Shown: in pieces, positions 1-64,000 of the stretch
How positions within the stretch are numbered: the first letter of the stretch is position 1
Layout: every line of letters starts with the position of its first letter
Origin: an uncultured Elusimicrobia bacterium
GTDB lineage: Bacteria > Elusimicrobiota > Elusimicrobia > 2-02-FULL-39-32
Assembly: GCA_964523525.1 (NCBI GenBank)
Contig: CAZFYO010000003.1
Span: forward strand, 164,147 to 228,146
Direction: 5' to 3'
Length of the DNA stretch: 64,000 nucleotides
The notes under the pieces: model-generated
The model's database searches: none
Seen by the model: only the letters and a program-made list of their open reading frames with translations
What the model was told of the DNA's origin: nothing
Made by a program: the position numbers and the translations under genes

Positions 1-1
1 C

Positions 2-1039
2 CGCGAGTCGAGAAGCGACGCCGCGCTCAAAGACCACGGCGAAGCCATCGCGGCGATCCTGGAGGAGTTGAACGCCCGCGGCGCCGGCGCGATCCAGGCC
101 GTCGGCCACCGCGTGGTACACGGCGGGGAGAAGCATAAGGAAGCGGCTCTGGCTACCGAATCGGTCCTGGCCGACGTCCGAGCGCTCTGCGACCTGGCTC
201 CGCTCCACAACCCCGCGAACCTCAAATGCATCGAGGCCTCGCTCAAACATTTTCCAGGCATCCCGAACGTCTGCGTCTTCGACACCGCCTTCCACCAGAC
301 CCTGCCGCCGCGCGCCTACCTCTACGGCCTTCCGTACGAGCTCTATCAAAAATACGGGATCCGCAAATACGGATTTCACGGCATCTCGCACAAGTACGTT
401 TCGCGCGAGGCGATGCGTCTGCTGAAGGAAAACATCCGCGATTTCAAAATTTTGTCCTGCCACCTGGGCTCGGGCGCGAGCGTCTGCGCCATTCAAGACG
501 GAAAGAGCGTGGAGATCTCAATGGGGTTTACGCCGCTCGAGGGCCTGATGATGGGAACCCGCGCCGGATCGTTTGACCCTGAAATCATCCTCTTTCTGCT
601 CAAAAAAGGTTATACGGTCGAACAAGTTGAGGAGATGATTCAGAAGAAGGGCGGGCTCAAAGGCATCGCCGAGAGCGCCGACATCCGCGAACTGCGGGAG
701 GACCAGCTTTCGGGAGACGCCAAGTCCGAGCTGGCGTTCGACATGTTCGTGTACCGCGTCCAGAGGTTCATCGGTTCTTACAGCGCGGTGATGGGCGGGC
801 TCGATATCCTGCTGTTCACCGGCGGGATCGGCGAAAAAGCTTATTTCATCCGCCGGAAAATCTGCGAAAAGTTCGGTTATCTGGGAATTAAAATCGACTG
901 GCGCAAGAACCGCGCCAATGAATCCGTTATTTCATCGGCGGACTCGGCCGTCACCGTGATGGTCGTCCCGACCAACGAAGAGCTTGAAATCGCGCGCGAA
1001 AGTTTCGCGATCATCGAAAAAAACAGGAGAAACGTATGA
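2..1039 (+). CDS. ackA: Acetate kinase, 5'-truncated by the window edge. The frame is open from nt 2, so the track's Met at 68 is internal.
   Basis: Translation contains the acetate/propionate kinase signatures VVHGG, FDTAFHQT, YGFHGISH and SCHLGSGASVCA. The upstream in-frame residues LKDHGEAIAAILEEL also fit ackA. Confidence 0.9.
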   Translation, partial: RESRSDAALKDHGEAIAAILEELNARGAGAIQAVGHRVVHGGEKHKEAALATESVLADVRALCDLAPLHNPANLKCIEASLKHFPGIPNVCVFDTAFHQTLPPRAYLYGLPYELYQKYGIRKYGFHGISHKYVSREAMRLLKENIRDFKILSCHLGSGASVCAIQDGKSVEISMGFTPLEGLMMGTRAGSFDPEIILFLLKKGYTVEQVEEMIQKKGGLKGIAESADIRELREDQLSGDAKSELAFDMFVYRVQRFIGSYSAVMGGLDILLFTGGIGEKAYFIRRKICEKFGYLGIKIDWRKNRANESVISSADSAVTVMVVPTNEELEIARESFAIIEKNRRNV

Positions 1040-1554
1040 TACAAAACGCCGCCCACCTGCACCTGATTGTGAACCACTGGCCTTTGATCCTGCTTCCGGT
1101 TGCCGCTGCGGCTTTGGCCTGGGGCGAATGGCGGGGCTCCGGCGAACTCCGCGCCTTCGGGTTCTCTTTGCTGATCGCCGCGGGGCTGTTCTGCGCCGTT
1201 ACGTTCCGGAGCGGCGAACCCGCGGAGGAAGTCGTTGAACACTCGGCCGGAGTCAGCGAAGCGCTCATTGAAGAGCATGAAGAAGCGGCGGAGCCCGCAG
1301 CCGGCGCGACCGTTCTGGCGGCAGTCCTGGGCCTGGCCGGACTTGTGTTTCAGGTCAGGAAATCGTCCGTTCCCCGGGCTATGGTCCTCGTGACGCTTCT
1401 GGCCGCGCTCGCCGCGATGGCTCTGATGGGGCGGACGGCGAACCTGGGCGGGAAGATCCGCCACGACGAGATCCGCGGCGAAATGTCCGGGGTGATGGAG
1501 GGGCAGCCTTCCGAGCCGGGCCCTGCGCCGGCCTCTGGGGCTCACGGCGAATGA
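1036..1554 (+). CDS. Hypothetical integral membrane protein with ~4 predicted TM segments. Its start is coupled to ackA by an ATGA overlap.
   Basis: ORF with hydrophobic helices (LILLPVAAAALAW, FSLLIAAGLFCAV, VLAAVLGLAGLV, LVTLLAALAAMALM). The ATG overlaps the ackA stop codon. Third-position GC bias matches the neighbours. Confidence 0.5.
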   Translation: MIQNAAHLHLIVNHWPLILLPVAAAALAWGEWRGSGELRAFGFSLLIAAGLFCAVTFRSGEPAEEVVEHSAGVSEALIEEHEEAAEPAAGATVLAAVLGLAGLVFQVRKSSVPRAMVLVTLLAALAAMALMGRTANLGGKIRHDEIRGEMSGVMEGQPSEPGPAPASGAHGE

Positions 1555-2075
1555 TGCGCCGGATATTCATAATCGCCGCCGCGGCGGCGTTCCTCGCGGG
1601 CTGCCGGAACGACGCACCGAAGGAATCCGCCGCTTCCATCCAGCCGGAAGAGTGGGTTTATGCCCGCTTCCCATCCGATCTCGGCCCCGCGCTTTTGGAC
1701 GTTTCGGATTATCCGCCGGCGGTTCAGCAGGATTACAAATTGTTTCTCGCCGCCTGTTCCTCCTGCCATTCGCCCGCCCGGGCGCTCAACGCTCCGCTCG
1801 TCAAGGAATCGGACTGGAAGCGTTACATCCACCGGATGCACGTCAAGATGGACCGGAAAGGTCTCGTCCTGAAACCGGAGCAGGAACGCCGCATCGTGAA
1901 TTTTTTAACGTACGATTCGCGGAAACGAAAGTTGGAGAACCGTCAGGAATTCGAGCTTGTGACCGAGATGATGAAGCAGCTTTACGAGGACGTTGAAAAC
2001 GAGAGGCGGAACCTTATTTACGAGACGGCCCTGGACGCTCCCAAAAAGGAAACGCCCTACGTCGGCGTCAAATAG
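1551..2075 (+). CDS. Putative lipoprotein with a single CxxCH heme-c binding motif (small c-type cytochrome-like)
   Basis: N-terminus MMRRIFIIAAAAAFLAGC carries a lipobox-type signal peptide. CSSCH motif at residues ~70-74. Coupled to the previous ORF by a 4-nt overlap. Confidence 0.5.
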   Translation: MMRRIFIIAAAAAFLAGCRNDAPKESAASIQPEEWVYARFPSDLGPALLDVSDYPPAVQQDYKLFLAACSSCHSPARALNAPLVKESDWKRYIHRMHVKMDRKGLVLKPEQERRIVNFLTYDSRKRKLENRQEFELVTEMMKQLYEDVENERRNLIYETALDAPKKETPYVGVK

Positions 2076-4734
2076 GCGCGGCGCCGCGCCGGAACAAAAA
2101 GCCGGTCGGCGCGATTTTTCCGCGCTGGCTCGCCAGCCTGTCCAATAAATTTTTGTAGATCGGATCCTCGCGCAGCCCCGTTTCGGGCCGCCGCCGGATT
2201 TCCTCCAGAAGGCCCATCACCAAAGCCGCGTTCGCCGGAGTATGGTGCCAATCCGCAAACCATAAGTTCAGCAGGCCTTTCAGCTCTTCTCTTGTTAAGC
2301 TCCTTCCTTGCAGATAGCGCGCCAGCAGGAGGTCGGGCTCGCGCGCTTTCCTCTGGTCGTACCGGAACAGAAACGTCGACAGGCTGCCCATGTACTGGCT
2401 TTTTGCCGCGCCGAATTCGAGTTGCGGGTAAAAATCCGTGTGCAGGCGGCCGAGGCCCGCGATCTGCTCGATGCCGGGGCCAGAAACAAGCTCGTGGACA
2501 AGCAGCGAGACGGGGACTGTAATTCCAATGCGCGCCAGGTCGTCCCGCACCGCGGGGACCGACATGCGCTCCCGCAAAATCTCGAAGTTAACGGCGAGAG
2601 GTTTCTTCGATCCGACCACCATCATGTCATAGGCCTGGGAGTTCCAGACCGAAACGTGGGGGAATACGGTCTGGAACGTGCGCAGGATCATCTGCACGGT
2701 TTCGTCCGTCATGGAATAGAGGTGAAACCACTGGACCATCAACCCGTCGTCCTCGAGCCGCCGGCTGCAGAGCTCAAAAAATTCTCGCGTGAAGAGGTTC
2801 GCCACGCCCGGCATGCGCGGGTTGGAGGGTTCGCTCAAAATGACGTTATAGATTTTCCGGTTACGGGCCAGGAACGATTTCGCGTCGTCCACGGCCACGG
2901 CCGCGTTGGGGTCCCGCTCGGCCTGATGGTTAAAGTTCCCGAAAAACGGGGCCGCTTCCATGACCTCGGGCGATATCTCGACCAGGTCCAGCTGCGTGTT
3001 CGGGTGGCGGAGCGCCGCGCCCGCGCTGATGCCGCTGCCGTAACCGATGCAGAGCGCGCTCGTCGGCGCCGATCGCTCGGGCCGCAGCAGCATGGGCAGG
3101 TGGCCCAGCATCAGCTCCGTTCCCAGATCGCCGTAAGCGGACGCGTCGGTTTTCCCGTTGATCTTAAGCACGCGTTCTCTTCCTCCATGTTCCACCACGG
3201 CCACCGTTGATTCCGCGCCGTCCTTATAAAAGAGAATCTTCGATCCGTCCAGCCCGCGTTTGAAGTCCGCGTAGCTGGGCGGCGGCGCGTTCCGCCAGGA
3301 AAAGTATGGGTTCATCAGGACGAGCGATTCCTTCCAGTCGTTTTTGCCAAAAACCATCAGCCCGATGGCAGCCGCCAGGGCGATTCCGGGAACCATCGCC
3401 CATTTTTGAGAGGCCTGCCCTCGCGGATCGCGCGCAAGCCGGAAAGAAATGGCTCCGCAGGCGATGGCCAGCAACGCCGAGACTTTCAAAGCGCCTTCAA
3501 TCCCGAACAGCGGCAGGAAGACAAGTCCCGCGGCCATCGATCCGGCCAAAGTCCCCGCCAGGTTGGACGAAAAAGCGATGCCCACGCCCTCGCTTGCGCG
3601 CCGTTTATAGGAAGAAATCCATTGGCTTGCCATGGGAAGCGCCGCGCCGGAAAAAAAAGTGGGAAGGAGCATCAGGATAAAACAAAATCCGAACGTGAAT
3701 GTTTGATAGATCCAAAAATTGTCCTCGGAATGCTTCAGGCTCGAGGCCATGTGGATGAAATAGTAGGGGAGGCGCGGGTACAGCGGGAACGAGAGGACCA
3801 TCGCCAGGCCGAAAGACAGCTGGCAGAAACCGAAAGAGCGCAGGATGCCGCCGGCCGTGGGGTTGCGGGCGAGCGGCCGCGAAGCGAAGAAGCTCCCGAG
3901 CGTGATTCCCAGGATGAACGCGGAGAGCATAAGGGAGAACGAATAGAGCGTCGAGCCCAGGATGAGAGCGAAGAATCGAAACCAGACGATTTCCAGCACG
4001 AGCGCCGTGAATCCCGAGAGGAACGCGGCCGCGGCCATCCAGCGGAATTGAAGGACGGTTCCAAACGGTTCGCCTGACCTTGCGTCGGGGCCCGCGTTCA
4101 GGTTTTTCGTGGATAACGATTCTTCGGGCGCGGATTCTGCGCGTGGCGCCAGAAGCAGTGCGCCCAGCCCCGAAAGCCCGCTGATAGCCGCGCCCGACAG
4201 CATCGTCAGGTCCAATCCCAGGTTTTGAATCAGCCAAAGCGAGCTCGCCGCGGAGCCGATCACGGCGCCCAGCGAGTTGACCGCGTAGAGCAGGCCCGTC
4301 ATCTTCTGCGTTTCCTGGAAGTCGCCCGCGAAGGCGCGGATCAGCACGGGAAACGTTCCGCCCATCAGGAAAGTCGGAATCATGAGCAGGGCGGCGGAAA
4401 TCGCGGCGCGGAACGGGAAAGATGAGAGAAGTTCGAAACCGGACGCGAAATAGAGCGCCTGCGTCCAGCGGTGGGCAAGCGGGTAACAGGCACAGAGGAT
4501 CGCGATGCCGAGTTCCAGCCCCGCGTAGGCGAGCACGGGATTCTTAAACCGCGCGCTCCATTTGCCGAACGCATAGTTGCCGAGCGCCAATCCCGCGAGA
4601 AAAGCCGCCAGCACAACCGTGTGGGCCTGCGTGGTGCTGCCGAGGGTCAGGGAAAGGTAGCGCGACCAGGAAACCTCATAGACGAGGCCGGCGATGCCGG
4701 AGAGGAAGAAGAGAAAACCTAGGATGCCTTTCAT
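2068..4734 (-). CDS. Fused multi-pass membrane (MFS-like) / spermidine-synthase-like (polyamine aminopropyltransferase fold) protein, 888 aa
   Basis: N-terminal ~500 aa is highly hydrophobic with many TM helices. The C-terminal part has the SAM-MTase/spermidine synthase motifs ALCIGYGSGISAGAAL, VDLVEISPEVMEAA and NVILSEPSNP. This architecture is common for 'fused MFS/spermidine synthase' proteins. Confidence 0.7.
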   Translation of the reverse strand: MKGILGFLFFLSGIAGLVYEVSWSRYLSLTLGSTTQAHTVVLAAFLAGLALGNYAFGKWSARFKNPVLAYAGLELGIAILCACYPLAHRWTQALYFASGFELLSSFPFRAAISAALLMIPTFLMGGTFPVLIRAFAGDFQETQKMTGLLYAVNSLGAVIGSAASSLWLIQNLGLDLTMLSGAAISGLSGLGALLLAPRAESAPEESLSTKNLNAGPDARSGEPFGTVLQFRWMAAAAFLSGFTALVLEIVWFRFFALILGSTLYSFSLMLSAFILGITLGSFFASRPLARNPTAGGILRSFGFCQLSFGLAMVLSFPLYPRLPYYFIHMASSLKHSEDNFWIYQTFTFGFCFILMLLPTFFSGAALPMASQWISSYKRRASEGVGIAFSSNLAGTLAGSMAAGLVFLPLFGIEGALKVSALLAIACGAISFRLARDPRGQASQKWAMVPGIALAAAIGLMVFGKNDWKESLVLMNPYFSWRNAPPPSYADFKRGLDGSKILFYKDGAESTVAVVEHGGRERVLKINGKTDASAYGDLGTELMLGHLPMLLRPERSAPTSALCIGYGSGISAGAALRHPNTQLDLVEISPEVMEAAPFFGNFNHQAERDPNAAVAVDDAKSFLARNRKIYNVILSEPSNPRMPGVANLFTREFFELCSRRLEDDGLMVQWFHLYSMTDETVQMILRTFQTVFPHVSVWNSQAYDMMVVGSKKPLAVNFEILRERMSVPAVRDDLARIGITVPVSLLVHELVSGPGIEQIAGLGRLHTDFYPQLEFGAAKSQYMGSLSTFLFRYDQRKAREPDLLLARYLQGRSLTREELKGLLNLWFADWHHTPANAALVMGLLEEIRRRPETGLREDPIYKNLLDRLASQRGKIAPTGFLFRRGAAPI

Positions 4735-4754
4735 CGATTTGATAAAATTACCGC

Positions 4755-5042
4755 ATGTCCAAACTATATAACGCTCCGTTTCACCCCAAAGGGCCGCAGC
4801 CCAACGCCACGTTTGAGATTCGCGACGGCCTGATGTTTACGACGCCCGACCATCCGGACGGAGCTGACGAAAATGCCTGGTACGCCCTCAAAGACGGAAA
4901 ACTGTTTCCCACCGAAAACCACCCGCAGCGCGCCGACGTCAGCGTTCCCTGGTACGAAGTCCGCGGCAATCTCGTCTATGCGGCGGAAGGCCATCCCCAC
5001 GGCCGTCAGAACATCCACTGGTTCGAACTCCGCAGTAACTAG
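4755..5042 (+). CDS. Small hypothetical protein (95 aa) built from 4 internal ~22-aa repeats (HPxG...[WF][YF]E[LV][RK]DGxL[FY])
   Basis: ORF with coding-like third-position GC bias. Internal repeats FHPKGPQPNATFEIRDGLMF / DHPDGADENAWYALKDGKLF / NHPQRADVSVPWYEVRGNLVY / GHPHGRQNIHWFELRSN. No recognisable family. The start codon lies only 20 nt from the divergent upstream gene start. Confidence 0.35.
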   Translation: MSKLYNAPFHPKGPQPNATFEIRDGLMFTTPDHPDGADENAWYALKDGKLFPTENHPQRADVSVPWYEVRGNLVYAAEGHPHGRQNIHWFELRSN

Positions 5043-5845
5043 CTCGAAACCGAGCAGTAATGTTTCAGCGAATTGCGCCAGACTTTGAGCGCCAGAAAAA
5101 AACTCGCCGCGGCCAGCGCCAGCGCGAACGCAAAACTTTCCCACGATAAAATTCCCAGCAGCGCCTTGGTCGGAAACGAAATCATGACCGCCAGCGGCAG
5201 TCCGAACGTCAGGATCATGCGGATGGAACGGTTGTAAATGTCGATGGGGAAGCGGCCCAAACTCACCAGGTCCCGGTAAAGCCAGATCGTATTTTCCATC
5301 TGCTGCGTTCGCACCGTGAGAGAAGCGATGATCACGTGTACCGCGAAGGCAATAACGACGCCGTTGGCGCAGAGCAAAGCGTAAACTCCGAGGCGGAAAA
5401 TACGCTCGCTCATGGAATAGGGCGCCAGGAGGTCCGGCAGAATCCACCAGGCCAGCACGACGATGGGGATCAGCGTCAGAAAATCCAGAAAATCCACCAG
5501 ATTGGATGAGATGCGGAACAATTCGTTGACGGGCTGGATCAGGTAGAAGTCCATGTCGCCTTCCCGCACGTCGCGCCCCACCATGTAGATGCCTCGCAGG
5601 AAAAACTGCGCCACGATATCGACAATATTAAAGGTCACAAAGAAAAGCGCGACTTCCTTGATGGAATAGCCCGCGACGCTCGGAACTTTTTGAAAGATGG
5701 CTCCCAGAAAGAGCATGAAGAAGCCGAGGCGCACCACTTTTCCGCCCAGCCAGCCGATGGAGCTCCAGCGGTTGGCGAGCTGCATCAAAAAGGACAGCTG
5801 GGCCAGCTTGAGCCAGACATCGACGTATTTTCGCGCGGTTTTCAT
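5039..5845 (-). CDS. ABC-2 family transporter permease (COG4587/COG3694-type), subunit 1
   Basis: 268-aa polytopic membrane protein. Lies in an operon with a second similar permease and an ABC ATPase (5039-7782, same strand, short gaps and overlaps). Confidence 0.65.
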   Translation of the reverse strand: MKTARKYVDVWLKLAQLSFLMQLANRWSSIGWLGGKVVRLGFFMLFLGAIFQKVPSVAGYSIKEVALFFVTFNIVDIVAQFFLRGIYMVGRDVREGDMDFYLIQPVNELFRISSNLVDFLDFLTLIPIVVLAWWILPDLLAPYSMSERIFRLGVYALLCANGVVIAFAVHVIIASLTVRTQQMENTIWLYRDLVSLGRFPIDIYNRSIRMILTFGLPLAVMISFPTKALLGILSWESFAFALALAAASFFLALKVWRNSLKHYCSVSS

Positions 5846-5881
5846 CTCATTGTCCTGCTTTTCTGCCTCATTTTTTGCCCG

Positions 5882-6724
5882 TCATCCGCCGTCAGCGCTG
5901 TAAACCTTCACGCCGCGTTCCCAAATCGTCCGCACCGCGACGGCAAAAATCGCGATCCAGACGATCTGCACCGTGATGCCCTGCACCCATTGCGCGTGAT
6001 CCACCTTGCCGAGATAAACATTGAGCGGGAAAAAGAGGAGCGGGGCGAAGGGCAGAACCTCGAAGGCCTTGCGCACGATATCGGGCAGAATGTTGAGCGG
6101 AAAGAACGCGCCCGAGGCAAATTCCAGCAGAAGCTCGAAGCAGAAGCGCGGTCCCGCCGACTCCGCGGTCCAGAAAGCAAAGGCGCTCACCGCGTAGCTC
6201 ATCAGGAAGAACAGTAACATCGCGAGCGCGACGGCGGGGAGGAATCGCAGCCAATAGGTAGCCGCATCTGGAAAAACCAGCGGAAGTTTTAGAATCCAAA
6301 TGGCGATCATGACTTCGACGATTGCCGAAAGCAGGTAAACGATTTTATCGGCAAGATCGCGGCTGACGCAGTAACCGATATAAGAAATCGGCCGCGTCAG
6401 ATAGGACGAAATTTTTCCCGTGTTGATCTCTCGAATCACGTCCCAGGTCTTATCGGTGAAAATGAAAGCCCGGAGGATGTTCATTCCGAGGATGTAGGTC
6501 ATCATTTCCGGAAGATTGTAGCCGGCGAGGTCGGAGCGGTCGCGGTAAATGGCGGTCCAGAAGGCGTAAAAGGCGATCAGAATGGTGATGCTGCGCGCCC
6601 GGTCCATAATAAAGGAAGCGCGATAGTAGAATACCTGCTGGAGCGACAGCGAAAAGACCGAGAAGTATTTTAGAAGAAAAGGTTGATGGGGCCGTGCGGA
6701 TGAAGCAGGGGCTGTTCCCATCAC
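5882..6724 (-). CDS. ABC-2 family transporter permease, subunit 2
   Basis: 280-aa polytopic membrane protein. 4-nt overlap with the upstream ATPase gene (6721-6724). Confidence 0.65.
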   Translation of the reverse strand: MMGTAPASSARPHQPFLLKYFSVFSLSLQQVFYYRASFIMDRARSITILIAFYAFWTAIYRDRSDLAGYNLPEMMTYILGMNILRAFIFTDKTWDVIREINTGKISSYLTRPISYIGYCVSRDLADKIVYLLSAIVEVMIAIWILKLPLVFPDAATYWLRFLPAVALAMLLFFLMSYAVSAFAFWTAESAGPRFCFELLLEFASGAFFPLNILPDIVRKAFEVLPFAPLLFFPLNVYLGKVDHAQWVQGITVQIVWIAIFAVAVRTIWERGVKVYSADGG

Positions 6725-7782
6725 GGCTGGCGGGGGCGCGGCGTTTCCTCAGGCGTCGTCACCTTGGGGAGTTCCGGCTCTTCGGGATTTTGCGGCGCGC
6801 GGGGCGCGGGCGTTTTGGCGAAGACCCGCCGGATGATTTCCTCGATGGGCAGCTCTTCAATCGCCAAGTCCACCACGGGAAACTGCGCCAGCAGTTTTTG
6901 AACAACTCCGGATACTTTCGCCCGCGGCACTTCAACCTGGTAATCCGCAGCGCCTTCCGAAATCACCCGGCCCAATTTACGCAGATCGGCGGTATCCGGG
7001 GCCTTCGTGGACGTAAATCGGATCAATTTATCCGGCGAATAGGTTTCGACGATCTTTTTAAGGTCTCCATCATAAAGCAAACGGCCGCCGTCGATCACCA
7101 TCACGCGCTTGCAAAGCTCTTCGACGTCGTCCATGTTGTGGCTGGTGAGCAAAATGGTGGATTGCGTCCGGGCGTTGTAATCCAGAATGAATTTGCGCAG
7201 TTTCTTCTGCATGACGAGGTCGAGGCCGAGCGTGGGTTCGTCTAAAAGCAAAACTTCCGGCTGATGGAGGATGGCGCAGGCGACTTCCGACTTCATCCGT
7301 TCGCCCAACGACAGTTTTTTAACGGGCACGTCGATCAAATCTTTCAGATCCAGCAGCTCGACGATTTCATTCTGCCGATTTTTAAATTCAGCTTCGGGGA
7401 TTTCGTATATCTTCTGGTTGAGCGCGAAGGTTTCGCGCGCCGGCAGGTCCCACCAAAGCTGGGTCCGCTGCCCCATCACCATGGAAAACTTCATGCGGAA
7501 TTCCATCTTCCTTTCCCAGGGCACGTAACCCATCACCGAAACTTCCCCCGAAGTCGGATAGAGGAGTCCCGATAAAACTTTGAGCGTGGTCGTCTTGCCC
7601 GCGCCGTTCGGCCCCAGGAATCCCACTAATTCGCCGCGCCCGATTTCGAACGTGACGTTTTTGACCGCTTCGACGGTCTTATATTTCTTGTTGAAGAGCG
7701 AACGCCACGCGCCGGCGAGCCCCGGCTCTTTCTGGGCCACCTGGAACGACTTGTTAAGTTTGCGGACCGAAATCGAGGGCAA
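6721..7782 (-). CDS. ABC transporter ATP-binding protein (COG4586-like). Likely TTG start at 7782, so the track's ORF to 7860 is an over-extension.
   Basis: Walker A GPNGAGKTTTL, ABC signature LSLGERMK, Walker B LLLDEPTLGLD, and an H-loop. The Met-initiated ORF would overlap the ald gene by 76 nt. A TTG at 7782 gives the typical N-terminus (M)PSISVRKLNKSF and removes the overlap. Confidence 0.8.
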   Translation of the reverse strand: MPSISVRKLNKSFQVAQKEPGLAGAWRSLFNKKYKTVEAVKNVTFEIGRGELVGFLGPNGAGKTTTLKVLSGLLYPTSGEVSVMGYVPWERKMEFRMKFSMVMGQRTQLWWDLPARETFALNQKIYEIPEAEFKNRQNEIVELLDLKDLIDVPVKKLSLGERMKSEVACAILHQPEVLLLDEPTLGLDLVMQKKLRKFILDYNARTQSTILLTSHNMDDVEELCKRVMVIDGGRLLYDGDLKKIVETYSPDKLIRFTSTKAPDTADLRKLGRVISEGAADYQVEVPRAKVSGVVQKLLAQFPVVDLAIEELPIEEIIRRVFAKTPAPRAPQNPEEPELPKVTTPEETPRPRQP

Positions 7783-7783
7783 G

Positions 7784-8893
7784 TTAGAAGAGATTTTTGA
7801 GGTCGATGTAGGGAAGTTTGAGGGACTCGGCGACGGGTTTATAGGTGATGGAACCATCATGCACCTGCAGGCCGCTGGAAAATCCGGGATCGTCGCTTAG
7901 AATCGGACCCAACCCCAGCTTGCCGAGTTTGGAAACGTAAGGCGCGATGGCGTTAGTGAAAGCGAGCGTCGCGGTGTGTCCGTAAGCGCCCGGCATGTTG
8001 GGTACGCAGTAATGCAAAACGTTGCCGACCTTGTAGGTCGGTTCGGAATGGGAGGTGACGCGGCTGGTTTCCGCCACGCCGCCCTGATCGATACAGACGT
8101 CGATGAACAGCGCGCGCTTTTTGACGCCCTTGAACATCTTTTTAGTGATCAGCTTCGGAGTCTTGGCGCCTGCCACCAGCACCCCGCCGATGATGATGTC
8201 GGCTGTCGCGACCTGTTGAGCGATGTTGGCGGGATTTGAGACGAGGGTGGAAACGTTTTCGGGCAGCATTTCGTCCAGCTGGCGCAGGCGGTCCGCGCGA
8301 GTGTCGAGTATGGTGACCTGCGCGCCCATGCCGGAGGCGATCCGCGCCGCGTTCTCGCCCACGGTTCCGCCGCCCAGCACCATGACTTTGGCCGGCAGCA
8401 CTCCGGGAAGCCCGGGCATCAAAATACCCGATCCGCCCAGCCGCGTCGCCTGAAAATAGGCGGCGATAATGATCGACATCCGCCCCGCGAGCTCCGACAT
8501 CGGCTCCAAAATAGGAAAGCGGCCCGATTTATCCTGAACGGTTTCCGCGGCAATCGCGGAAACGCCGGATTTTTGTAAAGCCTGGGTTAACGTTAAGTTG
8601 GCGGCGAGGTGCAGGTAGGAAAAAACGATTTTGCCGCGCTTGAAGTATTTGTATTCCGCGGGAAGGGGTTCTTTAACTTTGACCACGCAATCCGCTTTGG
8701 CCCAAAGAGCGGCGGCAGAGGCGCGTTTAGCGCCGGCCGAGCGGTATTCCGCGTCGGAAAAACCGGCGGAGAGGCCGGCATTCTTCTCGACCCAGACGCC
8801 ATGTCCTTCGGCAACGAGCGCGGCCGCATTCTGGGGCGCCAACCCCACGCGGCACTCGCCGTCTTTAATCTCTTTCGGAACTCCGATGATCAT
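7784..8893 (-). CDS. ald: Alanine dehydrogenase
   Basis: Starts MIIGVPKEIKDGECRVGLAPQ. Rossmann motif VMVLGGGTVG. ~369 aa with the classic AlaDH/PNT family layout. An internal Met is taken as the start because it matches the family N-terminus, and a TAATG stop/start overlap with the upstream gene was verified in the DNA. Confidence 0.9.
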   Translation of the reverse strand: MIIGVPKEIKDGECRVGLAPQNAAALVAEGHGVWVEKNAGLSAGFSDAEYRSAGAKRASAAALWAKADCVVKVKEPLPAEYKYFKRGKIVFSYLHLAANLTLTQALQKSGVSAIAAETVQDKSGRFPILEPMSELAGRMSIIIAAYFQATRLGGSGILMPGLPGVLPAKVMVLGGGTVGENAARIASGMGAQVTILDTRADRLRQLDEMLPENVSTLVSNPANIAQQVATADIIIGGVLVAGAKTPKLITKKMFKGVKKRALFIDVCIDQGGVAETSRVTSHSEPTYKVGNVLHYCVPNMPGAYGHTATLAFTNAIAPYVSKLGKLGLGPILSDDPGFSSGLQVHDGSITYKPVAESLKLPYIDLKNLF

Positions 8894-9075
8894 TACTTGT
8901 CCGACATCATCTTGCCGCCGATGCACCAGCTTGAACGGGGCGGCTCTTCGAAAACGATCCAAACGTGTTCCGACGTGACTTTGCAGTGCTTCATGACGGA
9001 CTCGGTGATATCTTTGGACAGCGCGTTCCGCACTTCCTGGTCGCGCGGCATCATGGTGACTCTCACAAAAGGCAT
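8893..9075 (-). CDS. 4-oxalocrotonate tautomerase family protein (~60 aa)
   Basis: Begins MPFVRVTM with catalytic Pro1 after Met, and has the typical ~60-aa length. GGAGG RBS 7 nt upstream of this ATG (verified on the reverse complement of 9051-9090). The track's ORF start at 9141 is an upstream extension. Confidence 0.6.
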   Translation of the reverse strand: MPFVRVTMMPRDQEVRNALSKDITESVMKHCKVTSEHVWIVFEEPPRSSWCIGGKMMSDK

Positions 9076-9131
9076 AACAATCCTCCCTCGGTAATATTTT
9101 CTTATTCTACTATTTATTGGGGAGCGCTTTA

Positions 9132-10517
9132 TCAGGACCACTGGACGCGGTTGCGTCCGGCGTTTTTGGCGGCGTAGAGGGCTTTGTCGGCTTTTTCGAT
9201 GAGCTGTTCGGCCATGGAGGCGTCTTTGGGGAATGTCGCGCCGCCGATGCTGACCGTGATCCGCTCCTCGGGCATCTTATCCTGCCCGGGGAAAACGGCC
9301 TGTTCGATCTGCTTGCGCAGGCGCTCGGCCACGGCTTTGCCGCCTTCGGGCGGCGTTTCCGAAAGGATAATGACAAACTCCTCGCCGCCGTAGCGGGCCA
9401 CCAGGCTGTCCTGGCGGAGGGCTTCCTTCAGCATGTTTGCCATCTGCTTCAGGAGGACGTTGCCCAGGGGGTGGCCGTTGGCGTCGTTGAACTTCTTGAA
9501 GTGGTCGATGTCCAGAATGAGCAGGACAAAAGTATGTTTATAGCGGTGCGACCGCGTGATCTCGTTTTTGATCTGGTTCTGGAAGTAGCGCAGGTTGTAG
9601 AGACCGGTGAGCGAGTCGGTTATGGTTTCGGTGACGAGCCGCTCCTGGTTTTCCTTGAGCTTGGCGATCATCGTGTTGAATTCGTGGGTCAGATAGCCGA
9701 TCTCGTCGCCGCTTTCGACCGGCAATTCGACGTTCAGCTGGCCCGAGGTCACTTTGCGCACGCCCTGAAGGAGGTTCTGCAGCGGCTTCGATATGTTGAA
9801 GGATAGGATGAACCCGACCACGCTCACGGCCAGGAGCACGGCCGCGCCCGACGTCAGCGCGCTCATCTGTGTCGCGAGCAGCGTGTCCTGCATGCTCTTT
9901 TCGGACTCTTCCAGCTTCACGCGAGCGATGTCCACGAGTTTGTCGCAGAGGTAGAAAATGGTGTTCAACCGCGTCTGGCCTTCGCGGGAAATCGTCGAGA
10001 TCTTCTGCTCGCGCTTTTCGATCTTCAGCTCCTGCTTGGCGGTGTCCGCCTTGGAAGGTCCCGTGATCGCCTGTTTGAGCTTGCCGATCATGCCTTTTCC
10101 GGCCGGCGCGACCTCGGGCGGTTTGGATTTGTAGGTGCTCATCAGCGCCTTGTTCTCGCCTTCGTACTCCGACATCTCCTGGCGAATCTGAACGAGGAGG
10201 TCTTTTTCCGTCTCGGTCTGGCTCAGGCTCTGCATCTGCATGATCCACTGCAGGACCGTGTCGCGCGCGGCGGCTTTTTCTTCCAGGAGGCGCGGGTTTT
10301 TGGTGGTCAGATAGCGGAAAGTGAGATTGTCGTAAAGCGCAACGTTATACTTGATGAGCTGGGCCGAGCGCATGGCGGCCATGTTATTGGAAATCATGTC
10401 CTGCATGCGGCGCGTGATCTCCTCCTGCGTCTGCATCAGGTTCCAGATAAACGCGCTCACCAGCACGATGATGGACACCGAGGCCAGGGCGATTTTGGTT
10501 TTTATGCTGAGGTGCAT
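9132..10517 (-). CDS. Sensor diguanylate cyclase: 2 TM helices, periplasmic sensor region, HAMP and a GGDEF domain
   Basis: N-terminal TM, second TM (AAVLLAVSVVGFILSF) followed by a HAMP-like segment. C-terminal GGDEF domain with intact active site RYGGEEF and an upstream RxxD-like I-site region. Confidence 0.85.
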   Translation of the reverse strand: MHLSIKTKIALASVSIIVLVSAFIWNLMQTQEEITRRMQDMISNNMAAMRSAQLIKYNVALYDNLTFRYLTTKNPRLLEEKAAARDTVLQWIMQMQSLSQTETEKDLLVQIRQEMSEYEGENKALMSTYKSKPPEVAPAGKGMIGKLKQAITGPSKADTAKQELKIEKREQKISTISREGQTRLNTIFYLCDKLVDIARVKLEESEKSMQDTLLATQMSALTSGAAVLLAVSVVGFILSFNISKPLQNLLQGVRKVTSGQLNVELPVESGDEIGYLTHEFNTMIAKLKENQERLVTETITDSLTGLYNLRYFQNQIKNEITRSHRYKHTFVLLILDIDHFKKFNDANGHPLGNVLLKQMANMLKEALRQDSLVARYGGEEFVIILSETPPEGGKAVAERLRKQIEQAVFPGQDKMPEERITVSIGGATFPKDASMAEQLIEKADKALYAAKNAGRNRVQWS

Positions 10518-10592
10518 GGGCGTAGCTCCAGCCCTAGTATTGCAGAGGTGCCCTAATTTCTCAAGGATGTTTATTAAGGAAGGTAAAGCGGG

Positions 10593-12614
10593 TTAAAACT
10601 CTAAACCCTCTTCTTTCATGACGCGCAACAGTTCCGCGACGCCGCGGGACTCCGCCACGCAGCCGCGGGGGTTGAAAGGAGGGTTGCCGTCGAACATTTC
10701 GGAGACGGTGCCGAGCCCTGCGTCCGACAGGTGCGAGACGAAGGGTCGCAGGAAATTGATGGCTTCGCCGCGCGTTTTCTGGTCGCGGCCGTAGGTTTTG
10801 AAGAACGCGGTCAGGAACGGGCCGATCAGGTAGGGCATGACGGTCCCGTTGTGCATCGCCGCCATGCGGGCGCGTTCGCTTCCCTTGATAACGCCGTGGA
10901 AATGCGGTTCCGCGGGCGCGAGCGTCCGCAGGCCGAGCGACGTGTACAGGGTCCGCCAGGCCGTTTCCATCAGTGGTTTGAAGCGGTCGTTATCCAGAAT
11001 CTCATAAGGCAGGCTGACGGCAAACAGAGCGTTCGGGCGGATGGAGCCTTCGCGCTTGTTGCCTTCGATGAGATCGTAGAGAAAGTTGTTTTGGGCGTTC
11101 CAGAAAAGCTGGTTGAAGCTTTCGCGGACCTTTTTTGCCAGATCGGTCCAGCCGTCGTCGCTTTTGCCCAGTTTGAGCGCGATCTCGCAGTAAAATTGGA
11201 TGGCGTTATACCAGAGCGCCTGGATCTCGACGGGTTTGCCTCGCCGAGGGGTGCTCATCTTGTCGCCGTCTTTGGCGTCCATCCAGGTGAGGGGCATGTT
11301 GGGCGAGGCCCCCTGGATCAGGCCGTCGGCGTCCATCTTGATCTCCAGTTTGTTGTCGGGTTCATGGATCGTGATGCCGCTTTTGAACGCCCGCAAAATG
11401 TCCTCAACGCCGGGCAGCATCTTCCGCATGAATTCCAGGTCTTTGGTCGTTTCCCAGTATTTTTGGAGCGCCCAGACATACCAAAACGACGCGTCCATAT
11501 TATTGTAGGCGGCGAGGTTTTGCGGGTCGCTCGAAAACTTGGCGGGCAGCAAGCCGTTGCGGAGAAGGCCGGACGCCTCTTCGAGGATCGACTTCGCGTC
11601 TTCGACGCGCCCCGTCGCCAGGCAGATGCCCGGCAGGCTCATGAGGGTCTCGCGGCACGTGTCGTCGTACCAGGGGTAGCCGGTGATCATCCGGATGCCG
11701 CTTTCCGTGCGGATCAGAAACTGGTCCGCGGCCAACAGGCAGCGCCGCAGGAAAGGCGGCGGCGTCAGCATTTTTTCGAAAACCTTGCTGCGGATGAAAA
11801 GCTCCTGGTCGATCCATTTCTCGATCGAAACGGGTTCGGGCGGCTTCCGCGAAAAAACGAGAGCGACCTCCTGGCCTTCCGAAAGCTCTACGATGACCTG
11901 GCCCGGGCTGTAGAGGTCTTCCTGATGATCATGCTCCATTTCCTCATCCTGCGCGTAAAGCACGTTCTTGTACCAGTAGCCGTCCGCGTAAATCTTGATG
12001 TTGTCCCTGACGGAAGCGGGTTCGCCCACCGCCGTGATATAAAATTCCGGCTGGTTTTGAACGGAGCAGTGGATCTGGTTGTCCGTGAAGCGGATCGCGT
12101 TCCGGAAGCGGTTGTCTTCCTTCAAAATGTGAGCGTGGTTCCGGCAGGACAGGAAGGGGCGCAGGACGAGCTTCACGGTCGGTCCGATCAGGTGGCGGTA
12201 CACCACGACCGCCGTCTCCTCGCCGCTGCGCAGGAAGAACCGTTTCTCAATCTTGAGGTCGTCCACGGAATAGGTCCAGCGGGGGAAGGGCTCGTAATTG
12301 AAGCTTTCCAAAAAGAGATGGCCTTGCGGGGATATCGTCCCCGGATATTCCTGGCAGGAAAAGTCCGCGCGGTGGCCGCGGATGAGGGCCGATTCCTCGA
12401 CGCGGTTCACCAGGACGCTGCGGTCAAGGTTCGGCTCCGAGGTTACGGTGAAGAGCCCGTGGTAGCGCCGCGTGTTGGCGCCCACGATTGTGCCCATGGC
12501 GTAGGATCCGAGGCCGTTGGTCTCGATCCATTCCTTGGTGATGCCGGTATCGATGATGTTCAGCACGTGCCGGCCGAACGAATAGATGGGAATGGGGCTT
12601 TTAGCAGTTGTCAT
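10593..12614 (-). CDS. Glycogen debranching enzyme, archaeal type (GDE_N + amylo-alpha-1,6-glucosidase domain)
   Basis: N-terminal motif NGLGSYAMGTIVGANTRRYHGLF is typical of GDE_N. 673 aa. A C-terminal (alpha/alpha)6 glucosidase-like region is conserved. Confidence 0.75.
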   Translation of the reverse strand: MTTAKSPIPIYSFGRHVLNIIDTGITKEWIETNGLGSYAMGTIVGANTRRYHGLFTVTSEPNLDRSVLVNRVEESALIRGHRADFSCQEYPGTISPQGHLFLESFNYEPFPRWTYSVDDLKIEKRFFLRSGEETAVVVYRHLIGPTVKLVLRPFLSCRNHAHILKEDNRFRNAIRFTDNQIHCSVQNQPEFYITAVGEPASVRDNIKIYADGYWYKNVLYAQDEEMEHDHQEDLYSPGQVIVELSEGQEVALVFSRKPPEPVSIEKWIDQELFIRSKVFEKMLTPPPFLRRCLLAADQFLIRTESGIRMITGYPWYDDTCRETLMSLPGICLATGRVEDAKSILEEASGLLRNGLLPAKFSSDPQNLAAYNNMDASFWYVWALQKYWETTKDLEFMRKMLPGVEDILRAFKSGITIHEPDNKLEIKMDADGLIQGASPNMPLTWMDAKDGDKMSTPRRGKPVEIQALWYNAIQFYCEIALKLGKSDDGWTDLAKKVRESFNQLFWNAQNNFLYDLIEGNKREGSIRPNALFAVSLPYEILDNDRFKPLMETAWRTLYTSLGLRTLAPAEPHFHGVIKGSERARMAAMHNGTVMPYLIGPFLTAFFKTYGRDQKTRGEAINFLRPFVSHLSDAGLGTVSEMFDGNPPFNPRGCVAESRGVAELLRVMKEEGLEF

Positions 12615-12664
12615 GGGTTATTGGAAACCGGCTTCGCCCCCACGAAGTGGATCCGGTTACGGAT

Positions 12665-13585
12665 TTAGTGCGCTTGCTCTAAAACTTTGCGGACGGTGAC
12701 GCCGATCTCGGCCGGCGAGGGCGCGACCTGGATGCCGAGCGCCTTCATGGCGGCGATTTTGCCTTGCGCGGTGCCGCCCGACCCGCTTTCGATAATGGCG
12801 CCCGCGTGGCCCATGCGTTTGCCCGGGGGCGCGGTCTGTCCGGCGATGAATCCGATCACGGGCTTCGACATCTTTTCCTTGAAATACTTCGCGGCTTCCT
12901 CTTCCTGCGAGCCGCCGATCTCGCCGATCATCATGACGGCGGATGTTTCGGGATCCTGCTCGAACGCCGAAAGCGCGTCGATAAATCCGGTGCCTAAAAT
13001 GGGGTCGCCGCCGATGCCGATGACGGTGGACTGGCCGTAACCGAGCGCGGTCAGCTGCCAAACGGCTTCATACGTCAACGTTCCCGAGCGGGACACAATG
13101 CCGACCTGGCCGTTCTTGGGATTATCGCTTTTTTTCTTGTGGATGTAACCCGGCATAATTCCGATCTTGCACTCGTCCGGGGTGATGATCCCGGGGCAGT
13201 TGGGCCCGATCAGCCAAATTTTCTCTCCCGTTACAGCCTGTCTGCGGATAATCTCCTGCTTCACGCGCGCCATGTCGAGCACGGGGATGCCTTCGGTGAT
13301 GCAGACGATCACTTGGATGTCCGCCGCCACTGCTTCCAGGACCGCGTCGGCCGCGTAGGGGGCGGGAACAAAAATCATGGTGGCGTTGGCGCCGGTTTCC
13401 TTCACCGCGTCGTGCACCGTATTGAAAATGGGAATGCCCTCGACGTTCTGCCCCGCCTTGCCCGGGCTGACGCCGCCCACCATCTTCGTGCCGTAATCCT
13501 TGCAGCCCTTGGCGTGGAACGAGCCCGCTCCGCCCGTAATACCCTGGCAGATGACCCGCGTTTCCTTATTAATCAAAATGCTCAT
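12665..13585 (-). CDS. sucD: Succinyl-CoA synthetase alpha subunit
   Basis: [24 protein letters not shown], CoA-binding and ligase-CoA domains, phospho-His region GHAGAII. 306 aa. Confidence 0.9.
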
Positions 13586-13606
13586 AAATTTTTGATGGCT
13601 TCTCGC

Positions 13607-14782
13607 TTAATGTCCGGCAAGCTCAACAACCTTCTGAGCGGCCTTGGCGAAATCCCCGATGCTGACGATATTCAAATTGCTCGCGGCGAGAAGGCGCTTG
13701 CCCTCTTCCACCTTGTTGCCCTCGAGGCGCACGACCAGGGGAACGTTCAGCTTCACCTGTTTGACCGCCGCGATCACGCCCTGGGCGATGACGTCGCAGC
13801 GCATGATGCCGCCGAAGATGTTGACGAGGACCGCCGTCACGTTCTTGTCCGACAAAATGATTTTGAAAGCGGCCGCGACCTGCTCCACCTTCGCGCCGCC
13901 GCCCACGTCCAGAAAATTCGCCGGGTCGCCGCCGCATTGCTTGATGATGTCCATGGTGGCCATCGCCAGGCCCGCGCCGTTCACCATGCAGCCGATGTTG
14001 CCCGTGAGCGGAATGTAGGAGATGCCGGCTTTTTTGGCCGCTTTTTCGGCTGCAGTGGAGTCAAGCTGTTTTTCGTAGGCTTCAAAATCGGGGTGGCGGA
14101 AGAGCGCGTTGTCATCGATGATGATCTTGGCGTCCAGGGCGATTAGCTCGTCCTTGTCGGTCACGGCAATCGGGTTGATTTCGAGGAGAGAGGCGTCTGA
14201 CTTAAGGAAGGCCTGAACGCAGTTCTTGAAAAATTTGAGCCGATCGCCCATTTTCTTGGGGTCCGAGGGAGCGATGCCGAGCCGGAAAATGAGTTCCCGC
14301 GCCTGGAAGCCCTCAAGGCCTGCCACGGGGTCCAGTTCCATCACGATAATTTTTTCGGGAGCGGTCTGGGCCAGCTTTTCGATCTCCATGCCGCCCTCGG
14401 CGCTGGCGATTAAAACCGGTCTGCTCTTTTTGCGGTCCACGGTGATGCTCATGTAGAGCTCGCGTTTGATCTTCGCGGTCTTTTCGATGAGCACCCGCTT
14501 GACCATGAGTCCCTCGGGACCCGTCTGGTGCGTGACCAGCTTCATGCCGATGATTTCGGCCGCGATCTTCTTGGCTTCGGCCGCGTTCTTGGCGACCTTG
14601 ATACCGCCCGCCTTGCCGCGCCCGCCGGTCTGGACCTGCGCCTTGATGACCCAGGGTCCCGGCCCCGCCCTCTTGAGGGCGACGGCCAGCGACTTGGCGT
14701 CGGTCGCAGTGCCGCCGTTCTTGGGAACGGGGATCGCGAAGCGCTCCAAAATCTGTTTTGCCTGAAATTCTTCGAGCTTCAT
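13607..14782 (-). CDS. sucC: Succinyl-CoA synthetase beta subunit (ATP-grasp)
   Basis: Starts [15 protein letters not shown], an internal Met of the track ORF that matches the sucC N-terminus MNLHEYQAK. ATP-grasp plus CoA-ligase domain. Immediately upstream of sucD on the same strand. Confidence 0.88.
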
Positions 14783-14858
14783 GGGCGGTATTTTACTATA
14801 GTCCGGCCGGAGCCGCAACAATCGCGGGGTCGACGGAAGTTAAACGTTTGTTTAGAAA

Positions 14859-14907
14859 GTTTACAATATGTTTACAATTACGTTACTGATTCGTAAGGAC
14901 TTTTACA
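14859..14907. promoter_or_regulatory. Divergent promoter region between sucC and the YD-repeat gene. Contains two GTTTACAAT direct repeats 11 bp apart (14859-14867, 14870-14878), a third TTTACA (14902-14907), and the inverted repeat TTACG-N9-CGTAA (14878-14896).
   Basis: Read directly from the sequence. Direct repeats at helical-turn spacing are typical of response-regulator or other transcription-factor binding sites. No factor is assigned. Confidence 0.3.
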
Positions 14908-14956
14908 GGGCGCGGCTGTTAGAGTTGGCAAAATAAAACGGTTCAAGGAGCGTGAT

Positions 14957-17881
14957 ATGAAAATACCCCCCATGGTCAAGAAGCTTACGTCCGTCGTTCT
15001 CGGGTTAACGCTCGCCCTGCCGGAAGCGCTCCTTGCGGCGATGCCGATGGACATGAAAGCGGACCGCGACCAGTCGGGATATATGGGCATCCAGGATATC
15101 GCCCAGCGGGAGGCCTGGCAGGAGAAGAACGTGGCCAGCCTTAACGTGGTTCAGGGACCCGTGGGAGGGTATCAGAAAAACGCGGCGGCATCGCAGAGCG
15201 TTCAGGGCGAAATCGCACGGATCCGGACCCAGACCAAATCCGATTTGGCCTCCTTGGGAAACGTGGGGAATTTCCTGTCCCGGGATAACGGCCATCATGC
15301 CTTTAAGAATGACAAGGATAAGAACTCCTTGAAGGTAGCGGACGCAATCGACCCCAAAAGCCTGCGTCTCATCGCCAACGATGACCCTAACGCTCTCAGC
15401 TCGCTGGTCAATCTCAAAGTGCGGGTGACGGACGAGTCCGGCCGCGATATCAGCGGGTTGTTTGATTCTCAACTGCAGATGGAATCGGAAACCGGAATCA
15501 CCGTTCTGCCCCCGCGTTCAATTGCGGAGCAACAGGCCGACGGCCCTTCCTCCATCGCCGTCAACACGTTTTACATCGAACAATCTTATAAGCGCGTCGA
15601 TTCGCAAACGGGCGTTGAAACGAGCGGAACCACCCGCCAGACCTATCAGCAAATCGGCGGGAAATGGAGATTGACCTCCACCGATCATAACCGGCTCACC
15701 AATTTTCCAGACGGGTCATATGAACGTCAAAACGTCTCGAGCAAATTCACTTACGACAGCAAAGGCCGTTTGATCGGAGCCGCGGGCGGCGGGACTTCCT
15801 ACTCCAATGACGGGTACGGCAATGCGATTTCGGGGACCTCCTCTCAAACCTACCAGATCGTGAACGGCAAGCTCGTCCTGTCTTCATTCAACATGTCGAC
15901 GCAATCTCAAAATATCGATGGGTCGGCGCGGCAGGACCAGATATCCAGAAAATTTTCTTATGATAGAAATGGCAATAAGATCGGCGATTCCGAGAGCTGG
16001 ATTTTTATAACCGATGACGGGTTCGGCAATGCGACCTCTGGAACGGTCAAAAGAGGCTTCGCCAGCGTGAACGGCGCGGAACGGACGTCTTACATGCGCA
16101 CGGATTCAACCACTTCAAACAAGGATGGCAGCCAGGTCAGCCAGTCGCATGTCGTCACATTCCAGTACGATTCCAGGGGGACGATGATTGGCGCGTCCGG
16201 TTCGGGTTCCGCGACTCTCAACGACGGCTGGGGAAACCTCACTCCGATTGCCACCCGGCAAACGTTCCAGTCTGTGGGCGGCAAACTGCGCCGGACTTCC
16301 GAGACCATGGAAACAAGCACGGTCAACCTGGATGGAAGCCTGCAGAAGCGGACGTTTGTGACAAACTATAAATATGATGCCAAGGGGAGGCTGGTTGGCG
16401 CTGCGGGCAGCGGAACGGGACAGTCCGATGACGGATTCGGTCGCCTAAAAACCGAGACCTATCAGATCACATATGTCATCGTGAACGGCTCAGCCCGGGT
16501 TTCGCGTATCGCAGTCGAAACCTCGGAGTCCGATCTCACGGGAAGTGCCTCACAAACCAATGTCACCTTAACGTTTCAATATAACCAGACCGGAATCATG
16601 ATCGGAGCCGCCGCCGTGGGCGATTACACCCGGTCAGATGCAATGGGGATGCCGGAGCGGGGGACGCTTCGTTTCACATTCGCCGTCATGAACGGACAGG
16701 TTCGCGTCACTAGCGTAAGCACCCACTCCCAATCCGTGACTCTGGACGGCAGCTCTGCGAAATCGGCGACGACCGTCAGCTATTCCTATGACAGACTGGG
16801 TCGCTTGGCGGGAATGAAAGCCCAGACCGCGTCTCAATCGAACGATGGTTTCGGTAACATCATCAATATGGTTTCCAATCACTCCTTCATCCTGATTCAG
16901 GGGCAGCCTCGACTGGCGCAGGTGAAAGTCTCGTCAGTTTACGCAGCACTGGATCAAAGCGCGTCCAAAACGGAATCGGTCTTTAACTTCACGTTTGATT
17001 CCAGAGGGCGTATGATTGGCGCTGCCGCGACCGGAGTGGCAACGCACAATGACGGATACGGCAATATCGAATATGAAACCATCAATATGACATTCATGAT
17101 TCACACCGGCCAGCTGAAGCTGGCCAGTGAGAGCCGGATGTCCATAGTTCAGGACGTGGACGGCAGTGTCAGCCAAAAAGTCATGACCTATCAATATAAA
17201 TATGACTCTCGCGGACTTTTGAACGGTATGACCGGTCAGGGCACGCTGACATCGAACGACGGTTTCGGGAATGTGATGAGCCAAAACATCACCCGGTCCT
17301 ATGTCGTGGTCTTGGGCGAGCCAAAACTCACTAAAGAGACCCTGGATTCCAGCACCGCCTATTCGGATGGGTTTGTGGAGCGCCGGGAAGCCAATACTAT
17401 TCTCGCCTACAGTCAAAGCGGACGGATGACGGGGATGAGCGGGACGGATACGTTCATCATGACCAAGAGCGTCGGCGCGGCAACGATATCCATCACCGGC
17501 CAGATCGATCGCCGATATACGATCATCAATGGGACCGCAAAACTGTCGTCGTCAAGAATCACCGCCTCCACACTCAACAATGTGCGCCTGGATGAATCTC
17601 TGGCCTTGAGCTACGGTTACGACTCGCTCGGACGATTGACCGGCGTGACTGGGCAGGGAGAGTACAGCGTGATCGGTTCCAAGCAACCGGGCGCCGTTGG
17701 CAGGATCATCGCGCGTTTTGAGATCGTCAACGGCTATCCGCGGCTGGTCGGTTATGATTCCTATTCGCTGCCTCTTCCGGGCAGTAAGGCGGTCGGCATT
17801 CCCGCGCCGAACCCGGTCATGCAGACAGCTTTGCCGGGCGGAACGTTCCTGGGAGCCGCGATGGGGTCTTCAATTCGGTAG
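14957..17881 (+). CDS. Secreted YD-repeat protein (974 aa), Rhs-repeat-like but without an Rhs core or toxin tail
   Basis: Sec signal peptide MKIPPMVKKLTSVVLGLTLALPEALLAA. AAGGAG RBS 8 nt upstream. ~10 tandem ~68-aa units, each with [FY]xYDxxGR[LM]xGAxGxGxxxxxDG[FY]GN...[IV]xNG...LDGS. The YD/GRL core matches the YD (RHS) repeat signature. Confidence 0.75.
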   Translation: MKIPPMVKKLTSVVLGLTLALPEALLAAMPMDMKADRDQSGYMGIQDIAQREAWQEKNVASLNVVQGPVGGYQKNAAASQSVQGEIARIRTQTKSDLASLGNVGNFLSRDNGHHAFKNDKDKNSLKVADAIDPKSLRLIANDDPNALSSLVNLKVRVTDESGRDISGLFDSQLQMESETGITVLPPRSIAEQQADGPSSIAVNTFYIEQSYKRVDSQTGVETSGTTRQTYQQIGGKWRLTSTDHNRLTNFPDGSYERQNVSSKFTYDSKGRLIGAAGGGTSYSNDGYGNAISGTSSQTYQIVNGKLVLSSFNMSTQSQNIDGSARQDQISRKFSYDRNGNKIGDSESWIFITDDGFGNATSGTVKRGFASVNGAERTSYMRTDSTTSNKDGSQVSQSHVVTFQYDSRGTMIGASGSGSATLNDGWGNLTPIATRQTFQSVGGKLRRTSETMETSTVNLDGSLQKRTFVTNYKYDAKGRLVGAAGSGTGQSDDGFGRLKTETYQITYVIVNGSARVSRIAVETSESDLTGSASQTNVTLTFQYNQTGIMIGAAAVGDYTRSDAMGMPERGTLRFTFAVMNGQVRVTSVSTHSQSVTLDGSSAKSATTVSYSYDRLGRLAGMKAQTASQSNDGFGNIINMVSNHSFILIQGQPRLAQVKVSSVYAALDQSASKTESVFNFTFDSRGRMIGAAATGVATHNDGYGNIEYETINMTFMIHTGQLKLASESRMSIVQDVDGSVSQKVMTYQYKYDSRGLLNGMTGQGTLTSNDGFGNVMSQNITRSYVVVLGEPKLTKETLDSSTAYSDGFVERREANTILAYSQSGRMTGMSGTDTFIMTKSVGAATISITGQIDRRYTIINGTAKLSSSRITASTLNNVRLDESLALSYGYDSLGRLTGVTGQGEYSVIGSKQPGAVGRIIARFEIVNGYPRLVGYDSYSLPLPGSKAVGIPAPNPVMQTALPGGTFLGAAMGSSIR
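15720..17790 (+). repeat. Protein-level tandem repeat array (~10 x ~200 nt) inside the YD-repeat gene. The units are divergent at DNA level.
   Basis: Recurrent FTYDSKGRLIGAAG / FSYDRNGNKIG / FQYDSRGTMIGASG / YKYDAKGRLVGAAG / YSYDRLGRLAGM / FTFDSRGRMIGAAA / YKYDSRGLLNGMTG / YGYDSLGRLTGVTG at ~68-aa period. Confidence 0.6.
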
Positions 17882-17948
17882 ATCATAATCAGCGTTTCAA
17901 GCGCTTCTCCTCGCAAAAACAAACGACGTTTGATATAATCCGAGCCTG

Positions 17949-19034
17949 ATGAGTTCTTCAAGTGCGATGAATGTTTCTGTCATTGGGGCCGGATCCACTT
18001 ACGGGGTGTATCTCGTGAAGTGGGCGCTGACGCTCAAGCATTTCCCCGAAACCAGCAACGAGCAGTCCGTCCCGCCCATCGGGACGATTTCTTACTCCAA
18101 TACCAGCGAGCGCAACCGCGACCTGGTGCTCGAAGTCCTCGAGAACGACATCGCCCAGATGCCCTCCTTTTCCAGCAAGAAATTTGCGGACATGTCCAAG
18201 GACGTCCACGGCTACATCAACTGGCGGGAGATGGTCCAAAAAGAGCAGCCCGGACTGGTGGTGATCTGCTCTCCCATCGAAACCCACGCGGCTTACCTCC
18301 GGGAACTGCTCTCCGATTTCAAAGTCAAGAACATCCTCTGCGAGCCTCCGGTGACGCACCTGAACGAAGCCGATTCCATCGACAGCGTGATTTCGCTTGC
18401 GGCCAGCAAGGGCGTTTCGGTGGGCATCAACCAGCAGTATGCGATCCTCTACCAGAAACTCAAAGACCTCCCGATGAACCCCCAGGAGCCGGCCAGCGGC
18501 AAGTTCGGGGACCTGATGACCGGCCTGACGGGCCTGCACGTGACCTTCATCACCCACGGCAGCCGGGTCTGGCGCAAGATTCAGGGGGTCGGGGAACAGG
18601 AGATTCTCGAAGACCTCGGGCCCCACGTTTACGAGCTGATTCCCAAATCCCTCCGGGACCAGAAAGTCACGGTGCGCGACGTCAAAAAGGAAGGGGACAA
18701 CGTTTTTCTGAACTACGTCGAATACGACCTGATGTTCGGTTCCGTGCCCGTCAAGCTGACGCTGGGCTATCACCGGAAACTGAAGAGCCTGAAGCTGGTC
18801 TTCAAGAAGGGCAAGAAGGATTTTGAATTCAATATTTCGGGCGCCTCGAACCCCCAGACCGGCGAGTTCACCCGCTGGATCGAGGGCAAGAATTACGCCT
18901 ACTATTTCAAGCACCTGCTCAACACCGACCTGGTGAAGACGTCGTTCGTCCATTCGCTGGCCGGCAAGCCGGTGGTTTCTCTGCAGGAAGGCGTGAACAG
19001 CGTCAAATTTATCCGCTCGCTCTACACCCGCTAG
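17949..19034 (+). CDS. Hypothetical NAD(P)-binding Rossmann-fold protein (Gfo/Idh/MocA-oxidoreductase-like N-terminus)
   Basis: N-terminal VSVIGAGSTYG dinucleotide-binding motif. 361 aa. The rest is not confidently assignable. The start could be the second Met (17967). Confidence 0.45.
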   Translation: MSSSSAMNVSVIGAGSTYGVYLVKWALTLKHFPETSNEQSVPPIGTISYSNTSERNRDLVLEVLENDIAQMPSFSSKKFADMSKDVHGYINWREMVQKEQPGLVVICSPIETHAAYLRELLSDFKVKNILCEPPVTHLNEADSIDSVISLAASKGVSVGINQQYAILYQKLKDLPMNPQEPASGKFGDLMTGLTGLHVTFITHGSRVWRKIQGVGEQEILEDLGPHVYELIPKSLRDQKVTVRDVKKEGDNVFLNYVEYDLMFGSVPVKLTLGYHRKLKSLKLVFKKGKKDFEFNISGASNPQTGEFTRWIEGKNYAYYFKHLLNTDLVKTSFVHSLAGKPVVSLQEGVNSVKFIRSLYTR

Positions 19035-19052
19035 TTTAATCCGCAGGTTTTT

Positions 19053-20366
19053 ATGACGAAGACAAATCGATCCGGCCGTTTATTCGCCGAGGCCCAGAAG
19101 CTTTTGGCCGGCGGCGTGAACAGCCCTGTCCGCGCCTTCAAGGCCGTGGGGGGAACGCCGCGGTTTATCGCTCGCGCGAAGGGACCGTATCTGTGGGACG
19201 CCGATGGCAACCGGCTGATCGATTTCGTCGGATCCTGGGGGCCCATGATTCTGGGCCATGCGCATCCGTCGGTTTTGAGCGCCGTTAAAAAGGCGATGGC
19301 GCGGGGTTTTTCTTTTGGCGCTTCCACCGAGCTCGAGATTGAGCTGGCTCGGCGCGTTTCTGATGCTATGCCGTCCGTGCAGAAGGTGCGCTTCGTTTCC
19401 TCGGGCACCGAAGCCGTGATGGGGGCGCTGCGCCTCGCCCGCGGTTTTACGAAGCGCTCCAAGGTCATCAAATTTTCGGGCTGTTACCACGGCCATTCGG
19501 ACGGGATGCTGGTGAGCGCGGGTTCGGGTGCCGCCACTCTCGGAATTCCCGATTCCGCCGGCGTTCCCGAGGGTTACTCCCGCGAAACGCTCGTAGTGGA
19601 GTACAACGATTTGCACGCGGTCCGTTCCTGCCTTAAAACTTACGGTTCGGAGATCGCCGCGGTGATCGTCGAGCCGCTCGCCGGAAACATGGGCGTCGTG
19701 CCGCCGGCGGAAGGATTTTTGGAGGGGCTGCGCGAGCTCACGCGCGCGAACGGTTCTTTGCTCATTTTTGATGAAGTGATTTCGGGCTTTCGTTTGGCCT
19801 ACGGCGGCGCGCAGAGCGCTTACAAAATCCAGCCCGATCTCACCTGCCTCGGAAAGATCATCGGCGGCGGGTTTCCCGTGGGCGCTTTCGGCGGCCGCGC
19901 GGATATCATGGAATGGCTGGCGCCGCTCGGGCCCGTTTATCAGGCGGGCACTCTCTCCGGCAATCCTGTGGCCATGTCGGCCGGCATTGCGACGCTCGAT
20001 CTGCTGAAGAAGAGCAATCCTTATGCCGCGTTGGAAAAACGGACGCGGACGCTCGTCGGGCAGATCGATGACCATGCCCGGACCCTCAGCCTGCCCGTGC
20101 GGATCAATCAGGCCGGATCTTTATTTACGGTTTTCTTCACGGACCAGGTAGTCACCAATTTCAAATCCGCCCAGCGCGCCAACAAAACGCGTTTCGCGCG
20201 GTTCTTCCAGGCGCTCCTCGAAAACGGCGTTTACTTTCCGCCCGCGCAGTTTGAGGCTGCTTTCGTTTCTGCCGCGCACAGCCCCGCCGTCCTCGAAAAA
20301 GCGGCGCGGGCGATCCGCAAAAGTTTGAATCAGACATCAGAGTCCAAGGAGCTTCAGCGTGCCTAA
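19053..20366 (+). CDS. hemL: Glutamate-1-semialdehyde 2,1-aminomutase
   Basis: AGGVNSPVRAF, DADGNRLIDFVGSWGPMILGHAHP, FDEVISGFR. 437 aa, class-III aminotransferase. Textbook HemL N-terminus. Confidence 0.92.
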   Translation: MTKTNRSGRLFAEAQKLLAGGVNSPVRAFKAVGGTPRFIARAKGPYLWDADGNRLIDFVGSWGPMILGHAHPSVLSAVKKAMARGFSFGASTELEIELARRVSDAMPSVQKVRFVSSGTEAVMGALRLARGFTKRSKVIKFSGCYHGHSDGMLVSAGSGAATLGIPDSAGVPEGYSRETLVVEYNDLHAVRSCLKTYGSEIAAVIVEPLAGNMGVVPPAEGFLEGLRELTRANGSLLIFDEVISGFRLAYGGAQSAYKIQPDLTCLGKIIGGGFPVGAFGGRADIMEWLAPLGPVYQAGTLSGNPVAMSAGIATLDLLKKSNPYAALEKRTRTLVGQIDDHARTLSLPVRINQAGSLFTVFFTDQVVTNFKSAQRANKTRFARFFQALLENGVYFPPAQFEAAFVSAAHSPAVLEKAARAIRKSLNQTSESKELQRA

Positions 20367-21606
20367 AATATTTCCCTTTAAAGCCATCCGCTACAAACTG
20401 TCTAATGCCGCGCTTAAAACCGCGGTCTGTCCGCCTTACGACGTGATCGGCGAGGCCCAGGCGAACAGCCTGCGCTCCGATCCGAAGAACGCGATTCACA
20501 TCGAGCTGCCCGAAGGCGATGGCGACGTGAAATATGCCAACGCGAAAAAGACCTGGGACGGCTGGCGCTCGGACGGGACACTCAAGCAGGACGCGGTTCC
20601 CGCATTTTACGTCTACGAGCAGCAATTTACTGTCGAGGGCAAGAAATACGTCCGGCGCGGATTTTTCTGCGAGCTGGAAGTGGAAGAGCCGGGCAAGGGT
20701 TCCGTCCTCCGCCACGAGCTGACCATCGCCGGCCCCAAGGTGGACCGCTTCAATCTGCTCCGCGCGCTCCACGCCAATACCAGCCCCATTTTCGGCTTAT
20801 ATAAGGATACGGCGAAAAAGTCCGTGCGCGCGATTGCGGCCATCGCCAAAAAGAAGCCCGCGGCGCAGGTTACCGATACCGAGGGCGTGACGCACAAGCT
20901 TTGGGCGCTCACCGATCCCAAACAGGTGAAAGCCATCACCGAGCTCATCGCCAAAAATCCCGTGGTGATCGCCGACGGCCACCACCGCTGCGAGACCGCC
21001 TGGAATTTCAAGAAGGAGATGGAGCATTCGCGCCTCGAGGGCGCGTCCCGCACGCTCTTCTTCCTCTGCCCGATGGACGATCCGGGCCTCGTCGTGTTTC
21101 CGACCCACCGCATTTTGGTTCAGCCCGGCCACGCGGCGCTCAGCCTCGCCGCGGTCAGAAAACGGATCGAGGAACTGCACAACATTTTTACCATCAAGGA
21201 AGGGCCGCTTGGCGGAAGACCGGGCGGGCGCGGCGGCTCGAAGCGCGGACCCGGTTTTTCCTTCGCCGTCACCGACGGGATGAACACGATCGACGTTTAC
21301 ATCAAATCCAAACAGGCGCTCCAGAAGGCGTTCCCCGGCAAAGCCAGGGCCTATCAGGAGCTGCCGCTGCTCCACCTTCACGCTTTGCTGCTGCCCGAGA
21401 TGAAGAAGGAAGATTTCATCTACGTGCATGAGGACGAGGAGGCGCTGAAGCTCGCGCGGGAAAAGCAGAAGCTCGCTTTCATCGTTCCCGCCACGTCCAT
21501 CGAGGAGCTATTCGCGATCGTCCGCGCCGGCGAAGTCATGCCCCAAAAATCGACCTACTTTTATCCCAAAGTGATCACCGGCATCCTCTTCCGGTCTCTT
21601 GAATAA
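20359..21606 (+). CDS. DUF1015 family protein (COG4198)
   Basis: N-terminal FPFKAIRY....PPYDVI motif is characteristic of DUF1015. 415 aa. 8-nt overlap with hemL. Confidence 0.65.
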   Translation: MPKIFPFKAIRYKLSNAALKTAVCPPYDVIGEAQANSLRSDPKNAIHIELPEGDGDVKYANAKKTWDGWRSDGTLKQDAVPAFYVYEQQFTVEGKKYVRRGFFCELEVEEPGKGSVLRHELTIAGPKVDRFNLLRALHANTSPIFGLYKDTAKKSVRAIAAIAKKKPAAQVTDTEGVTHKLWALTDPKQVKAITELIAKNPVVIADGHHRCETAWNFKKEMEHSRLEGASRTLFFLCPMDDPGLVVFPTHRILVQPGHAALSLAAVRKRIEELHNIFTIKEGPLGGRPGGRGGSKRGPGFSFAVTDGMNTIDVYIKSKQALQKAFPGKARAYQELPLLHLHALLLPEMKKEDFIYVHEDEEALKLAREKQKLAFIVPATSIEELFAIVRAGEVMPQKSTYFYPKVITGILFRSLE

Positions 21607-21640
21607 TTAGGGACAGCGCCCTATTTGCCATCCAGGATTA

Positions 21641-23170
21641 ATGTTTCCGTCGCTTTCGCAGTTTTTATCCTGGTCCCAAAAAAGTTCCGTCATTCCTTTT
21701 GTGCTCGAAGCGCCATTTCCCGAGGATGGGGATGGCTTTTCTTTTTTCCTGAACCAATCAGCCCGCCTGCCCTTCGCATTTTTCTTCGACAGCTTTAACG
21801 CCAAACCTCTGGGCCGCTATTCCTATTTTCCGCTCAGCGCCCCGCGGAAACGCATGGTCGCGAAAAATCCGGTCGAGTTCGCGCGCCAATGGAAATGCCT
21901 CCGCGCCGAGATCGGCCAAACACCCTCGCTTTTTTCGTCGATCGTTTCTCCCGGTGCGAGCAATACATCCGCCAAATTGCCTCCGTTTCTAGGCGGCGCG
22001 ATCGTGTTTCTTTCCTACGACGCCGGCCGCGCGTTCGAACCGGGCTGGAAATCGCGCCCGCCCGCGGACCCGCTCCGTTTCCCCTGGCTCGAGGCCGGGC
22101 TCTACGATGATCTTTTCTGCCTCGACCATCGGGCCCGCAAGGCCTATTGGATTTCCTGCGTCCGCCTTTCCGCGAAAAAAAACCGAAGCAAAACCCGGCT
22201 GACGGAGATTTGGCGAAAAAAGGAATCCGAACTCCGCGAGCAATCGCGGAAAATCAGAGGCGGACGGAATGGGGCCGATTTTCATGGATCGACGGAAAAT
22301 CTATTGAAAAATGGGAATAAATTTAATAAAAAAAATGGCGCCGGAGGGGAAGTCGTTGATGCCGGTACGCAAAAGTGGTTTCTGAAATCCGTTTTGAAGC
22401 TGAAAGAGTATATTGCCGCGGGGGATATTTATCAGGCGAACCTGTCGCGGCGGATCGCGGCTCCTTATAAGGGAAGCGGGCTGGACTACTTCGCGGGGCT
22501 GCGGAAGATCAACCCGTCGCCCTACGCCTGCTACGGAAGTTTCGGGTTCGGAGAGCTGGCGAGCTGTTCGCCGGAGCTGCTGCTCAAAAAGCGCGGCCGG
22601 ATCCTGGAGACGCGGCCCATCGCGGGCACACGGCCCCGGGGAAAAGACGCGGCCGCCGACAAGAAACTCCAGGGTGAACTGCTGCTGAGCGCCAAGGAGC
22701 GGGCGGAGCACGTCATGCTGCTCGATCTCGAGCGCAACGATTTGGGGCGCGTCAGCGTCGCGGGATCGGTGCGCGTCAAGGAAAAGATGATCGTTGAAAA
22801 ATATTCGCACGTCATGCATATTGTGTCCTGCGTGCGGAGCCGAATGAAATATAATCAGGATGTGTTCCAGGCGATCGAAGCCGTGTTTCCGGGGGGGACC
22901 ATCACGGGCTGTCCCAAGGTCCGCTGCATGAACATCCTCGACGAACTCGAGCCCGTGAGCCGCGGGCCGTTTTATGGATCGCTCGGGTGGATCGGTTACA
23001 ACGGCGACTGCGAAATGAACCTCCTGATCCGCACCGCGATCCGTCCCAAAAACAAGAACCATCTTCTGATCCAGGCCGGGTCGGGCATTGTGGCCGACAG
23101 CGCCGCGCCGCGCGAGTTTGAGGAATCCGGCCATAAAGCCCGCGCGCTCCTTGCGGCCGCAAAAAGCTAA
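21641..23170 (+). CDS. Chorismate-binding enzyme, aminodeoxychorismate synthase component I / anthranilate synthase component I family (PabB/TrpE-like). Carries an AT-rich Lys-rich insertion.
   Basis: GDIYQANLS, PIAGTRPRG, HVMLLDLERNDLGRV, GGTITGCPKVRCMNILDELEP, GPFYGSLGWIGYNGDCEMNLLIRTA. PabB-like N-terminal region PFVLEAPFPEDGDGFSFF...GRYSYF. Confidence 0.8.
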   Translation: MFPSLSQFLSWSQKSSVIPFVLEAPFPEDGDGFSFFLNQSARLPFAFFFDSFNAKPLGRYSYFPLSAPRKRMVAKNPVEFARQWKCLRAEIGQTPSLFSSIVSPGASNTSAKLPPFLGGAIVFLSYDAGRAFEPGWKSRPPADPLRFPWLEAGLYDDLFCLDHRARKAYWISCVRLSAKKNRSKTRLTEIWRKKESELREQSRKIRGGRNGADFHGSTENLLKNGNKFNKKNGAGGEVVDAGTQKWFLKSVLKLKEYIAAGDIYQANLSRRIAAPYKGSGLDYFAGLRKINPSPYACYGSFGFGELASCSPELLLKKRGRILETRPIAGTRPRGKDAAADKKLQGELLLSAKERAEHVMLLDLERNDLGRVSVAGSVRVKEKMIVEKYSHVMHIVSCVRSRMKYNQDVFQAIEAVFPGGTITGCPKVRCMNILDELEPVSRGPFYGSLGWIGYNGDCEMNLLIRTAIRPKNKNHLLIQAGSGIVADSAAPREFEESGHKARALLAAAKS

Positions 23171-23179
23171 AATCATTCC

Positions 23180-25054
23180 ATGACCGCCCAAAGCCGGGTC
23201 TGGCTCGCGCTCGCCGCCTGCATGGCCCTGTCCTTCCTGATCTACGCACCCTCCATCAAGGCCCCGTTTTTTTTCGACGACGAAACGAATTTTATCGATA
23301 ATCCGGATATCCGGAAGCTGGAGAATCTGAAAACCCGGCTGGTGTTCAAGATGGAAAAGATGGCGCAGAACACCAACGTCCCCACGCGCGCCATAACGTT
23401 CCTGACGTTCACCCTGGAATATGCCCTCTGGGGTAAAAATCCGTCCGGCTACAGGGTCGTCAACATCGCCCTGCACGGCCTGGCGGCATTCCTGCTTTTC
23501 CTCCTGCTAAGGGAAATTCTGGCGCGATGGAATCTGGGCGAATACCTCTTTGGCGTTGCGCTCGCCGGGGCCATGCTTTTTTGCGCCCATCCGATGCAGG
23601 GCGACGCGGTCGCCTACATCAGCAACCGGTCCGACGTGCTCGCGGCCCTGTTTTCCCTGCTGGCGCTGGTCCTCTTTTCGCGCGCGGGTCCGGACCGCGG
23701 CCGGGCGGCGGCCCGTCTCGTCTTCGCGAACTTCGCATTTGCGGCGGCGATTCTTTCCAAAGAGACCGCCGCGACATTCCCTCTGATTCTCCTGGGCTAC
23801 GATTATTTCATCGCCGCGAACAGGGACGGCGCGGCGCTGCGGAATCGCTGGCGGCGCCATGCCCCGTTTTGGGGAACCCTCGCTCTCTATATGATTTATC
23901 GGCGTGCGCTGATGGGCGACTTGATGTACCAATGGGCCCTGCAGGAAGATTCCTGGACGTCAATGGAGTATCTGTCAATGCAGGTGATGGCCATTCCGAA
24001 ATATCTGCGCCTGCTTTTGGCGCCCGTCGGACAATGCATCGACCATATTCTGCTGCCTCCCGATTCCTGGCTGGAGCCCCGGATGCTTGTTGCGTTCGCC
24101 GCCTGGGCCGCGATTCTGGCGCTGGCCGCGTTCCTAATCCGTGGGACGTGGAAAGCAAAATCCACCGCCGCGCTTTTTTCATCCGCCTGTTTTGGGATGT
24201 TGTGGTTTTTCGCGGGGCTGGCACCCAGCTCCAGCGTCTTTCCCATTTTTGACGCTATGGTGGAGCGCCGTGTCTATTGGCCTTCCGGCGGCTGGGTCCT
24301 GGGCGTGCTGGCCTTTTACGCCTGGCTTTTCGACGCGACGGAAAATGGTCCGGTCAATGGCGCGAACCATTCCAAAAAAATAATCGTCTTCCTGTCGGTC
24401 CACACCGCGATCCTCGCCCTTTTCACTTTGCACCGCAGCACGCTGTACGGACATCCCGAACGGCTCTGGATAGAGGCCGTCGCCCGCTACCCCGGGAACC
24501 CGCGGGCTTACGTCAATCTGGGGTCCTATATTGAGAAAAAAAATCCGGCGAAAGCCGTTGAGCTCGGCCGTATGGCACTGAGCCTGAACCCGAAATATGC
24601 CGTGGCCCAGAACAATCTGGGCAACGCGCTTTACGCGCTCAATGACGTGGAAGGCGCCGTGGCTTCCTATCAGAAGGCGATTGAGTTGAAGCCCGGATGG
24701 GTCCAGCCCTACATCAACCTGGCCGGCATGCATTACCACGCCCGCCGGCTGAAGGAAGCCGAGGCAATGTACTTGAAAGCGCTGGCGCTCGAAACAGGGT
24801 ACGCGCTGGTCTATAACAATCTCGGCTCCATCTATTTTGAGAGGGGCGAAACGGAGATGGCGGTGGATTTTTATAACAAGGCGATCGAGACCGACGCCGG
24901 TTACGGGTTGGCCTATTACAATCTGGCTCTGGTTCTGGTTGCCAGGAAGCAATTCGACCTCGCGCTGAAAGCCATGGTGTCCGCACGTGCTCTGTTGCCG
25001 GACAACCCGGCCGTTGAGAACAATTTGCGCGCGCTGCAGGCCATGAAGCCGTGA
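23180..25054 (+). CDS. TMTC/PMT-like GT-C glycosyltransferase (DUF1736-type polytopic N-domain) with C-terminal TPR repeats, paralog 1
   Basis: ~10 TM helices in the N-terminal 420 aa. The loop-1 acidic motif PFFFDDETNFIDNPDI is the DD/DE motif of GT-C PMT/TMTC/ArnT-type enzymes. The C-terminal ~200 aa contains >=5 TPR units (AxxxLGxALxxxGxxxEAxxxYxKAxEL-type). Confidence 0.7.
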   Translation: MTAQSRVWLALAACMALSFLIYAPSIKAPFFFDDETNFIDNPDIRKLENLKTRLVFKMEKMAQNTNVPTRAITFLTFTLEYALWGKNPSGYRVVNIALHGLAAFLLFLLLREILARWNLGEYLFGVALAGAMLFCAHPMQGDAVAYISNRSDVLAALFSLLALVLFSRAGPDRGRAAARLVFANFAFAAAILSKETAATFPLILLGYDYFIAANRDGAALRNRWRRHAPFWGTLALYMIYRRALMGDLMYQWALQEDSWTSMEYLSMQVMAIPKYLRLLLAPVGQCIDHILLPPDSWLEPRMLVAFAAWAAILALAAFLIRGTWKAKSTAALFSSACFGMLWFFAGLAPSSSVFPIFDAMVERRVYWPSGGWVLGVLAFYAWLFDATENGPVNGANHSKKIIVFLSVHTAILALFTLHRSTLYGHPERLWIEAVARYPGNPRAYVNLGSYIEKKNPAKAVELGRMALSLNPKYAVAQNNLGNALYALNDVEGAVASYQKAIELKPGWVQPYINLAGMHYHARRLKEAEAMYLKALALETGYALVYNNLGSIYFERGETEMAVDFYNKAIETDAGYGLAYYNLALVLVARKQFDLALKAMVSARALLPDNPAVENNLRALQAMKP

Positions 25055-26976
25055 CTCGCGGCCCGAATCAAAACCCGAATCAGAACCCGGCTTCCGCGTC
25101 CGGGCGCGCCGGCGGCGTCTCGTTTCTAATGGCGTTCTTCTGCCTGGTCATCCCCATTCTTTTGTACAGCCCCTCACTGCGCGGGCCATTCGTCTTTGAC
25201 GACTTCTCGAATATCGTCGACAATCGCGATATCCGCAGCCCTGACCGCATCGGGATCGGCCTCCTCAATACGCATTTGATCGTAAAAAACCGACAAGCTC
25301 CGACGCGCCCCGTCACGTCCTTGACCTTCGCTCTCAATTACGTCTGGAACGGCTTGAATCCGTTTGGGTACCGCCTATTCAACATACTCGTTCATTCAGC
25401 TAACACGCTTCTCGTGTTTTTGATGACCCTTATGATTCTCCGACGCCTCCAGGATGCCGCGGTGAAGGAATCCCTGGCGTTCGCCATCGCTCTGATATTC
25501 TGCGTCCACCCGCTCCAGACCGAAGCGGTGGCGTACATCAGCCACCGCAGCGACAGCATGGCCACATTTTTTTATCTCCTATCCATGCTCTCGTTCTTTG
25601 CAGGAAGGGACAGGCGCTGGCCATATTCGGTTCTGCCGGCGGCATTTTTCTTCATTCTCGCAGCGGGTTCCAAGGAGTGGACTTACGCCGCGCTTCCCGC
25701 GGCACTGCTTCTGATCGACGTTCTCGTCTTCAGCCGTTCGGAGAAACTGCGGATGTGGCGGCACGCCCCCATCTGGATTCTGGCGGTCATTCTGATCGCC
25801 TCCCGGAAATATCTGACCGGTCGATGGGGCTTTTTGGGGCCTGATCTCGACCGGATTTGGCCGGCCCTCACGTACGCGGGAGTACAGTCGTATGTCTGGT
25901 TGAAATATGCGGCCCTCTGGTTCCTGCCGCTGTGGCAAACGTTTGATCATTATCTGGTCCCAAACGCGCCGGGGTTGGCCCGCAAGATATTTGCGTCCGC
26001 TGCGTTGTGGTCCGCCGCGATCGTTGGAGCGGGATATTGGATCCACAAACTGGGATGGAAAGAATTTTCCGTGAGGGCCGCGCAGTCGGCCTCAGACCCC
26101 CGGCGCAGGCTCCTATGGCTTGGTCTCGGCATGGCCGCGATATTGATCGCTCCCACCTCCAGCATTATTCCGACGTACGAGGCCATGGCGGAGCGCCGCG
26201 TTTACCTTGCGGTCTGGAGCGGCTCTCTGGCCTGGGTTGCCTTTCTGGCGGGACTGATCAAGAATGGGGGGACGTTGAAAGCGGCCCTCGCGGTTCACAT
26301 CATGCTGCTGGCCGCGTTGACGTGGCGCCGAACCGAACTGTACCGATACCCGGAAAAACTATGGGAGGAGGCGATTGAGCGGTACCCTGAAAATGCGGAC
26401 GCGCACCTGAACCTGGGGGTGGTCGAAATGAAAAACGGCCGTCCCGACAAGGCCCTCCACAACTGGCTTCACGCGGTCGAGCTCCGTAAACTGCGAAACC
26501 CTCAGGCGTTCAACAACATAGGAGAAATTTACTTCCAGCGGGGCGAGATACGCAAGGCCCTGGAATATTTCAAGGAGGCCGCCCGGCAGGACCCCCAATT
26601 ACACTACGCCTGGCGCAACATGGGAGACGCCTTCTATGAGCTGGGGGAGGACGCCGCCGCCGAGGAAAGCTATCACCGCGCCCTCGCTCTGGTCCCGGAC
26701 GAACCCGAGCTCTACAACAATCTCGGCCTGGTTTTGGAACGGCGGAAAAATTTTCCCGGGGCCGAAAAAGCCTATCAAAAGGCGATGGAACTGGACCCCG
26801 ATTTTGCGCCGGCCCACGCGCACCTGGCCGAACTTTATGTTCAAACCGAACGGCTCCCGGAGGCGCTGCGCCGGTACGCGCAGTGGCAGGTTTTGGAGCC
26901 CGACAACCCCGAAATTCCCTCCAAAATCGCCCTGCTCCGCCGCTGGATGTCGGATCGGGCTCGCGGCAAAAAATAG
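25051..26976 (+). CDS. TMTC/PMT-like GT-C glycosyltransferase with C-terminal TPR repeats, paralog 2
   Basis: Same architecture as the upstream gene: polytopic N-domain with PFVFDDFSNIVDNRDI and C-terminal TPRs (NLGVVEMKNGRPDKALHNWLHAVEL...NNLGLVLERRKNFPGAEKAYQKAMELDP). Start overlaps the stop of paralog 1 (ATGA). Confidence 0.7.
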   Translation: MTRGPNQNPNQNPASASGRAGGVSFLMAFFCLVIPILLYSPSLRGPFVFDDFSNIVDNRDIRSPDRIGIGLLNTHLIVKNRQAPTRPVTSLTFALNYVWNGLNPFGYRLFNILVHSANTLLVFLMTLMILRRLQDAAVKESLAFAIALIFCVHPLQTEAVAYISHRSDSMATFFYLLSMLSFFAGRDRRWPYSVLPAAFFFILAAGSKEWTYAALPAALLLIDVLVFSRSEKLRMWRHAPIWILAVILIASRKYLTGRWGFLGPDLDRIWPALTYAGVQSYVWLKYAALWFLPLWQTFDHYLVPNAPGLARKIFASAALWSAAIVGAGYWIHKLGWKEFSVRAAQSASDPRRRLLWLGLGMAAILIAPTSSIIPTYEAMAERRVYLAVWSGSLAWVAFLAGLIKNGGTLKAALAVHIMLLAALTWRRTELYRYPEKLWEEAIERYPENADAHLNLGVVEMKNGRPDKALHNWLHAVELRKLRNPQAFNNIGEIYFQRGEIRKALEYFKEAARQDPQLHYAWRNMGDAFYELGEDAAAEESYHRALALVPDEPELYNNLGLVLERRKNFPGAEKAYQKAMELDPDFAPAHAHLAELYVQTERLPEALRRYAQWQVLEPDNPEIPSKIALLRRWMSDRARGKK

Positions 26977-27016
26977 ACCCTCCCAACCGCCCAAAAAAAT
27001 CTCAAAAATTGAAATA

Positions 27017-27058
27017 TTTATCATATTGATAAATAAGCCTGATAGGTGTATTTATCAG
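27017..27058. promoter_or_regulatory. Operator-like element: two inverted repeats made of four TGATA[AG] half-sites. TTTATCA-tat-TGATAAA (27017-27033) and CTGATA-N8-TATCAG (27039-27058).
   Basis: Perfect 7-bp and 6-bp palindromic arms read from the sequence. They sit in an AT-rich island ~30-70 bp upstream of the -35 hexamer of the promoter below. Confidence 0.45.
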
Positions 27059-27085
27059 ATATTTTTCGGAATCCTGACTTGGGCC

Positions 27086-27114
27086 TTGACAAAAAGGGCT
27101 TCGGGGGGTATAAC
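27086..27114 (+). promoter_or_regulatory. Sigma70-type promoter: TTGACA (27086-27091), 17-bp spacer, TATAAC (27109-27114). Predicted TSS is ~27121.
   Basis: Consensus -35, optimal 17-bp spacer, 5/6 match at -10. Preceded by an A-rich UP-like tract. No ORF in the following ~220 nt. Confidence 0.55.
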
Positions 27115-27147
27115 TCTGCCATAGTTCACTGATCTTTCATTGGCTTA

Positions 27148-27268
27148 CACGACAATAGCACACTCCAAGTAATTGGAGGCCGCAAAGCCCTCGCCGCCAG
27201 GCGGGGCCCTCTTAACGTGAAGAGGGTACGGGCCCTGCAAAGCGCAGGGCGGCCGGGTTGCCGAAGCA
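27148..27268 (+). ncRNA. Candidate cyclic-di-GMP-I (GEMM) riboswitch aptamer in the 5' leader of the giant-gene operon
   Basis: Hairpin CUCCA-aguaau-UGGAG followed by CCGCAAAGCC (27181-27190; Vc2 has ACGCAAAGCC). Long-range pairing GCCGCC (27193-27198) / GGCGGC (27248-27253) encloses the internal hairpins CCCUCUU-aacgug-AAGAGGG. 3' element GCGGCCGGGUUGCCGAAG (27248-27266; Vc2 has GCGGGGUUACCGA). A second GCAAAGC lies at 27237-27243. The match is to the GEMM consensus as remembered, not computed. Confidence 0.4.
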
Positions 27269-27292
27269 AGTCCAAAACCTCTTGAGAACAGG

Positions 27293-27339
27293 AGCTGGAT
27301 TTTCTGCGGCAAAGCGCCCGGGAAAAACCAGCTTTTTTT
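27293..27339 (+). terminator. Putative intrinsic terminator / riboswitch expression platform. Stem AGCUGG (27293-27298) / CCAGCU (27328-27333) followed by U7 (27333-27339), directly abutting the ATG at 27340.
   Basis: Complementary 6-nt arms plus a T7 tract read from the sequence. The loop is long (29 nt) and contains a third GCAAAGC (27309-27315) that could take part in an alternative anti-terminator pairing. Confidence 0.35.
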
Positions 27340-27867
27340 ATGAAACACCACAACCTGACCCTCGAGATTAAAAAGCGCGCGATGGCCGTTCTGGCCGGAG
27401 CGGCTTTTTGCCTTTCCTTCATCGCCGTTTCCCATGCCGCCGATCCCGCCTCCTCCAAAGCATACTGGACTAATTTCCTGAACGATGGGTTGAGCGACCA
27501 GTCGCTCGACGTGCGGGACTCCGCCAACCGGCCGGTCTCCGGGCGGGTCCAAAAGGACTCCTTCAAACAGCTGTTCATCCTTACTGTTTTCCGTTTTGCC
27601 GACACCGAATTTTCTCCCGGATTGAGCCGCCTCCGCAGGATGCTTGCGGACGCCATTAACCCTCTGGCCCAGAAACTGCGGGCCGCGGCCGGACACATTT
27701 GGCAATGCGCCGAGAGTTTCGCGCTGAACCTCAACAAGCAGATCCACCGCCTCGTCCGCTTTGTCCCCTTGGGCGCGGGGGATTCTCCCGGCGGGATCAT
27801 CTCCCGGGATTCCGGCCTCTCGATTTCGTTTCAAACCGCACAATCCAACCTGCCTCTCCGCTGCTAA
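27340..27867 (+). CDS. Hypothetical small secreted protein (175 aa) immediately upstream of the giant gene
   Basis: Signal-peptide-like segment MAVLAGAAFCLSFIAVSHAADP. The true start may be the internal Met at ~27382. No recognisable domain and no obvious SD, so it is uncertain. Confidence 0.35.
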   Translation: MKHHNLTLEIKKRAMAVLAGAAFCLSFIAVSHAADPASSKAYWTNFLNDGLSDQSLDVRDSANRPVSGRVQKDSFKQLFILTVFRFADTEFSPGLSRLRRMLADAINPLAQKLRAAAGHIWQCAESFALNLNKQIHRLVRFVPLGAGDSPGGIISRDSGLSISFQTAQSNLPLRC

Positions 27868-27998
27868 TCCGCCCGCTCGCCTAGAGCGTTTCTCCCCTTG
27901 GGGAAGCGCGCACGTCTCCGAACACCGGCCGCCAACCGTCTGATTGATTGTTTTATCGCCATTGCTCCGCCCGTTTTTTGAAAGGCACAGTTTCGTTT

Positions 27999-28024
27999 TA
28001 CGCGCGCACGCGCGTGCGCGTACG
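27999..28024. repeat. 26-nt perfectly alternating pyrimidine-purine, near-palindromic tract TACGCGCGCACGCGCGTGCGCGTACG ~40 nt upstream of the giant-gene start
   Basis: Read directly from the sequence. Potential Z-DNA-forming segment or a stable ~10-bp RNA hairpin (one A-C mismatch) in the inter-cistronic region. Confidence 0.3.
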
Positions 28025-28064
28025 AGGAATCGACGGAAAAAAGGAGCCTGAACCACTCGAAACC

Positions 28065-31000
28065 ATGAGCATCGCAAGCGTGAAGAAATTCTTCAGAACC
28101 AGCCTCGCCCTCCTCGGAGCGGCGAGCCTGGTCTTGCTTGCGCGCACCACCTGGACCGCCGACACCTACTGGCCGAACGCCAACATCGGCACCGACCCCG
28201 AGCTGTGGCACGGTGAGACGGCGTTCTCGCTCAATGGTCAGACCAACCTCTTCGATTTCGCGAACTCCACAACTCGGCAGATGGCCGTATCGTTCACGGC
28301 GCCGACGCTCTCCACGATGACCCTGCAGGAAGTCCTGCTCCCCTGGTCTCAGTCCAACACGAACCAGACCCAGACCGTGCGCGTCCGTGTCGCAGACGAT
28401 GATAACGGCGATCCGAGCGGCGTGTACATCGCGACCGGAACCCTGGTGATCGTGAACGAACCCAACACCGGAAAATGGCGCAGTTTTGATATGACGGGCG
28501 GCGGCCCCGCGCCGACGCTGTCCGCCGGGTCCGTTTACCATCTCGTCATCGATAAAACAGTGGGAGGCCGTAATACGGTACAGGGTATTCCGGTCCGCAG
28601 ATCCATTGCCACTGCGCTCAATGATCCTTCGGCATTGAAGCGCGTGGTTTCCACGGCTACCGCGGCGACGCCGAACCTGGCCATGAACGTCAGCACGCGC
28701 GGCGCCACCAACGAAGCCTGGATGCCTCAGGACGCGGAACCCACCTTCCTGGTGAAGTTCGGCGTCACGCTTCCCAACCTGTTCTATTGGGGCAACCCCT
28801 ATCCCAGTCTCAGCGATAACACCAACAACGGCGCCCCCGCTGGACAGTTCAACGACTACTCACCCCGCATCAACCAGGCGTTGTACAAGTCCATCCTGCT
28901 GAGGTCTTCGGCCGGCGGGGGAACGAAAAAATTAAGCCGCCTCAACGTGCTGGTCGGCAAGGACACCACCACGCCCGCGGAGTCCCTGAAGATTTCGATT
29001 GAACGGACCGATACCTACGAGATGGTCGTTCCCACTGTTACCTTCGTACGCGGAACGGATTTTGCATCGGTGGACGAAGTCGTGTGGAAAACCATCAATC
29101 TGGCCAGCAACTCCGTAGTCTTAGCGGAAGGCGTCCCCTACCGCATCAAATTTTTCTCGCCAAATTCGGGAAATAATTTGGGTTACCGGCTCTACATTCA
29201 TGCGGCTTGCGATGCCGGCGGCGTGGAATGTAACCTGGACACGGTCTACTCGGAGGCCACGTTCGATGGAGACAATACCGCGATCGAAGAGTCGTCGGAC
29301 AGCGGCGTCACCTGGACACCGAATTACGGCGCCGACATAAACTTCCAGATGCGGTTCGACAACGACGTTCCGCTGATGGCCATCACCCAGCCGGCGCAGA
29401 ACGACGAATGGAACTCGATTCCCGTGATTTCCGGAACCGCTGAGGACCAGGACAAGACTGATCACGCTCTGAGCTCGCGCACCGTGGAAGTTCATATCAA
29501 GAACATTACTAACGGTTCCAATGAAGAGTGGAGCGGGACGGCCTGGGCCCCGCCGACCGGAGCCGATACGGACAACTGGAATTCCACGGGAGCCATATCC
29601 TATACCAACGGATTCAATACCCACAATTGGGACTACCGCATCCCAGCGGCAAACTGGACGCCCCAGGCCAAATACAATGTGCGCGCCCGCGCCTACGACG
29701 CGGTGCGAAACGTCTCCACCGTTTACTCCACAACTTTCACCTACAGCCCGTATCGAGGCTCACCGGAAGCGCCCGATTCCCTCCTGACCAGCATCGTGGA
29801 TAAATCGACGGTTGCAGTGGTCAATGGACTGATCGGTACGGCGAACGACGTCAATCCTCTGACTGATATTTTGGGCAACGGATTCACGGGCGTTTCCAAC
29901 GTCAAAGTGTACGTCAAGGACACGGATTCCAACGTCTGGTGGAACAGCGGCGCGTCCACCTTCTCCTCTACCGTGGAAACGTCGCTGTTCGCGTCCTTCA
30001 ATTCGCAAAATCCCGGCGGAAATTACGACTGGCAGATCACCGCGATCGGAAACCTGAATTTCATTCATGGCAAGCGGTACGCCGTCTATACGCGCGCCAT
30101 CGATAACAGCAACGTCTCGATAGCGACCGGCGTGGTGGAAAACCTGATCAGCACAATCACGTTCCGCGTGGACCGCGCAACTCCGACCGCGGCGATCACC
30201 CAGCCGGCGCATCAGGGTTCCGCTCCCTCGGCCATTATCATCAGCGGTACCGCCGTGGACTCTGTCTCCGGAGTTCAGCGGGTGGAGTATATGATCCAGG
30301 ACCTGAGCGGATCCAACCCCGGTTTCTACCTTAATAGCGCGGGCAACGGCTGGTCGATTTCCGAACCGTCCGATTGGCCCGACGCCGACATGGGCGTGCA
30401 GTTTTCCACCTGGTCCGCCGCTCCCGGAACGACCTTGACCAGCGGCGATTACGTGGTTCGCGCGCGCGTCTACGACATCGTGGGCAACAACACGGCCGGG
30501 ACTTACTCGCTTACGGTTACATCCATCACTGTAACGGTCGACAATACCCCGCCCACGTCCGCCGTGACAGTTCCGACGCACACTTACGTGGGCGCATTCA
30601 CGGCGATCAGCGGAACCGCCAACGATAATGCGAACCTCAACACCGGCGCCCAGATCAACCTCACGGTCTATCAGTCAACTTCTGGAAATTTCTGGTATGA
30701 CCCGGACGGCGATGGGGCCATCGTCGGCCGGTGGAGAAACGTTCTTTCTTCCATTACAATTACCAGCGTTCCGAATTCTCCGAGCTGGAACTGGACCTAT
30801 ACTCCTCCCGCGCACATGTTCCGGACGGGCGGCACCTACGTTTTATGCTCGACGGCCACCGACACGTCCACCAACCGCCAGACCGGCGGGAACGTGGTCT
30901 ATACGGTACAGTACGACACGCAGACTCCCGTCGCCCAATTCCAGAAGCCCGAGTTCGGGCTGGGCTGGATCCGGAGCCTGCCGACCATCTCCGGAACAAG

Positions 31001-34000
31001 CTGGGACGCTTTCGACGGCCTGGCGTTTTCGAGCATCAGCGCCGTGGACGTGGAGATCCGCGAAGACCCCACGATTACCGGCGACTATTGGAACAATACG
31101 GGCCAATCCTACGGCGGTTCGCAGCTTTGGAATACGGCAACCCTCGGCGCGCAGAACGGGGGCGCCCGTAGCTGGAGCCTGACCGGAACGGTGGAGAACG
31201 CGTTCCGCCTCCTGGGCGCGACCTACACGATTACAATCCGGGCTCAGGACAACGCTCCCATCCCGTCCAGCGGATACAGCAAAAACCTGCAGAACCCGAC
31301 CTCGTCCTATGTTTTTCTGTGGGACGCGGAACGTCCGACGACGACAATTACCAGCCCGACTTTATCGCGCCATAACGACGCGAGCTGGTCATCCCTTTAC
31401 AGCGTCACGAATTCGAGCGCCATCCAGGGTTACGCGATAGACGGGTCCAACCGCTCGGGAATCTCCGCGGTGCAAATGCGGATCGACCGCAACAATCTGA
31501 CGGCTTCTCATTGGGACTTCGCCACCCAGGTCTGGACCGCCGGTCTTTCTTCGGATTCCGACTGGGTCAGCATCCCCGTCGTTCGCTACGCGTCTTCCTC
31601 CACCTGGAGCTACGCGGCGCTCAAATCCTCCGCACTGGCGGATACCGGCAGTTATTCCATCTATGTGCGCTCTCGCGACAACGCCCTGGCATTCGACAAT
31701 AACGCCGCCAATAACTTCAACTGGAACTGGCAGAATTCCAGCACCACTTTCATTTACGACGTCACAACGCCGGTATCGGTCTCCACTCAGCCGACCACTT
31801 CGCTGACATTCATCAACAGCTGGGACCAGGCCGTCGGCATCCGAGGCACCGCTTCCGATCCCAACAGCGGGGTCATCAACCAGGTGAACGTCGGCGTCCG
31901 GCGCAACAGCGACATGAAATGGTGGAACACCTCCAACCAGGACTTTACCGACTCGCCGGGACCCACCCTGGTCTCCACCAACATCGTGGCGGGCGCGCCC
32001 TATCAGTTCTGGTACATCCCTTTCCGTCAGAATGACGTGTCGGTGCGCAACGAGCTCACGCACAACACATCCTACGCGATCCTGATCCAGGCGGTGGACA
32101 GCCTGGCGCAGTCGGAGTCGCTGGGGAAAGCCTATACCACGTTCTATTTCGACATCGCCAAGCCGACGGCGGCCGTGTCCTGGCCGGACTCGAACGGAGG
32201 CCTGAACAACCGCAGCTACAACTCCGTGACCAGCGCCTCGGGTACAATCGCCGATAACATCCCGGTGACCGTCGGCATTGTGGAACCCCTGGACGCGAGC
32301 CTCATCGAGGTCCAGATTACCACGGCCGGCAGCGACGGCACTTACTTCTATCAGGGGCCGAACGTGGCGCAGGGATCGCGCTGGAGCAAGACGCAGAAGT
32401 GGCTTTCGAACTCGGACGGCCAGGTGAACATAACCTATAATTCAACGCTTGGGACGTGGCAGTATGCGGAAACGGGGTGCAACGGATCGCTCTGCGTCGG
32501 GGACGACAGTGTTTGGCAGAACGGCACCCAGTACGGCATCCGCGCCCGCGCCACCGACAAAGCGGGGAACGTCCAGACCGCTTTCACCAATTTCCAAACG
32601 ACCTTCACTTTTGATAACTCCGGTCCTTCGGCCGTGAGCGTCACCAACCCGGCTCCGGCGCACACGCACCGCCGCAGCCTGACCACGATTTCCGGTACCG
32701 CGACCGACAACGGCGGCGTATCGTCCATGGATTTCCGGGTCTGCATGACCAGCGATACGAACACCTGCTGGGACGGATCGAGATGGGCGGTGAACGCCAG
32801 CACCTACAATCAGGCGTATTTTGACGGAACCGCCTGGGGGGCTCCCATCAGCGTGAGTGCCTGGCAGGACGGATACCAGTACTCCATCATCCCGCGGGCG
32901 CGCGACGGCGTGCTGCCCGCCGGCAACGCCACGGTGGGAACGGCCAAAACGTTCCGCTGGGACTCCACCGTCCCCACGTCCGGGATCCAGTTCCCCGTTC
33001 CGAACCCGCCGGACAACTATTACAAGAGCTCGCAGATGGGCTCCATCGTGGGTACCGCGGACGATACGTCGCCCGGCACCCTGAGCAAAGTTGAACTCGC
33101 GATCACCCGTCTCACCCTCGGCGGCGCCGCGGAAGTCGAGTTTGATTACACGAACCGCTTTGACGACAGCCAGCGTTGGAACTCCGCCGCGCCCGGAACG
33201 CCTCTCTACTTCAATGCGGCCGGCAATCCCACTCTGGCGAGCTGGATCTACAGCATCGACTTTTCCACCTGGTTTGAAACAGGCCGCTCTTACCAGATTC
33301 GCGTCCGCGCGGAAGACGCGGGGCAAAACGTCCTGTCCGGAGGGACGGGCAATCAGTCCATCGTCCGGATGAGCTCGTTCACCATCGATAACACGGCGCC
33401 GCTTTCCGCCAGCACCTCTCCCGTGGCCAACGACATCGTTTCCACCCTCGCCGCCATATTCGGGACGGCGAGCGACTCGGGCGGCGCGGACATTTCCACG
33501 GTTTCGATCCACATCCGCCAGACGAACACGGGAACTCGCAGCGCCGCGAACTGGAACGGCTCAGGATTCGTTGAAGGCGCGGACAACGCCTCCAGCTTCG
33601 CGAACTGGTTCATGGTATCCGGCGTGGACGCGGCCACGCATACGTGGCGCTACGCCACGGTGACCGGCACGGAATGGGCCGGCGGCACGGGCGTGAACGA
33701 AGCCTATCAATACCGGGTGGTGTCCCGCGCCGAAGACCGCGCGGGCAATCACGAGGTGAGCCGCACGACCATCACGTTTGTCTACGACGCCCGCAAGCCG
33801 GCCTCCAATTTCACTAATCCTCCTTATAACAACTACTTCACCTCTTACACCCTGACGTATATCTCGGGAACCGCGACGGACCCGGGCGCCAACGGCGTCA
33901 CGGGAATTTTTGTCACCGGTGTGCGGGCGAAAATCCAGAGGATGGACACGGGCGAGTATTGGGATGCCGCGCAGGCGCCCGGCCTGAGATGGCAGACCGC

Positions 34001-37000
34001 GATCACCTCGAACAACGCCTCGGCGGCGGACGGCTCTTTTGACGGAACGTCCAACGAACCCTGGCGTTACGACATCAGCGACGGGGAGTTCTGGGTCAGC
34101 AACACATCCTATACCATCACCAGCGTCGCGCGCGATGCCGCCACGGTTCCGGGACCCAACGTGGAAACCGCGGTTCCTTCGCGGATATTCATTTACGATC
34201 CCGTCCTGCCGGGCGCCACGATCCAGGCGCCGGTCTCGGCGGACCATTACAACCGGCATTCCAAACCCCTGCTGACGATCTCCGGCACGGCGACCGACGC
34301 GGCGCCGGGCTCGATCGACCGCGTGATCGTGAAAATCCAGAGCGGCACGGGCGTCAACTACTGGACAGGATCGGCCTGGGACACGAGCATCACGAGCCTT
34401 ACCGCGACTTTGGGCGCGGGAACCACCAATTGGAATTTCGATATTCCGGGCACGGCCTGGGAGGATGGAAATATTTACAAGGTTTATGCCTACGCCGTGG
34501 ACCGGGCCTCCAACAACATCACGGGCGCGAGCCAGATCGTCAAAACTTTCACGATGGATCTCACGACCCCGACCGCCGTCGTCATCTCGCCCCTGGACGA
34601 CGCATCAAACGGCATCGCCTCCATTCAGGGCATTTCCGGAACCGCTTCGGACCCTGCGCCCGGCCAGATCATGACGGTCGAGTTTCAGATAGAAGAGAAA
34701 GGCGGCGGCTATTCGGAGAGCAGCAGCAAATTTCTGAACTCCGGCAAGACCGCGTTCGACGCGTCCTCCAACACGTTCCACAGCGCGACGTTCCTGACGG
34801 GCAGCACCTGGACGCTGAACACGTCGGTCGTGCCCTGGGGCAACGGGAATTACCGCGTGTACATGCGCGTCACGGACCGCGCCACCAACTACAACACTAA
34901 ACCCGGCGCGGCGGGACCTTTCTCGGCCATGGTCGAGTTCAAATTTGAATCCCAACCGGAGTCGTACATCACATTCCCCGCGCATGACTCCTATAAAAGA
35001 CCCTCGCAGGTCTCGGCCCCCAGCGCCATCTCCGGCACCGCCAAGGACGGCGCGGCGAAAGTGGACGCCAAGCTGGTGGACTGCGGCGACGACTTCGATT
35101 GTACCACCGGCGCCGATAACTACGGCTGGTGGGGCTCGTCCTGGTCCGCCAACGCCACGGGCTACATCACGACGACTTTGGACGGCGTGCCCAGCCCGGA
35201 CACCTGGAATTTCTCTGTGCCGCAGGCTTCCTGGACGGCCTTGGGGCAGTCGCGCAAATACCTGCTGGTTTCGCGCTCCTACCTGGGAATCACCCCGGAG
35301 CACGCGGTCGATCCAAACCCCAGCGGAGCGCAGCGCAACGCCAAGAATTTCGTCGTCGACAACCAAAACCCGACCGTGGGCGTGACGCGGCCCTCCAACA
35401 ACGTGGCGTTCACGAGCGCGGCGCTGACCAGCGTTTCAGGCACCGCGTCCGATGCTTCGCCGGGCGCCCTGGATACGACTTCCGTTAAGTTCCGCATCGT
35501 CCGCTCCTCTGATTCCGCCGAGTGGAACACGGGGTCTCAGGTCTTCGTCAATCCTCCGGGCGACCTGTTCTCGGCCACCAACCTGGGCGGCGGCAACTTC
35601 AGCTTTACGAACGCGGACTTTACCAACAGCCGTCCCTGGGTGGACGGCGTGAACTACGCGATCTATATCCAGGCCAACGATTCCGCCGGCAACCCCGCAG
35701 GCAGCGCGGTCGAAGCCTTCAACACGTTCGTTTATGATATCTCAGTTCCGTCCGCCGCCATCCTGATTCCGGCGGCCAACAATCTCTTTATCCGCCCGCT
35801 TTCGACCATCAACGGCACCGTGATCGACGTGGACCCCGACGTGACGCGCAATGACATCAGCTCGAGCGGCGTTCACGCGGTGCACCTCACCATCCAGTCT
35901 CTTGGACCCAACCAGCCCGGCGACTATTTCGACGGCGCGTCGTTCGGATCGGGCGTTTCAACCCTGACGGCCACTCTGACGGGCAACAACTGGAGCTACA
36001 ACAACGCCGGCCTCTATAATTTCCTGGCCAACGCCAGCAACGCGGGCAACACCTACACGATAAGAACCTGGGCGGTTGACCGCGCCTCGAACGCTTCCAT
36101 TAACAACGCCTCGGTCGGATTCGCTTCCATGACGTTCACGATTGATCCCAGCTCACCGACCATGGCCGTTACATCGCCGGCGGACGGGTCCAAGTACCGC
36201 ACGAATAACGTCCCTCAGATTGTTGGTACCGCGGTTGACTCGCCGACGGGCGCGGGCAAAGCCAGCGCCGGCCTCAAGAACCCCGGGCTTTCCGCGGACG
36301 GCGGCATTATCGTGGAAGTTTCCTATCTGCACGGCGGCAGCACCTATTATTTTGATAACGTCACGCCCTGGACTACGGTCTTTACCACGCGTCAGCCCAC
36401 GACGCAGACGCCCTGGAACCTGACGACCCCGGCACAGGCCGCCTATGACGATGTCATCTCGAACCACGGAGATAAACAGATTCGCGTCCGGGTTCGCGCG
36501 CGCGACGCGGTGCGCCTGTCCGATAACAGCGGCTACGATTCCAACCTCGCCGACTACACCGGATACACCAGCTTCATTATTGACGGAACGCCGCCGGTTT
36601 CGAGCGTGACGACGCCCGCCCCGGGAGCGCTTCTGAACGCTCTGACCTCGATCGCGGGCACGGCGAACGCGGACCTTTCGGGGTTGGCCGGACTGGACGT
36701 GCGGATCGCGACGCCGTCGGCGGCGCCCGCTTCCTGGTGGACGGGCTCGAGTTGGAGCGCGACCGAGTTCTGGGTGCCGGCCACCGTGGACTCGCAGACG
36801 GCCTGGCATTACGATATCTCGGCTTCAATGCTGGTTTCCAGCCGCACCTATCAGTTCGCTTCACGCGCCTACGACGTGGTCGGCAACACCCAGACCGCCA
36901 TCACGGTTTCGAGTTTCACTTTTGACAATGTTCCCGGCGTGGTGGTGAGCACCCTGCCCGTCACGAGCCAATATTACGGCGGCTCCGGCGTTACTCCCTT

Positions 37001-40000
37001 TACGGGTAACTATACGCCGCGTCCGCTCTCCATGATCGCCGGCACCGCCGAAGACGCTTTGGGCGGCGTGCGCCGCGTGGAGCTGGAGATCCGGCAGAGC
37101 AGTGCGGTGCTGTACTACGATGGCACCGGATTCGCGGCGCTTTCATCTTCCTGGAATGTCACGAACCAGGTGACCTACCATACCAGCTCGGCCACATGGC
37201 GAATGGTCAATCTCCCCGCGCTGCACAGCAGCAGCCGTTACCTCCTTCGGGCGAGGATGATCGACAACGCTCTGAATATTTCCAGCGATCCGTCGAACGG
37301 ATCGACCATCGATTTCCTTTATGACACGGCCTACCCCACCAGCACGCTGTTGACGCCGGCCAGCCCCTATATCCGGTCCATCTCGGTGATTTCGGGAACC
37401 GTGCAGGACGAACAGGTCGCCGACCCGAACAACACCACCGGCCGCAACGCCGGGTTTGAGCGGGTCGAAATCGCGATCCAGGAAGTGGGCGGCGGGCTTT
37501 ACTGGGACGGCGCGGGCGGCGGAAGCTTCACCCAGCCCGAGTCGTGGTACGCGGTGGACGGCGGCTTCGTGGTCTCGCAGTCCAGCGTCAACACCTGGTA
37601 TAAAACGACGCTTCCCGCTTTCTCTCCGGGCGAATCCTACTGGGTGCGCAGCCGCGTGATCGACCGCGCGCGCAACGTTTCGCTGGAGCTCGTCACCTCG
37701 ACCTACACGTTCCTTTACGATCCGACGCCCCCGACCGTGACGATCGGATATCCCGAATCGTTCCGCCTGCGCCAGTCGTCCGTTGCGTTCTCGTCCGGCA
37801 CCGCTTCCGATACGGGCGGAGCGGGCCTGAACGTGGTCCAGATGAAACTGCGGTTGAACACCGCGGGCGGATCGGGCGGCACGAACGGCAAGTTCTGGGA
37901 CCCGTCCACGTCCCGCGTCACGCCGGAAAACAACAACAATTTCTCCAAGAACGAGGATGACGATACGGCCTGGTTCAGCGCGAACGGGACTTCCATCTGG
38001 TCCACCGGTTCCTTCGCCGCAACCTGGGTGGATGGATCGTCTTACAGCATCGTGGTCCGGTCGCAGGACCGCGCCGGAAACTATTCCGCGTCTTACGCGA
38101 CCGTCAGCTTTACGATTGATAACGGCTTGCCGAGCTCCTACGTTTCGCTTCCTTCTTCCGCGGTCATCCAAGGCCTGCCGTTGGGCCGCGTTTCCGGAAC
38201 CGCGTCGGATTCCGGAACCGGCGTGGTCAACAGCGTGCAGGTCGCGGTGAAACTTTTGAGCGGCGCGGGAGATATGTGGCTGTCCGGCGGCGGACAGTTC
38301 AACGTGAACCAACTGAACCCGAACTGGCTGGATCAGGCGACCGGCGGCGTCAACTTTACTCCCGGAGCGCCGGCGGTCTGGGACCGGCCGATTCCGGCGG
38401 CGAGCCTGGTCAGCGGCGCTTCCTATTACGTGATCAGCCGCGCGGTGGATGAAGTCGCCAACCAGGAAGGCAGCGGGAACGGCAACATGAACACGATCCG
38501 CGGTTCAACCTTCACGTATGACCGCAACGTCCCGACCGCGACCGTCACGATCCCTCTTCAGCTTTCGTACAACAACGCTTCGCTGCTCCCGCGCATTTCG
38601 GGAACCGCGGCCGATCTCCTGTCGGTGGACAGCTCCGTGAACCGGGTCGCCGGGATCGACCTCTTCATCCAGCAGGCGACCGCGGCGGTTTACTGGACCG
38701 GCGGCGGCTGGTCGGCGACCCCTTCCGGCATTTCGATTTCAACCGCTTCGCTCCCCTACGGCAACACCTGGGGCTACACTCTCAGCGGCGCGGCGCTCCG
38801 CCACAACGCGACCTACTTCATCTGGGTCCGCGCGCAGGACCTGGCCGGCAACGAACAGACTTCATTCGCCGCCGGATCTTCGTCCAAAACGTTCAATTAC
38901 GATATCGGCGCGCCGACTTCGTCCATCCAGGGCCTGACGAACTTCGCTTTCTACCGCAAGGAAACCATCACCACGATTTCGGGAACGGCTGAAGACGAAG
39001 GGGAAATCGGCCGGGTCTTTACCAGCTCCTATTCGATCAAGCAGGCGAGCCCCGAACTCTGGTGGGACGGCAGCACCTTCACCTCTCCGACCGAAACCTT
39101 CTTCGCCCTGAACCACGACGGCTCGGGAATGTGGTCCACCGGCACGATGATCAACCGGTTCGTGGACGGCCGCGAATACGCGGCGCGCTTCATTTCCGTG
39201 GACCGCGCCCAGAACGTGGAAGCCCTTAAGGCCATGACCAGCTTCTATTTCGATATTTCGACGCCCTCGGTCCAGATCCAGATGCCCGTTCACGGCGCCG
39301 GTTACAACACTTTGGGAACCATCTCCGGAACCGCCGGCGACAATTTCATAGGGCTCAACAGCATCCAGAGAGTGGAGTACGCGGTGTTCGTGGACACTGG
39401 CGGCTACTACCGTTCCGGACCGCGCGACTTCGAGGCGACGACTCACTACTACAACCTCGCGACCGCGGACATGGCGAACTGGAGCCAGTGGAGCGCGACC
39501 AACATTCCCTGGTCCACGGGACGCACCTACACTTTGGACGTCCGGGCGCTGGACCGCGCCGGAAACATCCAGGCCAGCTTTACGGTCGGAGTTGATTCGC
39601 TGACGTTCACTTTCGACAGCAGCTCGCCGACCATAGCGATTGAAAGCCCGGCGGACGCTTCCGTGGGAGTGTTCACCACGCCTCGTCTCGGGACGCTCGC
39701 GGCGATTTCCGGAACCGCGGCCGACTTGAACGGCATCCGCCGAGTCGAAGTGCAGATTCAGCAGGGCGCGGCCGGCGACGCGCCGGCGCGTTACTGGAAC
39801 GGCACCGGGTTCAGCACGGTGGGTTCGAGCTGGAACGTGGCCGCGGGGGGAACCAGCTGGAGCTACGCGGTCCCCGGGCTATCGAACGACCGCAGTTACC
39901 GCATCGAAGCGCGCGCGGTAGATAATACCGATTTGGTGACGGTCAACATCTCAAGCGCGGATTTCGTGTTCGACACGTCCAGCCCCACGGCCCACTTCCA

Positions 40001-43000
40001 GTTCCCGGCGGACGGCTCCATCGTCAACGGCTTAACCACGATTTCAGGAACGTCGGTGGACGGAAACACGAACTATCCCTCGACCGTGGGCACGGTCCGC
40101 ATCCTCGTGCGCCAGAACTCCAATATGCGTTGGTGGAACGAGGGCGGCAGCGTGTTTGATTCCCCGGTACCCATCGATATCACTCCGGCGTTCGGCGCTC
40201 CCAACTGGACCTATACCGGAATTTCGACCTCGAACCTCGCGCCGGACACGTCCTACTATGTCACCATCCGGGCGCAGGACCAGTCTTCGCCGGTCAACCT
40301 CACGAACTACTACATCTACAACGCGACCTTCACTTTTGATAACAGCGCGCCCAACGTCGCGATCGGCCAGCCCCAGCATAACTCCTTCTACAACGGCAGC
40401 GGCGTATTTACCGCCAGCGGCACCGCGGCGGACGTGGGACTGCGTCCCAGCATCAGCCGCACGGAAGTCGCGATCGCCTCGGGCACGGGCGAAGACACCT
40501 GGTGGAACGGAACCAATTTCCAGGGCGGCGCGACCTACTATATCGACGTCGCCACGGCCGGGGCGGGAACCTTGAATTGGCAGTATCTCGGCTTCACCTC
40601 CACGGGCATGGCGGTGACGGGGCGCAACTTCCTCATATACGCTCGCGCGATTGACGGAGCCGGCAACGTCAGCGCCGTCGCGGGTCCGCGGCGCTTCACC
40701 TACGACGCGGAACGTCCTACGGCCACCATCGTTTACCCGGCGGTCGCCCCCAACAATAAACTGACCCTTAGCAACATGACGATTTCCGGAACCGCGATGG
40801 ACGCGGTCGCGGGCCTGCGTACGGTGGAGGTGGCCTTCTCGTCCAATGTCGCCAATGACGCCGGCGGCTGGCTCTCGGGCGCCAATACCTTTACCAACAA
40901 CACTCCGATTTATTTCGCGACCGCCGCCTGGACCGGATCGGTCTGGCAGTCCACCGTCGCGCTGGCCGCCCAGGGCGCAATGGTGAACGGCAACAGCTAT
41001 AAAGTGAGCGTGCGCGCGACGGATGTGGGCGGCCTGATGCATATTACTTCGCGTACCATCGTTTACGATTCGGGCGTTCCCGTCAGCGGCACGGACATTC
41101 CCAAGAGCACGGACGCCTACGTGCGCTCGCTCAACACGATTTCGGGAACCGCGGCGGACCTCGCGCCCAACGCGGGAAATATCACCAACGTTCAGGTTGC
41201 GATCTCGACCGCGAGCGGCGGATCGTTCAGCAACTGGAACGGCAGCGCCTGGGACATCGCGGACGAGAACCTGCCTCTGACCTGGACCTGGTTCAGCGCG
41301 ACGCCGGTGAACTCTCCGTTCAACGACAACACGTCCGAGCCGTGGTACTCGACCAACTCCACGCCGACCTGGATCGCGGGCGTGACGTACCGCATCCACG
41401 TGAGCGCCGAAGACGACGGCGGCAACCGGCAGAAAGATCTTGTGGCCAACGTCTTCAAGACCACGTTCACTTTCGATAACATCAACGCGGTCTCCACGAT
41501 CACCGCGCCCGCGGCCCTGCAGTCCACCCAGACCCTCCGCTCGGTGGAAGGCACGATGTCGGACGCCATCAGCGGCATCCAGAAAGTGCAGATCGCCATC
41601 CGCCATCCGGACGACACCAATTTCTGGAACGGCAGCGCCTTTAATCCTTATGATGCGGTCACTTCCTGGAACGACGTGTCCGTCTTCACCTCCAGCTGGA
41701 TCTATACCAACATGCCGCAGTCGTACGTGGACCAGACGGTTTACCGCATATACGTGCGGGCGATTGACCGGGCCAACAACGTGCCGTCGGATCCCAATTT
41801 CAACACGACCGGCGTTCCCGTCCGAATCGACGTGACGTCGCCGACTTCCAGCGCGAACCGCGTGCACACCGGCCTCGGCGCGTTCGTTCTGACTTCGAAT
41901 TCAACGGCCTATATCAGCGTGGATATCTCCAGCATCAGCGGCGTGGCGTCGGACGGCGGCCTGGGATCGGGAGTTTCCGAAGTGAAGATCCGCGTGCGCC
42001 GGTCGGACGGAAACTATCTGAACAGCGTGCAGACGGGCTGGGACACCAACGCCAGCTCGGTGGATTTCCCGTTCTTCCCGACCACCGGCCTCACGGCCTG
42101 GTCGCGCGACCTGCTGAGCGCTAACTTCACGGACGGTTACCGCTATCAGTTGATCACCCGCTCGAAAGATTTCTCGAACCTGCAGAACGTGGAGACGATC
42201 CTGACGACCGCCGCGTTCGTCATTGACCGCACCACGCCCATCGCCTACGTGGCTTCGCCCGCGGGGTCGGGCAACAACCGCTTCTTCAACAATACTCTGG
42301 CCATCATCTCGGGAACCGTTTTTGAAGACAACACGGTGGGGGGCGGCGTCGCCTCAGGCCTGCGCCGCGTGGAAGTCGAGATCCGCGATGTGACGGGCGA
42401 CGCGGTCGGCAACGCCAAGCCCTACTGGGATTTCGAAGTCACCAACGGGACCTGGACCGCGGTCCAGACGTCCACTCCCGTAACGATTGTCTCCGCCGCG
42501 ACCGGCGTTTCCACCTGGACCCTGCCCTCGACGCTCTTCCCCTCCGAGTGGCAGCGCGACATGGGCGACAACCGCCTCTACGAAATCCGCGCCCGCGCCT
42601 ACGATTTTGCCGCGAACACGGACAGCTACCGCGTAAGCCTTTCGACGTTCGATATCACCGCGCCGACAGCGACGGTCCTTTTGCCCAACACCGATCCCTG
42701 GGTTCAGACTCTGCCCACGATCTCCGGTACGGCCACCGATCCCGTTTACGGGCGCATCGGCGTGCGCGGCGCCCGCATCGCCGTGCTGATGATTTCGGGA
42801 CCCAACGCGGGCCAGTGGTGGCAGGACGATTCGCTCGGAGCTCCGGGTTACGTCACTTCGGCGCAACCCATCTACTTTGACTCGGACGGATTCAACGAAG
42901 GATCGGGCGAGTGGGTCTATAAATCGACCCACCCCGCAATCTGGCAGACGAACGAGACTCACCGCATTTATGTGGCCGCAAAGGATAAAGCCGGAAACCT

Positions 43001-46000
43001 GCAATCGCCGACCACGACGCAATATCAATTCCTCTACTCCGCCCCGCCGGCCGCGGTGGGCCTGACGAAGCCGACCAACAACCGGAAGTACATCAGCCTC
43101 ACGTCCCTGGCCGGCACGGCCAACAACACCGTGACGGTGAAAACGGAAGTCCAGATCGAACGCAAGACGGACGGCGCGAAGTGGTCGGTGGCCGGATCCT
43201 CCTGGGGCGTCTACTCTTCCAGCTACAATACTGTCTGCGACAACGCGGCGGGTTGCGGCAACTGGAGCTTCAGCAGCGTGCCGAGCGACTGGCCGGTGCA
43301 CGGATCGTCCTATACGGTCACGATCCGCGGATCAAACTCGATTAACCAGACCAATTCCGAAAGCCGCGATTTTGCCTTTGATACCACTTCGAACGGCGGC
43401 ACCGGAAAACCTGTTTCCGTTTCCACCCAGCCGACAGCTCTCTTCGCCACCAGCATCTTCAACATCGCCGGCACGGCCGCCGACCAGTCCAATCTGGCGG
43501 GCGTGCAGAAGGTGGAAGTCAGCATCCAGCGCTATCGCAACACTTTGACCGAGGAAGACGATCCCAAGTATTACTGGAACGGATCGACCTGGACCAGCGC
43601 GGGTCAGCAGTACCTGAACGCCAGCCTTGTCCAGGCCGCGGCCAACCAGTGGAACTGGGTCTATTCGGTGCAGTTCTCGACCATGTTCGCCGAGGGCTAC
43701 GGCTACAAGATCTGGAGCAAAGTTACGGACAATGCCTATGACACCAACGACAACCTGGTCGGCAACTCGGATGAGCCGAGCCCCGCGGGCTTGTCTTTCA
43801 TCACTTACGACATTCAAAACTCTACGCCGGCCTGGACCAGCCTGAACCACGGGGACGTGCGCTCGGCCTTCTCGGTCACATCGGGCACGGTGCGCGATTC
43901 CGCGAACGCGGGCGCCGACCTCGCGCAGGCGGGCGGCAATCAAATCGGCCAGGTGCAGATCGCCATCAAAGCCGTCGACTCCTTCAACTGGGGCGCGGGC
44001 GCGTTCCTGACGCCGCGCTACTGGGACGGCACATCCTTCCCCGTGGGTGGAACGAACGAAAACTGGCTGCCCACGAACCTCTCGACCGGGGGTATCCTGG
44101 CGGGCGGAATTCTGACCAGCTCCTGGACGTATCCCGCGCAGGGTCTTTCGCTGCCCACGGTCGGAAACGGCGGATTCGTGGACGGCCGTATCTTCACGGT
44201 TTACGTCCGTTCGCTTGATAAGGCCGACAACAACTACACCGCTTTCACCGTCGGCTCGGCGTCGCACACGTTCACGGCCGACGTCACCGCGCCTTCCGCC
44301 CATTTCGTGACGCCCGTCAGCGGCCAGAAACTTCTGGCGCTGAACCCGATTTCCGGAACCGCGGCTGACCCGGTTCCCTCCGCGGGCGTTTCCGTGGCGG
44401 GCATCGGCCGGTCCAGCCTCTCGATCACTTACGTGCAGGGCTTGAACACGTTCTTCTGGACGGGTTCGGCCTGGCAGCAGGTCGTGGCCGATTCCGAGAC
44501 CTGGATCATCGGCGGGTCCACTCCCACGCCTCCTCCGGGCTTCGTGGACCTCTACACCACGAGCGCCACCTGGGAGCGTCCGGGCGTGACCTGGCTGACC
44601 GACAAGCTTTACACGATCCGCGCGCGCGCGAGCGACCGCGCCATACCCGACGCGAATACGGGCGGCATCGCCACCGTGGTCGTGACGATCGATACCACGA
44701 CGCCGGCGTCGGCGGTTGTTGCGCCTTCTGCTTCTCCGATCAGCTCGCTGACGGAAATCACGGGCACGGCCAACGCCGACCTCGCGGGGCTGGCCAACGT
44801 CCATATCACCGTGACGCGGTCGGGCGACAATTTCTACTGGACGGGTTCGAGCTGGTCGGTGAACGGCGCGACGCTGCCCGTGAATTTCGCGGGGACATCG
44901 GGTGATATCACCTGGTCCACGGATTCGCTCGCCACCGCGAACCTCGTGAGCGGAACCACGTACACGATCCGGGCCTACGCCACCGACCTCGTGACGCCCA
45001 GCGCCAACAGCCAGCTGCCGCCGGGACCGGCGAGCTACAAGAACACGCCGTCGTCGTTCAGCTTCCTGTTCGATAATACGCCGCCGTCGATTTCCATCTC
45101 GTCGCCCGTCAGCCAGGGCTTCTACGGGCCCCAGAAGACTTTGGCGAACGTCTCGGGCACGGCTCTGGACGCGCTGGTCGCGACGCGCAAAGTGGAGCTC
45201 GAAATTTACAATTTCAGCCGCGACCGTTACTGGGACGGCCACGGCTTCAACTTCGTTTCTTCCAGCTTCGTGCACCTGACAGGCAACCTGATCAGCTGGA
45301 CCACCGGCATGACCTGGATCACCAACTCGACCTACGGCGTGACGGCCCGCGCCTACGATTCGCTCAATAATTCCTCGACCACGGCCCGCATCAACTTCGT
45401 TTACGATTCCACGGTTCCCGTCGTGAGTCAGGTGATGAACCCCTGGCCGACCACGGGCTACTTCCGCATCCAGTCGCAGCTGAACACGATCTCGGGAACG
45501 GCGCACGACGATTTTGCGGGCATCCCGAACGCCAGCCTGAAGGACATCCGCGTGGCGATCCAGGACGTGGATGACGGCGACGGATTCCCCTGGTGGGACG
45601 GCTCGGCTTTCGCCGCGGCTTCCGCGGATTATCGTATGACCTCGTCCACGATCAGCCTTACGGGCAACGCCCCGTTCAGCTATCCCTTTGGTTCCGACGT
45701 GGTCCCCTCCTGGGCCGCGGGACACAAATACGACGTCCGCGTCCGCGCGACGGACCGTTCGGACAACGTGAGCGCAGTCTATTCCTCAACCTTCACGTTC
45801 GACACTTCTTCGCCCACCGTTTACATTCAGGATCCGAACGTCGCGACCGAGTCGAGCCTGTCCACCCTGTCGGGCACCGCGCTGGACGCCTCGGGCGGGC
45901 CGCAGAGCGGCTCTCTGCGCGTGGTGAAAGTCCGCGTGAAACGCAACTCGGGTACGCCCGGGTTCTGGGACATCAATTCGCAGGGCTTCACCCTGACCAC

Positions 46001-49000
46001 CCTGCTGGACGAAACGACGGGCTGGTTTGACGCCGACACCTCGGACGCTTATGCAAACTGGACCACGACGCAGGCCGCGGGCGCTAACGCTTTCATCAAC
46101 GCTTTCTCTTATTCCGTGCAGGCCATCGCCTATGACCGGGCGGGCTCTTCGTCGCCGATCAGCTTCTCGACGTTCACTTTCGACAGCGGCAAGCCTGCGT
46201 CGTTCGTGAGTTTCCCCGCGGACGGATCGTTCATCCGGTCGCTCAACACGGGCATCACCGGAACCGCGCAGGACCCGGGCGACATCTCGTCCATCACGCA
46301 GATCCGAATCGCGATCAAGCGTTTGGGCGGCGCGTCCGATTCGAACGGCGACCCGAACCGTTACTGGGACGGCGGCGCCACGGTCTTCTCCGCGGCCGGC
46401 AATCCCTATAATTTCAACGGACCGATTTCGCCCACCGGAGGACCGGTCTTCGACTGGATCTACGGCGTTGGCATCCTGCCCACCGCCAAGCTGACGAGCG
46501 GCGTGTCGTACTTCATCACCACGGAAGCCACCGACGCTTCCGGCCAGGTGGAAAACGATTACTATTCCGGCTCCTCGACTTTCACGTTCGACAACTCGTC
46601 GCCCGTCTCGGGCATGGTCCGCCCGCCCCTGGGCGGCATCGTGGTGACCAATCTTCCTTATTACAAGGCGATGACCGTCATTTCCGGAACCGCGGACGAC
46701 TACACGTTCCTGCCTTCCGACCGTCAGCTGAACTCGGGGCTCGTGGGCGGATCGGCCTTCACCCGGATTTCGATCCGGGACCTCACGCAGGGCGCGACCT
46801 ACTGGAACAACGCGAGCAGCATCTTCCAGGACGCGCCGGCCAATATCAGCGAATCCGGTTCGTTCTTTGACGTCACCTTTACGGGAGCCTCCTCCGGGAC
46901 CTGGAGCGCCAATGCCGGGGCGCTCAACAGCCAGATGGTTTCGGGACACACCTATATCGTCAAATCGTCCGCGTCGGACAACATCGGCAACGTCCAGTCC
47001 GGCGTCTACGTCAGCTCGTTCGTGTTCGACGCGAGCTCTCCGACCCTGGCGATCACCGCGCCGGTCGCGTTCCCCGCGGGCCAATACACGGGCCTCGCCC
47101 AGATCAACGGCACCACGCAGGACAATCCCATCGCGCCGCTGTCGCGCGTGGGCATGAGCTCCGTCACCCTGCAGATCCAGGACCTCACGCAGGGAACGAC
47201 TTATTGGAACGGCAACGCGTTCGTCGATTTCCCGACTTCGACGATTAACGTTACGGTTACGGGTCAAGGCACGAACCTCCCCTGGAGCTACGACACGACC
47301 GGCGTTCCCTGGGTGAGCGGCCGCTCTTACCGCATCCACACGCGCGCGGGAGATATGCTCGACAACCGCAGCTCCACCCAGACCGTGGACTTCCGTTTTG
47401 ACTTCACCGCGCCTCAGTCGGCCAGCACGAAGCCCGCCAACGGCGAGGGTTTCAACGCCACCACGAACATCCTGAGCCACCTGGCCGGAACCGCGATCGA
47501 TCTTCCAAATTATTCTTCGGCGCCGTTTAACTCCGGCATCTACAGAGTGCAGATCCAATTGTGGAAGGAAAAATCGGCTCCCAATAACGATGTTTACAAC
47601 GCGGGCACCGATGAAGCCTTCGACCCTGTGCAGGTATCGTCATTCGCGGCCGGCAATTCCCTGCAGTGGATCGACATCTCCAACGTGTCTCCCGTGTTCA
47701 CGTCCTCGCCTTCCTCCATCAACTGGTATTACCCCGTGAGCGACGCGGCGTTCGCCAGCGGCGAAAGCTACCGCCTGAAAGTCCATACGCTGGACTGGCT
47801 GCGGAACGAAGAATCCACTCCGGCGCTGGTGGCCTCCAATTTTGTCCGGTTCTCCAAAGACGCGGCGCCGCCCGTTTCCTACGTGCAGTATCCCGCGGAA
47901 GGGCAGTCCTACATCAACCCGACCGTGATCTCGGGAACCAGCGCCGACGTGACGTCGGCCATCCGCCGCGTGCAGATCCGTATCCGCCGGCAGAACACGC
48001 CGAGCGACCTCTACTGGGAAGGTTCGGCCACGCAGTGGCAGAACAATCCTTCGACCTGGGTGACGACGTCTCACTTCAACGTTTGGGTGACGTCGGTGGA
48101 CTGGCAGTATCAGGACGTGCCGGCGACGTGGCCCAGCGGAACGACGTACTACGTCAACGTGCGCTCTGAAGATACAGCCGACAACGTGGAAACTGCGTTC
48201 ACGACCCGCACGTTCACGATCGATAACGTCGCGCCGCAGGTTTACATCCAGAAACCTCTGAACAATTCCGGTTTCGCCCCGCTCAACCCGCTCAGCACGA
48301 TTTCCGGTACGGCTTCCGACGACCTGGCCGGCGTTAACCGCGTTTACGTCCAGATCAAGGACCTGACGCCGGGCGCCTCCTGGTTCAACGGCACCGACTT
48401 TACGGCCGCCAACCCCCCCGAGATCGGCTCGGTGCAGGCTTCCTGGCTGACGGCCTCGAACACGTTCTGGTATTTCAATACGCCGGTTCCCTATCAGTCG
48501 GGCCGCTACTACCGCGTGGTCGCGAAGGGTTACGATAACGCCGGCAACGCCATGGCGGGAGCGGACTTCGTGGTGGGGCAGACTTCTAACACGTTCTCGT
48601 ACGATTCGTCCAGCGCGACCGCGTACCTCGCGTCGCCGGCCGACAACCGCTCTTACAACGCGGCCACGCTTCCTAATATAACCGGCACCGCGTCCGACGA
48701 CTTCTCGGGAGTGCAGAACGTTTTGCTCCAGGTGCGCGACATCACCCAGGGCACGACCTACTGGAACGGCGTGTCGTTCGTGAATTCGGTGCAGACGATC
48801 GAGCTCGCGGTCCAGGGATCGAGCCAGCCTCTGCCCGCGCTTTCGACCTACAGCTATAACACCGCGTCGCTTGCGTCGGCGATGATCACCGGTCACCGCT
48901 ACACGATCAACGTGCGCGGCCGCGATGTGGCGCAGAACGTGCAGAACGCGTCGCTCTCGCCCACTTACACGGTTCTGTTCGATACCGAGCCGCCGACCGG

Positions 49001-52000
49001 TTACTTCACGAAGCCCGATTCCGCGTTCCACAGCGCGGCGAACCCCCTCGACTTCCTGGTGGGAACTTCGACCGATACGCCCAACGATATTCTGGCGGCG
49101 CCCGCTACTGCCGAGATCCGTATCCGCCGCAACCCGCCCGGCACCGAATATTGGGACGGGTTGGGCTGGACTTCCACAGCCAACACCTGGCTTTCTAGCG
49201 CGCCCGCCCTGTCGTGGAGCCTGGCGAAGCCCACTCCCGACTGGGAAGACGACACCCAATACCGCGTCGAAGTGCGCGTCCGCGACAGCGCCGGCAATCT
49301 CGGACCCTCGACCACGTTCCAGATCTCCGGAAGCCTGTTCTTTACTTACGATTCGGGACTGCCCGCGGCGGGAATCGGAACGCCCGTCCTGCCCAACATC
49401 AATTCTCTGACGCAGATCACCGGGACGGCGCAGGACCCCAACGGCCCGAACGGATCGGTGGATAAATCGCTCATCCACTCCGTGAAGATCGCGGTTCAGG
49501 ACCGCAACAGCCTGAACTGGTGGAACGGCACGCTGATCAACATCGACAATCCGACGTTCACCGGCGCGGGCGGTTTCAGCGCGGAACCGGCGGCGTTCTG
49601 GATCGCGATGGCGACCACGACCGAAACCCAGGGCGGCGGCGCGATTTCCTGGAGCACCGCAAGCCCCAGCCTGCCGCTCGTCGCGGGCTCAACCTACACG
49701 GTTTACGTGCGGGCCAAAGACAACGCTTTGAACTTCAATACGCCCATCAGCTCCGTGACGTTCCGCTATGACAACACCACGCCCGCGTCGCGCTCCACGG
49801 CCCCTGCGGACGGATCGGTGGTCTCCGCGGTGCCCGCGATCGCCGGAACCGCGGCCGACAGCGGCAGCGTTTCTCTCGTCACGCAGGTCGGCGTTTCCAT
49901 CGGAGCCCTCTTCGGCGCCGCCACCCGCTACTATCAGCAGGGCGTGGGCTTCGTCCCCGGATCGACCGAATACTTCAACCCCGCGGTCATTGCGGGCGGC
50001 GCGAACTGGACTTATAACGACGGATTGCTGACGTACGAAGCGGGACGCCGCTACATCGTCCGCTCGCAGGCGCGCGACATCGCAGGCAACCAGGAAGATT
50101 TCAGCGCGGTCACGCCGGCATCGTTCCTCTTTGATAACTTCAAACCCACCGCGGCGGTGACGTCGGTGAACAACGGCGACTACATCGCGGCGGCCGCGTT
50201 GACGATTTCCGGCGGCGCCAGCGACAGCGCGTTCACTCAACCCGTGTCCTCGGCCTCGGGCCTGGCGGAGCTGACCGACGGCGGCGTGCAGGTCCGCATC
50301 CAGGACCTGAGCGGCGGTAACCCCACGAGCGGCAGATGGTGGGCGTTCGAAAGCGATTTCTCGGGCAACGACGCGTCGGCCGCATGGATCAACGCCCTCA
50401 CTGGAACGCCCGCTTCCTGGACCCTGACCGATACGGTCATCAATACCAAGCTGGCATCGGGCCGCCCCTATATGATTCAGGTCCGGGCGAAAGACAAAGC
50501 GTCGCCCGCGAACGTGGGCCCGAGCTCGAACGGGACCGATTCCAACTTCATCGGCGTCGCGCACGATTCCAAGACCTTCATCTATGACCCCGACGCGCCC
50601 ACTTCCTACGTGCAGTTCCCGCCCGTGACGACCGTGCGGAAACTGAACGCGGCGGGTATCACCCAGATTTCCGGAACCGCGTCGGACGCCCTGAGCGGCG
50701 TTCCCGCCAACCCCGCCAATATCGAGGTTTCCATGCAGGAAGTCTCGCCCAACACCGCTTACTGGAACGGCGCGGCGACCTTCACCGCGACTTCGGAAAC
50801 TTATTACGCGGTCGATTCCATGTCGGGCATCAACGGGACCTGGACCCGCAGCTCGCTCCCCACGTTCCAGAACGGGACCACGTACCGCATCCGGGTGCGC
50901 GCGCGCGACGCGGCCCTTCCGACCGGAAACCTGCAGACCACGAATTTCTCGACCTCGGTCTTCATCTACGATACTCAGCTGCCGACGTCCACGGTCACCA
51001 ACATCAACGAGAACCAGTTCGTGACGGGCTTCAGCAATCAGATCGTGGGAACCTCGGTGGACAATTTCGAAGTGCGCGGCGTCTCGGTCACGATTTCTTC
51101 CGGACCCACTTCCTGGTGGAACCCCGTCAGCGAGAAATTCGATTCGCCTTCCGCGATCTATCAGCATGCGGTTGCCACCGGCCCCTGGACCTGGGTCTTC
51201 TTCTCAACGAATCTCGCCAGCGGCTACACGTACCGCATCTACTCGTTCGCCACCGACGGCGCCGGCAACACGAACATCACCCGGATTTCAACCCGCACCT
51301 TTGTCTTCGACTCGGGCGTTCCCGATTCATACGTCACCTATCCTCCCGACGGATCCTTCATCGGCGCCAGCAAGCTGACGCGGATCGTGGGTACCTCGAT
51401 GGATCCGCCCTCGGGCGGCGCGCCGGCCAACGTAAAGGTTTACCTCTGGGAAGACGTGGGAGCGGTGGGAACGAAAGAAACCGGCGTGGACCGTTGGTGG
51501 GATGGAACGACCTGGCAGACCAGCGAAACGCCCGTCGCGACCAACGCAACGATCACCAACGCGCCCAACCCCGGCGACTGGGAGCTCACGGCAGACCTTC
51601 CGCCGACGCTTTCCGCGGCGGAGAACGGACGCCGCTACAAGATTTACTCGCAGGCGCTGGACGCCGCGCTCAATACCGAAAACGTTTCGTTGGGCGACGT
51701 CCTGTTCCGCTACGACGAGATCGTCCCGAACGCCGGAATCGTGGTGCCCGCGGGCGGCAGCCTCTATTACAACGGACTGCCCACAATCTCGGGTACCGCG
51801 CAGGACACGCTGAATATCTCGTCGGTGCAGGTGCGCATCGAGGGCCAGGGTATCGGGTTCTGGGACGGCGTCGCGTTCGGCGGGGACAACACGAACTGGC
51901 GGATGGCGGTCGGAACCACGGCCACCAACAACACCATCACCTGGACTTATACGTCGCCGGATTGGGCGGCCAACGGCAACATCCCCTATTTCGTGGAAGC

Positions 52001-55000
52001 GCGCGCCTTCGACGTCGCCGGCAACACCCGCACGCTTTCGGCCAACACCTTCACCTTTGACAACCAGCGGCCGGTTTCCGTCACCAGCTATCCTGTCACC
52101 AGTGATTTGAGATTCTCTTCGATGAACGCCATTGCCGGAACGGCCAACGATCCGGGCTCGTTCCGCAGCGGCATCAAGAACGTGCGCATTATGATCCGCC
52201 GCTCGCTGGACGGCAACTATTGGAGCGTGGGCGATTCCGACTGGACCATCAGCACCGATCCCGATTTCAACATCTCGCCGACCCAGACGCTGCACACTTC
52301 GAGCGCGGTCTGGGTTTACTCGCACCCGAATTTCGTCGACAAAACGGCGTGGCTGCCGTCGGGCCAGACGTTCTACATCTACGTCCGTTCCGAAGACAAC
52401 AGCCGCTATCAGGACTTCTCCACGATGACGCTGCGCGAATTGAACTTCTCCACCCGCACGTTCGTCTTCGACAACGTCGCGCCCGTCTCGCGGCTCTATC
52501 TGCCGGCCGACAAGCGCGCCTACAAAGCGGCGTCCTTCACAAATATTTCGGGTACCGCGACCGACGCCACGAGCCCCATTTCCACCAACGCCATCAAGAT
52601 GTCCCTGAAAGTGGAGGACGATCCCATCGGCCAGAGATACTGGGATGAAAACGGATCGACCTTCACGTTCACGACCGAAACCTGGTGGCAGGCGGGAACG
52701 TTCATGAATTCCACCTGGACGTATCTCGGCTTCGCGACTTCCAAACTCGAAAACGGGCGCCACTACGTGTTCCGGTCCACCGCGGCCGACGTGGTCGGCA
52801 ACACGGAGTCGCCCAGCGCCCAGTCCCGCTTCCTTTACGATACCATTGACCCTCAATCGGCTCTCGTAGCGGGGGACAATACGACGCCCGATCCCGCCAA
52901 CGCGGCAGATCTGGCCTTCGGCACCGATCTCGTCGTCCAGGGCCGCGCGAACGACCCCGGTTTCGTGGACAGCTCGGAGCCTGACCGCGACGATATCGAG
53001 GGAACGGGTTCCGGCGTCGGCCAGCCTCCGACGTCCGACTCGGCCTGGCATACCGGCCGGTTACAGATTTTGATCCTGCGCGACGTGGGCGGAATCCCCG
53101 TGGGCGCGGAGCCGGTGCTCTATTCGGATCCGGGCAAAGGCGAAGCGGGCGATTTCTACTGGAACGGATCGACCTGGGTGGCAGCGACGGGCGGAGAACA
53201 GTGGCAGGACATGACGTACATTGCGGGCGCCGTCACCTCGACCTGGAGATACGACGACATCGCCAACACCAACATCGGCATCCCCGGCCAGACCAGTGCC
53301 TGGTGGAAAGGCGATCAGTACGTGGCCTGGACGCGCGCCATCGATAACGCGGGCAACACCCAGGGCTCGGCGAGCTCCATCGCCTCTGGAGCGAAGTTCA
53401 CGATTTCCAATAACGTCGACCACTTCCACGTGACGGGCCTTCCCGCCTCGCTCGAAGCGGGCGCCGACCAGGGCATGACCATCACCGCGCATGACTCCGA
53501 CCACGCAGTCGCTTCGAACTTCAACGGCCTCATCAATTTCTACGTAGACGGCAATCCGGGCGGACCCGAATCGATGCGCGCGTCGGTCGGCGCGCCGGGC
53601 GACGATCTCGGACTGCCCGCCCAGCAGAGCATGACCAACGGTCTTCTGACTTTGGCCGACAATCTCGGCATGCGGCTACGCAAGGCCGCGACGGGCCGCT
53701 TCGTCCGCGTCGAGACCAACAGCCCAGTGGGCGGCAGCATCCGGTCCGGCAACTCGGCCACGTTTGACGTCACCGAAAACGTTTCCGTTTCTCCCGCGCC
53801 GCGTGTTATGGTGCTCCTGGGCGGCCAGCAGTATGCGCCGGGCAAAACCTCGGCGCCCGAAGGCCGCGTGAACAATTCCACTCCGACGTACCGCACCGCG
53901 GGCGACACCCTGCAGATCACGCTCCGCGCGGTGGACAAATACTGGAACACGCTGGTTTCGTCGAACCCTCAGGTGGCGCTCACCATCACAGATCCCTTCG
54001 TGGCGAACGTCAGCTCCGCGAACCCTCAGCTTTCATTTGGTTCCGCCACGGTGACCGCGGAAGTCCGCACGGTCGGCAACTGGGCCGTGAACGCGCAGGG
54101 CGCGGGACTCTACACCAACAACGCCAACCCCTCATCCGATTTCGAAGTGAAGCCGGGCGCGGCGACGCGCCTCCTGGCCCGGTTCCCCGGCGAATCGCGC
54201 CAGGAAGGAAAGACATCGGCGCCCGCCGGCAAGAGCGGCACGCCCACTGCGTTGCAGGCCGGCACCACCATCACCATCACGGTGCATGGCGTGGACTCCT
54301 ACTACAACACCGACCCCACGTCCAACATGCAGATCATTGTGGAGACGCCGTTCGACAATGCGGATACCGAGCCTGCGCCGCGCAACCTGGTCAACGGCAC
54401 CACGCATTTTGACATCACATACCTGACCGCGGGAACCCAGACCGTTAAAATCCGCACCACCGCGATCGCGGGGGCAAACTCCACGTACATCACGCCAAAC
54501 CCCGTCACGGTTTACCCCGACGGCGAACAGCATCTCCTGATCCTGATGCCCGGCGAAACTCGCATCTCGACCCGCACCGCCCCGGGCAAAACCGGCGCCG
54601 CCACCGCGCTCACCGCCGGCACGACGTACGGCGCGACCGTGCACCTCGTGGACCGATTCTTCAACGTGGTGGACTCGACCAACGACTTCAACACGGACGT
54701 GGTCTGGCCGACCGTGAAAGTCACGCTCTCCGATCCGTTCGATCAGGCTTGGGGCTATGAGCCCGCGGCCGGCAACATCGGGCCGCCGTTCAACGGCACG
54801 CGCGTCTTCCAGGTGCGCCCCGTCACAAAGAACCTGCTCAGCAACGCGACCGCGCATGCGTCGGACGACAATTTCGAAAGCCTCTACACCAACGACACGT
54901 CCAGCGGCATCCGCGTGAATCCGGGCTCGGCGACCCGCCTGCAGACCGTCGTGCTCGGCGAAACGCCCGTGGAAGGCTCCAATTTTGCGAACGGCAAGCA

Positions 55001-58000
55001 GGGCTCGCCCACGGCGCGCACCGCGGGCAACTCCTATAACATCAGCGTGCGCGCGACCGATGATTACTGGAACCTGGTGACTTCGGAAGGCCGCGACGTG
55101 GATGTGGAATCGAGCGATCCCTATTCCGACAACCCCAGCACCGCGTCTCTGGGCGGCGGCTTGCAGACCTTCACGACCTTCATTCCTCGCCGCGCGACCG
55201 CGGCTCTGAATGTATTCGCGTATGACGCGAGCGCTTTCAATCCCAAGCTGACGGCTTCCACCATCGCTGTTCAAATAAACCCCAACACCGCGACCAAGCT
55301 GATGGTGCTGCTGCCCGGAGAATTGCTGGAACAGGGCAAGGGTCCCTATGACACGGGCTTCACCGGCGGACGCAGCGGATCGCCCACGCCCGTGACTGCC
55401 GGAACCTCGATCATCGCGACGGTGCGCGCGGTCGATGATTATTGGAACCATAACACGGCGCCCTCGGTCGGCGTGACCGCGACCAGCTCCGATCAAAACG
55501 ATATCGAACCTTCGAACCTGGCGCTGGTGAGCGGAACCACGCAGTTCACATTCACCCTGGTGAGCGCCGGCACGCAGACCGTCATCGCGACCGATCTTAC
55601 GGCCGCCTTTGCGCTATCGACTTCGGCGGTCATCACCGTGAACGGCGGTCCGGCCGACCGCCTCCTGGCCCTGCTGCCCGGCGAAAGCCTGAACCGCGGC
55701 AAACCTCCCTATCCCGCCGGACCCAACTGGGGCCCTGCTTACAATGAAGGCGGCAAAAACGGCCAGCCGGACGAAGATGGAATCTCCGGCAACGGCGTCC
55801 AGGACTTCATCGCCGGAAAATCGTACAAGATGACCGTGTACGCGACCGACGCGCGCTGGAACCCGGACACGGCGAACAGCTATCCCGTGGCCCTGACCTC
55901 GAACGATCCGAGCTCGCTCAATATTTTGGGCAACAAGAACCTGGTCGCCGGAACGACGACCTTCGACTTCACGATCTATACCGCGGTGACCGCGACCGGA
56001 ACGGCGCGCAACCTGGTCGTGATCTCCACCGATCCCGCGCCCGACTGGACCTACACCTCGACTTTCACGCTCGTTCCCAACAGCTTCTCCAAATTCCGCA
56101 TGATGGGACCGGGCGAGACGCGCGACCCCGGAACCGTCGCGGGCAAGGCGGGAACCATCAGCCTGTCCACCGTTAACGTGAATATGCAGGTCATCCTGGA
56201 CGCGACCGACGACTGGGGCAACCTCGTGAGCACGAACCCGTCCGTGACCGTGCAGACGGATGACGCCTACGATTCTCCCGATCCGATTTCGCCCACGCTC
56301 GTGAACGGAACCTCGATCTTCTTCCTGATTCCCAAGACCGCGCGGCACTCGGGGCTGAACAGCACGCCGGCCACGACGCCCACCGTCGCGCGCACGACCG
56401 TGACCTATGCCGGGTTCCCGTCGGCTTCCATCGCCTACAGCGTGAACGCGAATGCCACGGAAAACTATCTACTGGTTCTCGTGCCCGGAGAAACGTCTCT
56501 CGGCGGCTCGGCCGCGGGCCGCACCGGAACGGTGCAGACGCAGGTGGCCGGCGCCAACTTCGTGGCGACCGTGCAGGCCGTGGACTCCCGCTTCAACCTG
56601 CGGACCGACAACCCGGCCGTCACCATCAGCATCAGCTCTTCGTCCGACAACTATTTTGATACGTTCAACTCCATCGCGATCACGAACGGCCAGGGCACGA
56701 TTTCGCCCGTCCGGTTCCTTTCGCAGGGCAACCACACGATCTCCGTTTCCGCCGCCGGCTGGCAGGTCAGAAATGACACGTCATCCGTCGTTCCTGTCGT
56801 GCCTTCGTCCTTCACTCAGCTGCAGGTTCTGCTGCCCGGCGAAACCGCGGTGGAAGGCAGCGCCACCGGCAAAGCCGGCGCGGTCTTCCCTTCGGGACTG
56901 CTCGCGGGCACCACGTTCAACATCACGGTGCGCGCGGTGGATAACCGTTTCAACCTCGTCCCTTCGATCTCTTCGACCGTTATCATCAATGGCTCGGATG
57001 TTTACGGCACCTATCCGCAGGGGACTTCGGGCGCGCTTTCTTCCAGCCAGAGGATTTTCCAGGCGGTGTTTGTCACCTCGGCCACCGCGGCGCAGATTTC
57101 CGCTTACGTTTCCGGCAATCCTCCGGGCATCTCGACCGGAACCTCCACCGGCTTCAGCGTGCTGGCCTCGACGCCCGAACAGCTGATGGTGGTCGTGCCC
57201 GGCGAAACGCTCGTGCCCGGACTGCCTCCTTATAATATGGGCGGCGGTAAAAACGGAACGCCGAATACCCAGCTGGCCGGCGTCTCCACCAACGTGGCGG
57301 TTTACCTCACTGACCGTTACTACAACCCCGTTTCCACCAACGCGGTGCCTTCAGTCCTTGCCGGCATCCGCGTGACCGACCAGTACGCGACCACTTCGCC
57401 GGCCAGCGTGAACCTTCAGCTTTCACAGGGCACCACGGGATTTGCCGTCACGTTCCGCAGCGCCAGCACGATCGGCTGGAAGATCACGGCCTCGACGCTC
57501 ACCGGCGTGCGCTACAACGATTACGTCACGGCCAACATACCCGTCGCGTTCGGCAGCCCGTCCAAACTCCTGCTCTTCACTCCGGGCGAAACGCGCCTCC
57601 CCGGCTCGGTCACGGGTAAGGGTGGATCCATCAACGGCCAGACGGTCGATTCCACTTTCACGGTCACCGTGCTCCTCACCGACAGCGACTGGAACATCGT
57701 GACCACCACGAACGCGAGCGTCTTCATCCGCACGCTGGATCAGTACGACATCGATCCCGCGACCTTCGTGGTGACGAACGGCAGCGGCACGGCGGACATC
57801 AATTTCCATACGGCGGGCAACTGGAACCTGGTCGTGACCACGGCGGCAGGGAACAATCTGACTTCTTACACGAACCCCACGGTTTCCGCGGCGACCGGAA
57901 CGGCGACGAAACTGCAGATCATCGTCCCGGGTGAAACGCATGTGCCGGGCTACGATTTCGGCAAGACGGGCGCGGTCATCACCCAGCAGACTTCTGAAAA

Positions 58001-61000
58001 TTATTTCAACGCCACGATCAACGTGACCGACAAATACTGGAACCGCAACCAGACCGCGAACACCAAGGTCGTGTTCGATTCCAACGATCCGTTTGACACG
58101 CTTTCATCCGATCCGGGAGAAGTCAACATCGTCAACGGTCAGGGCGTCGTGCCCGTGAAGCTCCGCACGCGCAACCTGACCACGGGCTGGACCATGACGG
58201 TCGCGACCGGACCTTCGGCGGTTGGAATCGAAACGACCTTCGCGGCGCACACTTCGACGCCGGTGCAGATCGCGCCTTCGACGCCTCTGCGCCTCGTCGT
58301 GCTGGCCCCGGGCGAACAGTTCCAGGAAGGTTCCGCCACCGGCAAGTTCTCCACCAACACCGTTCTCGCGCAGGTCGCGGGTTCCACGTTCAACGTGACC
58401 GTGATGGCCACCGACGCGGGCTACAACTTCGTCAACGACACCGCCACGGCGATCAGCATCGCTTTCAACGAGCCTTCTCCTTATGATGATGTTTACGCGG
58501 CCGTTCCTCCCGCGCTTTCGCTCGTAAACGGAACGACGACGTTCGGCATCTTCCTTTACACCGCGGAGAACAAAGAAACCAAGGTGAAGGCGTCCGGCGT
58601 CCTGACCGGCGCGACGCGTTCGTCCTCCACCGCGGCCATCCCTCTGCGGCACGACAATTTCGCGAAGTACCAGATCCTGGTCCCGCCCGAAACGAACGTG
58701 GCCGGCAAGCCTCCTTATAACATCGGCGTGACCACCGGCGGCAAGGCGGTCGTGGAGATCACGACCCAGACCGCGGGCGCGCCGTTCAACATCACGATCC
58801 GCGCGGTCGACCTCTACTGGAACCGCACCACGAACCAGTCTCCGACCGTCAACATTTACACCAGTGATCCCTACGACACGGAGATCGCGACCACGCTTCC
58901 GAACGGCGAGCGCATCCTGCCCTGGACGTTCGTGCAGGCCAACCAGGCCCCAGGCTACCGGATCTGGGTGGAAGACGGCAACCTGACGCGCACTTCGACG
59001 TCGCCCGTAATCCCCGTCAGCTATGGCGCCCCTGCGGCGCTTCAGGTCCTGCTGCCCGGCGAAACCGCGGCGCCCGGCAAAGTCCCCGGCTCCCCGGGCT
59101 ACAGCGCGCCTGCCGGCAAGAACGGCACGCCCGATATCTGGATGGCCGGCGTTTCCAGCGCGGTGCGGATCAACTCGGTGGACGTGAACTACAATATCGT
59201 CGGCAACGACGCGTCGCAGATCGTGGCCTATGCGGACGATCCCTACGACGCGCCCGCGACGTTCTCGCAGTTCCTGCAGAACGGAACCACGGTCTTCAAT
59301 TTCACGCTGGTCACGGCTTCCGGCGCGACGCGCATCCACGCTTATGACAACAGCCCCGCGATCCAGGGCTGGATCAACAACGGCAACCCCTACGATTCCG
59401 AACAGTTCATCGTTTATCCGAACTCGGCGACCAAACTGCAGGTCCTGATCCCGAACGAAATCGCGGTCCCCGGCGCGCCGCTCGGCAAGTCCTGGACCAG
59501 CATATCGACTCAGGTTGCGGGCACCGCGTTCAACGTCACCGTGAACTCGGTCGATAACTGGTACAACCTGGTGTCCTCGATCACGCCGCAGCCGCGCATC
59601 GCGGTGCAGACGAACGATCCCTTTGACACGCACCCGTCCTCGCAGATCTTGACCGCGGGATCCACGGTCTTCAGCTTCGTGATGGTGACGGCGAACCAAA
59701 ACCCCGGCTGGGTGATCCGCGCGAGCACCTGGAACGTGGGCGATCCCTTCCTTTATGATGACGGCGGTTCGCGCGCGGTGCCTCTGCGTTCCGGAGTGCC
59801 TACGCAGCTGCAGGTCCTGATGCCCGGCGAACGCGCTCTTTCGGGTGCGGCGACCAGCTACGGCAAATCCGGAACTCCCGACTCGGATGGCAACAACGCC
59901 AACGGCATCCAGAGCTTCGTGGCAGGCTCGGCCTTCGCGGTGACCGTGAACCTCGTGGACGCGTACTACAACGGCGCTTCCACCAACAGCGCCGTATCCA
60001 TCAACCTTTACACGCCGTTTGATCCCTTCGATGATCCCGCTCTGTCCGGTTTTGAATCGGGCTATCTGCCGGCCAACCCTCAGCCCCTGACGATCGGCTC
60101 CACGCAGGTGGTCTTCACCAACGTGCGGATGAACACCGCCTCCACACAGAGCTTCCGCGTGGACGGTAACCTGAGCGGAATCGCTTCCAGCACGTCGCCG
60201 ATCTTCATCACGACCCCCGCGGCGCCTTCGCAGCTCCTCGTAGTGATGCCGGGCGAAACGCGGGTCCAGGGCAAGTGGAACGCGATGCCTTACGGCCGCA
60301 ACAGCTTCACCGCCAGCACGCAGACGGTGGGGACTTCCTTCGGCGCGATCATTTACGTCACCGACCCTTACCTTAACTTCGTCTCGACCACTCTGCCGGG
60401 TTCGAACCAGATCACGGTCACGACTTTGAACGATCCTTATGACACGGAGCCGGGCAATTTCTCCATCATCGGCGGTACGGCCACGATTCCTCCTTCGGGC
60501 GCCGGCACCATCGCTTACAAGAGAGCCGGCATCGGACAGGTCGTGGCGACGGATAACCGCGCGCTCAGCCCTCTCGGAAACACGACGGCTTCGGAGAGCG
60601 CCTCCACCTTTACCGTCATCCCCGGCGCGCCTGTTTATATGCAGGTGGTCGCCCCGGGCGAAGTGGCGGTGCCCGGATGCGGACCCGGAGCGCAGGCCGG
60701 ATGCAGCGAGGGCCGCGCCAGCAACCTGCCTGACAACCAGGCGGTCGGCACTCCGTTCACGGTGACGGTCAACATCACCGACCAGTTCTGGAACGTGGTG
60801 AGCGCTTCCACCCAGATCATCAAATCTTCGTCCACCGATCCCAACGACGTGGATCCCGATACCGTCACGGTCACCGGCAGCCAGAGCTTCACGTTCAACC
60901 TGCGCCGCACGGGCAGCGCGGTCATCCAGGCGCACGACGCGGACCTTGCGTTGCCGACGCTGACCGCCGGACCCGCGCCCACGTTTGATTCCGGTTATAC

Positions 61001-64000
61001 CCAGAGCATCACCGTGACTCCCGGCGTGGCCCGCAAGATCGTCCTCCTGATGCCGGGCCAGACTCTGAACGAAGGCGCCACCACCATCGAGGAAGCCAAG
61101 TCCGGCGCGCCGGTGGAGCAGATGGCCGGTTCCCAGATCAACGTCACCGTCAAACTGACAGACGATTATTACAACGAGGTCGCGCCCAACAATCCTCCGC
61201 TGGTCGTGCGGCTCTCCACGCCGTCCGATCCCGACGCGGAAATCCGGTTCGGCGGACAGCTGGTTTCGACCGCTTCCTTCGGCGCGGGCGAATCTTCCAA
61301 AGTCTTCCAGCTCGTGATGCACAAAGCTTCCACCGCCTCCTATCTGACCGCGGCTAAATTCTCCGGCCTCGGCGCCTTCACGGATGATAATTTAACGACC
61401 GACCCCAACGAACTGTACTTCAAGGTGAGCCCGCGCGACGCGGACAGCGCGGTGGTGGACGGAACCTACGCGGGCCGCACCGGCGGTCTCCAGATTCTCG
61501 TTCCCGCCGAGACGGCCAACGACGGCATAGGCGTCTATCCGGCGTCGAAAGGCGCCACCAGCGCGGGCAAGCTCACGACCACGCTCACGGCCCAGACCGC
61601 CGGCGTGCCCTTCAACGTCACGGTGCGCCTGGTGGACGCGTTCTTCAACATATCGACTTCTCCCGCTCTGCCCATCGTCGAGCTCGGAACGACCGAGCCC
61701 TATGACACGGACCCCGTGGGCAGCGGCGTGCTGAACAGCCCGTCCCAGGGCCTGCGCGTCTATCCCGTCACCCTTTACAGCCGCGGTTCGGGCCACATCC
61801 TCACTGCCACGGCCACCACCGGCGGTTACTCGAATTTCGCGGGTGTCTCGCCCAGTATGACCGTCAACGCGTCCACTCCGACCCGCCTGCACATCGTGCT
61901 GACCGGCGAAACGCTGGTCGAAGGCAAATGGAACCAGGCTCCGCTCGGCAAATCCGGCGCGCCCACCACGCACCAGATGACCGTGGACGTGAGCGCGGCC
62001 AATGAGAGCAGCCTGGGCGCGACCGTATATGTGGTGGACGACTTCTACAACAAGTCCAACGTCACGGCCCAGACGAAAGTGGCCTTGACGTTCCCGAACG
62101 ATCCCCTGCAGGGCCTGTCGCCCAGCGTGATGCCGTCCACGCAGACCATCAATTCCGGCTCCGAAATTTTCTTCCCGACGCTGAAGCCCCGCATCGCGAT
62201 CTCGTCGTGGACCGTGGTGGCCTCCACAACGCCCGACAGCACGATGTCTCTGGCCAACTCGTCGGCCGCCTCGTCCAACCTGATGGTTTACCCGGGCCAG
62301 GCGCACCACTTGCACTTCGCCAACTTCTCGTCCACCGACATCATCGCGGGCGAAACCATCTCGGCCAACCTGCTCGCGCACGACGCGTGGCACAACCTCG
62401 TTTCCACCGGCGCCAACATTTACGCGGGCACCGTGCAGTTCAGCGCCGAAGCCGGATCGGTGTCGCCTCAGGATCCGACCGTGCCGGCCAACTATACCTA
62501 TACCGGATTCTCCGAAGCGTCGCCCGGCCTGCATAACTTCGGCAACGGCGGATTCACCCTGCGCTACGCCGGAACACGTTGGCTCAAGGCCGAGGACATC
62601 AACAATTCCCTGATCAACACCGAGCGCGGCGGCTATTCCACTCAGTCCACCATCCACGTTTCTCCGGGACCGGCCACCGGCATGCGCGTCACCGCCACGG
62701 CCTTCTCGGGCGATGACTCCGCGACCACGGGCACGATCGAGCAGGAAGCGGGCTCGCTCGACGCGCTCCCCGGCTCCCGCGGCCGCGTCCGCATCACGGG
62801 CCAATCGGTGGACAGCTTCTCGAATGCCGTTTCGTCCCAGGGCGTGCTCTTCGTGATCGAGTCCAGCGCCACCGTCGGATCAGCCTCTGATTTCGGCTTC
62901 AAATCCACTCCCAACGGGTTAGCCTGGACCGATATGGGCCTTTCGACCAGCGCGGTCACGGACGCAAACGGACAGATCGGCCTTTCGCCCCAGATTTGGT
63001 ATTACGTTTCAACCGTCAGGAACGACCAGGCCCGGGTGTGGGTGGGTACGTCGACCATGTTCAACGTGTCCGGTTTCATCACCCAGAACCTGAACATTTC
63101 CCTGCCGGTCAAGACCATCGGCGGCGACGTCAAGCAGTTTGCCTTCATCTCCTCGGTCACGGCCGTGGGCGCGGGTATCATCGTTGGACAAGGCGCGGAT
63201 TTCACGGTTGAGCGGCGCGATGCCTTCAACAACCCGACCGAAAAAGGCGCGACCACCGTGCGCCTGCACCTGGGCGACGTGGACGACGGCAGCCAGACGC
63301 AGGACACGACTCAGAAGTCTGTGCACAGCGCGTTTACCCTGGGCGGCGTGGTCAGCGGCATGACGTACGGCTCCGATTACGGTTTCTGGACGCAGGGCAA
63401 CCCCGACACGAGCCTCGGCTCCAACCCTCAGCGAACCATCGCGACGGGCCAGACGACCGCCAGCTTCCGTTATAAGGACAAGATGGCTTCCACGCCTTCG
63501 GGCGAGGACAGCCGCGTCGGCACCTGGAAGATCACGGCGCACGCCGCCGGCATCGCGCAGGCCGCGCACCAGCTGCGCGTCGACCCGCAGAACACCAGCA
63601 CGCTGCGCTTCGACAATGCGCAACGCACGATCCGCGCCGGCCGGCCCTCGCATGACGACGCCATCGCCAAAATCTTCGAAGTGGAGCTTCAGGACTCGTT
63701 CGGCAACGTCACGCTTTCAACGCGCAACGTGGACATCGTGGTCACGTCGTCCCGCACGAACTCGCCCACCAACAATTCTTTCGGTTTCTCGCGCTCGTCC
63801 GACATGTCGGTCACGGATCCCGTGTTCATCACCCATTCCTCGCCGTCCATCGTCGTGAGCCTCTCGACCGGCCAGTATTACGCCACGTTCTACTACCTGG
63901 ACACCACCGCTTCGAGCGTTTACGGCATTGCGGGATCCACGTATCCCGAGCTCCGCGCGAGCGCGACCAACCAGATGGTCAACTGGGGCCTGGGCCTCCA
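28065..64000 (+). CDS. Giant secreted repeat protein (adhesin/surface-fibre-like), >=11,978 aa, 3'-truncated by the window edge
   Basis: ATG at 28065 preceded by AAGGAG (28041-28046). Sec signal peptide MSIASVKKFFRTSLALLGAASLVLLARTTWTA. The track lists no plus-strand frame-0 ORF with a stop anywhere in 28-64 kb. All listed plus ORFs there are in frames 1 or 2, so the frame beginning at 28065 is open to the end. The translated repeats are coherent. Every long minus-strand ORF here (Arg/Gly-rich, low complexity) is consistent with antisense of a high-GC gene. Confidence 0.85.
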   Translation, partial: MSIASVKKFFRTSLALLGAASLVLLARTTWTADTYWPNANIGTDPELWHGETAFSLNGQTNLFDFANSTTRQMAVSFTAPTLSTMTLQEVLLPWSQSNTNQTQTVRVRVADDDNGDPSGVYIATGTLVIVNEPNTGKWRSFDMTGGGPAPTLSAGSVYHLVIDKTVGGRNTVQGIPVRRSIATALNDPSALKRVVSTATAATPNLAMNVSTRGATNEAWMPQDAEPTFLVKFGVTLPNLFYWGNPYPSLSDNTNNGAPAGQFNDYSPRINQALYKSILLRSSAGGGTKKLSRLNVLVGKDTTTPAESLKISIERTDTYEMVVPTVTFVRGTDFASVDEVVWKTINLASNSVVLAEGVPYRIKFFSPNSGNNLGYRLYIHAACDAGGVECNLDTVYSEATFDGDNTAIEESSDSGVTWTPNYGADINFQMRFDNDVPLMAITQPAQNDEWNSIPVISGTAEDQDKTDHALSSRTVEVHIKNITNGSNEEWSGTAWAPPTGADTDNWNSTGAISYTNGFNTHNWDYRIPAANWTPQAKYNVRARAYDAVRNVSTVYSTTFTYSPYRGSPEAPDSLLTSIVDKSTVAVVNGLIGTANDVNPLTDILGNGFTGVSNVKVYVKDTDSNVWWNSGASTFSSTVETSLFASFNSQNPGGNYDWQITAIGNLNFIHGKRYAVYTRAIDNSNVSIATGVVENLISTITFRVDRATPTAAITQPAHQGSAPSAIIISGTAVDSVSGVQRVEYMIQDLSGSNPGFYLNSAGNGWSISEPSDWPDADMGVQFSTWSAAPGTTLTSGDYVVRARVYDIVGNNTAGTYSLTVTSITVTVDNTPPTSAVTVPTHTYVGAFTAISGTANDNANLNTGAQINLTVYQSTSGNFWYDPDGDGAIVGRWRNVLSSITITSVPNSPSWNWTYTPPAHMFRTGGTYVLCSTATDTSTNRQTGGNVVYTVQYDTQTPVAQFQKPEFGLGWIRSLPTISGTSWDAFDGLAFSSISAVDVEIREDPTITGDYWNNTGQSYGGSQLWNTATLGAQNGGARSWSLTGTVENAFRLLGATYTITIRAQDNAPIPSSGYSKNLQNPTSSYVFLWDAERPTTTITSPTLSRHNDASWSSLYSVTNSSAIQGYAIDGSNRSGISAVQMRIDRNNLTASHWDFATQVWTAGLSSDSDWVSIPVVRYASSSTWSYAALKSSALADTGSYSIYVRSRDNALAFDNNAANNFNWNWQNSSTTFIYDVTTPVSVSTQPTTSLTFINSWDQAVGIRGTASDPNSGVINQVNVGVRRNSDMKWWNTSNQDFTDSPGPTLVSTNIVAGAPYQFWYIPFRQNDVSVRNELTHNTSYAILIQAVDSLAQSESLGKAYTTFYFDIAKPTAAVSWPDSNGGLNNRSYNSVTSASGTIADNIPVTVGIVEPLDASLIEVQITTAGSDGTYFYQGPNVAQGSRWSKTQKWLSNSDGQVNITYNSTLGTWQYAETGCNGSLCVGDDSVWQNGTQYGIRARATDKAGNVQTAFTNFQTTFTFDNSGPSAVSVTNPAPAHTHRRSLTTISGTATDNGGVSSMDFRVCMTSDTNTCWDGSRWAVNASTYNQAYFDGTAWGAPISVSAWQDGYQYSIIPRARDGVLPAGNATVGTAKTFRWDSTVPTSGIQFPVPNPPDNYYKSSQMGSIVGTADDTSPGTLSKVELAITRLTLGGAAEVEFDYTNRFDDSQRWNSAAPGTPLYFNAAGNPTLASWIYSIDFSTWFETGRSYQIRVRAEDAGQNVLSGGTGNQSIVRMSSFTIDNTAPLSASTSPVANDIVSTLAAIFGTASDSGGADISTVSIHIRQTNTGTRSAANWNGSGFVEGADNASSFANWFMVSGVDAATHTWRYATVTGTEWAGGTGVNEAYQYRVVSRAEDRAGNHEVSRTTITFVYDARKPASNFTNPPYNNYFTSYTLTYISGTATDPGANGVTGIFVTGVRAKIQRMDTGEYWDAAQAPGLRWQTAITSNNASAADGSFDGTSNEPWRYDISDGEFWVSNTSYTITSVARDAATVPGPNVETAVPSRIFIYDPVLPGATIQAPVSADHYNRHSKPLLTISGTATDAAPGSIDRVIVKIQSGTGVNYWTGSAWDTSITSLTATLGAGTTNWNFDIPGTAWEDGNIYKVYAYAVDRASNNITGASQIVKTFTMDLTTPTAVVISPLDDASNGIASIQGISGTASDPAPGQIMTVEFQIEEKGGGYSESSSKFLNSGKTAFDASSNTFHSATFLTGSTWTLNTSVVPWGNGNYRVYMRVTDRATNYNTKPGAAGPFSAMVEFKFESQPESYITFPAHDSYKRPSQVSAPSAISGTAKDGAAKVDAKLVDCGDDFDCTTGADNYGWWGSSWSANATGYITTTLDGVPSPDTWNFSVPQASWTALGQSRKYLLVSRSYLGITPEHAVDPNPSGAQRNAKNFVVDNQNPTVGVTRPSNNVAFTSAALTSVSGTASDASPGALDTTSVKFRIVRSSDSAEWNTGSQVFVNPPGDLFSATNLGGGNFSFTNADFTNSRPWVDGVNYAIYIQANDSAGNPAGSAVEAFNTFVYDISVPSAAILIPAANNLFIRPLSTINGTVIDVDPDVTRNDISSSGVHAVHLTIQSLGPNQPGDYFDGASFGSGVSTLTATLTGNNWSYNNAGLYNFLANASNAGNTYTIRTWAVDRASNASINNASVGFASMTFTIDPSSPTMAVTSPADGSKYRTNNVPQIVGTAVDSPTGAGKASAGLKNPGLSADGGIIVEVSYLHGGSTYYFDNVTPWTTVFTTRQPTTQTPWNLTTPAQAAYDDVISNHGDKQIRVRVRARDAVRLSDNSGYDSNLADYTGYTSFIIDGTPPVSSVTTPAPGALLNALTSIAGTANADLSGLAGLDVRIATPSAAPASWWTGSSWSATEFWVPATVDSQTAWHYDISASMLVSSRTYQFASRAYDVVGNTQTAITVSSFTFDNVPGVVVSTLPVTSQYYGGSGVTPFTGNYTPRPLSMIAGTAEDALGGVRRVELEIRQSSAVLYYDGTGFAALSSSWNVTNQVTYHTSSATWRMVNLPALHSSSRYLLRARMIDNALNISSDPSNGSTIDFLYDTAYPTSTLLTPASPYIRSISVISGTVQDEQVADPNNTTGRNAGFERVEIAIQEVGGGLYWDGAGGGSFTQPESWYAVDGGFVVSQSSVNTWYKTTLPAFSPGESYWVRSRVIDRARNVSLELVTSTYTFLYDPTPPTVTIGYPESFRLRQSSVAFSSGTASDTGGAGLNVVQMKLRLNTAGGSGGTNGKFWDPSTSRVTPENNNNFSKNEDDDTAWFSANGTSIWSTGSFAATWVDGSSYSIVVRSQDRAGNYSASYATVSFTIDNGLPSSYVSLPSSAVIQGLPLGRVSGTASDSGTGVVNSVQVAVKLLSGAGDMWLSGGGQFNVNQLNPNWLDQATGGVNFTPGAPAVWDRPIPAASLVSGASYYVISRAVDEVANQEGSGNGNMNTIRGSTFTYDRNVPTATVTIPLQLSYNNASLLPRISGTAADLLSVDSSVNRVAGIDLFIQQATAAVYWTGGGWSATPSGISISTASLPYGNTWGYTLSGAALRHNATYFIWVRAQDLAGNEQTSFAAGSSSKTFNYDIGAPTSSIQGLTNFAFYRKETITTISGTAEDEGEIGRVFTSSYSIKQASPELWWDGSTFTSPTETFFALNHDGSGMWSTGTMINRFVDGREYAARFISVDRAQNVEALKAMTSFYFDISTPSVQIQMPVHGAGYNTLGTISGTAGDNFIGLNSIQRVEYAVFVDTGGYYRSGPRDFEATTHYYNLATADMANWSQWSATNIPWSTGRTYTLDVRALDRAGNIQASFTVGVDSLTFTFDSSSPTIAIESPADASVGVFTTPRLGTLAAISGTAADLNGIRRVEVQIQQGAAGDAPARYWNGTGFSTVGSSWNVAAGGTSWSYAVPGLSNDRSYRIEARAVDNTDLVTVNISSADFVFDTSSPTAHFQFPADGSIVNGLTTISGTSVDGNTNYPSTVGTVRILVRQNSNMRWWNEGGSVFDSPVPIDITPAFGAPNWTYTGISTSNLAPDTSYYVTIRAQDQSSPVNLTNYYIYNATFTFDNSAPNVAIGQPQHNSFYNGSGVFTASGTAADVGLRPSISRTEVAIASGTGEDTWWNGTNFQGGATYYIDVATAGAGTLNWQYLGFTSTGMAVTGRNFLIYARAIDGAGNVSAVAGPRRFTYDAERPTATIVYPAVAPNNKLTLSNMTISGTAMDAVAGLRTVEVAFSSNVANDAGGWLSGANTFTNNTPIYFATAAWTGSVWQSTVALAAQGAMVNGNSYKVSVRATDVGGLMHITSRTIVYDSGVPVSGTDIPKSTDAYVRSLNTISGTAADLAPNAGNITNVQVAISTASGGSFSNWNGSAWDIADENLPLTWTWFSATPVNSPFNDNTSEPWYSTNSTPTWIAGVTYRIHVSAEDDGGNRQKDLVANVFKTTFTFDNINAVSTITAPAALQSTQTLRSVEGTMSDAISGIQKVQIAIRHPDDTNFWNGSAFNPYDAVTSWNDVSVFTSSWIYTNMPQSYVDQTVYRIYVRAIDRANNVPSDPNFNTTGVPVRIDVTSPTSSANRVHTGLGAFVLTSNSTAYISVDISSISGVASDGGLGSGVSEVKIRVRRSDGNYLNSVQTGWDTNASSVDFPFFPTTGLTAWSRDLLSANFTDGYRYQLITRSKDFSNLQNVETILTTAAFVIDRTTPIAYVASPAGSGNNRFFNNTLAIISGTVFEDNTVGGGVASGLRRVEVEIRDVTGDAVGNAKPYWDFEVTNGTWTAVQTSTPVTIVSAATGVSTWTLPSTLFPSEWQRDMGDNRLYEIRARAYDFAANTDSYRVSLSTFDITAPTATVLLPNTDPWVQTLPTISGTATDPVYGRIGVRGARIAVLMISGPNAGQWWQDDSLGAPGYVTSAQPIYFDSDGFNEGSGEWVYKSTHPAIWQTNETHRIYVAAKDKAGNLQSPTTTQYQFLYSAPPAAVGLTKPTNNRKYISLTSLAGTANNTVTVKTEVQIERKTDGAKWSVAGSSWGVYSSSYNTVCDNAAGCGNWSFSSVPSDWPVHGSSYTVTIRGSNSINQTNSESRDFAFDTTSNGGTGKPVSVSTQPTALFATSIFNIAGTAADQSNLAGVQKVEVSIQRYRNTLTEEDDPKYYWNGSTWTSAGQQYLNASLVQAAANQWNWVYSVQFSTMFAEGYGYKIWSKVTDNAYDTNDNLVGNSDEPSPAGLSFITYDIQNSTPAWTSLNHGDVRSAFSVTSGTVRDSANAGADLAQAGGNQIGQVQIAIKAVDSFNWGAGAFLTPRYWDGTSFPVGGTNENWLPTNLSTGGILAGGILTSSWTYPAQGLSLPTVGNGGFVDGRIFTVYVRSLDKADNNYTAFTVGSASHTFTADVTAPSAHFVTPVSGQKLLALNPISGTAADPVPSAGVSVAGIGRSSLSITYVQGLNTFFWTGSAWQQVVADSETWIIGGSTPTPPPGFVDLYTTSATWERPGVTWLTDKLYTIRARASDRAIPDANTGGIATVVVTIDTTTPASAVVAPSASPISSLTEITGTANADLAGLANVHITVTRSGDNFYWTGSSWSVNGATLPVNFAGTSGDITWSTDSLATANLVSGTTYTIRAYATDLVTPSANSQLPPGPASYKNTPSSFSFLFDNTPPSISISSPVSQGFYGPQKTLANVSGTALDALVATRKVELEIYNFSRDRYWDGHGFNFVSSSFVHLTGNLISWTTGMTWITNSTYGVTARAYDSLNNSSTTARINFVYDSTVPVVSQVMNPWPTTGYFRIQSQLNTISGTAHDDFAGIPNASLKDIRVAIQDVDDGDGFPWWDGSAFAAASADYRMTSSTISLTGNAPFSYPFGSDVVPSWAAGHKYDVRVRATDRSDNVSAVYSSTFTFDTSSPTVYIQDPNVATESSLSTLSGTALDASGGPQSGSLRVVKVRVKRNSGTPGFWDINSQGFTLTTLLDETTGWFDADTSDAYANWTTTQAAGANAFINAFSYSVQAIAYDRAGSSSPISFSTFTFDSGKPASFVSFPADGSFIRSLNTGITGTAQDPGDISSITQIRIAIKRLGGASDSNGDPNRYWDGGATVFSAAGNPYNFNGPISPTGGPVFDWIYGVGILPTAKLTSGVSYFITTEATDASGQVENDYYSGSSTFTFDNSSPVSGMVRPPLGGIVVTNLPYYKAMTVISGTADDYTFLPSDRQLNSGLVGGSAFTRISIRDLTQGATYWNNASSIFQDAPANISESGSFFDVTFTGASSGTWSANAGALNSQMVSGHTYIVKSSASDNIGNVQSGVYVSSFVFDASSPTLAITAPVAFPAGQYTGLAQINGTTQDNPIAPLSRVGMSSVTLQIQDLTQGTTYWNGNAFVDFPTSTINVTVTGQGTNLPWSYDTTGVPWVSGRSYRIHTRAGDMLDNRSSTQTVDFRFDFTAPQSASTKPANGEGFNATTNILSHLAGTAIDLPNYSSAPFNSGIYRVQIQLWKEKSAPNNDVYNAGTDEAFDPVQVSSFAAGNSLQWIDISNVSPVFTSSPSSINWYYPVSDAAFASGESYRLKVHTLDWLRNEESTPALVASNFVRFSKDAAPPVSYVQYPAEGQSYINPTVISGTSADVTSAIRRVQIRIRRQNTPSDLYWEGSATQWQNNPSTWVTTSHFNVWVTSVDWQYQDVPATWPSGTTYYVNVRSEDTADNVETAFTTRTFTIDNVAPQVYIQKPLNNSGFAPLNPLSTISGTASDDLAGVNRVYVQIKDLTPGASWFNGTDFTAANPPEIGSVQASWLTASNTFWYFNTPVPYQSGRYYRVVAKGYDNAGNAMAGADFVVGQTSNTFSYDSSSATAYLASPADNRSYNAATLPNITGTASDDFSGVQNVLLQVRDITQGTTYWNGVSFVNSVQTIELAVQGSSQPLPALSTYSYNTASLASAMITGHRYTINVRGRDVAQNVQNASLSPTYTVLFDTEPPTGYFTKPDSAFHSAANPLDFLVGTSTDTPNDILAAPATAEIRIRRNPPGTEYWDGLGWTSTANTWLSSAPALSWSLAKPTPDWEDDTQYRVEVRVRDSAGNLGPSTTFQISGSLFFTYDSGLPAAGIGTPVLPNINSLTQITGTAQDPNGPNGSVDKSLIHSVKIAVQDRNSLNWWNGTLINIDNPTFTGAGGFSAEPAAFWIAMATTTETQGGGAISWSTASPSLPLVAGSTYTVYVRAKDNALNFNTPISSVTFRYDNTTPASRSTAPADGSVVSAVPAIAGTAADSGSVSLVTQVGVSIGALFGAATRYYQQGVGFVPGSTEYFNPAVIAGGANWTYNDGLLTYEAGRRYIVRSQARDIAGNQEDFSAVTPASFLFDNFKPTAAVTSVNNGDYIAAAALTISGGASDSAFTQPVSSASGLAELTDGGVQVRIQDLSGGNPTSGRWWAFESDFSGNDASAAWINALTGTPASWTLTDTVINTKLASGRPYMIQVRAKDKASPANVGPSSNGTDSNFIGVAHDSKTFIYDPDAPTSYVQFPPVTTVRKLNAAGITQISGTASDALSGVPANPANIEVSMQEVSPNTAYWNGAATFTATSETYYAVDSMSGINGTWTRSSLPTFQNGTTYRIRVRARDAALPTGNLQTTNFSTSVFIYDTQLPTSTVTNINENQFVTGFSNQIVGTSVDNFEVRGVSVTISSGPTSWWNPVSEKFDSPSAIYQHAVATGPWTWVFFSTNLASGYTYRIYSFATDGAGNTNITRISTRTFVFDSGVPDSYVTYPPDGSFIGASKLTRIVGTSMDPPSGGAPANVKVYLWEDVGAVGTKETGVDRWWDGTTWQTSETPVATNATITNAPNPGDWELTADLPPTLSAAENGRRYKIYSQALDAALNTENVSLGDVLFRYDEIVPNAGIVVPAGGSLYYNGLPTISGTAQDTLNISSVQVRIEGQGIGFWDGVAFGGDNTNWRMAVGTTATNNTITWTYTSPDWAANGNIPYFVEARAFDVAGNTRTLSANTFTFDNQRPVSVTSYPVTSDLRFSSMNAIAGTANDPGSFRSGIKNVRIMIRRSLDGNYWSVGDSDWTISTDPDFNISPTQTLHTSSAVWVYSHPNFVDKTAWLPSGQTFYIYVRSEDNSRYQDFSTMTLRELNFSTRTFVFDNVAPVSRLYLPADKRAYKAASFTNISGTATDATSPISTNAIKMSLKVEDDPIGQRYWDENGSTFTFTTETWWQAGTFMNSTWTYLGFATSKLENGRHYVFRSTAADVVGNTESPSAQSRFLYDTIDPQSALVAGDNTTPDPANAADLAFGTDLVVQGRANDPGFVDSSEPDRDDIEGTGSGVGQPPTSDSAWHTGRLQILILRDVGGIPVGAEPVLYSDPGKGEAGDFYWNGSTWVAATGGEQWQDMTYIAGAVTSTWRYDDIANTNIGIPGQTSAWWKGDQYVAWTRAIDNAGNTQGSASSIASGAKFTISNNVDHFHVTGLPASLEAGADQGMTITAHDSDHAVASNFNGLINFYVDGNPGGPESMRASVGAPGDDLGLPAQQSMTNGLLTLADNLGMRLRKAATGRFVRVETNSPVGGSIRSGNSATFDVTENVSVSPAPRVMVLLGGQQYAPGKTSAPEGRVNNSTPTYRTAGDTLQITLRAVDKYWNTLVSSNPQVALTITDPFVANVSSANPQLSFGSATVTAEVRTVGNWAVNAQGAGLYTNNANPSSDFEVKPGAATRLLARFPGESRQEGKTSAPAGKSGTPTALQAGTTITITVHGVDSYYNTDPTSNMQIIVETPFDNADTEPAPRNLVNGTTHFDITYLTAGTQTVKIRTTAIAGANSTYITPNPVTVYPDGEQHLLILMPGETRISTRTAPGKTGAATALTAGTTYGATVHLVDRFFNVVDSTNDFNTDVVWPTVKVTLSDPFDQAWGYEPAAGNIGPPFNGTRVFQVRPVTKNLLSNATAHASDDNFESLYTNDTSSGIRVNPGSATRLQTVVLGETPVEGSNFANGKQGSPTARTAGNSYNISVRATDDYWNLVTSEGRDVDVESSDPYSDNPSTASLGGGLQTFTTFIPRRATAALNVFAYDASAFNPKLTASTIAVQINPNTATKLMVLLPGELLEQGKGPYDTGFTGGRSGSPTPVTAGTSIIATVRAVDDYWNHNTAPSVGVTATSSDQNDIEPSNLALVSGTTQFTFTLVSAGTQTVIATDLTAAFALSTSAVITVNGGPADRLLALLPGESLNRGKPPYPAGPNWGPAYNEGGKNGQPDEDGISGNGVQDFIAGKSYKMTVYATDARWNPDTANSYPVALTSNDPSSLNILGNKNLVAGTTTFDFTIYTAVTATGTARNLVVISTDPAPDWTYTSTFTLVPNSFSKFRMMGPGETRDPGTVAGKAGTISLSTVNVNMQVILDATDDWGNLVSTNPSVTVQTDDAYDSPDPISPTLVNGTSIFFLIPKTARHSGLNSTPATTPTVARTTVTYAGFPSASIAYSVNANATENYLLVLVPGETSLGGSAAGRTGTVQTQVAGANFVATVQAVDSRFNLRTDNPAVTISISSSSDNYFDTFNSIAITNGQGTISPVRFLSQGNHTISVSAAGWQVRNDTSSVVPVVPSSFTQLQVLLPGETAVEGSATGKAGAVFPSGLLAGTTFNITVRAVDNRFNLVPSISSTVIINGSDVYGTYPQGTSGALSSSQRIFQAVFVTSATAAQISAYVSGNPPGISTGTSTGFSVLASTPEQLMVVVPGETLVPGLPPYNMGGGKNGTPNTQLAGVSTNVAVYLTDRYYNPVSTNAVPSVLAGIRVTDQYATTSPASVNLQLSQGTTGFAVTFRSASTIGWKITASTLTGVRYNDYVTANIPVAFGSPSKLLLFTPGETRLPGSVTGKGGSINGQTVDSTFTVTVLLTDSDWNIVTTTNASVFIRTLDQYDIDPATFVVTNGSGTADINFHTAGNWNLVVTTAAGNNLTSYTNPTVSAATGTATKLQIIVPGETHVPGYDFGKTGAVITQQTSENYFNATINVTDKYWNRNQTANTKVVFDSNDPFDTLSSDPGEVNIVNGQGVVPVKLRTRNLTTGWTMTVATGPSAVGIETTFAAHTSTPVQIAPSTPLRLVVLAPGEQFQEGSATGKFSTNTVLAQVAGSTFNVTVMATDAGYNFVNDTATAISIAFNEPSPYDDVYAAVPPALSLVNGTTTFGIFLYTAENKETKVKASGVLTGATRSSSTAAIPLRHDNFAKYQILVPPETNVAGKPPYNIGVTTGGKAVVEITTQTAGAPFNITIRAVDLYWNRTTNQSPTVNIYTSDPYDTEIATTLPNGERILPWTFVQANQAPGYRIWVEDGNLTRTSTSPVIPVSYGAPAALQVLLPGETAAPGKVPGSPGYSAPAGKNGTPDIWMAGVSSAVRINSVDVNYNIVGNDASQIVAYADDPYDAPATFSQFLQNGTTVFNFTLVTASGATRIHAYDNSPAIQGWINNGNPYDSEQFIVYPNSATKLQVLIPNEIAVPGAPLGKSWTSISTQVAGTAFNVTVNSVDNWYNLVSSITPQPRIAVQTNDPFDTHPSSQILTAGSTVFSFVMVTANQNPGWVIRASTWNVGDPFLYDDGGSRAVPLRSGVPTQLQVLMPGERALSGAATSYGKSGTPDSDGNNANGIQSFVAGSAFAVTVNLVDAYYNGASTNSAVSINLYTPFDPFDDPALSGFESGYLPANPQPLTIGSTQVVFTNVRMNTASTQSFRVDGNLSGIASSTSPIFITTPAAPSQLLVVMPGETRVQGKWNAMPYGRNSFTASTQTVGTSFGAIIYVTDPYLNFVSTTLPGSNQITVTTLNDPYDTEPGNFSIIGGTATIPPSGAGTIAYKRAGIGQVVATDNRALSPLGNTTASESASTFTVIPGAPVYMQVVAPGEVAVPGCGPGAQAGCSEGRASNLPDNQAVGTPFTVTVNITDQFWNVVSASTQIIKSSSTDPNDVDPDTVTVTGSQSFTFNLRRTGSAVIQAHDADLALPTLTAGPAPTFDSGYTQSITVTPGVARKIVLLMPGQTLNEGATTIEEAKSGAPVEQMAGSQINVTVKLTDDYYNEVAPNNPPLVVRLSTPSDPDAEIRFGGQLVSTASFGAGESSKVFQLVMHKASTASYLTAAKFSGLGAFTDDNLTTDPNELYFKVSPRDADSAVVDGTYAGRTGGLQILVPAETANDGIGVYPASKGATSAGKLTTTLTAQTAGVPFNVTVRLVDAFFNISTSPALPIVELGTTEPYDTDPVGSGVLNSPSQGLRVYPVTLYSRGSGHILTATATTGGYSNFAGVSPSMTVNASTPTRLHIVLTGETLVEGKWNQAPLGKSGAPTTHQMTVDVSAANESSLGATVYVVDDFYNKSNVTAQTKVALTFPNDPLQGLSPSVMPSTQTINSGSEIFFPTLKPRIAISSWTVVASTTPDSTMSLANSSAASSNLMVYPGQAHHLHFANFSSTDIIAGETISANLLAHDAWHNLVSTGANIYAGTVQFSAEAGSVSPQDPTVPANYTYTGFSEASPGLHNFGNGGFTLRYAGTRWLKAEDINNSLINTERGGYSTQSTIHVSPGPATGMRVTATAFSGDDSATTGTIEQEAGSLDALPGSRGRVRITGQSVDSFSNAVSSQGVLFVIESSATVGSASDFGFKSTPNGLAWTDMGLSTSAVTDANGQIGLSPQIWYYVSTVRNDQARVWVGTSTMFNVSGFITQNLNISLPVKTIGGDVKQFAFISSVTAVGAGIIVGQGADFTVERRDAFNNPTEKGATTVRLHLGDVDDGSQTQDTTQKSVHSAFTLGGVVSGMTYGSDYGFWTQGNPDTSLGSNPQRTIATGQTTASFRYKDKMASTPSGEDSRVGTWKITAHAAGIAQAAHQLRVDPQNTSTLRFDNAQRTIRAGRPSHDDAIAKIFEVELQDSFGNVTLSTRNVDIVVTSSRTNSPTNNSFGFSRSSDMSVTDPVFITHSSPSIVVSLSTGQYYATFYYLDTTASSVYGIAGSTYPELRASATNQMVNWGLGL
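29380..53410 (+). repeat. Class-I tandem domain array inside the giant gene: ~60 divergent ~110-145-aa beta-sandwich (Ig/FN3-like) repeats
   Basis: Each unit has [PS][TS]xx[IV]TxPxxxxxxxxxxxx[ILV]SGTAxDxxxG[IV]xxVx[IV]x[IV], then [YW]W[ND]G[ST]x[FW], then W...Y, then Y.[IV].[VA]RAxDxAGNxx, then F[TV][FY]D. ~60 [ILV][SAIT]GT[AS]xD anchor motifs were counted in the translation. Confidence 0.65.
53410..62300 (+). repeat. Class-II tandem domain array inside the giant gene: ~22 ~130-aa repeats with consensus hxhLhPGETxxxGxxxxxxGxPxxxxAGxxFxhTVxAVDxYWNxV...SxDPxDxxP...LxNGTxxFxFxLxxAGxxxI
   Basis: Recurrent LMPGETRIS / LLPGELLEQGK / LVPGETSLGG / LLPGETAVEGS / IVPGETHVPG / LLPGETAAPG / VMPGETRVQG etc. 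at ~390-nt period, each followed by VxAVD.YWN and DP(F/Y)D motifs. Confidence 0.6.

Follow-up and report, generated by a model that had tools for sequence, protein, structure and literature searches.

A recurrent Elusimicrobiota module of a predicted cyclic-dinucleotide riboswitch, a small exported protein and a giant Ig-repeat protein, neighbouring a probably separate pair of TMTC-like GT-C proteins

Results

Layout of the locus

The window, i.e., the whole 64,000-nt stretch of uncultured Elusimicrobia DNA that we analysed, carries two paralogous membrane-protein genes at the end of a tight gene block, and, beyond an AT-rich spacer, a promoter, a riboswitch-like leader, a gene for a small exported protein and a giant repeat-protein gene (Table 1).

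Table 1. Positions of the features discussed, in window nucleotides or in residues of the giant protein (aa)
Feature	Position	Strand	Details
Four genes upstream of the GT-C pair	17949..23170	+	GFO_IDH_MocA oxidoreductase, class-III aminotransferase, DUF1015, chorismate-binding enzyme (Pfam)
ORF1	23180..25054	+	GT-C-fold membrane glycosyltransferase-like, with C-terminal TPR array (aa ~440-620)
ORF2	25051..26976	+	ORF1 paralogue (34% identity) with TPR array; 4-nt overlap with ORF1
AT-rich palindromic operator-like element	27015..27057	.	three TATTTATCA/TGATAAATA half-sites
Sigma-70-type promoter	27086..27114	+	TTGACA 27086-27091, 17-nt spacer, TATAAC 27109-27114
GEMM-I class cyclic-dinucleotide riboswitch aptamer	27147..27265	+	RF01051 c-di-GMP-I
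Expression platform	27253..27339	+	antiterminator against terminator; predicted mechanism
Small exported protein	27340..27867	+	175 aa; Sec-like N-terminus ending SHA/AD (by eye)
Giant ORF	28065..64000	+	at least 11,978 aa; frame open at window end
Giant protein, Sec-like signal	aa 1-~31		MSIASVKKFFRTSLALLGAASLVLLA... (N-terminus read by eye)
Giant protein, N-terminal domain	aa ~32-430
Giant protein, Ig-like array	aa ~433-11630		~84 tandem domains, ~131 aa each
Giant protein, region beyond the Ig array	after aa ~11630		homologous to Elusimicrobia protein P0178

A predicted cyclic-dinucleotide riboswitch precedes the small ORF

The promoter was read from the sequence directly, since a consensus scan passed over its -10 hexamer, whose final base is C; the matches that terminator and promoter scans returned within 14800-28100 were all intragenic. 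Upstream of the promoter, 27015-27035 form a palindrome, TATTTATCA-N3-TGATAAATA, and a further half-site follows at 27049-27057; the element is not conserved upstream of the relatives' aptamers. A preliminary description of this DNA had placed an operator and a sigma-70 promoter at 27017-27114; the promoter is present, while the palindrome can be called operator-like only. That description had also proposed a GEMM-like leader with a terminator (27148-27339), and here it was right: the leader scores 37.7 bits against RF01051 (gathering score, 35), covers the full model (positions 1-87), and is followed by a hairpin (27292-27332) and a U7 tract (27333-27339). The aptamer has a GUAA tetraloop, of the GNRA type required in P1a, and a branched 55-nt insertion in P2. 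Of its 34 predicted pairs, 8 are compensatory in an alignment with the aptamers of two other loci (L015 and L049), and this covariation supports the structure, modestly so with three sequences. Assignment to c-di-GMP-I-GGC, for which the score was sub-threshold (33.4 bits, gathering score 59), was rejected on account of the A found at position 47 in place of G.

The positions that contact the ligand are A27157 (G20 in Vc2), A27184 (A47) and C27261 (C92), so the aptamer departs from the c-di-GMP-selective G20/A47/C92 set in having A in place of G20. An A here is the signature of GEMM-Ib aptamers, which sense cGAMP or are bispecific (PMC6140456), and on the strength of this base the ligand is probably 3',3'-cGAMP, alone or alongside c-di-GMP. 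The gating by c-di-GMP suggested earlier thus calls for correction: the leader does contain a GEMM-I aptamer, but with a ligand signature of the cGAMP or bispecific type. A20 aptamers closely similar to this one were found at no fewer than 120 metagenome loci. The gene for a HAMP-GGDEF protein lies 17 kb upstream, and the window showed no Hypr GGDEF.

Predicted folding indicates a possible antiterminator between the aptamer's 3' strand (27253-27273) and 27296-27321, in competition with the terminator, the alternative folds having energies of -86.1 and -80.3 kcal/mol. As this strand belongs to the antiterminator and not to the terminator, the platform looks like an OFF switch, a direction taken from thermodynamic folding alone. 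Ligand-dependent occlusion is suggested also by two related loci (L010 and L015), where, by eye, a Shine-Dalgarno-like sequence abuts or overlaps the 3' closing strand of the aptamer. For an adhesin under c-di-GMP logic, an OFF switch is out of the ordinary. We also weighed a conventional c-di-GMP ON switch, by which high c-di-GMP turns on a biofilm adhesin. This alternative, which we regard as unlikely though it deserves to be taken seriously, agrees with the place of the RNA within RF01051, with the G kept at the G20 position in two relatives (L010 and L012), with the GGDEF gene upstream, with reports that G20A aptamers can still bind c-di-GMP and that natural A20 aptamers may be bispecific (PMC6140456), and with the precedents for riboswitch-controlled adhesins in B. 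thuringiensis (CbpA) and C. difficile (PMC7423583 and PMC6200980). It is opposed by the A at the G20 position of the window aptamer, by the predicted place of the aptamer's 3' strand in the antiterminator, and by the Shine-Dalgarno-like sequences of L010 and L015.

The riboswitch, small ORF and giant gene recur together

We compared the window with five related Elusimicrobiota giant-gene loci whose upstream sequence extends for 2.5 kb or more. RF01051 lies immediately 5' of a small ORF in four of them (L010, 54.1 bits; L012, 38.9; L013, 70.0 and 45.8; L015, 36.3), in each case preceded by an equivalent of the TTGACA promoter, and three of these four small ORFs are homologues of the window's. 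One related locus (L014) has a giant gene preceded by the small ORF, and no aptamer was detectable there. Four loci (L011, L012, L014 and L015) carry a HEAT-repeat gene before the giant gene, which the window lacks.

The small ORF bears the marks of a real gene: its in-frame GC3 is 0.74, typical for genes of the window, and its family shares the motifs [LF]D.RD..NR and, C-terminally, LR[CL], with homologues at L015 (E 1.3e-5), L014 (E 7e-4), and L029, L049 and L099 (E~1e-16). In relatives the family sits between riboswitch and giant gene, and together with its Sec-like N-terminus these features bear out its earlier description as a small secreted protein. Judged by sequence comparison, then, riboswitch, small ORF and giant Ig-repeat gene are a conserved module, and the series of promoter, GEMM-I aptamer, small ORF, sometimes a HEAT-repeat gene, and giant gene is recurrent in Elusimicrobiota/Endomicrobiia MAGs. 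Riboswitch control of the giant gene is thereby backed by comparative genomics (L010, L012, L013 and L015), with the proviso that all compared relatives are distant, at 26% identity for the giant N-terminal domain and, outside one locus (L009), at most 29% for the GT-C homologues.

The giant protein is built of Ig-like repeats

The array of the giant protein consists of tandem Ig-like beta-sandwich domains of two subtypes, with the switch near aa 8300. Threonine makes up 11.6% and serine 10.7% of the protein (22% Ser+Thr), and cysteine 0.1%. The repeat profile matches SiiE (2yn3) with an E value of 7e-6 and, weakly, cadherin/protocadherin EC domains (E 0.0025-0.03). These results uphold the earlier account of a secreted protein of at least 11,978 aa, beginning at 28065, with Ser/Thr-rich Ig-like repeats, the cadherin- and SiiE-like signatures being faint. 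An exhaustive HMMER search with a 58-repeat profile returned 11,020 proteins, whereas word-indexed searches with the N-terminal 500 aa or the same profile came back empty, reflecting poor sensitivity, not absence. PDB sequence searches with the N-terminal domain and the tail yielded nothing useful; a related N-terminal domain occurs in protein P0111 (26% identity, E 3e-7).

The Sec-like N-terminus argues against a type-1-secreted RTX adhesin of the LapA/SiiE type; the C-terminus lies outside the window. The NCBI name 'RHS repeat domain-containing' of two giant homologues prompted the idea of an RHS-toxin C-terminus, which was rejected, as the window's RHS protein resembles no giant homologue and YD repeats are not enriched. 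Most likely, the giant protein is a very long cell-surface fibre or adhesin, its export route and surface location being predictions.

ORF1 and ORF2 are TMTC-like GT-C proteins

Upstream of the spacer, ORF1 and ORF2 each combine a multi-pass membrane domain of GT-C fold with a TPR array. ORF1 has about 11 TM helices, and its structure model shows ~11 long helices before residue 425; the best structural matches of the GT-C domain are Pmt4 and Pmt2, at 10-12% identity. The first outside loop holds a DD motif, PFFFDDETN in ORF1 (D33-D34) and PFVFDDFSN in ORF2 (D50-D51), of which D33 is invariant and D34 at least 90% conserved among 39 homologues. The motifs of ORF2 (D50-D51, HPLQTEAVAYISHRSD, SKE and AERRVY) are those of ORF1. 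TPR_1/TPR_2 and related families match the C-terminal region, giving the TPR array expected of the TMTC family; TPR matches from an NCBIfam search were sub-threshold only, and a PDB profile search with the full-length proteins was swamped by TPR proteins. The odd helix count would place the arrays in the periplasm.

Pfam, on the other hand, found nothing in the N-terminal 440-450 aa of either protein even at E<=10, and DUF1736 (PF08409), PMT, PMT_2 and MIR are absent from both. Among 74 GT-C homologues, PF08409 occurs in one (P0057), and some show weak matches to PF13231 (PMT_2). The naming of 23180-26976 as tandem TMTC/PMT-like GT-C enzymes with TPRs is therefore sustained by fold, DD motif and architecture, and not by the DUF1736 or PMT models that had been suggested as a check on it. 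The bacterial relatives are annotated merely as 'tetratricopeptide repeat protein'.

The tandem pair is conserved in a single close relative (L009; 57%/59% identity). A GTDB genome scan with a single protein gave just one gene, 29% identical, from Ca. Magnetominusculus, and a metagenome scan with an ORF2/L009 alignment gave no match. Gaps of 18, -8 and 34 nt separate the four upstream genes, and 9 nt lie between the last of them and ORF1; judging from this spacing, the pair is probably the distal end of a six-gene operon (17949-26976). We think that ORF1 and ORF2 probably form a heterodimeric glycosyltransferase that would use polyprenyl-phosphate sugars and act on periplasmic acceptors. Among the window ORFs scanned, no gene for a polyprenyl-phosphate-sugar synthase (GT2 donor synthase) was found.

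The GT-C pair is probably not dedicated to the giant protein

The preliminary description had joined the pair and the giant gene into a dedicated O-glycosylation/export module, and had named, as grounds for giving this up, relatives in which the pair adjoins unrelated genes and the giant gene occurs without it. This is essentially the pattern that we found. No GT-C/TPR gene occurs in the 1-10 kb of sequence preceding the giant genes at six related loci, and no giant Ig gene occurs beside the GT-C(TPR) relatives at three loci, where the neighbours are GT2, DUF2304 and methyltransferase genes; nor is there a GT-C gene at any of 120 metagenome loci with the same aptamer type, among the loci listed. 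At L009, the sole close relative of the pair, the contig stops 20 nt past ORF2, and the absence of synteny is on this account weak negative evidence.

The proposal has its attractions. In its fullest form, the TMTC-like pair would be dedicated to the giant Ig/cadherin-like protein, glycosylating it in a manner akin to O-mannosylation on its way through the periplasm, and would mirror in bacteria the pairing of TMTCs and cadherins. The pair and the giant gene are neighbours read in one direction; among known folds, that of the GT-C domain comes nearest to protein O-mannosyltransferases; the TM-plus-TPR layout with its DD, HP..E..Y..R.D, SKE and AERR motifs resembles TMTCs; and the giant protein contributes the cadherin-like profile matches, the Sec-like signal and the Ser/Thr content noted above. 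We nevertheless consider it improbable, given the synteny counts and the neighbours of the GT-C relatives, the tight packing of the pair against the four genes before it, the separate promoter and riboswitch of the giant gene, the lack of Pfam DUF1736, PMT and PMT_2 in ORF1 and ORF2, and the lack of a donor-synthase gene. Likewise improbable is the broader version in which ORF1 and ORF2, as a bacterial TMTC analogue, O-glycosylate the cadherin/SiiE-like Ig domains during Sec passage and a cGAMP-type riboswitch sets the surface display of the product; if true, the animal TMTC-cadherin relationship would have a prokaryotic counterpart. A looser connection is another matter: the giant protein, with its Sec-type signal and 22% Ser+Thr, has to pass through the periplasm, the compartment in which GT-C/TPR enzymes act, and could be one of their substrates, and as the relatives are all distant, there may be a functional, non-dedicated glycosylation link.

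The giant ORF is intact where it can be followed

The frame that opens at 28065 contains zero stops through base 64000 (11,978 codons), and its GC3 is 0.82; across the same 35.9 kb the remaining frames hold 193 and 313 stops. Its repeats share just 30-39% protein identity, and the longest DNA repeats could not have misled an assembler, being short (at most 52 nt) and diverged (at most 86% identity). Logan assemblies of two sequencing runs match the window with 100% identity at 22101-26241, 26411-28213 and 26979-30950, and the first 2.9 kb of the giant ORF recur exactly in the independent assembly of the second run. Hence, although this is a metagenome-assembled genome, the gene runs past the window end, and all homologous giants in databases are annotated as partial, the suspicion that assembly collapsed the repeats or made a chimera of them, or that the ORF is a remnant without function, is very hard to reconcile with its coding signals, its repeat divergence, the second assembly and the more than 1,000 library proteins of like architecture.

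Discussion

The best overall explanation of the locus, to which we assign a probability of about 70%, is that two separate units lie side by side, and that ORF1 and ORF2 are not reserved for the giant protein. The first, from ~27086 to beyond 64000, would be a cyclic-dinucleotide-regulated surface-protein operon. Its sigma-70 promoter would drive a leader with the GEMM-I class aptamer; with ligand bound, the aptamer would close and make its 3' strand unavailable for the antiterminator, so that the hairpin and U7 tract would end transcription just before the start codon (OFF), while without ligand, read-through would yield the small and the giant protein, both Sec-exported. The second unit, ORF1 and ORF2, would be transcribed together with the four genes upstream. 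The folds, Rfam membership, repeat architecture and synteny pattern are observed, and the ligand, switching direction, export route, surface location, enzyme activity and operon boundaries are what the model predicts.

GEMM-I riboswitches are known to control surface adhesins, namely CbpA of Bacillus thuringiensis and members of a Clostridioides difficile regulon (PMC7423583 and PMC6200980). The window resembles these systems in its RF01051 aptamer in the 5' leader, its terminator-type platform and its gene for a secreted, repeat-rich surface protein. It differs from them in the length of that protein (at least 11,978 aa, with ~84 Ig-like domains), in the conserved small exported protein between aptamer and giant gene, in the A20 base, branched P2 insertion and predicted OFF logic of its aptamer, and in its lineage, Elusimicrobiota. 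In replacing G20 by A while keeping A47 and C92, the aptamer resembles the Geobacter GEMM-Ib aptamers Gs1761 and Gm0970. Examples of that class in Geobacter are mostly ON switches, and unlike the riboswitch of the window they control extracellular electron-transfer genes. In these 3',3'-cGAMP riboswitches, the single G20-to-A change shifts recognition towards cGAMP (PMC6140456, PMC8835794).

Like Salmonella SiiE, the giant protein has a long tandem array of Ig-like beta-sandwich domains whose boundaries carry conserved acidic residues, but its repeat unit is longer (~131 aa), and SiiE-type adhesins are type-1-secreted and have no N-terminal signal peptide, unlike the giant protein with its Sec-like N-terminus. 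Its repeat family is common to the 'Ig-like domain repeat protein' giants of Elusimicrobiota/Endomicrobiia (e.g., MFA5858611.1, MDI6756459.1 and MBI2069550.1), which carry 20-55 copies, score up to 2408 bits with the profile, have a related N-terminal domain (that of P0111), and, as in the window, lie downstream of a small ORF and a GEMM-I aptamer. The window's giant is longer than all listed homologues (all partial, at most 7,989 aa), and no other giant in the comparison is preceded by a GT-C pair.

ORF1 and ORF2 recall the TMTC and PMT enzymes in their N-terminal ~11-helix GT-C domain and in the DD motif of the first outside loop, which marks the catalytic/metal site and has a described role in eukaryotic TMTC1-4 (PMC7801869). 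They share with TMTCs conserved basic and acidic residues equivalent to D169/K219 and to the arginine of AER(V), as well as the C-terminal TPR array, and as a pair of paralogues they are reminiscent of the Pmt1-Pmt2 heterodimer; they are set apart from both families by the missing Pfam domains and the low identity to Pmt structures. A conserved bacterial pair of TMTC-like GT-C/TPR paralogues is thus documented, while the idea that it forms a dedicated adhesin-glycosylation system, attractive but unsupported, is dropped.

Elusimicrobiota and related uncultured phyla encode giant proteins unusually often (PMC11573180), and the aptamer with its conserved small partner protein offers a testable regulatory handle on them in several MAGs. 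Moreover, the A20 base of the window aptamer, together with the similar A20 aptamers at 120 or more metagenome loci, suggests that cGAMP-type or bispecific signalling may extend well outside Geobacter.

Organization of the locus

The best-supported reading of this locus is that it consists of two independent units. The first, made up of a promoter, a GEMM-I/Ib aptamer, a terminator, a small exported protein and a giant Ig-repeat surface protein, would form one cyclic-dinucleotide riboswitch operon, an arrangement conserved in Elusimicrobiota whose ligand probably represses it in the window. The second, a pair of GT-C/TPR paralogues (ORF1 and ORF2) belonging to the block upstream, is predicted to act on periplasmic acceptors. 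All of the elements listed in the preliminary description are present, and their coordinates differ from those given there by a few bases at most.

Coordinates of features in the window and of HEAT_2 genes in related loci
Feature	Position	Strand	Details
ORF1	23180-25054	+	4-nt overlap with ORF2
ORF2	25051-26976	+	Paralogue of ORF1, 34% identity
Operator-like element	27015-27035		Perfect 9-nt inverted repeat, TATTTATCA-N3-TGATAAATA
Third half-site of operator-like element	27049-27057
Promoter	27086-27114	+	TTGACA (27086-27091), 17-nt spacer, TATAAC (27109-27114); read from intergenic sequence
RF01051 c-di-GMP-I aptamer	27147-27265	+	37.7 bits (gathering threshold 35), full model
Small ORF	27340-27867	+	GC3 0.74 (other frames 0.46-0.59)
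Giant ORF	28065-64000	+	11,978 codons, stop-free to window end
HEAT_2 gene, L011	530-1105
HEAT_2 gene, L012	7760-10000
HEAT_2 gene, L014	7862-8410
HEAT_2 gene, L015	1851-2528
HEAT_2 gene, L029	3432-4052

A cyclic-dinucleotide aptamer in the leader

A promoter separate from the GT-C block serves the giant gene; a consensus scan overlooked it solely because T was required at the last -10 position. An AT-rich stretch that precedes the -35 box by 30-70 nt contains three TATTTATCA/TGATAAATA half-sites (27015-27057). The 171-nt spacer has 38% GC (genome, ~60%), and relatives do not show this motif ahead of their aptamers.

The RF01051 aptamer is the sole Rfam match at the gathering threshold in the 64-kb window. 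Its P1a hairpin is capped by a GNRA loop (GUAA), and P2 carries an insertion of 55 nt. Aligned to the model, the window has AAUAGCACAC where the consensus is AAaGGCAAAc, and therefore the base equivalent to the ligand contact G20 of the Vc2 aptamer is A27157; the equivalents of A47 and C92 are kept as A27184 and C27261. A change of G20 to A defines the cGAMP-sensing GEMM-Ib aptamers, and these RNAs, as well as the Vc2 G20A mutant, are also able to bind c-di-GMP via a protonated adenine (PMC6140456). Given this adenine and the c-di-GMP binding of such RNAs, the ligand would be better described as "cGAMP or bispecific" than as the c-di-GMP named in the preliminary description.

When aligned with the RNAs of L015 (a related giant-gene locus) and L049 (a metagenome aptamer locus), the P2 insertion folds into three hairpins, with compensatory changes in 8 of 34 predicted pairs. 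This large branched insertion, in which a UACGG joining hairpins two and three is conserved, marks a GEMM-I subclass seen in the window (27190-27252; 55 nt), L015 (~925-996; 74 nt), L049 (~2640-2722) and metagenome locus L029, where it is longer.

Two mutually exclusive folds are predicted for the leader. In the minimum-free-energy fold (-86.1 kcal/mol), the 3' strand of the aptamer (27253-27273) pairs with 27296-27321; a closed aptamer leaves 27292-27332 to form a long hairpin, after which U7 (27333-27339) stands directly before the ATG at 27340, and the separate folds of closed aptamer and hairpin sum to -80.3 kcal/mol. This layout suggests a transcriptional OFF switch, a direction that we favour only slightly because it comes from thermodynamic prediction.

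The window also encodes a HAMP-GGDEF protein (9132-10517, minus strand) with the active site GGEEF and an Asn at the specificity position (in GHPLGN). This position is Asp in canonical diguanylate cyclases and Ser/Thr in Hypr cGAMP synthases (PMC6456294); the Asn fits neither class, and it may bear on the dinucleotide seen by the neighbouring riboswitch.

The small and giant proteins

The small ORF has a coding-type composition. By eye, its product starts in the manner of a Sec signal, with KKR ahead of a hydrophobic core that ends in SHA/AD, and it matches nothing in Pfam or NCBIfam. One family (pairwise E 1e-5 to 1e-4 through L015) takes in the small ORFs of the window, L010, L012, L014 and L015, and it also occurs 3' of the aptamer in metagenome loci L029, L049 and L099 (E~1e-16); the small ORF of L013 is unrelated. 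The spacer from the small ORF to the giant gene contains a 20-nt alternating purine-pyrimidine run, CGCGCGCACGCGCGTGCGCG (28001-28020), which is palindromic and Z-DNA-prone and is the sole such run of at least 14 nt in the window. A comparable run, CGCGCGCGCGTGCGTGCG, occupies the matching spacer of L014 (7594-7611), with none in L010, L012 or L015.

Over the giant ORF, the other two forward frames contain 193 and 313 stops, and its GC3 (0.82) is that of real genes of the window. Thr, Ser, Ala, Gly, Val and Asn are abundant in the protein, and Cys is nearly nil. Self-comparison and iterated profiles revealed 61 repeat units of ~131 aa each (residues ~394-~8300) and a second subtype (~8400-~11400), a single profile covering both giving 84 matches. 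Identity among units is only 30-39% and the longest DNA-level repeats are at most 52 nt and at most 86% identical, so assembly collapse, raised as a concern in the preliminary description, is very unlikely; moreover, independent Logan assemblies of two runs match window positions 22101-26241, 26411-28213 and 26979-30950 exactly.

Matches to the repeat include CbhA Fn3-like modules and Bap; against PDB sequences, its profile matched SiiE (E 7e-6) and, weakly, protocadherin-15 and classical cadherins over the F-G strand motif (E 0.0025-0.03). Word-indexed searches for relatives of the protein gave no matches, whereas an exhaustive profile search gave 11,020 proteins at E<=1e-3 (1,284 at E<=1e-30). 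The best of these are 2,000-8,000-aa proteins with 20-55 domain copies, named "Ig-like domain repeat protein, partial", from Elusimicrobiota, Endomicrobiia and Endomicrobiales MAGs; Elusimicrobiota have been noted for encoding huge proteins with high propensity (PMC11573180). Among homologous giant Elusimicrobia proteins, the N-terminal domain resembles that of P0111 (26% identity, E 3e-7) and the tail part of P0178 (35% identity). These relationships make an Elusimicrobiota-like genome the probable source of the window.

Conservation of the proposed riboswitch operon

We compared six related giant-gene loci, with upstream coverage of 10 kb in L010, L012 and L013, 8.4 kb in L014, 2.5 kb in L015 and 1.1 kb in L011. 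RF01051 scored above gathering in four (L010, 54.1 bits; L012, 38.9; L013, 70.0 and 45.8; L015, 36.3), each match lying on the giant gene's strand, directly 5' of a small ORF preceding that gene, with a TTGACA promoter ahead of the aptamer. At the position of G20, L010 and L012 have G, and the window, L015 and both L013 aptamers have A. The two L013 aptamers (7782-7866 and 9075-9180) share a strand, 1.3 kb apart, ahead of one giant gene, with a Y1 transposase gene between them on the opposite strand.

A HEAT_2 repeat gene separates the small ORF from the giant gene in L011, L012, L014, L015 and L029, with a B12-binding radical-SAM domain fused to or ahead of it in L012 and L029; the window, L010 and L013 lack this gene. 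In L011 (1109-21587) a giant Ig-repeat gene of 3,492 aa is followed, 32 nt on, by another of at least 4,956 aa; these are two genes or a single split one, and by analogy the window's giant gene may be followed by a second one.

Scanning JGI metagenomes for the window-type A20 core (AATAGCACAC-N5-GNRA-N8-CGCAAAGCC) identified at least 120 contigs (L016-L135). Just three of the matches listed have the small-ORF family downstream, which argues that the GEMM-Ib-like A20 variant is widespread and would control many other genes.

The GT-C/TPR pair

TPR repeats, confined to the last ~180 residues, are all that Pfam and NCBIfam recognize in ORF1 and ORF2; for the N-terminal 440 residues Pfam gave nothing even with E<=10 as the cutoff, and the proposed DUF1736/PMT check thus failed at the level of sequence profiles. 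Structural comparison, in turn, found a GT-C fold, with protein O-mannosyltransferases nearest. The family alignment keeps a first-loop DD pair (D33 invariant, D34 at least 90%) and the motifs RP, HP..(T/G)(E/D)..Y..R.(D/E), SKE and (A/V)ERR(V)Y, the counterparts of positions to which catalysis and ligand binding are assigned in TMTC1-4 (PMC7801869). Most of the 74 homologues (E<=1e-5) are unnamed or called "tetratricopeptide repeat protein", some are named "protein O-mannosyl-transferase" by JGI, a few match PMT_2 weakly and one matches DUF1736. On structure and motifs we accept ORF1 and ORF2 as GT-C enzymes of TMTC-like architecture, but, with PMT_2 and DUF1736 matches so sparse, do not place them in the TMTC or PMT family itself. 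The nearest relative found, a 3.1-kb Logan contig, carries both genes (57% and 59% identity) with the identical 4-nt overlap, and such a conserved tandem pair would fit a Pmt1-Pmt2-like heterodimer.

The idea that this pair is a dedicated glycosylation module for the giant protein draws on the latter being Sec-type and Ser/Thr-rich, with faintly cadherin-like domains, yet it is without comparative support: neither a GT-C nor a TPR gene lies upstream of the giant gene in any of the six loci (1.1-10 kb covered), no giant Ig gene occurs in three GT-C(TPR) relative loci, and none of the at least 120 aptamer loci listed encodes a GT-C relative. The pair is, instead, tightly packed with four upstream genes (successive gaps 18, -8, 34, 9 and -4 nt), and the neighbourhoods of the three relatives are of glycan-pathway type (GT2, DUF2304, methyltransferase and further PMT_2-TPR genes). 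We therefore regard a dedicated module as improbable.

Just upstream of the six-gene block lies a 974-aa RHS/YD-repeat protein (14957-17881, plus strand) that resembles neither the giant protein nor any of its homologues. The sole large secreted protein seen adjoining any GT-C relative is a multihaem cytochrome of 1,767 aa (L007, 12149-17452), which is encoded on the opposite strand and contains an MtrC/MtrF-like domain.

Relation to known systems

Bacillus thuringiensis (CbpA) and Clostridioides difficile provide established cases of surface adhesins under c-di-GMP riboswitches (PMC7423583, PMC6200980), Geobacter provides those of A20 GEMM-Ib aptamers (PMC6140456, PMC8835794), and Elusimicrobiota giant Ig-repeat proteins are already annotated as such in databases. 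The apparent categorical newness of the locus came from the GT-C coupling, the part unsupported by evidence. What appear to be undescribed in the literature searched are the module of aptamer, small ORF and giant gene that recurs in the phylum, the A20/G20 alternation within it, and the branched P2 insertion.

Follow-up and report, generated by a model that had tools for sequence, protein, structure and literature searches.

The window, by which we mean the whole stretch of 64,000 nucleotides that was analyzed, has a GC content of about 60%. On its plus strand, an operon encoding a DUF1015 protein, a chorismate-binding enzyme and two TPR proteins ends at position 26976 with the gene for a 641-aa TPR protein (25051-26976), which is identified by Pfam TPR matches and has a 70%-identical orthologue on L003, a contig from a relative described below. 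This operon is co-directional with the genes that follow, from which it is separated by a 363-nt intergenic region. An AT-rich island lies in the upstream part of this region, followed by a promoter, a c-di-GMP-I riboswitch aptamer and a terminator-type expression platform. We found no ORF on either strand that is conserved in the window and L003 across the island.

The riboswitch that an initial annotation of this DNA had named is recovered by RF01051 at 27147-27265 (plus strand), with 37.7 bits against a gathering score of 35. Runs of 20 to 24 nt in the aptamer core are identical in L003, and the L003 aptamer reaches only 20.2 bits against the same model because it carries an insertion of ~70 nt in the first hairpin (L003 7384-7453, corresponding to about 27164 in the window), the remainder being nearly identical to the window aptamer. 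The expression platform occupies 27294-27339 (plus strand) and was called from its inverted repeat, sequence and fold; its arms, GCTGGATTTTC and GAAAAACCAGC, are followed by a T7 run that ends at the ATG of a small ORF. In the ligand-free minimum-energy fold of 27252-27339, the 3′-strand of the aptamer pairs with 27306-27320 and sequesters the 5′-arm of the terminator. The predicted fold suggests that c-di-GMP binding would release the terminator, which would make this an OFF switch. A HAMP-GGDEF diguanylate cyclase is encoded on the minus strand at 9135-10592, which places it 17 kb before the riboswitch.

The first gene of the downstream operon is the small ORF (27340-27867, plus strand), which encodes 175 aa with a signal-peptide-like N terminus and corresponds to a homologue with 56% identity that occupies the equivalent position in L003. 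After it comes the main regulated gene, a giant ORF (28065-64000, plus strand) that extends over more than 11,970 codons and runs off the window. The reading frame is free of stop codons from 27948 to 63998 and has an ATG at 28065 with a ribosome-binding site, in agreement with the giant gene of the initial annotation. Its Pfam content is limited to a Big_13 match at 3.6e-7 and two weaker matches, both above 1e-3. The N-terminal 700 aa are 83% identical in L003 while identity at four-fold degenerate sites is 0.50, from which it follows that the giant ORF is truly coding and under selection. An alternating CG tract with an imperfect GC hairpin, TACGCGCGCACGCGCGTGCGCGTA (27999-28026; about 8335-8360 in L003), lies ~40 nt before the giant ATG, in the interval that separates it from the small ORF. 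A 26-nt run of this tract is identical in L003 and L004 despite the saturated neutral divergence, and it may represent an RNA hairpin or a Z-DNA-prone element.

Comparison with a relative

All of the comparative evidence comes from one independent relative, L003, a comparison that carries no covariation or turnover information. A search with the small ORF identified a single homologue (56% identity), present on the Logan contigs L003 and L004. L003 spans 10.5 kb with the gene order of the window, and L004 is short and starts at about the -35 element. A search with the TPR gene yielded one further orthologue, on a contig that stops 20 nt past the stop codon; the N terminus of the giant protein had no match in the protein database, the GTDB representative genomes or the JGI metagenomes, and a 22-nt DNA pattern from the leader had none in metagenome contigs. 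The lineage is rarely sampled. Across five flanking genes, the window and L003 share 46% identity at four-fold degenerate sites (0.46, n = 989) and 56 to 83% identity at the amino-acid level. Because the neutral sites are saturated, the single comparison to L003 is informative, and all P values given below were computed against the 46% neutral identity. At its very start (positions 1-10), L004 (SRR33394500) opens 10 nt before the -35 with GTTTCTCCCC, where L003 has AATTTGGCC. This start resembles 27890-27902 of the window and is probably a contig-end artefact.

The core promoter

A TTGACA hexamer at 27086-27091 and a TATAAC hexamer at 27109-27114, both on the plus strand and separated by a 17-nt spacer, lie exactly where they had been annotated. 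The -35 matches the consensus at all six positions and is the same in L003 and L004, in both of which the -10 reads TATATA. A sigma-70 promoter requires a spacer of 17 ± 1 nt, and the length is 17 nt in the window, L003 and L004. Searching the 64 kb for TTGACA-N17-TATAAY with up to one mismatch returned this site and no other, against 0.08 matches expected. The -10 has the A at position 2 and lacks the T at position 6, which is one of the two best-conserved positions of this hexamer, in the window (TATAAC, 5/6) as well as in L003 (TATATA, 4/6). Without that T, TATAAC is passed over by the promoter scan. The last base of the -10, non-canonical in both lineages, is the sole blemish on the promoter call.

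Divergence from L003 is unevenly distributed over these elements. The -35 is unchanged (6/6, P = 0.0095), the spacer at 27092-27108 retains 14 of 17 positions at unchanged length (P = 0.0024), the -10 differs at two positions (4/6, P = 0.27), and the leader at 27115-27146 retains 26 of 35 alignment columns (P = 6e-4). From the promoter geometry we infer that transcription starts at the A at 27121, 7 nt past the -10 hexamer; in the L003 alignment, the conserved block TCTGCCATAGTT spans this position. The -10 hexamer is separated from the riboswitch aptamer by 33 nt. The call is sound because a perfect -35, a fixed 17-nt spacer, a retained TATA and a riboswitch 33 nt downstream all coincide. As judged from sequence, the retention of the -35, the spacer length and the TATA at saturated divergence supports a functional sigma-70-type promoter, and the promoter of the initial annotation is upheld to this extent.

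Three other readings of the region were rejected. A second promoter within the island (TTGATA-17-TATTTA) is not kept in L003. As to an invertible promoter, the 9-mer has no copy downstream of the promoter, and the flanks offer no inverted repeat other than an A-run facing a T-run. At 27141-27159, TGGC...AGCA has the wrong spacing for a sigma-54 promoter.

The AT-rich island and its palindromes

Upstream of the promoter, an AT-rich island (20% GC) carries TTTATCAtatTGATAAA and CTGATAggtgtattTATCAG, and every sequence named in the initial annotation is present at its coordinates. The island had been described as 40 bp long and is larger than that: 60-nt windows with a GC content of 30% or less cover 26967-27080, and their minimum of 20% is the lowest in the 64 kb. 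Palindrome 1 has as its core TTTATCA (27017-27023), TAT and TGATAAA (27027-27033), and is longer than had been noted, forming a perfect 9+3+9 21-mer, TATTTATCA-TAT-TGATAAATA, at 27015-27035. The centers of its half-sites (TTTATCA and TGATAAA) are 10 bp apart, or one helical turn, and the TPR stop codon lies 39 nt before it. Palindrome 2 consists of CTGATA (27039-27044), 8 nt and TATCAG (27053-27058); its arms are 6 bp long, the centers of its half-sites are 14 bp apart, and their orientation is opposite to that in palindrome 1. A third exact copy of TATTTATCA sits within palindrome 2 at 27049-27057, so there is more than one way to pair the four half-sites. The two palindromes also share a 12-mer direct repeat (11/12), formed by the left arm of palindrome 1 and the right arm of palindrome 2, and a chance origin of this repeat is unlikely.

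A fourth TATTTATCA, at 22426, was set aside as coding sequence for GDIYQ, a conserved motif in the chorismate-binding enzyme. The ORF of the same enzyme contains a 23% GC island at 22273-22341, in a segment that is 31 to 38% identical to L003, and this island may be a variable linker or an insertion.

The arrangement upstream of the promoter is far from random. When the island itself was shuffled 5000 times with its dinucleotide composition preserved, four or more TGATA/TATCA half-sites arose in 0.04% of the shuffles, three copies of one 9-mer in 0.36% and inverted repeats whose arms reach at least 9 bp in 2.3%. Four half-sites in 45 nt form the densest cluster in the window, where the mean is 1.08 per kb. 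Since shuffles of the island rarely produce such repeats and conservation in L003 is far above the neutral level, chance can be excluded.

Selective conservation upstream of the promoter

Conservation with L003 rises and falls in blocks between the TPR stop codon and the -35. The first 16 nt past the stop (26977-26992) are at the neutral level, with 8 identities of 16. The following segment (26993-27014), made up of an A7 and an A5 tract ~10-11 bp apart and a TTGAA, directly flanks palindrome 1 and is conserved (19/22, P = 1e-4); the phased A-tracts are probably an intrinsic bend or an extension of a protein-binding site. Palindrome 1, a putative dimer-binding site, is identical at all 21 positions (P = 8e-8), and the 35-nt block that holds it (27003-27037) at 34 of 35 (P = 7e-11). 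Identity then drops to the neutral level across palindrome 2 (27039-27058), of which 10 of 20 positions are retained and which is thus lineage specific and outside the conserved element. It recovers in the block that leads up to the -35 (27059-27085, plus strand; 22/27, P = 2e-4), which contains GATATTTT, a T-run resembling an UP element, and the odd palindrome GGAATCC at 27068-27074. The GGAATCC is located at about -50 and is the same in L003; it could serve as another protein site or be contacted by the alpha subunit of RNA polymerase.

The distance from the center of palindrome 1 to the center of the -35 is 63.5 bp in both the window and L003, about six helical turns, and there are no indels between the two elements even though a 21-nt linker within this interval is at neutral identity. 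The conservation of palindrome 1 matches that of the riboswitch core, where the longest identical runs measure 20-24 nt. The initial annotation took both palindromes to be sites for a transcription factor and held that uniqueness in the genome together with a lack of conservation in relatives would speak against this. For palindrome 1 the proposal survives the comparison, with P of ~8e-8 as evidence of selection; for palindrome 2, at neutral identity, it finds no support. Judged by base identity with L003, palindrome 1 is under strong purifying selection.

Searches for the cognate factor

The absence of a dedicated factor from the window, as annotated, is borne out by Pfam, which detects no DNA-binding or transcription-factor domain in any window ORF. 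A second palindrome 1 site occurs neither in the 64-kb window nor in the 10 kb of L003, and because the site is single in both, they lend no support to a regulon. We scored twenty known consensus sequences against shuffled sequence, and none of them (Fur, PerR, Zur, tetO, lambda, IHF, Fis, CRP, FNR, DnaA, ArgR, dif and others) beat the shuffles at the palindrome. The Fur-family 7-1-7 box, TGATAAT-N-ATTATCA or its PerR/Zur variants, was rejected at 10/14 for Fur (21% of shuffles) and 11/14 for PerR (11% of shuffles). The Bacillus Zur box, the sole nominal outlier, was likewise rejected: 2% of shuffles reach its score of 14/20, the match is displaced relative to the palindrome, and it would fail correction for 20 motifs.

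Scanning the GTDB representative genomes for TATTTATCA-N3-TGATAAATA returned at least 119 loci. As base composition predicts, almost all of them come from unrelated genomes rich in AT, and among the matches listed none had a related context. Of the listed matches, the few from GC-rich genomes fall in a coding region (L072), just after pcm (L015) and, at ~460 nt from a MarR-like gene, in an AT island (L119). Methylophilaceae carry a conserved extended palindrome in the interval between pssA and leuA, where no adjacent gene encodes a regulator. BLAST searches of the region against plasmid and phage collections gave chance matches only.

Discussion

The arrangement upstream of the giant gene is best read as a sigma-70-type promoter with a single upstream dimer site, palindrome 1, in the position of an upstream activator or modulator, with palindrome 2 as a lineage-specific feature; we assign this reading a probability of roughly one half. 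The dyad symmetry of palindrome 1 and the spacing of its half-sites by about one turn are those of a site for a helix-turn-helix dimer, and its sequence conservation indicates that it probably binds a regulatory protein. The center of the palindrome, at 27025, lies at about -96 from the predicted start and, because the two elements are ~63 bp apart, on the helical face of the -35. Under this reading, 26977-27339 would be the control region of an operon in which the promoter is followed by the c-di-GMP-I riboswitch, the gene for a small secreted protein and the giant gene, and transcription would proceed from the TTGACA/17/TATAAC promoter with a start near 27121. A conserved 45-bp module about 63 bp upstream of the -35 would comprise the two phased A-tracts and the 21-bp palindrome, the latter most likely bound by one helix-turn-helix-type dimer encoded elsewhere in the genome. 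From its placement, we infer that the bound protein would activate or modulate the recruitment of RNA polymerase from upstream. Repression, either distal or by looping, and a roadblock to read-through from the upstream operon would be less likely alternatives, and promoter occlusion would not be the expected mode. Palindrome 2 would belong to the variable linker and serve at most as an auxiliary half-site. It could supply an additional half-site or form a weak hairpin, and the auxiliary half-site may have been gained in the window lineage by local duplication or lost in L003.

The initial annotation had proposed a double operator for a dedicated transcription factor, which we took as two dimers of one repressor that occupy four TGATA half-sites and shut off the promoter, acting jointly with the riboswitch. 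Four half-sites in 40 bp, as seen in 0.04% of shuffles, would be accounted for by such an arrangement, and so would the extra copy of the recognition 9-mer in the window lineage, with its 11/12 repeat between the right arm of palindrome 2 and the left arm of palindrome 1. However, half of the positions in palindrome 2 differ in L003, as at neutral sites, which leaves the second operator unsupported, and the half-sites are not four equivalents: palindrome 1 reads TATCA-N3-TGATA and palindrome 2 TGATA-N8-TATCA, and because orientation is opposite and spacing differs (N3 versus N8), a single dimer could not read both alike in one binding mode. Nor does the location suit an occluding repressor, since the sites (27015-27058) are centered at about -96 and -72 and end before the -35 begins at 27086; lying ~35 to 75 bp upstream of it, they leave the core promoter clear, with no overlap of the -35, the -10 or the start. 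We regard the double operator as quite unlikely and replace the four-half-site repressor operator with a single upstream dimer site.

Two further explanations were weighed, and we consider each of them unlikely. The island could act at the RNA level as the 3′-end of the TPR operon, its hairpins and U-run forming an AU-rich terminator or 3′-end stabilizer that insulates the promoter. It begins ~20 nt past the TPR stop codon, the scan called no canonical terminator between that codon and the promoter, and palindrome 1 would also form an AU hairpin in any transcript reading through from the upstream operon. In the window, a hairpin (27027-27057, or palindrome 2 alone) precedes GAUAUUUUU, and L003 has a different small hairpin, AAGUUCG-auuaa-CGAAUUU, at the same place before the same conserved U-rich stretch; pairing of the A-run with the U-run around palindrome 1 in L003 reaches -20.2 kcal/mol (z = -3.1). 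Palindrome 2 as RNA gives a 7-bp hairpin of -6.2 kcal/mol (z = -1.4), with a U5 run at 27062-27066. Yet the stems are nearly all A-U in a genome of 60% GC, the hairpins at the U-run are weak (-6.2 and -4.0 kcal/mol, with 20 of 200 and 47 of 200 shuffles folding equally well), and the predicted structures differ between the window and L003. In a terminator stem, compensatory substitutions would be expected to accumulate, whereas palindrome 1 is unchanged at saturated divergence, and the riboswitch's own terminator nearby is conventional, with G-C pairs and a T7. An architectural role would have curved AT-rich DNA (UP-like, or bent by A-tracts) or a site for an abundant nucleoid protein boost a strong promoter, with the palindrome incidental. 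The two phased A-tracts and the T-run are indeed conserved, and the island, which has the highest AT content in the window, lies a short way before a near-consensus -35; but composition or curvature alone would not fix 21 of 21 positions while the adjoining AT-rich linker drifts to neutrality, and the best IHF and Fis matches are no better than in shuffled sequence.

The preferred reading, a single dimer site upstream of a sigma-70-type promoter, has counterparts in characterized systems. Class I activators at sigma-70 promoters bind upstream of the -35, as in the case of CRP, whose sites are centered from -61.5 to -92.5. Palindrome 1 resembles these in being one dyad-symmetric dimer site upstream of the -35 with its helical face fixed (63.5 bp in both lineages), and differs in that it has no sequence relationship to the CRP box (a non-significant 7/10) and that its center near -96 stands at the distal extreme of class I positions. 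The tetO operator of TetR, ACTCTATCATTGATAGAGT, has a 1-nt spacer and overlaps its own promoter. It shares with palindrome 1 the TATCA...TGATA half-sites in the same relative orientation and is read by a helix-turn-helix dimer; the spacer here is 3 nt rather than 1 nt, the match of 12/19 is not significant, and the window site lies off the promoter. At Vibrio cholerae tfoY, transcription factors act at the promoters and the c-di-GMP-I riboswitch Vc2 is located in the leader. The locus described here similarly combines a leader c-di-GMP-I riboswitch with presumptive regulation at the promoter, and differs in that the gene it serves is a giant one, coding for more than 11,900 aa, and that the lineage is uncultured. 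Vc2 is reported to be an off-switch (bioRxiv 10.1101/617340). Another report describes Bc3-5 of Bacillus thuringiensis, a tandem c-di-GMP riboswitch before a collagen-adhesin gene (PMC4759541). Here the likeness consists in a c-di-GMP-I riboswitch in the 5′-leader of a gene for a large secreted or surface protein, and the differences are the one aptamer here, the other phylogenetic context and the extra conserved DNA palindrome upstream.

The closest resemblance in sequence is to the box of the TetR-family regulators LuxR/HapR/SmcR of Vibrio, 5′-TTATTGATAAATTTATCAATAA-3′, a 9-4-9 palindrome (PMC8034623). The window sequence TATTGATAAA (27024-27033) equals the left half-site of that box. The order of the halves is TTTATCA-N3-TGATAAA in the window and TGATAAA-TTTATCA in the LuxR box, and the organism is unrelated; because the halves stand in inverted order, the likeness is a resemblance only. 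Membership in the LuxR/HapR group (TTATTGATA-N4-TATCAATAA) was rejected for the inverted half-site order and the differing spacing. In its working, the arrangement resembles a leader riboswitch joined to a class I-type upstream site at a sigma-70 promoter; it is a new instance and no new kind of system, and outside this lineage the architecture is routine.

Control in two layers, at the promoter region and through the riboswitch, as put forward in the initial annotation, is plausible. A bolder version would have a c-di-GMP-responsive factor at the 21-bp palindrome, so that the giant surface protein is gated twice, at initiation and at the riboswitch terminator; we hold this to be very improbable, and if true, it would mean that one second messenger acts at two steps on an orphan protein of more than 11,900 aa. 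Within this lineage, the analysis defines the promoter, together with a single upstream element under strong selection, of an operon with one of the largest bacterial ORFs, and the 21-bp sequence TATTTATCATATTGATAAATA provides a bait for finding the regulator of this operon in the MAG.

Elsewhere in the window, GTTTACAAT occurs twice at 14859-14878 as a direct repeat with an 11-bp period, in a divergent intergenic region of 37% GC between a succinyl-CoA ligase operon on the minus strand and an RHS-repeat ORF on the plus strand. The repeat resembles either a tandem site of the response-regulator type or a set of overlapping -10 elements.

Follow-up and report, generated by a model that had tools for sequence, protein, structure and literature searches.

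On sequence grounds, the leader RNA at 27121-27339 (plus strand) of the window, the whole 64-kb stretch of DNA analysed here, is a cyclic-dinucleotide riboswitch of the GEMM-I type, with an adenine at position 20 as in the GEMM-Ib subtype. In our preferred reading its ligand would be cGAMP, or cGAMP together with c-di-GMP, and ligand binding would turn the switch OFF. We give this joint reading a probability of roughly 0.55. High signal would then probably stop transcription of a small secreted protein and of a protein of more than 12,000 residues. An earlier note on this DNA had proposed a c-di-GMP-I riboswitch with a terminator in the leader of a giant-gene operon. Its observation holds, and it is corrected here as to the ligand, a long-range helix, the direction of the switch and the first regulated gene.

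Results

The leader contains a GEMM-I aptamer with an enlarged P3

A cmscan of the window against 4227 Rfam families at gathering thresholds returned RF01051 (c-di-GMP-I) as the sole match. The match covered 27147-27265 (plus strand) and scored 37.7 bits, above the gathering score of 35, in agreement with the aptamer class proposed earlier (E = 0.00085 for the whole window and all families). The alignment spanned the full model (positions 1-87 of 87) and carried a 55-nt insert, which corresponds to the P3 region. RF01786 (c-di-GMP-II), the other family named for comparison, yielded no match, either across the window at its gathering threshold or within 26900-27500 when E values up to 10 were allowed.

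The aptamer (27148-27266, plus strand) is closed by P1, formed by CACG (27148-27151) with CGAAG (27262-27266). P2 is a hairpin at 27163-27178, in which CUCCAA and UUGGAG enclose a GUAA tetraloop (27169-27172). P3 (27186-27259) is built as a four-way junction, with a base helix of AGCC (27186-27189) and GGUU (27256-27259) and three hairpins defined by RNAalifold: P3a (27190-27205), P3b (27206-27227) and P3c (27229-27255). Every sequence feature that the earlier note had named was found in place, including the aptamer elements CCGCAAAGCC (27180-27189) and, on the 3' side, GCGGCCGGGUUGCCGAAG (27249-27266), as well as the complementary segments GCCGCC (27193-27198) and GGCGGC (27248-27253) inside P3.

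Orthologous leaders were found via the downstream small ORF or a DNA pattern, and all of them carry the aptamer. Besides that of the window, six distinct leaders, spread over five more lineages and including that of an Elusimicrobiota MAG, show the same promoter-aptamer-terminator layout. Note that the sole return of the metagenome pattern scan was an unrelated GEMM-I with G20, and that 5 of the 8 matches in the genome pattern scan were not GEMM-I. Across five distinct core sequences the aptamer core is either invariant or covarying. The six pairs of P2 are paired in 100% of cells, with compensatory changes on both sides at three of them, and the P3 base helix and three hairpins show compensatory changes at 7 of 28 pairs (RNAalifold, n = 5 sequences). 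P1 and the GC/GC pairs are invariant among the homologues. The leader therefore has P1, a GNRA-capped P2, P3 and helices with covariation support, as expected of a GEMM-I member of RF01051.

The covariation analysis backs P2 and the three local hairpins within P3. It does not support the long-range GCCGCC/GGCGGC helix that had been proposed to enclose internal hairpins: the complementarity is present, but in one relative (L014) compensatory changes turn the 5' site into CCAUCC/GGAUGG, which folds into a local hairpin, and RNAalifold returned three local hairpins. Four lineages have the four-way P3 junction, while L016 has a canonical short P3. In two lineages a two-hairpin module is inserted in P2, owing to which one leader (L002) scores only 25 bits with RF01051.

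This low score, together with the margin of just 2.7 bits over the gathering threshold in the window, would fit a decayed or non-ligand-binding leader, such as a constitutive attenuator or a protein-binding element that merely resembles GEMM-I. We regard this as most improbable. The pocket and core nucleotides are all invariant across lineages, whereas the helices vary by compensatory change; the leader is far more conserved than the protein encoded downstream; and the modest score in the window stems from the 55-nt P3 insert, not from mismatches in the core.

The ligand pocket carries an invariant adenine at position 20

Next to a GEMM-I fold, the GEMM-Ib definition calls for an adenine at the position of Vc2 G20 (PMC6140456), and both are present here. 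The cmscan alignment places A27157 (plus strand) at model position 11, where the consensus is G. The segment AAUAGCACAC, which carries A27157, is invariant in all lineages, and the position is A in all seven distinct leaders. The guanine expected of a c-di-GMP-specific aptamer is instead found in three unrelated GEMM-I comparison loci from the same scans (L011, L012 and L013, Acidobacteriota matches). The other pocket positions are canonical. The equivalent of A47, the intercalating pocket base, is A27184 in GCAAAGCC, and that of C92, which pairs with Gbeta, is C27261 in UUGCCGAA (both plus strand); both are invariant in all homologues.

In Vc2, the RF01051 archetype from Vibrio cholerae, G20 reads the alpha purine of the ligand, and the G20A mutation makes the RNA bind cGAMP and c-di-GMP about equally (120 nM and 53 nM, respectively; PMC6140456). 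Vc2 with G20 binds c-di-GMP with picomolar affinity and rejects cGAMP; at this position the window RNA has the base of the G20A mutant, whose affinities for the two dinucleotides are ~50-120 nM (PMC6140456). A20 aptamers still bind c-di-GMP, by means of an adenine in protonated form, and natural A20 riboswitches either select for cGAMP, as in Geobacter, or are bispecific, as is Cbe 1-2 of Clostridium beijerinckii (PMC6140456). All natural A20 GEMM-I riboswitches assayed in PMC6140456 and PMC6456294 bind cGAMP. Because A27157 marks GEMM-Ib cGAMP or bispecific riboswitches, c-di-GMP is not the safe ligand call, and 3',3'-cGAMP should bind the window RNA no less well than c-di-GMP. In the cell, as far as the pocket letters indicate, the RNA most likely responds to cGAMP or to both dinucleotides. 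By analogy with Vc2 G20A and Cbe 1-2, both of which bind both ligands, A20 alone does not confer cGAMP selectivity. The earlier assignment to c-di-GMP thus stands as to the GEMM-I class and is not supported as to c-di-GMP specificity, given the A at the G20 site in all homologues.

Two variant families with pocket changes, RF03167 (c-di-GMP-I-GGC) and RF03168 (UAU), share clan CL00126 with RF01051, and the shared scaffold gives sub-threshold matches. RF03167 scored 33.4 bits in the window against the 59 needed, and its required G at position 47 is an A here. On the window and its homologues the two models gave 33-46 bits, well under their gathering scores of 59 and 65.9, and the pocket letters mismatch (A/A/C in the window, against G/G/C or U/A/U).

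A GGDEF protein encoded nearby departs from known signatures

The earlier note had pointed to a HAMP-GGDEF cyclase upstream of the leader. Pfam confirms HAMP and GGDEF domains in an ORF at 9132-10517, on the minus strand. The protein has Leu309, a non-Arg residue, together with Asn353 and a GGEEF motif, and in the clade to which it belongs Asn and Leu occupy the two positions by which cGAMP-making Hypr GGDEFs are recognised. In this clade Asn replaces the guanine-reading Asp, and the cross-dimer Arg is changed to Leu, Phe, Gln or His. Hypr GGDEF enzymes are defined by Ser/Thr348 with GGDEF and a non-Arg cross-dimer residue (PMC6456294). The window protein is not a Hypr enzyme in this sense, as Asn353 and GGEEF depart from the published definition despite Leu309 (PMC6456294). 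No recognised cGAMP synthase was detected in the 64-kb window: there is no Hypr GGDEF (Ser/Thr with GGDEF), and no DncV/CD-NTase was present among the window ORFs scanned. The non-canonical GGDEF protein is a possible signal source matching the A20 riboswitch.

The same protein bears on the possibility that the leader is an ordinary c-di-GMP-specific GEMM-I riboswitch, in a cell without cGAMP, in which A20 merely lowers the affinity to suit the cellular c-di-GMP range. Rfam ranks c-di-GMP-I first, the GGDEF protein encoded nearby keeps an intact GGEEF motif, no canonical cGAMP synthase was detected within the 64 kb, and A20 aptamers retain c-di-GMP binding (53 nM in Vc2 G20A; PMC6140456). We nevertheless consider this somewhat unlikely. 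A20 is invariant in six lineages whose downstream proteins are just 25-56% identical, suggesting selection for A; the assayed natural A20 GEMM-I riboswitches all bind cGAMP (PMC6140456, PMC6456294); and the sole GGDEF protein of the window lacks both the guanine-reading Asp and the cross-dimer Arg.

With its Asn and non-Arg residue, the GGDEF clade could also yield an unusual product, and the aptamer might then be a GEMM-I derivative for a different or novel dinucleotide, with the enlarged P3 (or P2 in relatives) aiding recognition. The peripheral domains are conserved and covarying, and Rfam already holds pocket-change variants in RF03167 and RF03168, although both are sub-threshold here. Such a ligand is nonetheless highly unlikely, as the canonical A and C occupy positions 47 and 92, so that A20/A47/C92 is exactly the known cGAMP pocket, and as L016 combines the same core with a short canonical P3, which shows the P3 domain to be dispensable. 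A pocket for cGAMP, or for cGAMP and c-di-GMP together, remains the preferred reading.

Promoter, terminator and a putative switching strand

Upstream of the leader lies a sigma-70-type promoter (27086-27114, plus strand), as had been proposed, consisting of TTGACA (27086-27091), a 17-nt spacer and TATAAC (27109-27114). All seven distinct leaders have TTGACA and a spacing of 17 nt; the -10 element varies among TATAAC, TATATA, TATAGT and TATATT. From the promoter, we place the transcription start near 27121. A consensus scan, whose rules required a -10 element ending in T and a terminator loop of 3-8 nt, missed both this promoter (its -10 ends in C) and the terminator described below.

The intrinsic terminator occupies 27293-27339 (plus strand), with the 5' arm AGCUGGAUUUUC (27293-27304), an interior segment (27305-27320), the 3' arm (27321-27332) and a U7 tract (27333-27339). 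It folds with -18.7 kcal/mol, including an A x A mismatch at 27299, and the downstream segment folded alone gave the terminator. All leaders share a conserved stem, U-run and CUGGAUUUU arm.

Between aptamer and terminator lies linker X, AAGUCCA (27268-27274, plus strand), a putative switching strand that can pair with either the 5' leader or the 5' arm of the terminator. The first pairing, termed P0, is a proposed extension of P1 in which GGCUU (27142-27146, plus strand) pairs with 27268-27272 of X. RNAduplex paired UUGGCUU with AAGUCCAA at -5.4 kcal/mol, and equivalent pairings occur with GACUU in L001 and as GG.UUUA x UAAA.CC in L009 and L014. P0 appeared in the minimum-energy folds of transcripts ending just past X. 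The second pairing joins X to UGGAUUU (T5) by 7 bp in the window, L001, L002, L009 and L014. In folds of a length series, P0 and P1 formed first, and X x T5 displaced P0 after T5 was transcribed. X and T5 are too conserved for two-sided covariation. The adenine of T5 (CUGG-A-UUUU) is a terminator mismatch in exactly the five sequences in which it pairs with a U of X; it is paired within the terminator in L016 and L017, both of which lack X x T5. By sequence and folding, the leader would thus qualify as a transcription-attenuating riboswitch, with a terminator and a mutually exclusive alternative helix, X x T5.

The earlier note had also suggested GCAAAGC in the terminator loop as a possible antiterminator competitor. 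The stem, the U7 tract and the complementarity are indeed present: GCAAAGC lies at 27309-27315, and the interior contains CGGCA and CCCGG, complementary to aptamer positions 27254-27263. However, summed over lineages, the pairing of the aptamer 3' strand with the terminator interior was at chance level, no better than with shuffled interiors (-89.5 versus a mean of -82.4, p = 0.14). We therefore give this predicted helix a supporting role at most, confined to the window and L009.

The predicted wiring favours an OFF switch

The unconstrained minimum-energy fold of the full window leader (-86.1 kcal/mol) paired 27254-27263 with 27308-27320 and X with 27297-27303 and had no terminator. In constrained folds of this leader, forcing the antiterminator gave -86.1 kcal/mol and forcing the aptamer core -79.0 kcal/mol, and L009 behaved alike. 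In contrast, the terminator state was more stable than the antiterminator by 3 kcal/mol in L001 and L002 and by ~10 kcal/mol in L016 and L017.

We propose that without ligand X (27268-27274), aided by the aptamer 3' strand (27254-27263), would pair with the terminator 5' arm and interior, and that RNA polymerase in this antiterminator state would read into the 175-aa ORF and the giant ORF. With ligand bound, P1 and its extension P0 (27142-27146 with 27268-27272) would sequester X, allowing the hairpin at 27293-27332 and the U7 tract to form, so that transcription would halt before the message of more than 36 kb. Because X, next to the 3' strand of P1, also pairs with the 5' leader, a stabilised P1 should remove an antiterminator rather than create one. 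The earlier note had surface display of the giant protein gated by c-di-GMP through attenuation; this wiring predicts termination on binding, which would mean repression by the signal rather than induction. Note that the OFF logic draws mainly on four lineages and on thermodynamic folding, since the terminator state is favoured in L001, L002, L016 and L017.

That same default in these four leaders is what an ON switch would need, in which ligand binding favours read-through by the same aptamer and the signal induces the giant protein. Geobacter GEMM-Ib elements are ON switches, and deletion of gacA lowers the expression of all downstream genes (PMC6456294). Dinucleotide induction of surface proteins is also the commoner biological pattern. 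Against this arrangement, the aptamer 3' strand does not overlap the terminator 5' arm; X, the only conserved partner of that arm, adjoins the 3' strand of P1 and, by pairing with the 5' leader, extends P1; and no sequence was found that would sequester X solely in the absence of ligand. On balance an ON switch appears unlikely, and we retain the OFF assignment. In the usual c-di-GMP pattern high signal turns adhesion on, to which repression of a surface protein runs counter.

A small secreted protein and a giant protein lie downstream

The riboswitch does lie upstream of the giant gene, as had been described, but the immediate next gene is a 175-aa ORF for a putative secreted protein (27340-27867, plus strand), and the giant ORF comes second. 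The AUG of the small ORF abuts the U7 tract. Its product has a signal-like N-terminal segment and an invariant C-terminal LPLRC, and it matches no Pfam family. An AlphaFold2 model was poor (mean pLDDT 55.7, pTM 0.23). Among 5.8 billion proteins there are just six clusters of this ORF. The aptamer precedes all six, and the giant ORF follows wherever the contig reaches far enough.

The giant ORF begins 197 nt after the small ORF and runs past the end of the window (28065-64000, plus strand). Its frame is open from 27948 and comprises at least 12,017 codons, with a likely start at ATG 28065, followed by a signal peptide. Pfam gave only weak bacterial Ig-like matches, and a homologue search with the N-terminal 500 residues was empty at E up to 1e-5. 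The order of small ORF and giant ORF is also found in L001, L014, L017 and L003, and no recognisable promoter or terminator lies between the two ORFs. This conserved synteny and the lack of a recognisable intervening signal suggest that the giant gene is co-transcribed from the riboswitch leader.

Discussion

The closest known systems are the Geobacter GEMM-Ib elements (Gs1761/pgcA and Gm0970). They share with the window the GEMM-I fold, A20 and canonical A47 and C92, as well as transcriptional control through an intrinsic terminator upstream of genes that encode extracellular or surface proteins. The crystallised Gs1761 RNA has the same 5' junction, CACGACAAUA. The window differs in that its host belongs to an Elusimicrobiota-like lineage and not to the Deltaproteobacteria, that its P3 is a four-way junction with three hairpins, that its wiring predicts OFF where the Geobacter elements are ON, and that no Hypr GGDEF with Ser348 and GGDEF was seen in it. 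With Vc2 it shares the covariance-model family, P1, P2 and P3, a GNRA tetraloop, the GCAAAGCC and UGCCGA core, A47 and C92; the tetraloop, however, reads GUAA instead of GAAA, and there is no evident 11-nt receptor. Cbe 1-2 is likewise a natural A20 GEMM-I outside the Deltaproteobacteria, likened here by description and not by sequence, and it differs in phylum, gene context and its simple P3. It is bispecific, so that A20 is no guarantee of cGAMP selectivity (PMC6140456).

The basic GEMM-I call is ordinary, as the leader passes the Rfam threshold and would be annotated automatically. The invariant A20 means that the automatic label "c-di-GMP" may misname the signal. The GEMM-I scaffold evidently tolerates whole added domains (the P3 junction and the P2 module), which is useful for RNA structure work, and the enlarged members, now scoring near or below threshold, could improve covariance models. 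A choice made within ~200 nt would decide on the synthesis of a message that exceeds 36 kb and encodes at least 12,017 residues, making this leader a clear case of why attenuation early in the transcript pays.

In PMC6140456 and PMC6456294, A20 riboswitches are described from Geobacter and one Clostridium. An Elusimicrobiota-like example would widen this range and would point to cGAMP signalling in that lineage. As a tentative and rather doubtful extension, Elusimicrobiota-like bacteria may run a cGAMP-type pathway made of new parts, in which the Asn-type HAMP-GGDEF protein writes the signal and the A20 GEMM-I riboswitch reads it and aborts transcription of the giant gene. If true, mixed dinucleotides made by GGDEF enzymes and GEMM-Ib riboswitches would reach a new phylum, with a new enzyme signature.

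An A20-subtype GEMM-I aptamer in the leader

The leader motifs described in the earlier note were all found in place (+ strand): a promoter (TTGACA, 27086-27091; 17-nt spacer; TATAAC, 27109-27114), the short hairpin CUCCAA-GUAA-UUGGAG (27163-27178), CCGCAAAGCC (27180-27189), the segments GCCGCC and GGCGGC (27193-27198 and 27248-27253), GCGGCCGGGUUGCCGAAG (27249-27266), and a stem ending in U7 (27293-27339) with GCAAAGC inside (27309-27315). When all 64 kb were compared with 4227 Rfam families by cmscan at the gathering threshold, the sole match in the window was RF01051 (c-di-GMP-I) at 27147-27265 (+), with 37.7 bits (gathering score 35; E = 0.00085) and an alignment spanning model positions 1-87 of 87. 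By this test the leader is a genuine riboswitch and a member of the c-di-GMP-I (GEMM-I) family, as had been proposed. Its score is modest because P3 holds 55 nt where the model expects 19; mismatches in the core are not the cause. A search with the Rfam model for c-di-GMP-II at the leader gave no matches, even with E up to 10. The models of the GGC and UAU variant families remained far below threshold; the pocket letters here (positions 20, 47 and 92 in Vc2 numbering) are A/A/C, by which the aptamer belongs with GEMM-Ib and not with these variants.

The small open reading frame (ORF) that follows the leader provided a route to relatives. It is very rare, with 6 clusters in total in single-sequence and profile searches of 5.8 billion proteins, on contigs L001/L002, L003/L004 (the same organism as the window), L014/L015, L016 and L017. 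A further locus, L009 from an Elusimicrobiota MAG, came independently from scanning GTDB genomes for a DNA pattern. Its chorismate-binding enzyme shares 64% identity with the window's syntenic counterpart, so the window most probably derives from a related lineage of this phylum. A GEMM-I-like aptamer lies directly upstream of the small ORF in all these relatives, L009 included. The seven distinct leaders have one layout: TTGACA, which never varies, is separated by a 17-nt spacer from a TATAAC-like -10 element, and the aptamer, a spacer that differs between leaders and a hairpin with a terminal U-run come after. Conservation is much stronger in the leader than in the protein: L001 and the window match almost exactly in blocks of the leader, while their small proteins are 56% identical.

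The base that reads the ligand departs from the family consensus. A27157 aligned in cmscan to model position 11, an unpaired consensus G before a GC pair that corresponds to G20 of Vc2; A47 (27184) and C92 (27261) are canonical. The surrounding decamer AAUAGCACAC is identical across all lineages compared, while the unrelated GEMM-I matches L011, L012 and L013 from the same pattern scans, of Acidobacteriota or metagenome-contig origin, have G at position 20. One guanine of c-di-GMP is read at its Hoogsteen edge by G20, and in cGAMP riboswitches (GEMM-Ib) this position is A (PMC6140456). The G20A mutant of Vc2 binds cGAMP (120 nM) and c-di-GMP (53 nM) about equally, wild type rejecting cGAMP, and natural A20 riboswitches are of two sorts, cGAMP-selective as in Geobacter Gs1761 or bispecific as in Clostridium Cbe 1-2 (PMC6140456). 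A27157, together with this published behavior, argues for a cyclic-dinucleotide riboswitch of the A20 subtype and leaves the label "c-di-GMP riboswitch" as such unsupported. The family named in the earlier note stands, and c-di-GMP as the likely ligand needs correcting. We give roughly even odds that the physiological ligand is cGAMP, or cGAMP and c-di-GMP together; c-di-GMP alone seems a distinctly weaker candidate, and the remaining, smaller share falls to some other ligand or none.

A neighboring GGDEF protein of a non-canonical clade

Pfam confirmed HAMP and GGDEF domains in the ORF at 9132-10517, on the minus strand. The top PDB match of this protein in a sequence search was 6d9m_A, a T4-lysozyme fusion of a Geobacter Hypr GGDEF, marginally ahead of canonical cyclases (E = 4.7e-34 versus 7.5e-34). 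The alignment places Leu309 (codon 9591-9593) on Tyr304 of GacA and Asn353 (codon 9459-9461) on Ser348, a mapping confirmed by chain positions 174 and 218 with an offset of 130. The active-site motif is GGEEF and the I-site RQDS. Hypr enzymes combine Ser/Thr348 with GGDEF and a non-Arg cross-dimer residue, whereas canonical cyclases have Asp at the 348 position and, in 94%, Arg at the cross-dimer position (PMC6456294). Asn353 stands where canonical cyclases read guanine through Asp and Hypr cGAMP synthases have Ser. With Asn353 and GGEEF instead of Ser/Thr and GGDEF, the protein is excluded from the Hypr enzymes by definition. In an exhaustive HMMER search of 1.84 billion cluster representatives, the ~20 closest full-length homologues all combined Asn with L, F, Q, H or Y in place of Arg; among more distant matches the pair is again Asp and Arg. 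Judged by these residues, the proteins form a coherent GGDEF clade changed at both specificity positions, which looks like one with altered purine specificity. We found no publication on an Asn + non-Arg clade in the literature searched.

Conserved core and elaborated periphery

For covariation analysis the cores of five distinct sequences were spliced into one alignment, after the P2 insertions of L001/L002 and L017 had been cut out and N substituted for the P3 interiors. The Rfam structure paired 97.3% of cells, versus 14-53% when the 3' partners were slid by 1-3 columns. All 6 pairs of P2 are formed in every sequence, and three of them show two-sided changes (U-A to C-G, C-G to G-C and A-U to G-C). 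P1, the two G-C pairs beside the pocket and the P3 base (AGCC with GGUU) are invariant and therefore neutral on structure.

Where P3 is long (five sequences), RNAalifold predicted a four-way junction whose base helix carries the local hairpins P3a (27190-27205), P3b (27206-27227) and P3c (27229-27255; all +), compensatory changes occurring in 7 of 28 pairs. The long-range GCCGCC/GGCGGC helix of the earlier note was not retained: L014 has CCAUCC...GGAUGG there, which can form a local hairpin only. Covariation thus supports P2 and the local P3 hairpins but not the long-range helix. Since P3 of L016 and L017 is one ordinary hairpin on an unchanged core, the three-hairpin P3 is a peripheral elaboration.

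Large P3 insertions are not limited to the A20 family, as long inserts are also present in the three G20 aptamers, L011 (3391-3509 (-), Pyrinomonadaceae MAG), L012 (70-187 (-), Thermoanaerobaculia MAG) and L013 (~12210-12330 (+), metagenome contig). Separately, an insertion of ~66-68 nt occupies the same point of the P2 5' strand in L001 (7382-7449), L002 (95-162) and L017 (~3945-4010). It folds into a pair of hairpins, in which compensatory changes affect 10 of 28 pairs, so that P2 becomes a multi-way junction, and members carrying it score below the Rfam threshold (L002: 25 bits).

A proposed competition for the linker suggests an OFF switch

Folded alone, the segment downstream of the aptamer forms the expected terminator (5' arm 27293-27304, 3' arm 27321-27332, then U7; +). 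The minimum-energy fold of the full window leader (-86.1 kcal/mol) contains no terminator: the aptamer 3' strand CCGGGUUGCCG pairs with CGGCA...CCCGG of the terminator interior, and the linker AAGUCCA (27268-27274) with UGGAUUU of the 5' arm. Constraining the aptamer core to form gave a best structure of -79.0 kcal/mol; aptamer and downstream segment folded separately summed to ~-80 kcal/mol. L009 behaved as the window did, and L014 likewise but weakly; the terminator state was favored by 3 kcal/mol in L001 and L002 and by ~10 kcal/mol in L016 and L017. Pairing of the aptamer 3' strand with the terminator interior was not significant in a shuffle test over lineages (p = 0.14), and we do not rely on this helix.

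A 7-bp helix between the linker and the terminator 5' arm recurs at an equivalent position in the window, L001, L002, L009 and L014. The linker can also pair with the stretch of 5' leader that immediately precedes P1 (GGCUU in the window, GACUU in L001, GG.UUUA in L009 and L014), a pairing, P0, that lengthens P1 into an interrupted helix. In folds of increasing length, P0 and P1 formed when the linker had just emerged (L001, L009, L014), and the linker paired with the 5' arm after the latter emerged (window, L001, L009). An adenine of the 5' arm (CUGG-A-UUUU) is a terminator mismatch in five sequences, precisely those where it pairs with the U of the linker; in L016 and L017, which lack the linker-arm helix, it is paired in the terminator.

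These features fit a three-way competition, with the 5' leader contending against the terminator 5' arm for the linker. With the linker held by the leader, the terminator 3' arm would capture the 5' arm, so that ligand stabilization of P1/P0 would cause termination. The main alternative is an ON switch, for which the Geobacter GEMM-Ib elements are the precedent (PMC6456294). We favor the OFF switch, at a probability of about 0.6-0.65 from folding and conservation, because the linker-arm helix, P0, the length-series folds and the adenine pattern all fit competition for the linker. Of the gating by c-di-GMP through attenuation proposed earlier, the terminator and a predicted alternative pairing are present, while the ligand is revised as described and the direction to a likely OFF.

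Genes under control

The 363-nt interval that holds the aptamer separates a TPR protein gene (25051-26976) from the small ORF (27340-27867 (+); 175 aa). The latter starts directly after U7, its AUG abutting the tract without a Shine-Dalgarno sequence. The product has an N-terminal signal-like segment and no Pfam family; members of its family have in common a DVRD motif and a C-terminal LPLRC that never varies, and its AlphaFold2 model is helical with low confidence (pLDDT 55.7).

The giant ORF follows after 197 nt. Its frame, without a stop from 27948 up to the window end (64000) and continuing past it, counts at least 12,017 codons; the likely start is ATG 28065, with AAGGAG before and a signal peptide after it. 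Only weak bacterial Ig-like Pfam matches were obtained (Big_13, Big_7, Big_3_3), and a word-based search with the N-terminal 500 residues gave no homologues. The giant ORF comes next wherever the contig reaches (L001, L003, L014 and L017 by gene calls, L009 by alignment). It is probably on the same transcript as the riboswitch and small ORF, because this order is kept in five lineages and a scan of the interval between the ORFs found no sigma-70-like promoter or terminator. The riboswitch had been placed in the leader of the giant-gene operon; its direct neighbor is the small ORF, with the giant ORF probably co-transcribed. An additional control point or start site between the ORFs is possible, since the interval holds a strongly conserved element. 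There, CCCG-TTTTTGA (27970-27982) precedes CGCGCGCACGCGCGTGCGCGTACGAG (28001-28026), within which lies a perfect 18-nt palindrome of alternating GC (28003-28020); both are nearly invariant in four lineages and may serve the giant gene as an operator, a processing site or an RNA hairpin.

Just upstream of the -35 box lie two AT-rich inverted repeats, TTATCATATTGATAA (27018-27032), identical in L001, and CTGATAGGTGTATTTATCAG (CTGATA...TATCAG, 27039-27058). They may be a transcription-factor binding site for the same promoter.

In conclusion, this is a new member of the GEMM-I kind with unusual peripheral domains; the family was correctly named, and the internal helix, likely ligand and likely direction of control are corrected. 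Compared with the Geobacter GEMM-Ib elements, which are ON switches, it comes from another host phylum, has three hairpins in P3, is predicted to be OFF and has no recognized cGAMP synthase nearby. The family call itself is routine; what makes the locus worth a bench test is an A20 member in a phylum new to the subtype, together with the giant gene predicted to be under its control and the neighboring non-canonical GGDEF clade.

Follow-up and report, generated by a model that had tools for sequence, protein, structure and literature searches.

The window analysed here, i.e., a 64,000-nucleotide stretch from an uncultured Elusimicrobia bacterium (contig CAZFYO010000003.1 of GenBank assembly GCA_964523525.1), carries a giant gene whose reading frame has not closed where the window stops. 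It is preceded by two paralogous genes for candidate membrane glycosyltransferases, an RNA leader with a predicted riboswitch, and a small open reading frame (ORF). The window neighbourhood of the giant gene otherwise consists of ordinary housekeeping genes. The features are, in order:

23180–25054, + strand: TPR1, a candidate PMT_2/TMTC-like GT-C multi-pass membrane domain with C-terminal TPR repeats
25051–26976, + strand: TPR2, a TPR1 paralogue with a candidate PMT_2/TMTC-like GT-C domain and TPR repeats
27017–27033, no strand assigned: perfect palindrome TTTATCA-TAT-TGATAAA, candidate operator upstream of the promoter-like site
27086–27114, + strand: sigma-70-like promoter (TTGACA, 17 nt, TATAAC), recognised by eye and nearly identical in the orthologous locus L056
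27147–27266, + strand: c-di-GMP-I riboswitch aptamer (Rfam RF01051)
27291–27339, + strand: intrinsic terminator (expression platform), a −23 kcal/mol hairpin with a U7 run behind it
27340–27867, + strand: gene for a small, 175-aa secreted protein bearing a signal peptide, first after the riboswitch (GC3 0.74)
28001–28026, + strand: conserved GC-rich hairpin element (9-bp hairpin in the centroid fold), located between the small ORF and the giant gene
28065–28160, + strand: start codon of the giant gene and Sec-type signal peptide or signal anchor (MSIASVKKFFRTSLALLGAASLVLLARTTWTA), read from the sequence and conserved in L056
28161–29366, + strand: N-terminal domain of ~400 aa, nearly lineage-specific, presumed distal tip
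29367–53708, + strand: class-I array of ~62 Ig/FN3-type β-sandwich modules of ~128 aa, with a short linker module at its end
53709–62417, + strand: class-II array of 23 modules of ~125 aa with the motif LPGET...GKxGTP...VD..wN...DPYD, from a self-HMM search
62418–64000, + strand: class-III (tail) modules, three in the window, located by HMM, with the ORF still open

The giant frame, translated from the ATG at 28065 to 63998 on the + strand, comprises 11,978 codons and not a single stop, where ~321 stops are expected from base composition (P ~1e-139 for none). Each of the remaining five frames contains 49–526 stops over the same interval, and translation of all six bears out the original prediction of a gene that stays open to the window end. 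The nearest in-frame stop 5′ of the ATG is at 27945. The GC contents of the three codon positions (0.53/0.53/0.82) resemble those of neighbouring genes, and the orthologue in L056 has the same ATG and signal peptide and is 83% identical over 699 aa, with dN/dS ~0.09; the GC3 value and the dN/dS ratio agree with the earlier assignment of this frame as the coding one. The giant frame is a genuine coding gene under purifying selection. Its product, as far as it is encoded in the window, is rich in Ser/Thr (22%) and almost devoid of Cys. The ribosome-binding site AAGGAG that had been proposed is present at 28041–28046 (+), but at 18 nt from the ATG it is unusually far away; in L056, GGAG is found 7 nt ahead of the ATG.

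Metagenome assemblies often get repeat-rich genes wrong, and the exact DNA at the window end is absent from both contig collections searched (genome and metagenome). These two points are what can be said for regarding the giant frame as an artefact, i.e., as mis-assembled, collapsed or expanded repeats or as a stop-poor non-coding high-GC stretch, a reading whose probability is next to negligible in view of the chance of a stop-free frame of this length, the strong codon-position GC pattern and the dN/dS of 0.09 relative to L056. Repeat collapse or mis-assembly is also unlikely because the repeat units share only ~25% mutual identity, DNA-level tandem repeats are absent from the giant gene, and the independent metagenome-assembled genome (MAG) at L006 has the same unit number and order. 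This orthologue is collinear with the window in a single HSP of 4,095 columns at 48.6% identity and likewise has 23 class-II units; for 20 of the 23, the best match occupies the corresponding place in the other array.

A Sec signal had been predicted at the N-terminus, and by inspection a positively charged n-region and a 15-residue hydrophobic core are indeed seen, and both are kept in L056. The uniqueness claimed for the first ~440 aa likewise stands, since the N-terminal domain is nearly an orphan: it has no match in Pfam, NCBIfam or PDB and no homologue by word-indexed search or metagenome scan, and only five weak matches (best E = 3.9e-7) among 1.84 billion representatives, one of which itself has a borderline DUF4082 match. 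No internal duplication is detectable between its two halves, and a single-sequence AlphaFold (AF2) model gave no usable fold (pLDDT 30.5). It is nevertheless the part of the giant protein that is most conserved relative to L056, with 81% identity (81–83% when a wider N-terminal comparison is included).

Downstream of this domain the window encodes a total of ~88 diverged Ig/FN3-like β-sandwich units in three classes. The ~60 class-I repeats announced in the original prediction came out as 62 HMM matches with a period of ~128 aa, and the ~22 class-II repeats as 23 (aa 8549–11451, mean identity 28%). The region at 62.3–64 kb had been correctly singled out as a different sequence type, but it is not the C-terminus of the protein; it is a third, mid-protein module class, beginning at aa ~11452 with HMM matches at aa ~11576–11650, 11703–11779 and 11868–11950, and the orthologues run on beyond it by some 3,040–3,150 aa. 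Pfam and NCBIfam searches of the giant protein yielded almost no matches: Big_13 reached 33 bits, and the rest was noise below threshold. The class-II and tail profiles gave nothing informative against PDB sequences. No recognised ligand-binding or adhesion domain is present in the giant protein, an observation that speaks against an adhesin.

Homologues of the class-III tail were located by tblastn at 53 Elusimicrobiota loci (30–64% identity over ~600 aa), and at most of these the frame extends 2,690–3,150 aa past the equivalent of the window end. The family shares one HMM architecture, class I followed by class II and class III/tail; the module order is fixed while the repeat number differs widely between lineages, the C-terminal 3,300 aa are conserved, and members occur across free-living groundwater lineages. 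The conserved end of the relatives reads ...YPNPFD...IYDLLGY...GGY...RKIGVIH, scores above cutoff for FlgD_ig in five of seven cases and for TIGR04183 in one of seven, and aligns with the C-terminal domains (CTDs) of PorU, PorZ and Por_Secre_tail. By these matches, the giant protein is a member of a phylum-wide family with a predicted FlgD-Ig/T9SS-type CTD at its end; that the window protein itself carries such a sorting-like domain, beyond the window, we infer from the orthologues alone. Because relatives of the same architecture extend 2,700–3,150 aa further, the full protein probably has ~15,000 residues and about ninety Ig-like modules, encoded by a gene of ~45 kb that is cut by the window end. 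A stretch of ~2,700 aa at the C-terminal end of the relatives is without annotation, and the C-terminal 3,149 aa of L006 gave nothing informative against PDB. The giant protein has no match in an index of 5.8 billion proteins, which is weak evidence since its 58–64% identical orthologues are missing there too. The 53 loci, for which mainly the 3′ ends are covered, showed no counterpart of the window's TPR genes, small ORF, N-terminal domain or RHS protein.

A long rod of tandem Ig-like β-sandwich modules with distinct ends is also the architecture of Salmonella SiiE, Marinomonas MpIBP and Pseudomonas LapA, and the modules of the giant protein weakly resemble domains of SiiE and RTX adhesins in profile and fold. 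It is, however, very improbable that the giant protein is a type-I-secreted RTX adhesin of this kind. It has an N-terminal Sec-type signal in place of the C-terminal T1SS signal of those proteins, the C-terminal 3,149 aa of the L006 orthologue contain no RTX repeats and otherwise only a terminal FlgD_ig/CTD-like domain, and no ABC, MFP or TolC secretion genes are present in the 28 kb upstream; on these three counts an RTX/T1SS identity was rejected. Unlike those of RTX adhesins, the repeats are only ~25% identical, and the module families are essentially missing from Pfam.

T9SS cargo adhesins of Bacteroidota, e.g., Flavobacterium SprB (~6,500 aa), have a C-terminal sorting domain that is bound by PorV. 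The giant protein resembles them in its signal peptide and huge repetitive body, and its orthologues in a C-terminal β-sandwich that matches FlgD_ig/Por_Secre_tail. The likeness extends to the gene neighbourhood, where an outer-membrane gene for a PorV-like barrel lies directly 3′ of the giant gene at 26 of 46 loci; the profile of this family matches PDB PorV (6h3i_F, E = 3.9e-5), but the proteins of the relatives differ from PorV of T9SS by an additional C-terminal TPR part. At the two closest relatives, L004 and L006, no PorV-like gene was seen in the 550 and 886 nt present downstream, and neither a T9SS nor a PorV-like gene lies within the 64-kb window. Elusimicrobiota are moreover outside the known range of T9SS, which has not been described in the literature for this phylum, and the CTD is seen in orthologues alone.

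With at least 10,000 aa in an uncultivated lineage, the giant protein also resembles those of Omnitrophota and related PVC bacteria (10.1101/2023.11.21.568195), and giant genes of neighbouring uncultivated phyla have been tied to predation (10.1101/2023.11.21.568195). A predatory or lytic, Omnitrophota-like protein with cell-wall-degrading enzymes, for which the unannotated C-terminal region of the relatives might leave room, has only a slim chance of being the right description here: Omnitrophota giants contain many enzymatic domains (10.1101/2023.11.21.568195), whereas neither the 11,978 aa encoded in the window nor the 3,149 aa of L006 contain a detectable one.

Upstream of the giant gene, the palindrome at 27017–27033 falls in a block with the same sequence in the window and L056, and the promoter at 27086–27114 was missed by a consensus scanner because its −10 hexamer ends in C. 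The following aptamer resembles c-di-GMP-I (GEMM-I) riboswitches in that the match to RF01051 covers the full model (1–87) above the gathering score (37.7 bits versus 35; E = 8.5e-4 for the whole window) and is succeeded by a terminator as expression platform; it departs from typical members in that its second hairpin has a large insertion and its score is marginal. The leader has a folding z of −3.75 and is 79% conserved relative to L056 despite pS ~0.6, and the aptamer strands are kept there, with a compensatory change from A-U to G-C in the GUAA hairpin. The aptamer of L056, the sole orthologous leader compared, scores just 20.2 bits owing to a 59-nt insertion. The same riboswitch class with the same aptamer core is found at 26 related loci (Rfam 37.5–60.2 bits; 10 of 18 pairs covarying), where it appears to control the PorV-like gene 3′ of the giant gene.

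The 5′ half of the terminator can pair alternatively with the aptamer 3′ strand at 27253–27266, and the two pairings are mutually exclusive (−33.7 for the alternative pairing versus −24.6 kcal/mol with the aptamer strand sequestered). L056 retains the terminator (−24.4 kcal/mol, U9). In the folding model the window RNA looks like an OFF switch; its polarity is uncertain because the folds of the window and L056 disagree. For an adhesin, an OFF switch would be out of the ordinary, and it finds no support in the fold of L056.

The small ORF after the terminator has no match in Pfam, NCBIfam or PDB, is 56% identical to a syntenic 178-aa ORF of L056 (dN/dS 0.31), and is separated from the giant gene by a 197-nt spacer, in which the window and L056 agree at every position of the hairpin element at 28001–28026 but have diverged around it. 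This perfectly conserved GC-rich hairpin between the two ORFs would fit a riboswitch that governs the small ORF alone, with the giant gene transcribed independently, an arrangement that is possible and on balance doubtful. The spacer has neither a promoter-like site nor a strong terminator, the order of leader, small ORF and giant gene is common to the window and L056, and the 26 relatives attach the same riboswitch class to the giant-gene system at another position. The c-di-GMP-I aptamer, with c-di-GMP as its predicted ligand, apparently controls an operon of ~46 kb.

Further upstream, TPR1 has TPR Pfam matches at aa 450–620, at least six hydrophobic segments and, following TM1, the motif PFFFDD; it aligns with a PMT_2-bearing family and is syntenic in L056 and L059. 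TPR2 overlaps it by 4 nt, shares 34% identity with it in the membrane domain and has a dN/dS of 0.12 relative to L056. Some of the 299 TPR2 homologues have PF13231 or PF02366 or carry the name 'protein O-mannosyl-transferase', and PMT_2 is matched by 13 of 40 aligned family members. Neither TPR1 nor TPR2 has a direct Pfam match to PMT_2 or DUF1736, even at E = 10, and a PDB profile search for the glycosyltransferase family was dominated by TPR matches; the two proteins are candidate PMT_2/TMTC-like GT-C enzymes through a link of transitive homology. In the alignment of 40 TPR2-family sequences, D50-D51, R86, VHPxQTEAV and K208-E209 are invariant, in agreement with the TMTC motifs DD, RP, VHPxxTE and KExxxT (PMC7801869). 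Eukaryotic TMTC1–4 are GT-C O-mannosyltransferases with TPRs that modify cadherin domains (PMC7801869, PMC7001481), and the window genes resemble them in a GT-C-like membrane domain, motifs and TPRs next to a gene for cadherin/Ig-like modules. TPR1 and TPR2 may act on the giant protein, as suggested by their adjacency in just three close relatives.

The adjoining glycosyltransferase genes, together with 22% Ser/Thr, nearly no Cys, the lack of a recognised binding domain and the retention of the family across free-living groundwater lineages, would also suit a coat or spacer of structural role that binds no specific ligand, e.g., a glycosylated fibrillar layer that provides distance or protection. 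We regard this as unlikely. The N-terminal domain is the most conserved part relative to L056 (81–83%, dN/dS 0.09), which suggests a specific function at the tip, and the wide variation of repeat number by lineage is that of length-tunable adhesins.

The best explanation of the whole, to which we assign a probability of roughly 0.7, is that the giant gene encodes a c-di-GMP-regulated, possibly glycosylated cell-surface fibre or adhesin of ~15,000 residues. The giant protein would be exported by Sec, and the two adjacent TMTC/PMT-like GT-C enzymes may add O-linked glycans to its Ser/Thr-rich Ig modules in the periplasm. Delivery to or retention at the outer membrane would proceed via the C-terminal sorting-like domain, with the PorV-like barrel encoded next door as the putative partner in many relatives. 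The rod of Ig modules would then project several hundred nanometres, with the N-terminal domain as the distal binding tip, and c-di-GMP would gate transcription of the operon through the riboswitch terminator.

A more specific version, which is decidedly unlikely to hold in all its parts, has a minimal T9SS-like route displaying a fibre of ~15,000 residues and ~0.4 micrometres under TMTC-like O-mannosylation and c-di-GMP riboswitch control. The route would consist of the C-terminal sorting domain paired with a dedicated PorV-like barrel; the fibre would be O-mannosylated as animal cadherins are; and the riboswitch would stand before the giant gene in the window lineage or before the PorV-like gene in other lineages.

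Giant repetitive surface proteins and their enrichment in this phylum are already known. Elusimicrobiota are explicitly listed as enriched in genes of at least 10,000 aa (West-Roberts et al. 2023, bioRxiv 10.1101/2023.11.21.568195; PMC11573180), and neither survey describes the architecture, regulation or partner genes of the Elusimicrobiota proteins (10.1101/2023.11.21.568195; PMC11573180). What the locus adds is a concrete phylum-wide family with fixed module order and variable array length, its candidate partner genes and its apparent regulation. If the proposed links are true, three matters become testable: the route by which a protein of 1.5 MDa gets across a diderm envelope outside Bacteroidota, whether O-mannosylation of the PMT/TMTC type on Ig/cadherin-like modules is older than eukaryotes, and riboswitch control over one of the longest bacterial transcripts.

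A minor observation concerns the opposite strand of the giant gene, where nine antisense ORFs of at least 450 aa with 12–22% Arg and 12–19% Gly are found, all in the codon-register antisense frame. This frame has 49 stops, exactly the number of TTA, CTA and TCA codons in the sense frame. The antisense ORFs, which had been pointed out as Arg/Gly-rich and set apart from the real gene, are a codon-complement artefact of the giant gene, and ORF tracks restricted to stop-terminated ORFs conceal such genes and display their antisense shadows.

The giant gene encodes a secreted fibre of Ig modules that belongs to an unstudied, phylum-wide family and most likely acts as a surface fibre or adhesin under c-di-GMP control; its way of working resembles that of giant adhesins. 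Since giant genes for 10,000 aa or more have been reported as frequent in Elusimicrobiota (bioRxiv 10.1101/2023.11.21.568195; PMC11573180), the existence of this gene is unsurprising; what is new here is its architecture, its PorV-like and TMTC-like partners, and its candidate riboswitch control.

The giant gene is genuine and is truncated by the window end. As the original prediction held, the frame is stop-free and still open there: six-frame translation of 28065–64000 finds no stop in its 11,978 codons (28065–63998), where about 321 are expected from base composition (probability of none about 1e-139), and 49–526 in the remaining five frames; the closest in-frame stop 5′ of the ATG is at 27945. 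GC at the three codon positions is 0.53/0.53/0.82, a pattern like that of the neighbouring genes. Collapse or expansion of the repeats appears very unlikely, because Tandem Repeats Finder detects no DNA-level repeats in the gene, the class-I units are diverged (mean pairwise identity 25%, neighbours in the array being no closer than far-apart units), and the gene is matched on two other contigs. L056, a Logan contig with the orthologous 5′ end, shares the ATG and signal peptide (699 aa at 83% identity, dN/dS about 0.09), and L006, an independent MAG contig, aligns with residues 7978–11978 in one collinear HSP (48.6% identity, 4,095 columns) and carries 23 class-II units, 20 of which find their best match at the equal array position. 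The nine long Arg/Gly-rich antisense ORFs reported earlier are present (at least 450 aa each; Arg 12–22%, Gly 12–19%), and all lie in the codon-register frame of the giant gene, as do all 22 antisense ORFs that reach 150 aa; that frame has 49 stops, exactly as many as there are TTA, CTA and TCA codons in the sense frame. The long minus-strand ORFs opposite the giant gene are artefacts.

The protein encoded in the window has the following parts:
Residues 1–32, Sec-type signal sequence (by inspection)
Residues 33–434, N-terminal domain without family match
Residues 8549–11451, 23 class-II modules
After class II, reaching the window end, three class-III modules (the tail)

Inspection bears out the predicted Sec signal, which is conserved in L056, and the estimate of about 22 class-II repeats was close to the 23 counted. 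Residues 33–434 have no match in Pfam, NCBIfam or PDB; 1.84 billion representative proteins yield only five weak relatives, one of them with a borderline DUF4082 match. Ser and Thr make up 22% of the protein, and Cys is nearly absent. The proposed Shine-Dalgarno AAGGAG does precede the ATG, but at a spacing of 18 nt (28041–28064) rather than the canonical 7 nt at which GGAG stands in L056, where 11 of these bases are missing.

The last 600 residues in the window match 53 loci at 30–64% identity, essentially all of them in Elusimicrobiota MAGs and most with the frame open over the entire 10-kb upstream flank. Module order is common to the relatives and copy number varies (9 to at least 27 class-II units). 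Because the frame runs 2,690–3,150 aa beyond the window's end point in most of these loci (3,150 aa in L006, 3,038 aa in L004), the 62.3–64 kb stretch, originally taken for a C-terminal region, is mid-protein. By homology, the full protein should comprise about 15,000–15,100 aa. L046 (9545–18148) encodes a 2,868-aa paralogue in which a signal peptide and a single class-I domain at the N-terminus lead straight into the tail and then the conserved C-terminal region, class-II units being absent; L046 and L049 belong to the same MAG, which places two giant-family members in one genome. In L007, L020, L036, L041, L043 and L044 the giant frame is broken and class-I-like or C-terminal-domain (CTD) sequence resumes in another frame, which may reflect sequencing frameshifts or real pseudogenisation.

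Upstream of the giant gene lie the following features:
23180–25054 and 25051–26976, two tandem paralogous genes (4-nt overlap), multi-pass membrane domain plus TPR
27017–27033, perfect 7-3-7 palindrome TTTATCATATTGATAAA in an AT-rich block identical in L056, just 5′ of the promoter-like site
27086–27114, promoter-like site TTGACA-17-TATAAC, upstream of the aptamer
27147–27265, c-di-GMP-I aptamer (Rfam, full-length, 37.7 bits versus a gathering score of 35)
27291–27339, strong intrinsic terminator downstream of the aptamer (−23 kcal/mol, U7)
27340–27867, small ORF, 175-aa secreted protein with signal peptide, first gene past the riboswitch
28001–28026, GC-rich hairpin CGCGCGCACGCGCGTGCGCGTACGAG, perfectly conserved with L056 in a diverged spacer, about 40 nt 5′ of the giant-gene start

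The 5′ half of the terminator has an alternative pairing with the 3′ strand of the aptamer, and the palindrome may be a regulator binding site. The leader retains 79% identity with L056 despite synonymous sites near saturation; the GUAA hairpin shows a compensatory change, and the terminator is kept. The L056 aptamer scores only 20.2 bits (Rfam) and carries a 59-nt insertion. The small-ORF protein has no family match and is syntenic in L056 (56% identity, dN/dS 0.31); a spacer of 197 nt separates its gene from the giant gene, and we infer that the two are co-transcribed. The start of the small ORF directly adjoins the terminator U-tract and is without an obvious Shine-Dalgarno.

In 26 relatives a c-di-GMP-I aptamer (37.5–60.2 bits in Rfam; 10 of 18 pairs covarying) lies between the giant gene and a PorV-like gene, ending 2–6 nt before the ATG of the latter in nearly all. 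That one riboswitch class recurs at two positions of one system supports c-di-GMP control of this system. A HAMP-GGDEF diguanylate cyclase encoded 17 kb upstream of the riboswitch (9132–10517, minus strand) is a possible local source of c-di-GMP. The conserved cassette directly 3′ of the giant gene, at 19688–21524 in L010 and in 25 other loci (e.g., L014, L025, L041, L051), comprises a double TTGACA promoter-like element with TGCTATAAT, the aptamer, and a PorV-like outer-membrane barrel with a C-terminal TPR part.

The terminal domain of the relatives is strongly conserved (...SNYPNPFDxRKGG...VTITIYDLLGY...GGY...RKIGVIH*), passes Pfam FlgD_ig in five of seven cases, and aligns with the C-terminal sorting domains of T9SS proteins (PorU, PorZ, Por_Secre_tail). 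Of the 46 loci that include the end of the giant gene, 26 continue directly with a co-oriented gene for a protein of about 538 aa; aside from its C-terminal TPR part, the sole solved-structure match of this protein is the T9SS cargo-binding barrel PorV (6h3i_F, E = 3.9e-5). A PorV-like gene was found neither within the 64-kb window nor in the short 3′ stretches of its closest relatives, and the literature holds no description of a T9SS in Elusimicrobiota; the T9SS-like display is therefore a resemblance, not membership, and the giant protein cannot be filed as T9SS cargo. In a subgroup lacking the PorV-like neighbour (L007, L009, L020, L023, L032, L034, L047), the gene after the giant gene encodes a secreted protein with putative HEAT repeats, and the one after that a membrane protein with a possibly CHASE2-like start. 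Membership of the RTX/T1SS family is rejected on its defining features: the giant protein starts with a Sec-type signal, the C-terminal 3,149 aa of L006 show no RTX repeats, and the 28 kb upstream contain no ABC, MFP or TolC secretion genes.

The membrane parts of the tandem pair at 23180–26976 have no direct Pfam match. Among their homologues are proteins bearing PMT_2/PMT as well as JGI 'protein O-mannosyl-transferases', and the invariant residues of this TPR-GT family match the TMTC motif set DD, RP, VHPxxTE and KExxxT (PMC7801869), which suggests that each is a PMT_2/TMTC-like GT-C domain fused to TPR. The order TPR-GT, TPR-GT, small ORF, giant gene is kept in L056, and the TPR pair in the syntenic contig L059. 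On the basis of adjacency and composition, the two enzymes might glycosylate the giant protein. The remainder of the upstream region holds ordinary chromosomal housekeeping genes. At 14957–17881 a 974-aa secreted protein with signal peptide carries YD/RHS-type repeats (weak RHS_repeat and YD_repeat matches), in which no toxin tip was recognised, and 2068–4734 (minus strand) encodes an 888-aa protein in which an MFS transporter domain is fused to a spermidine-synthase-like one.
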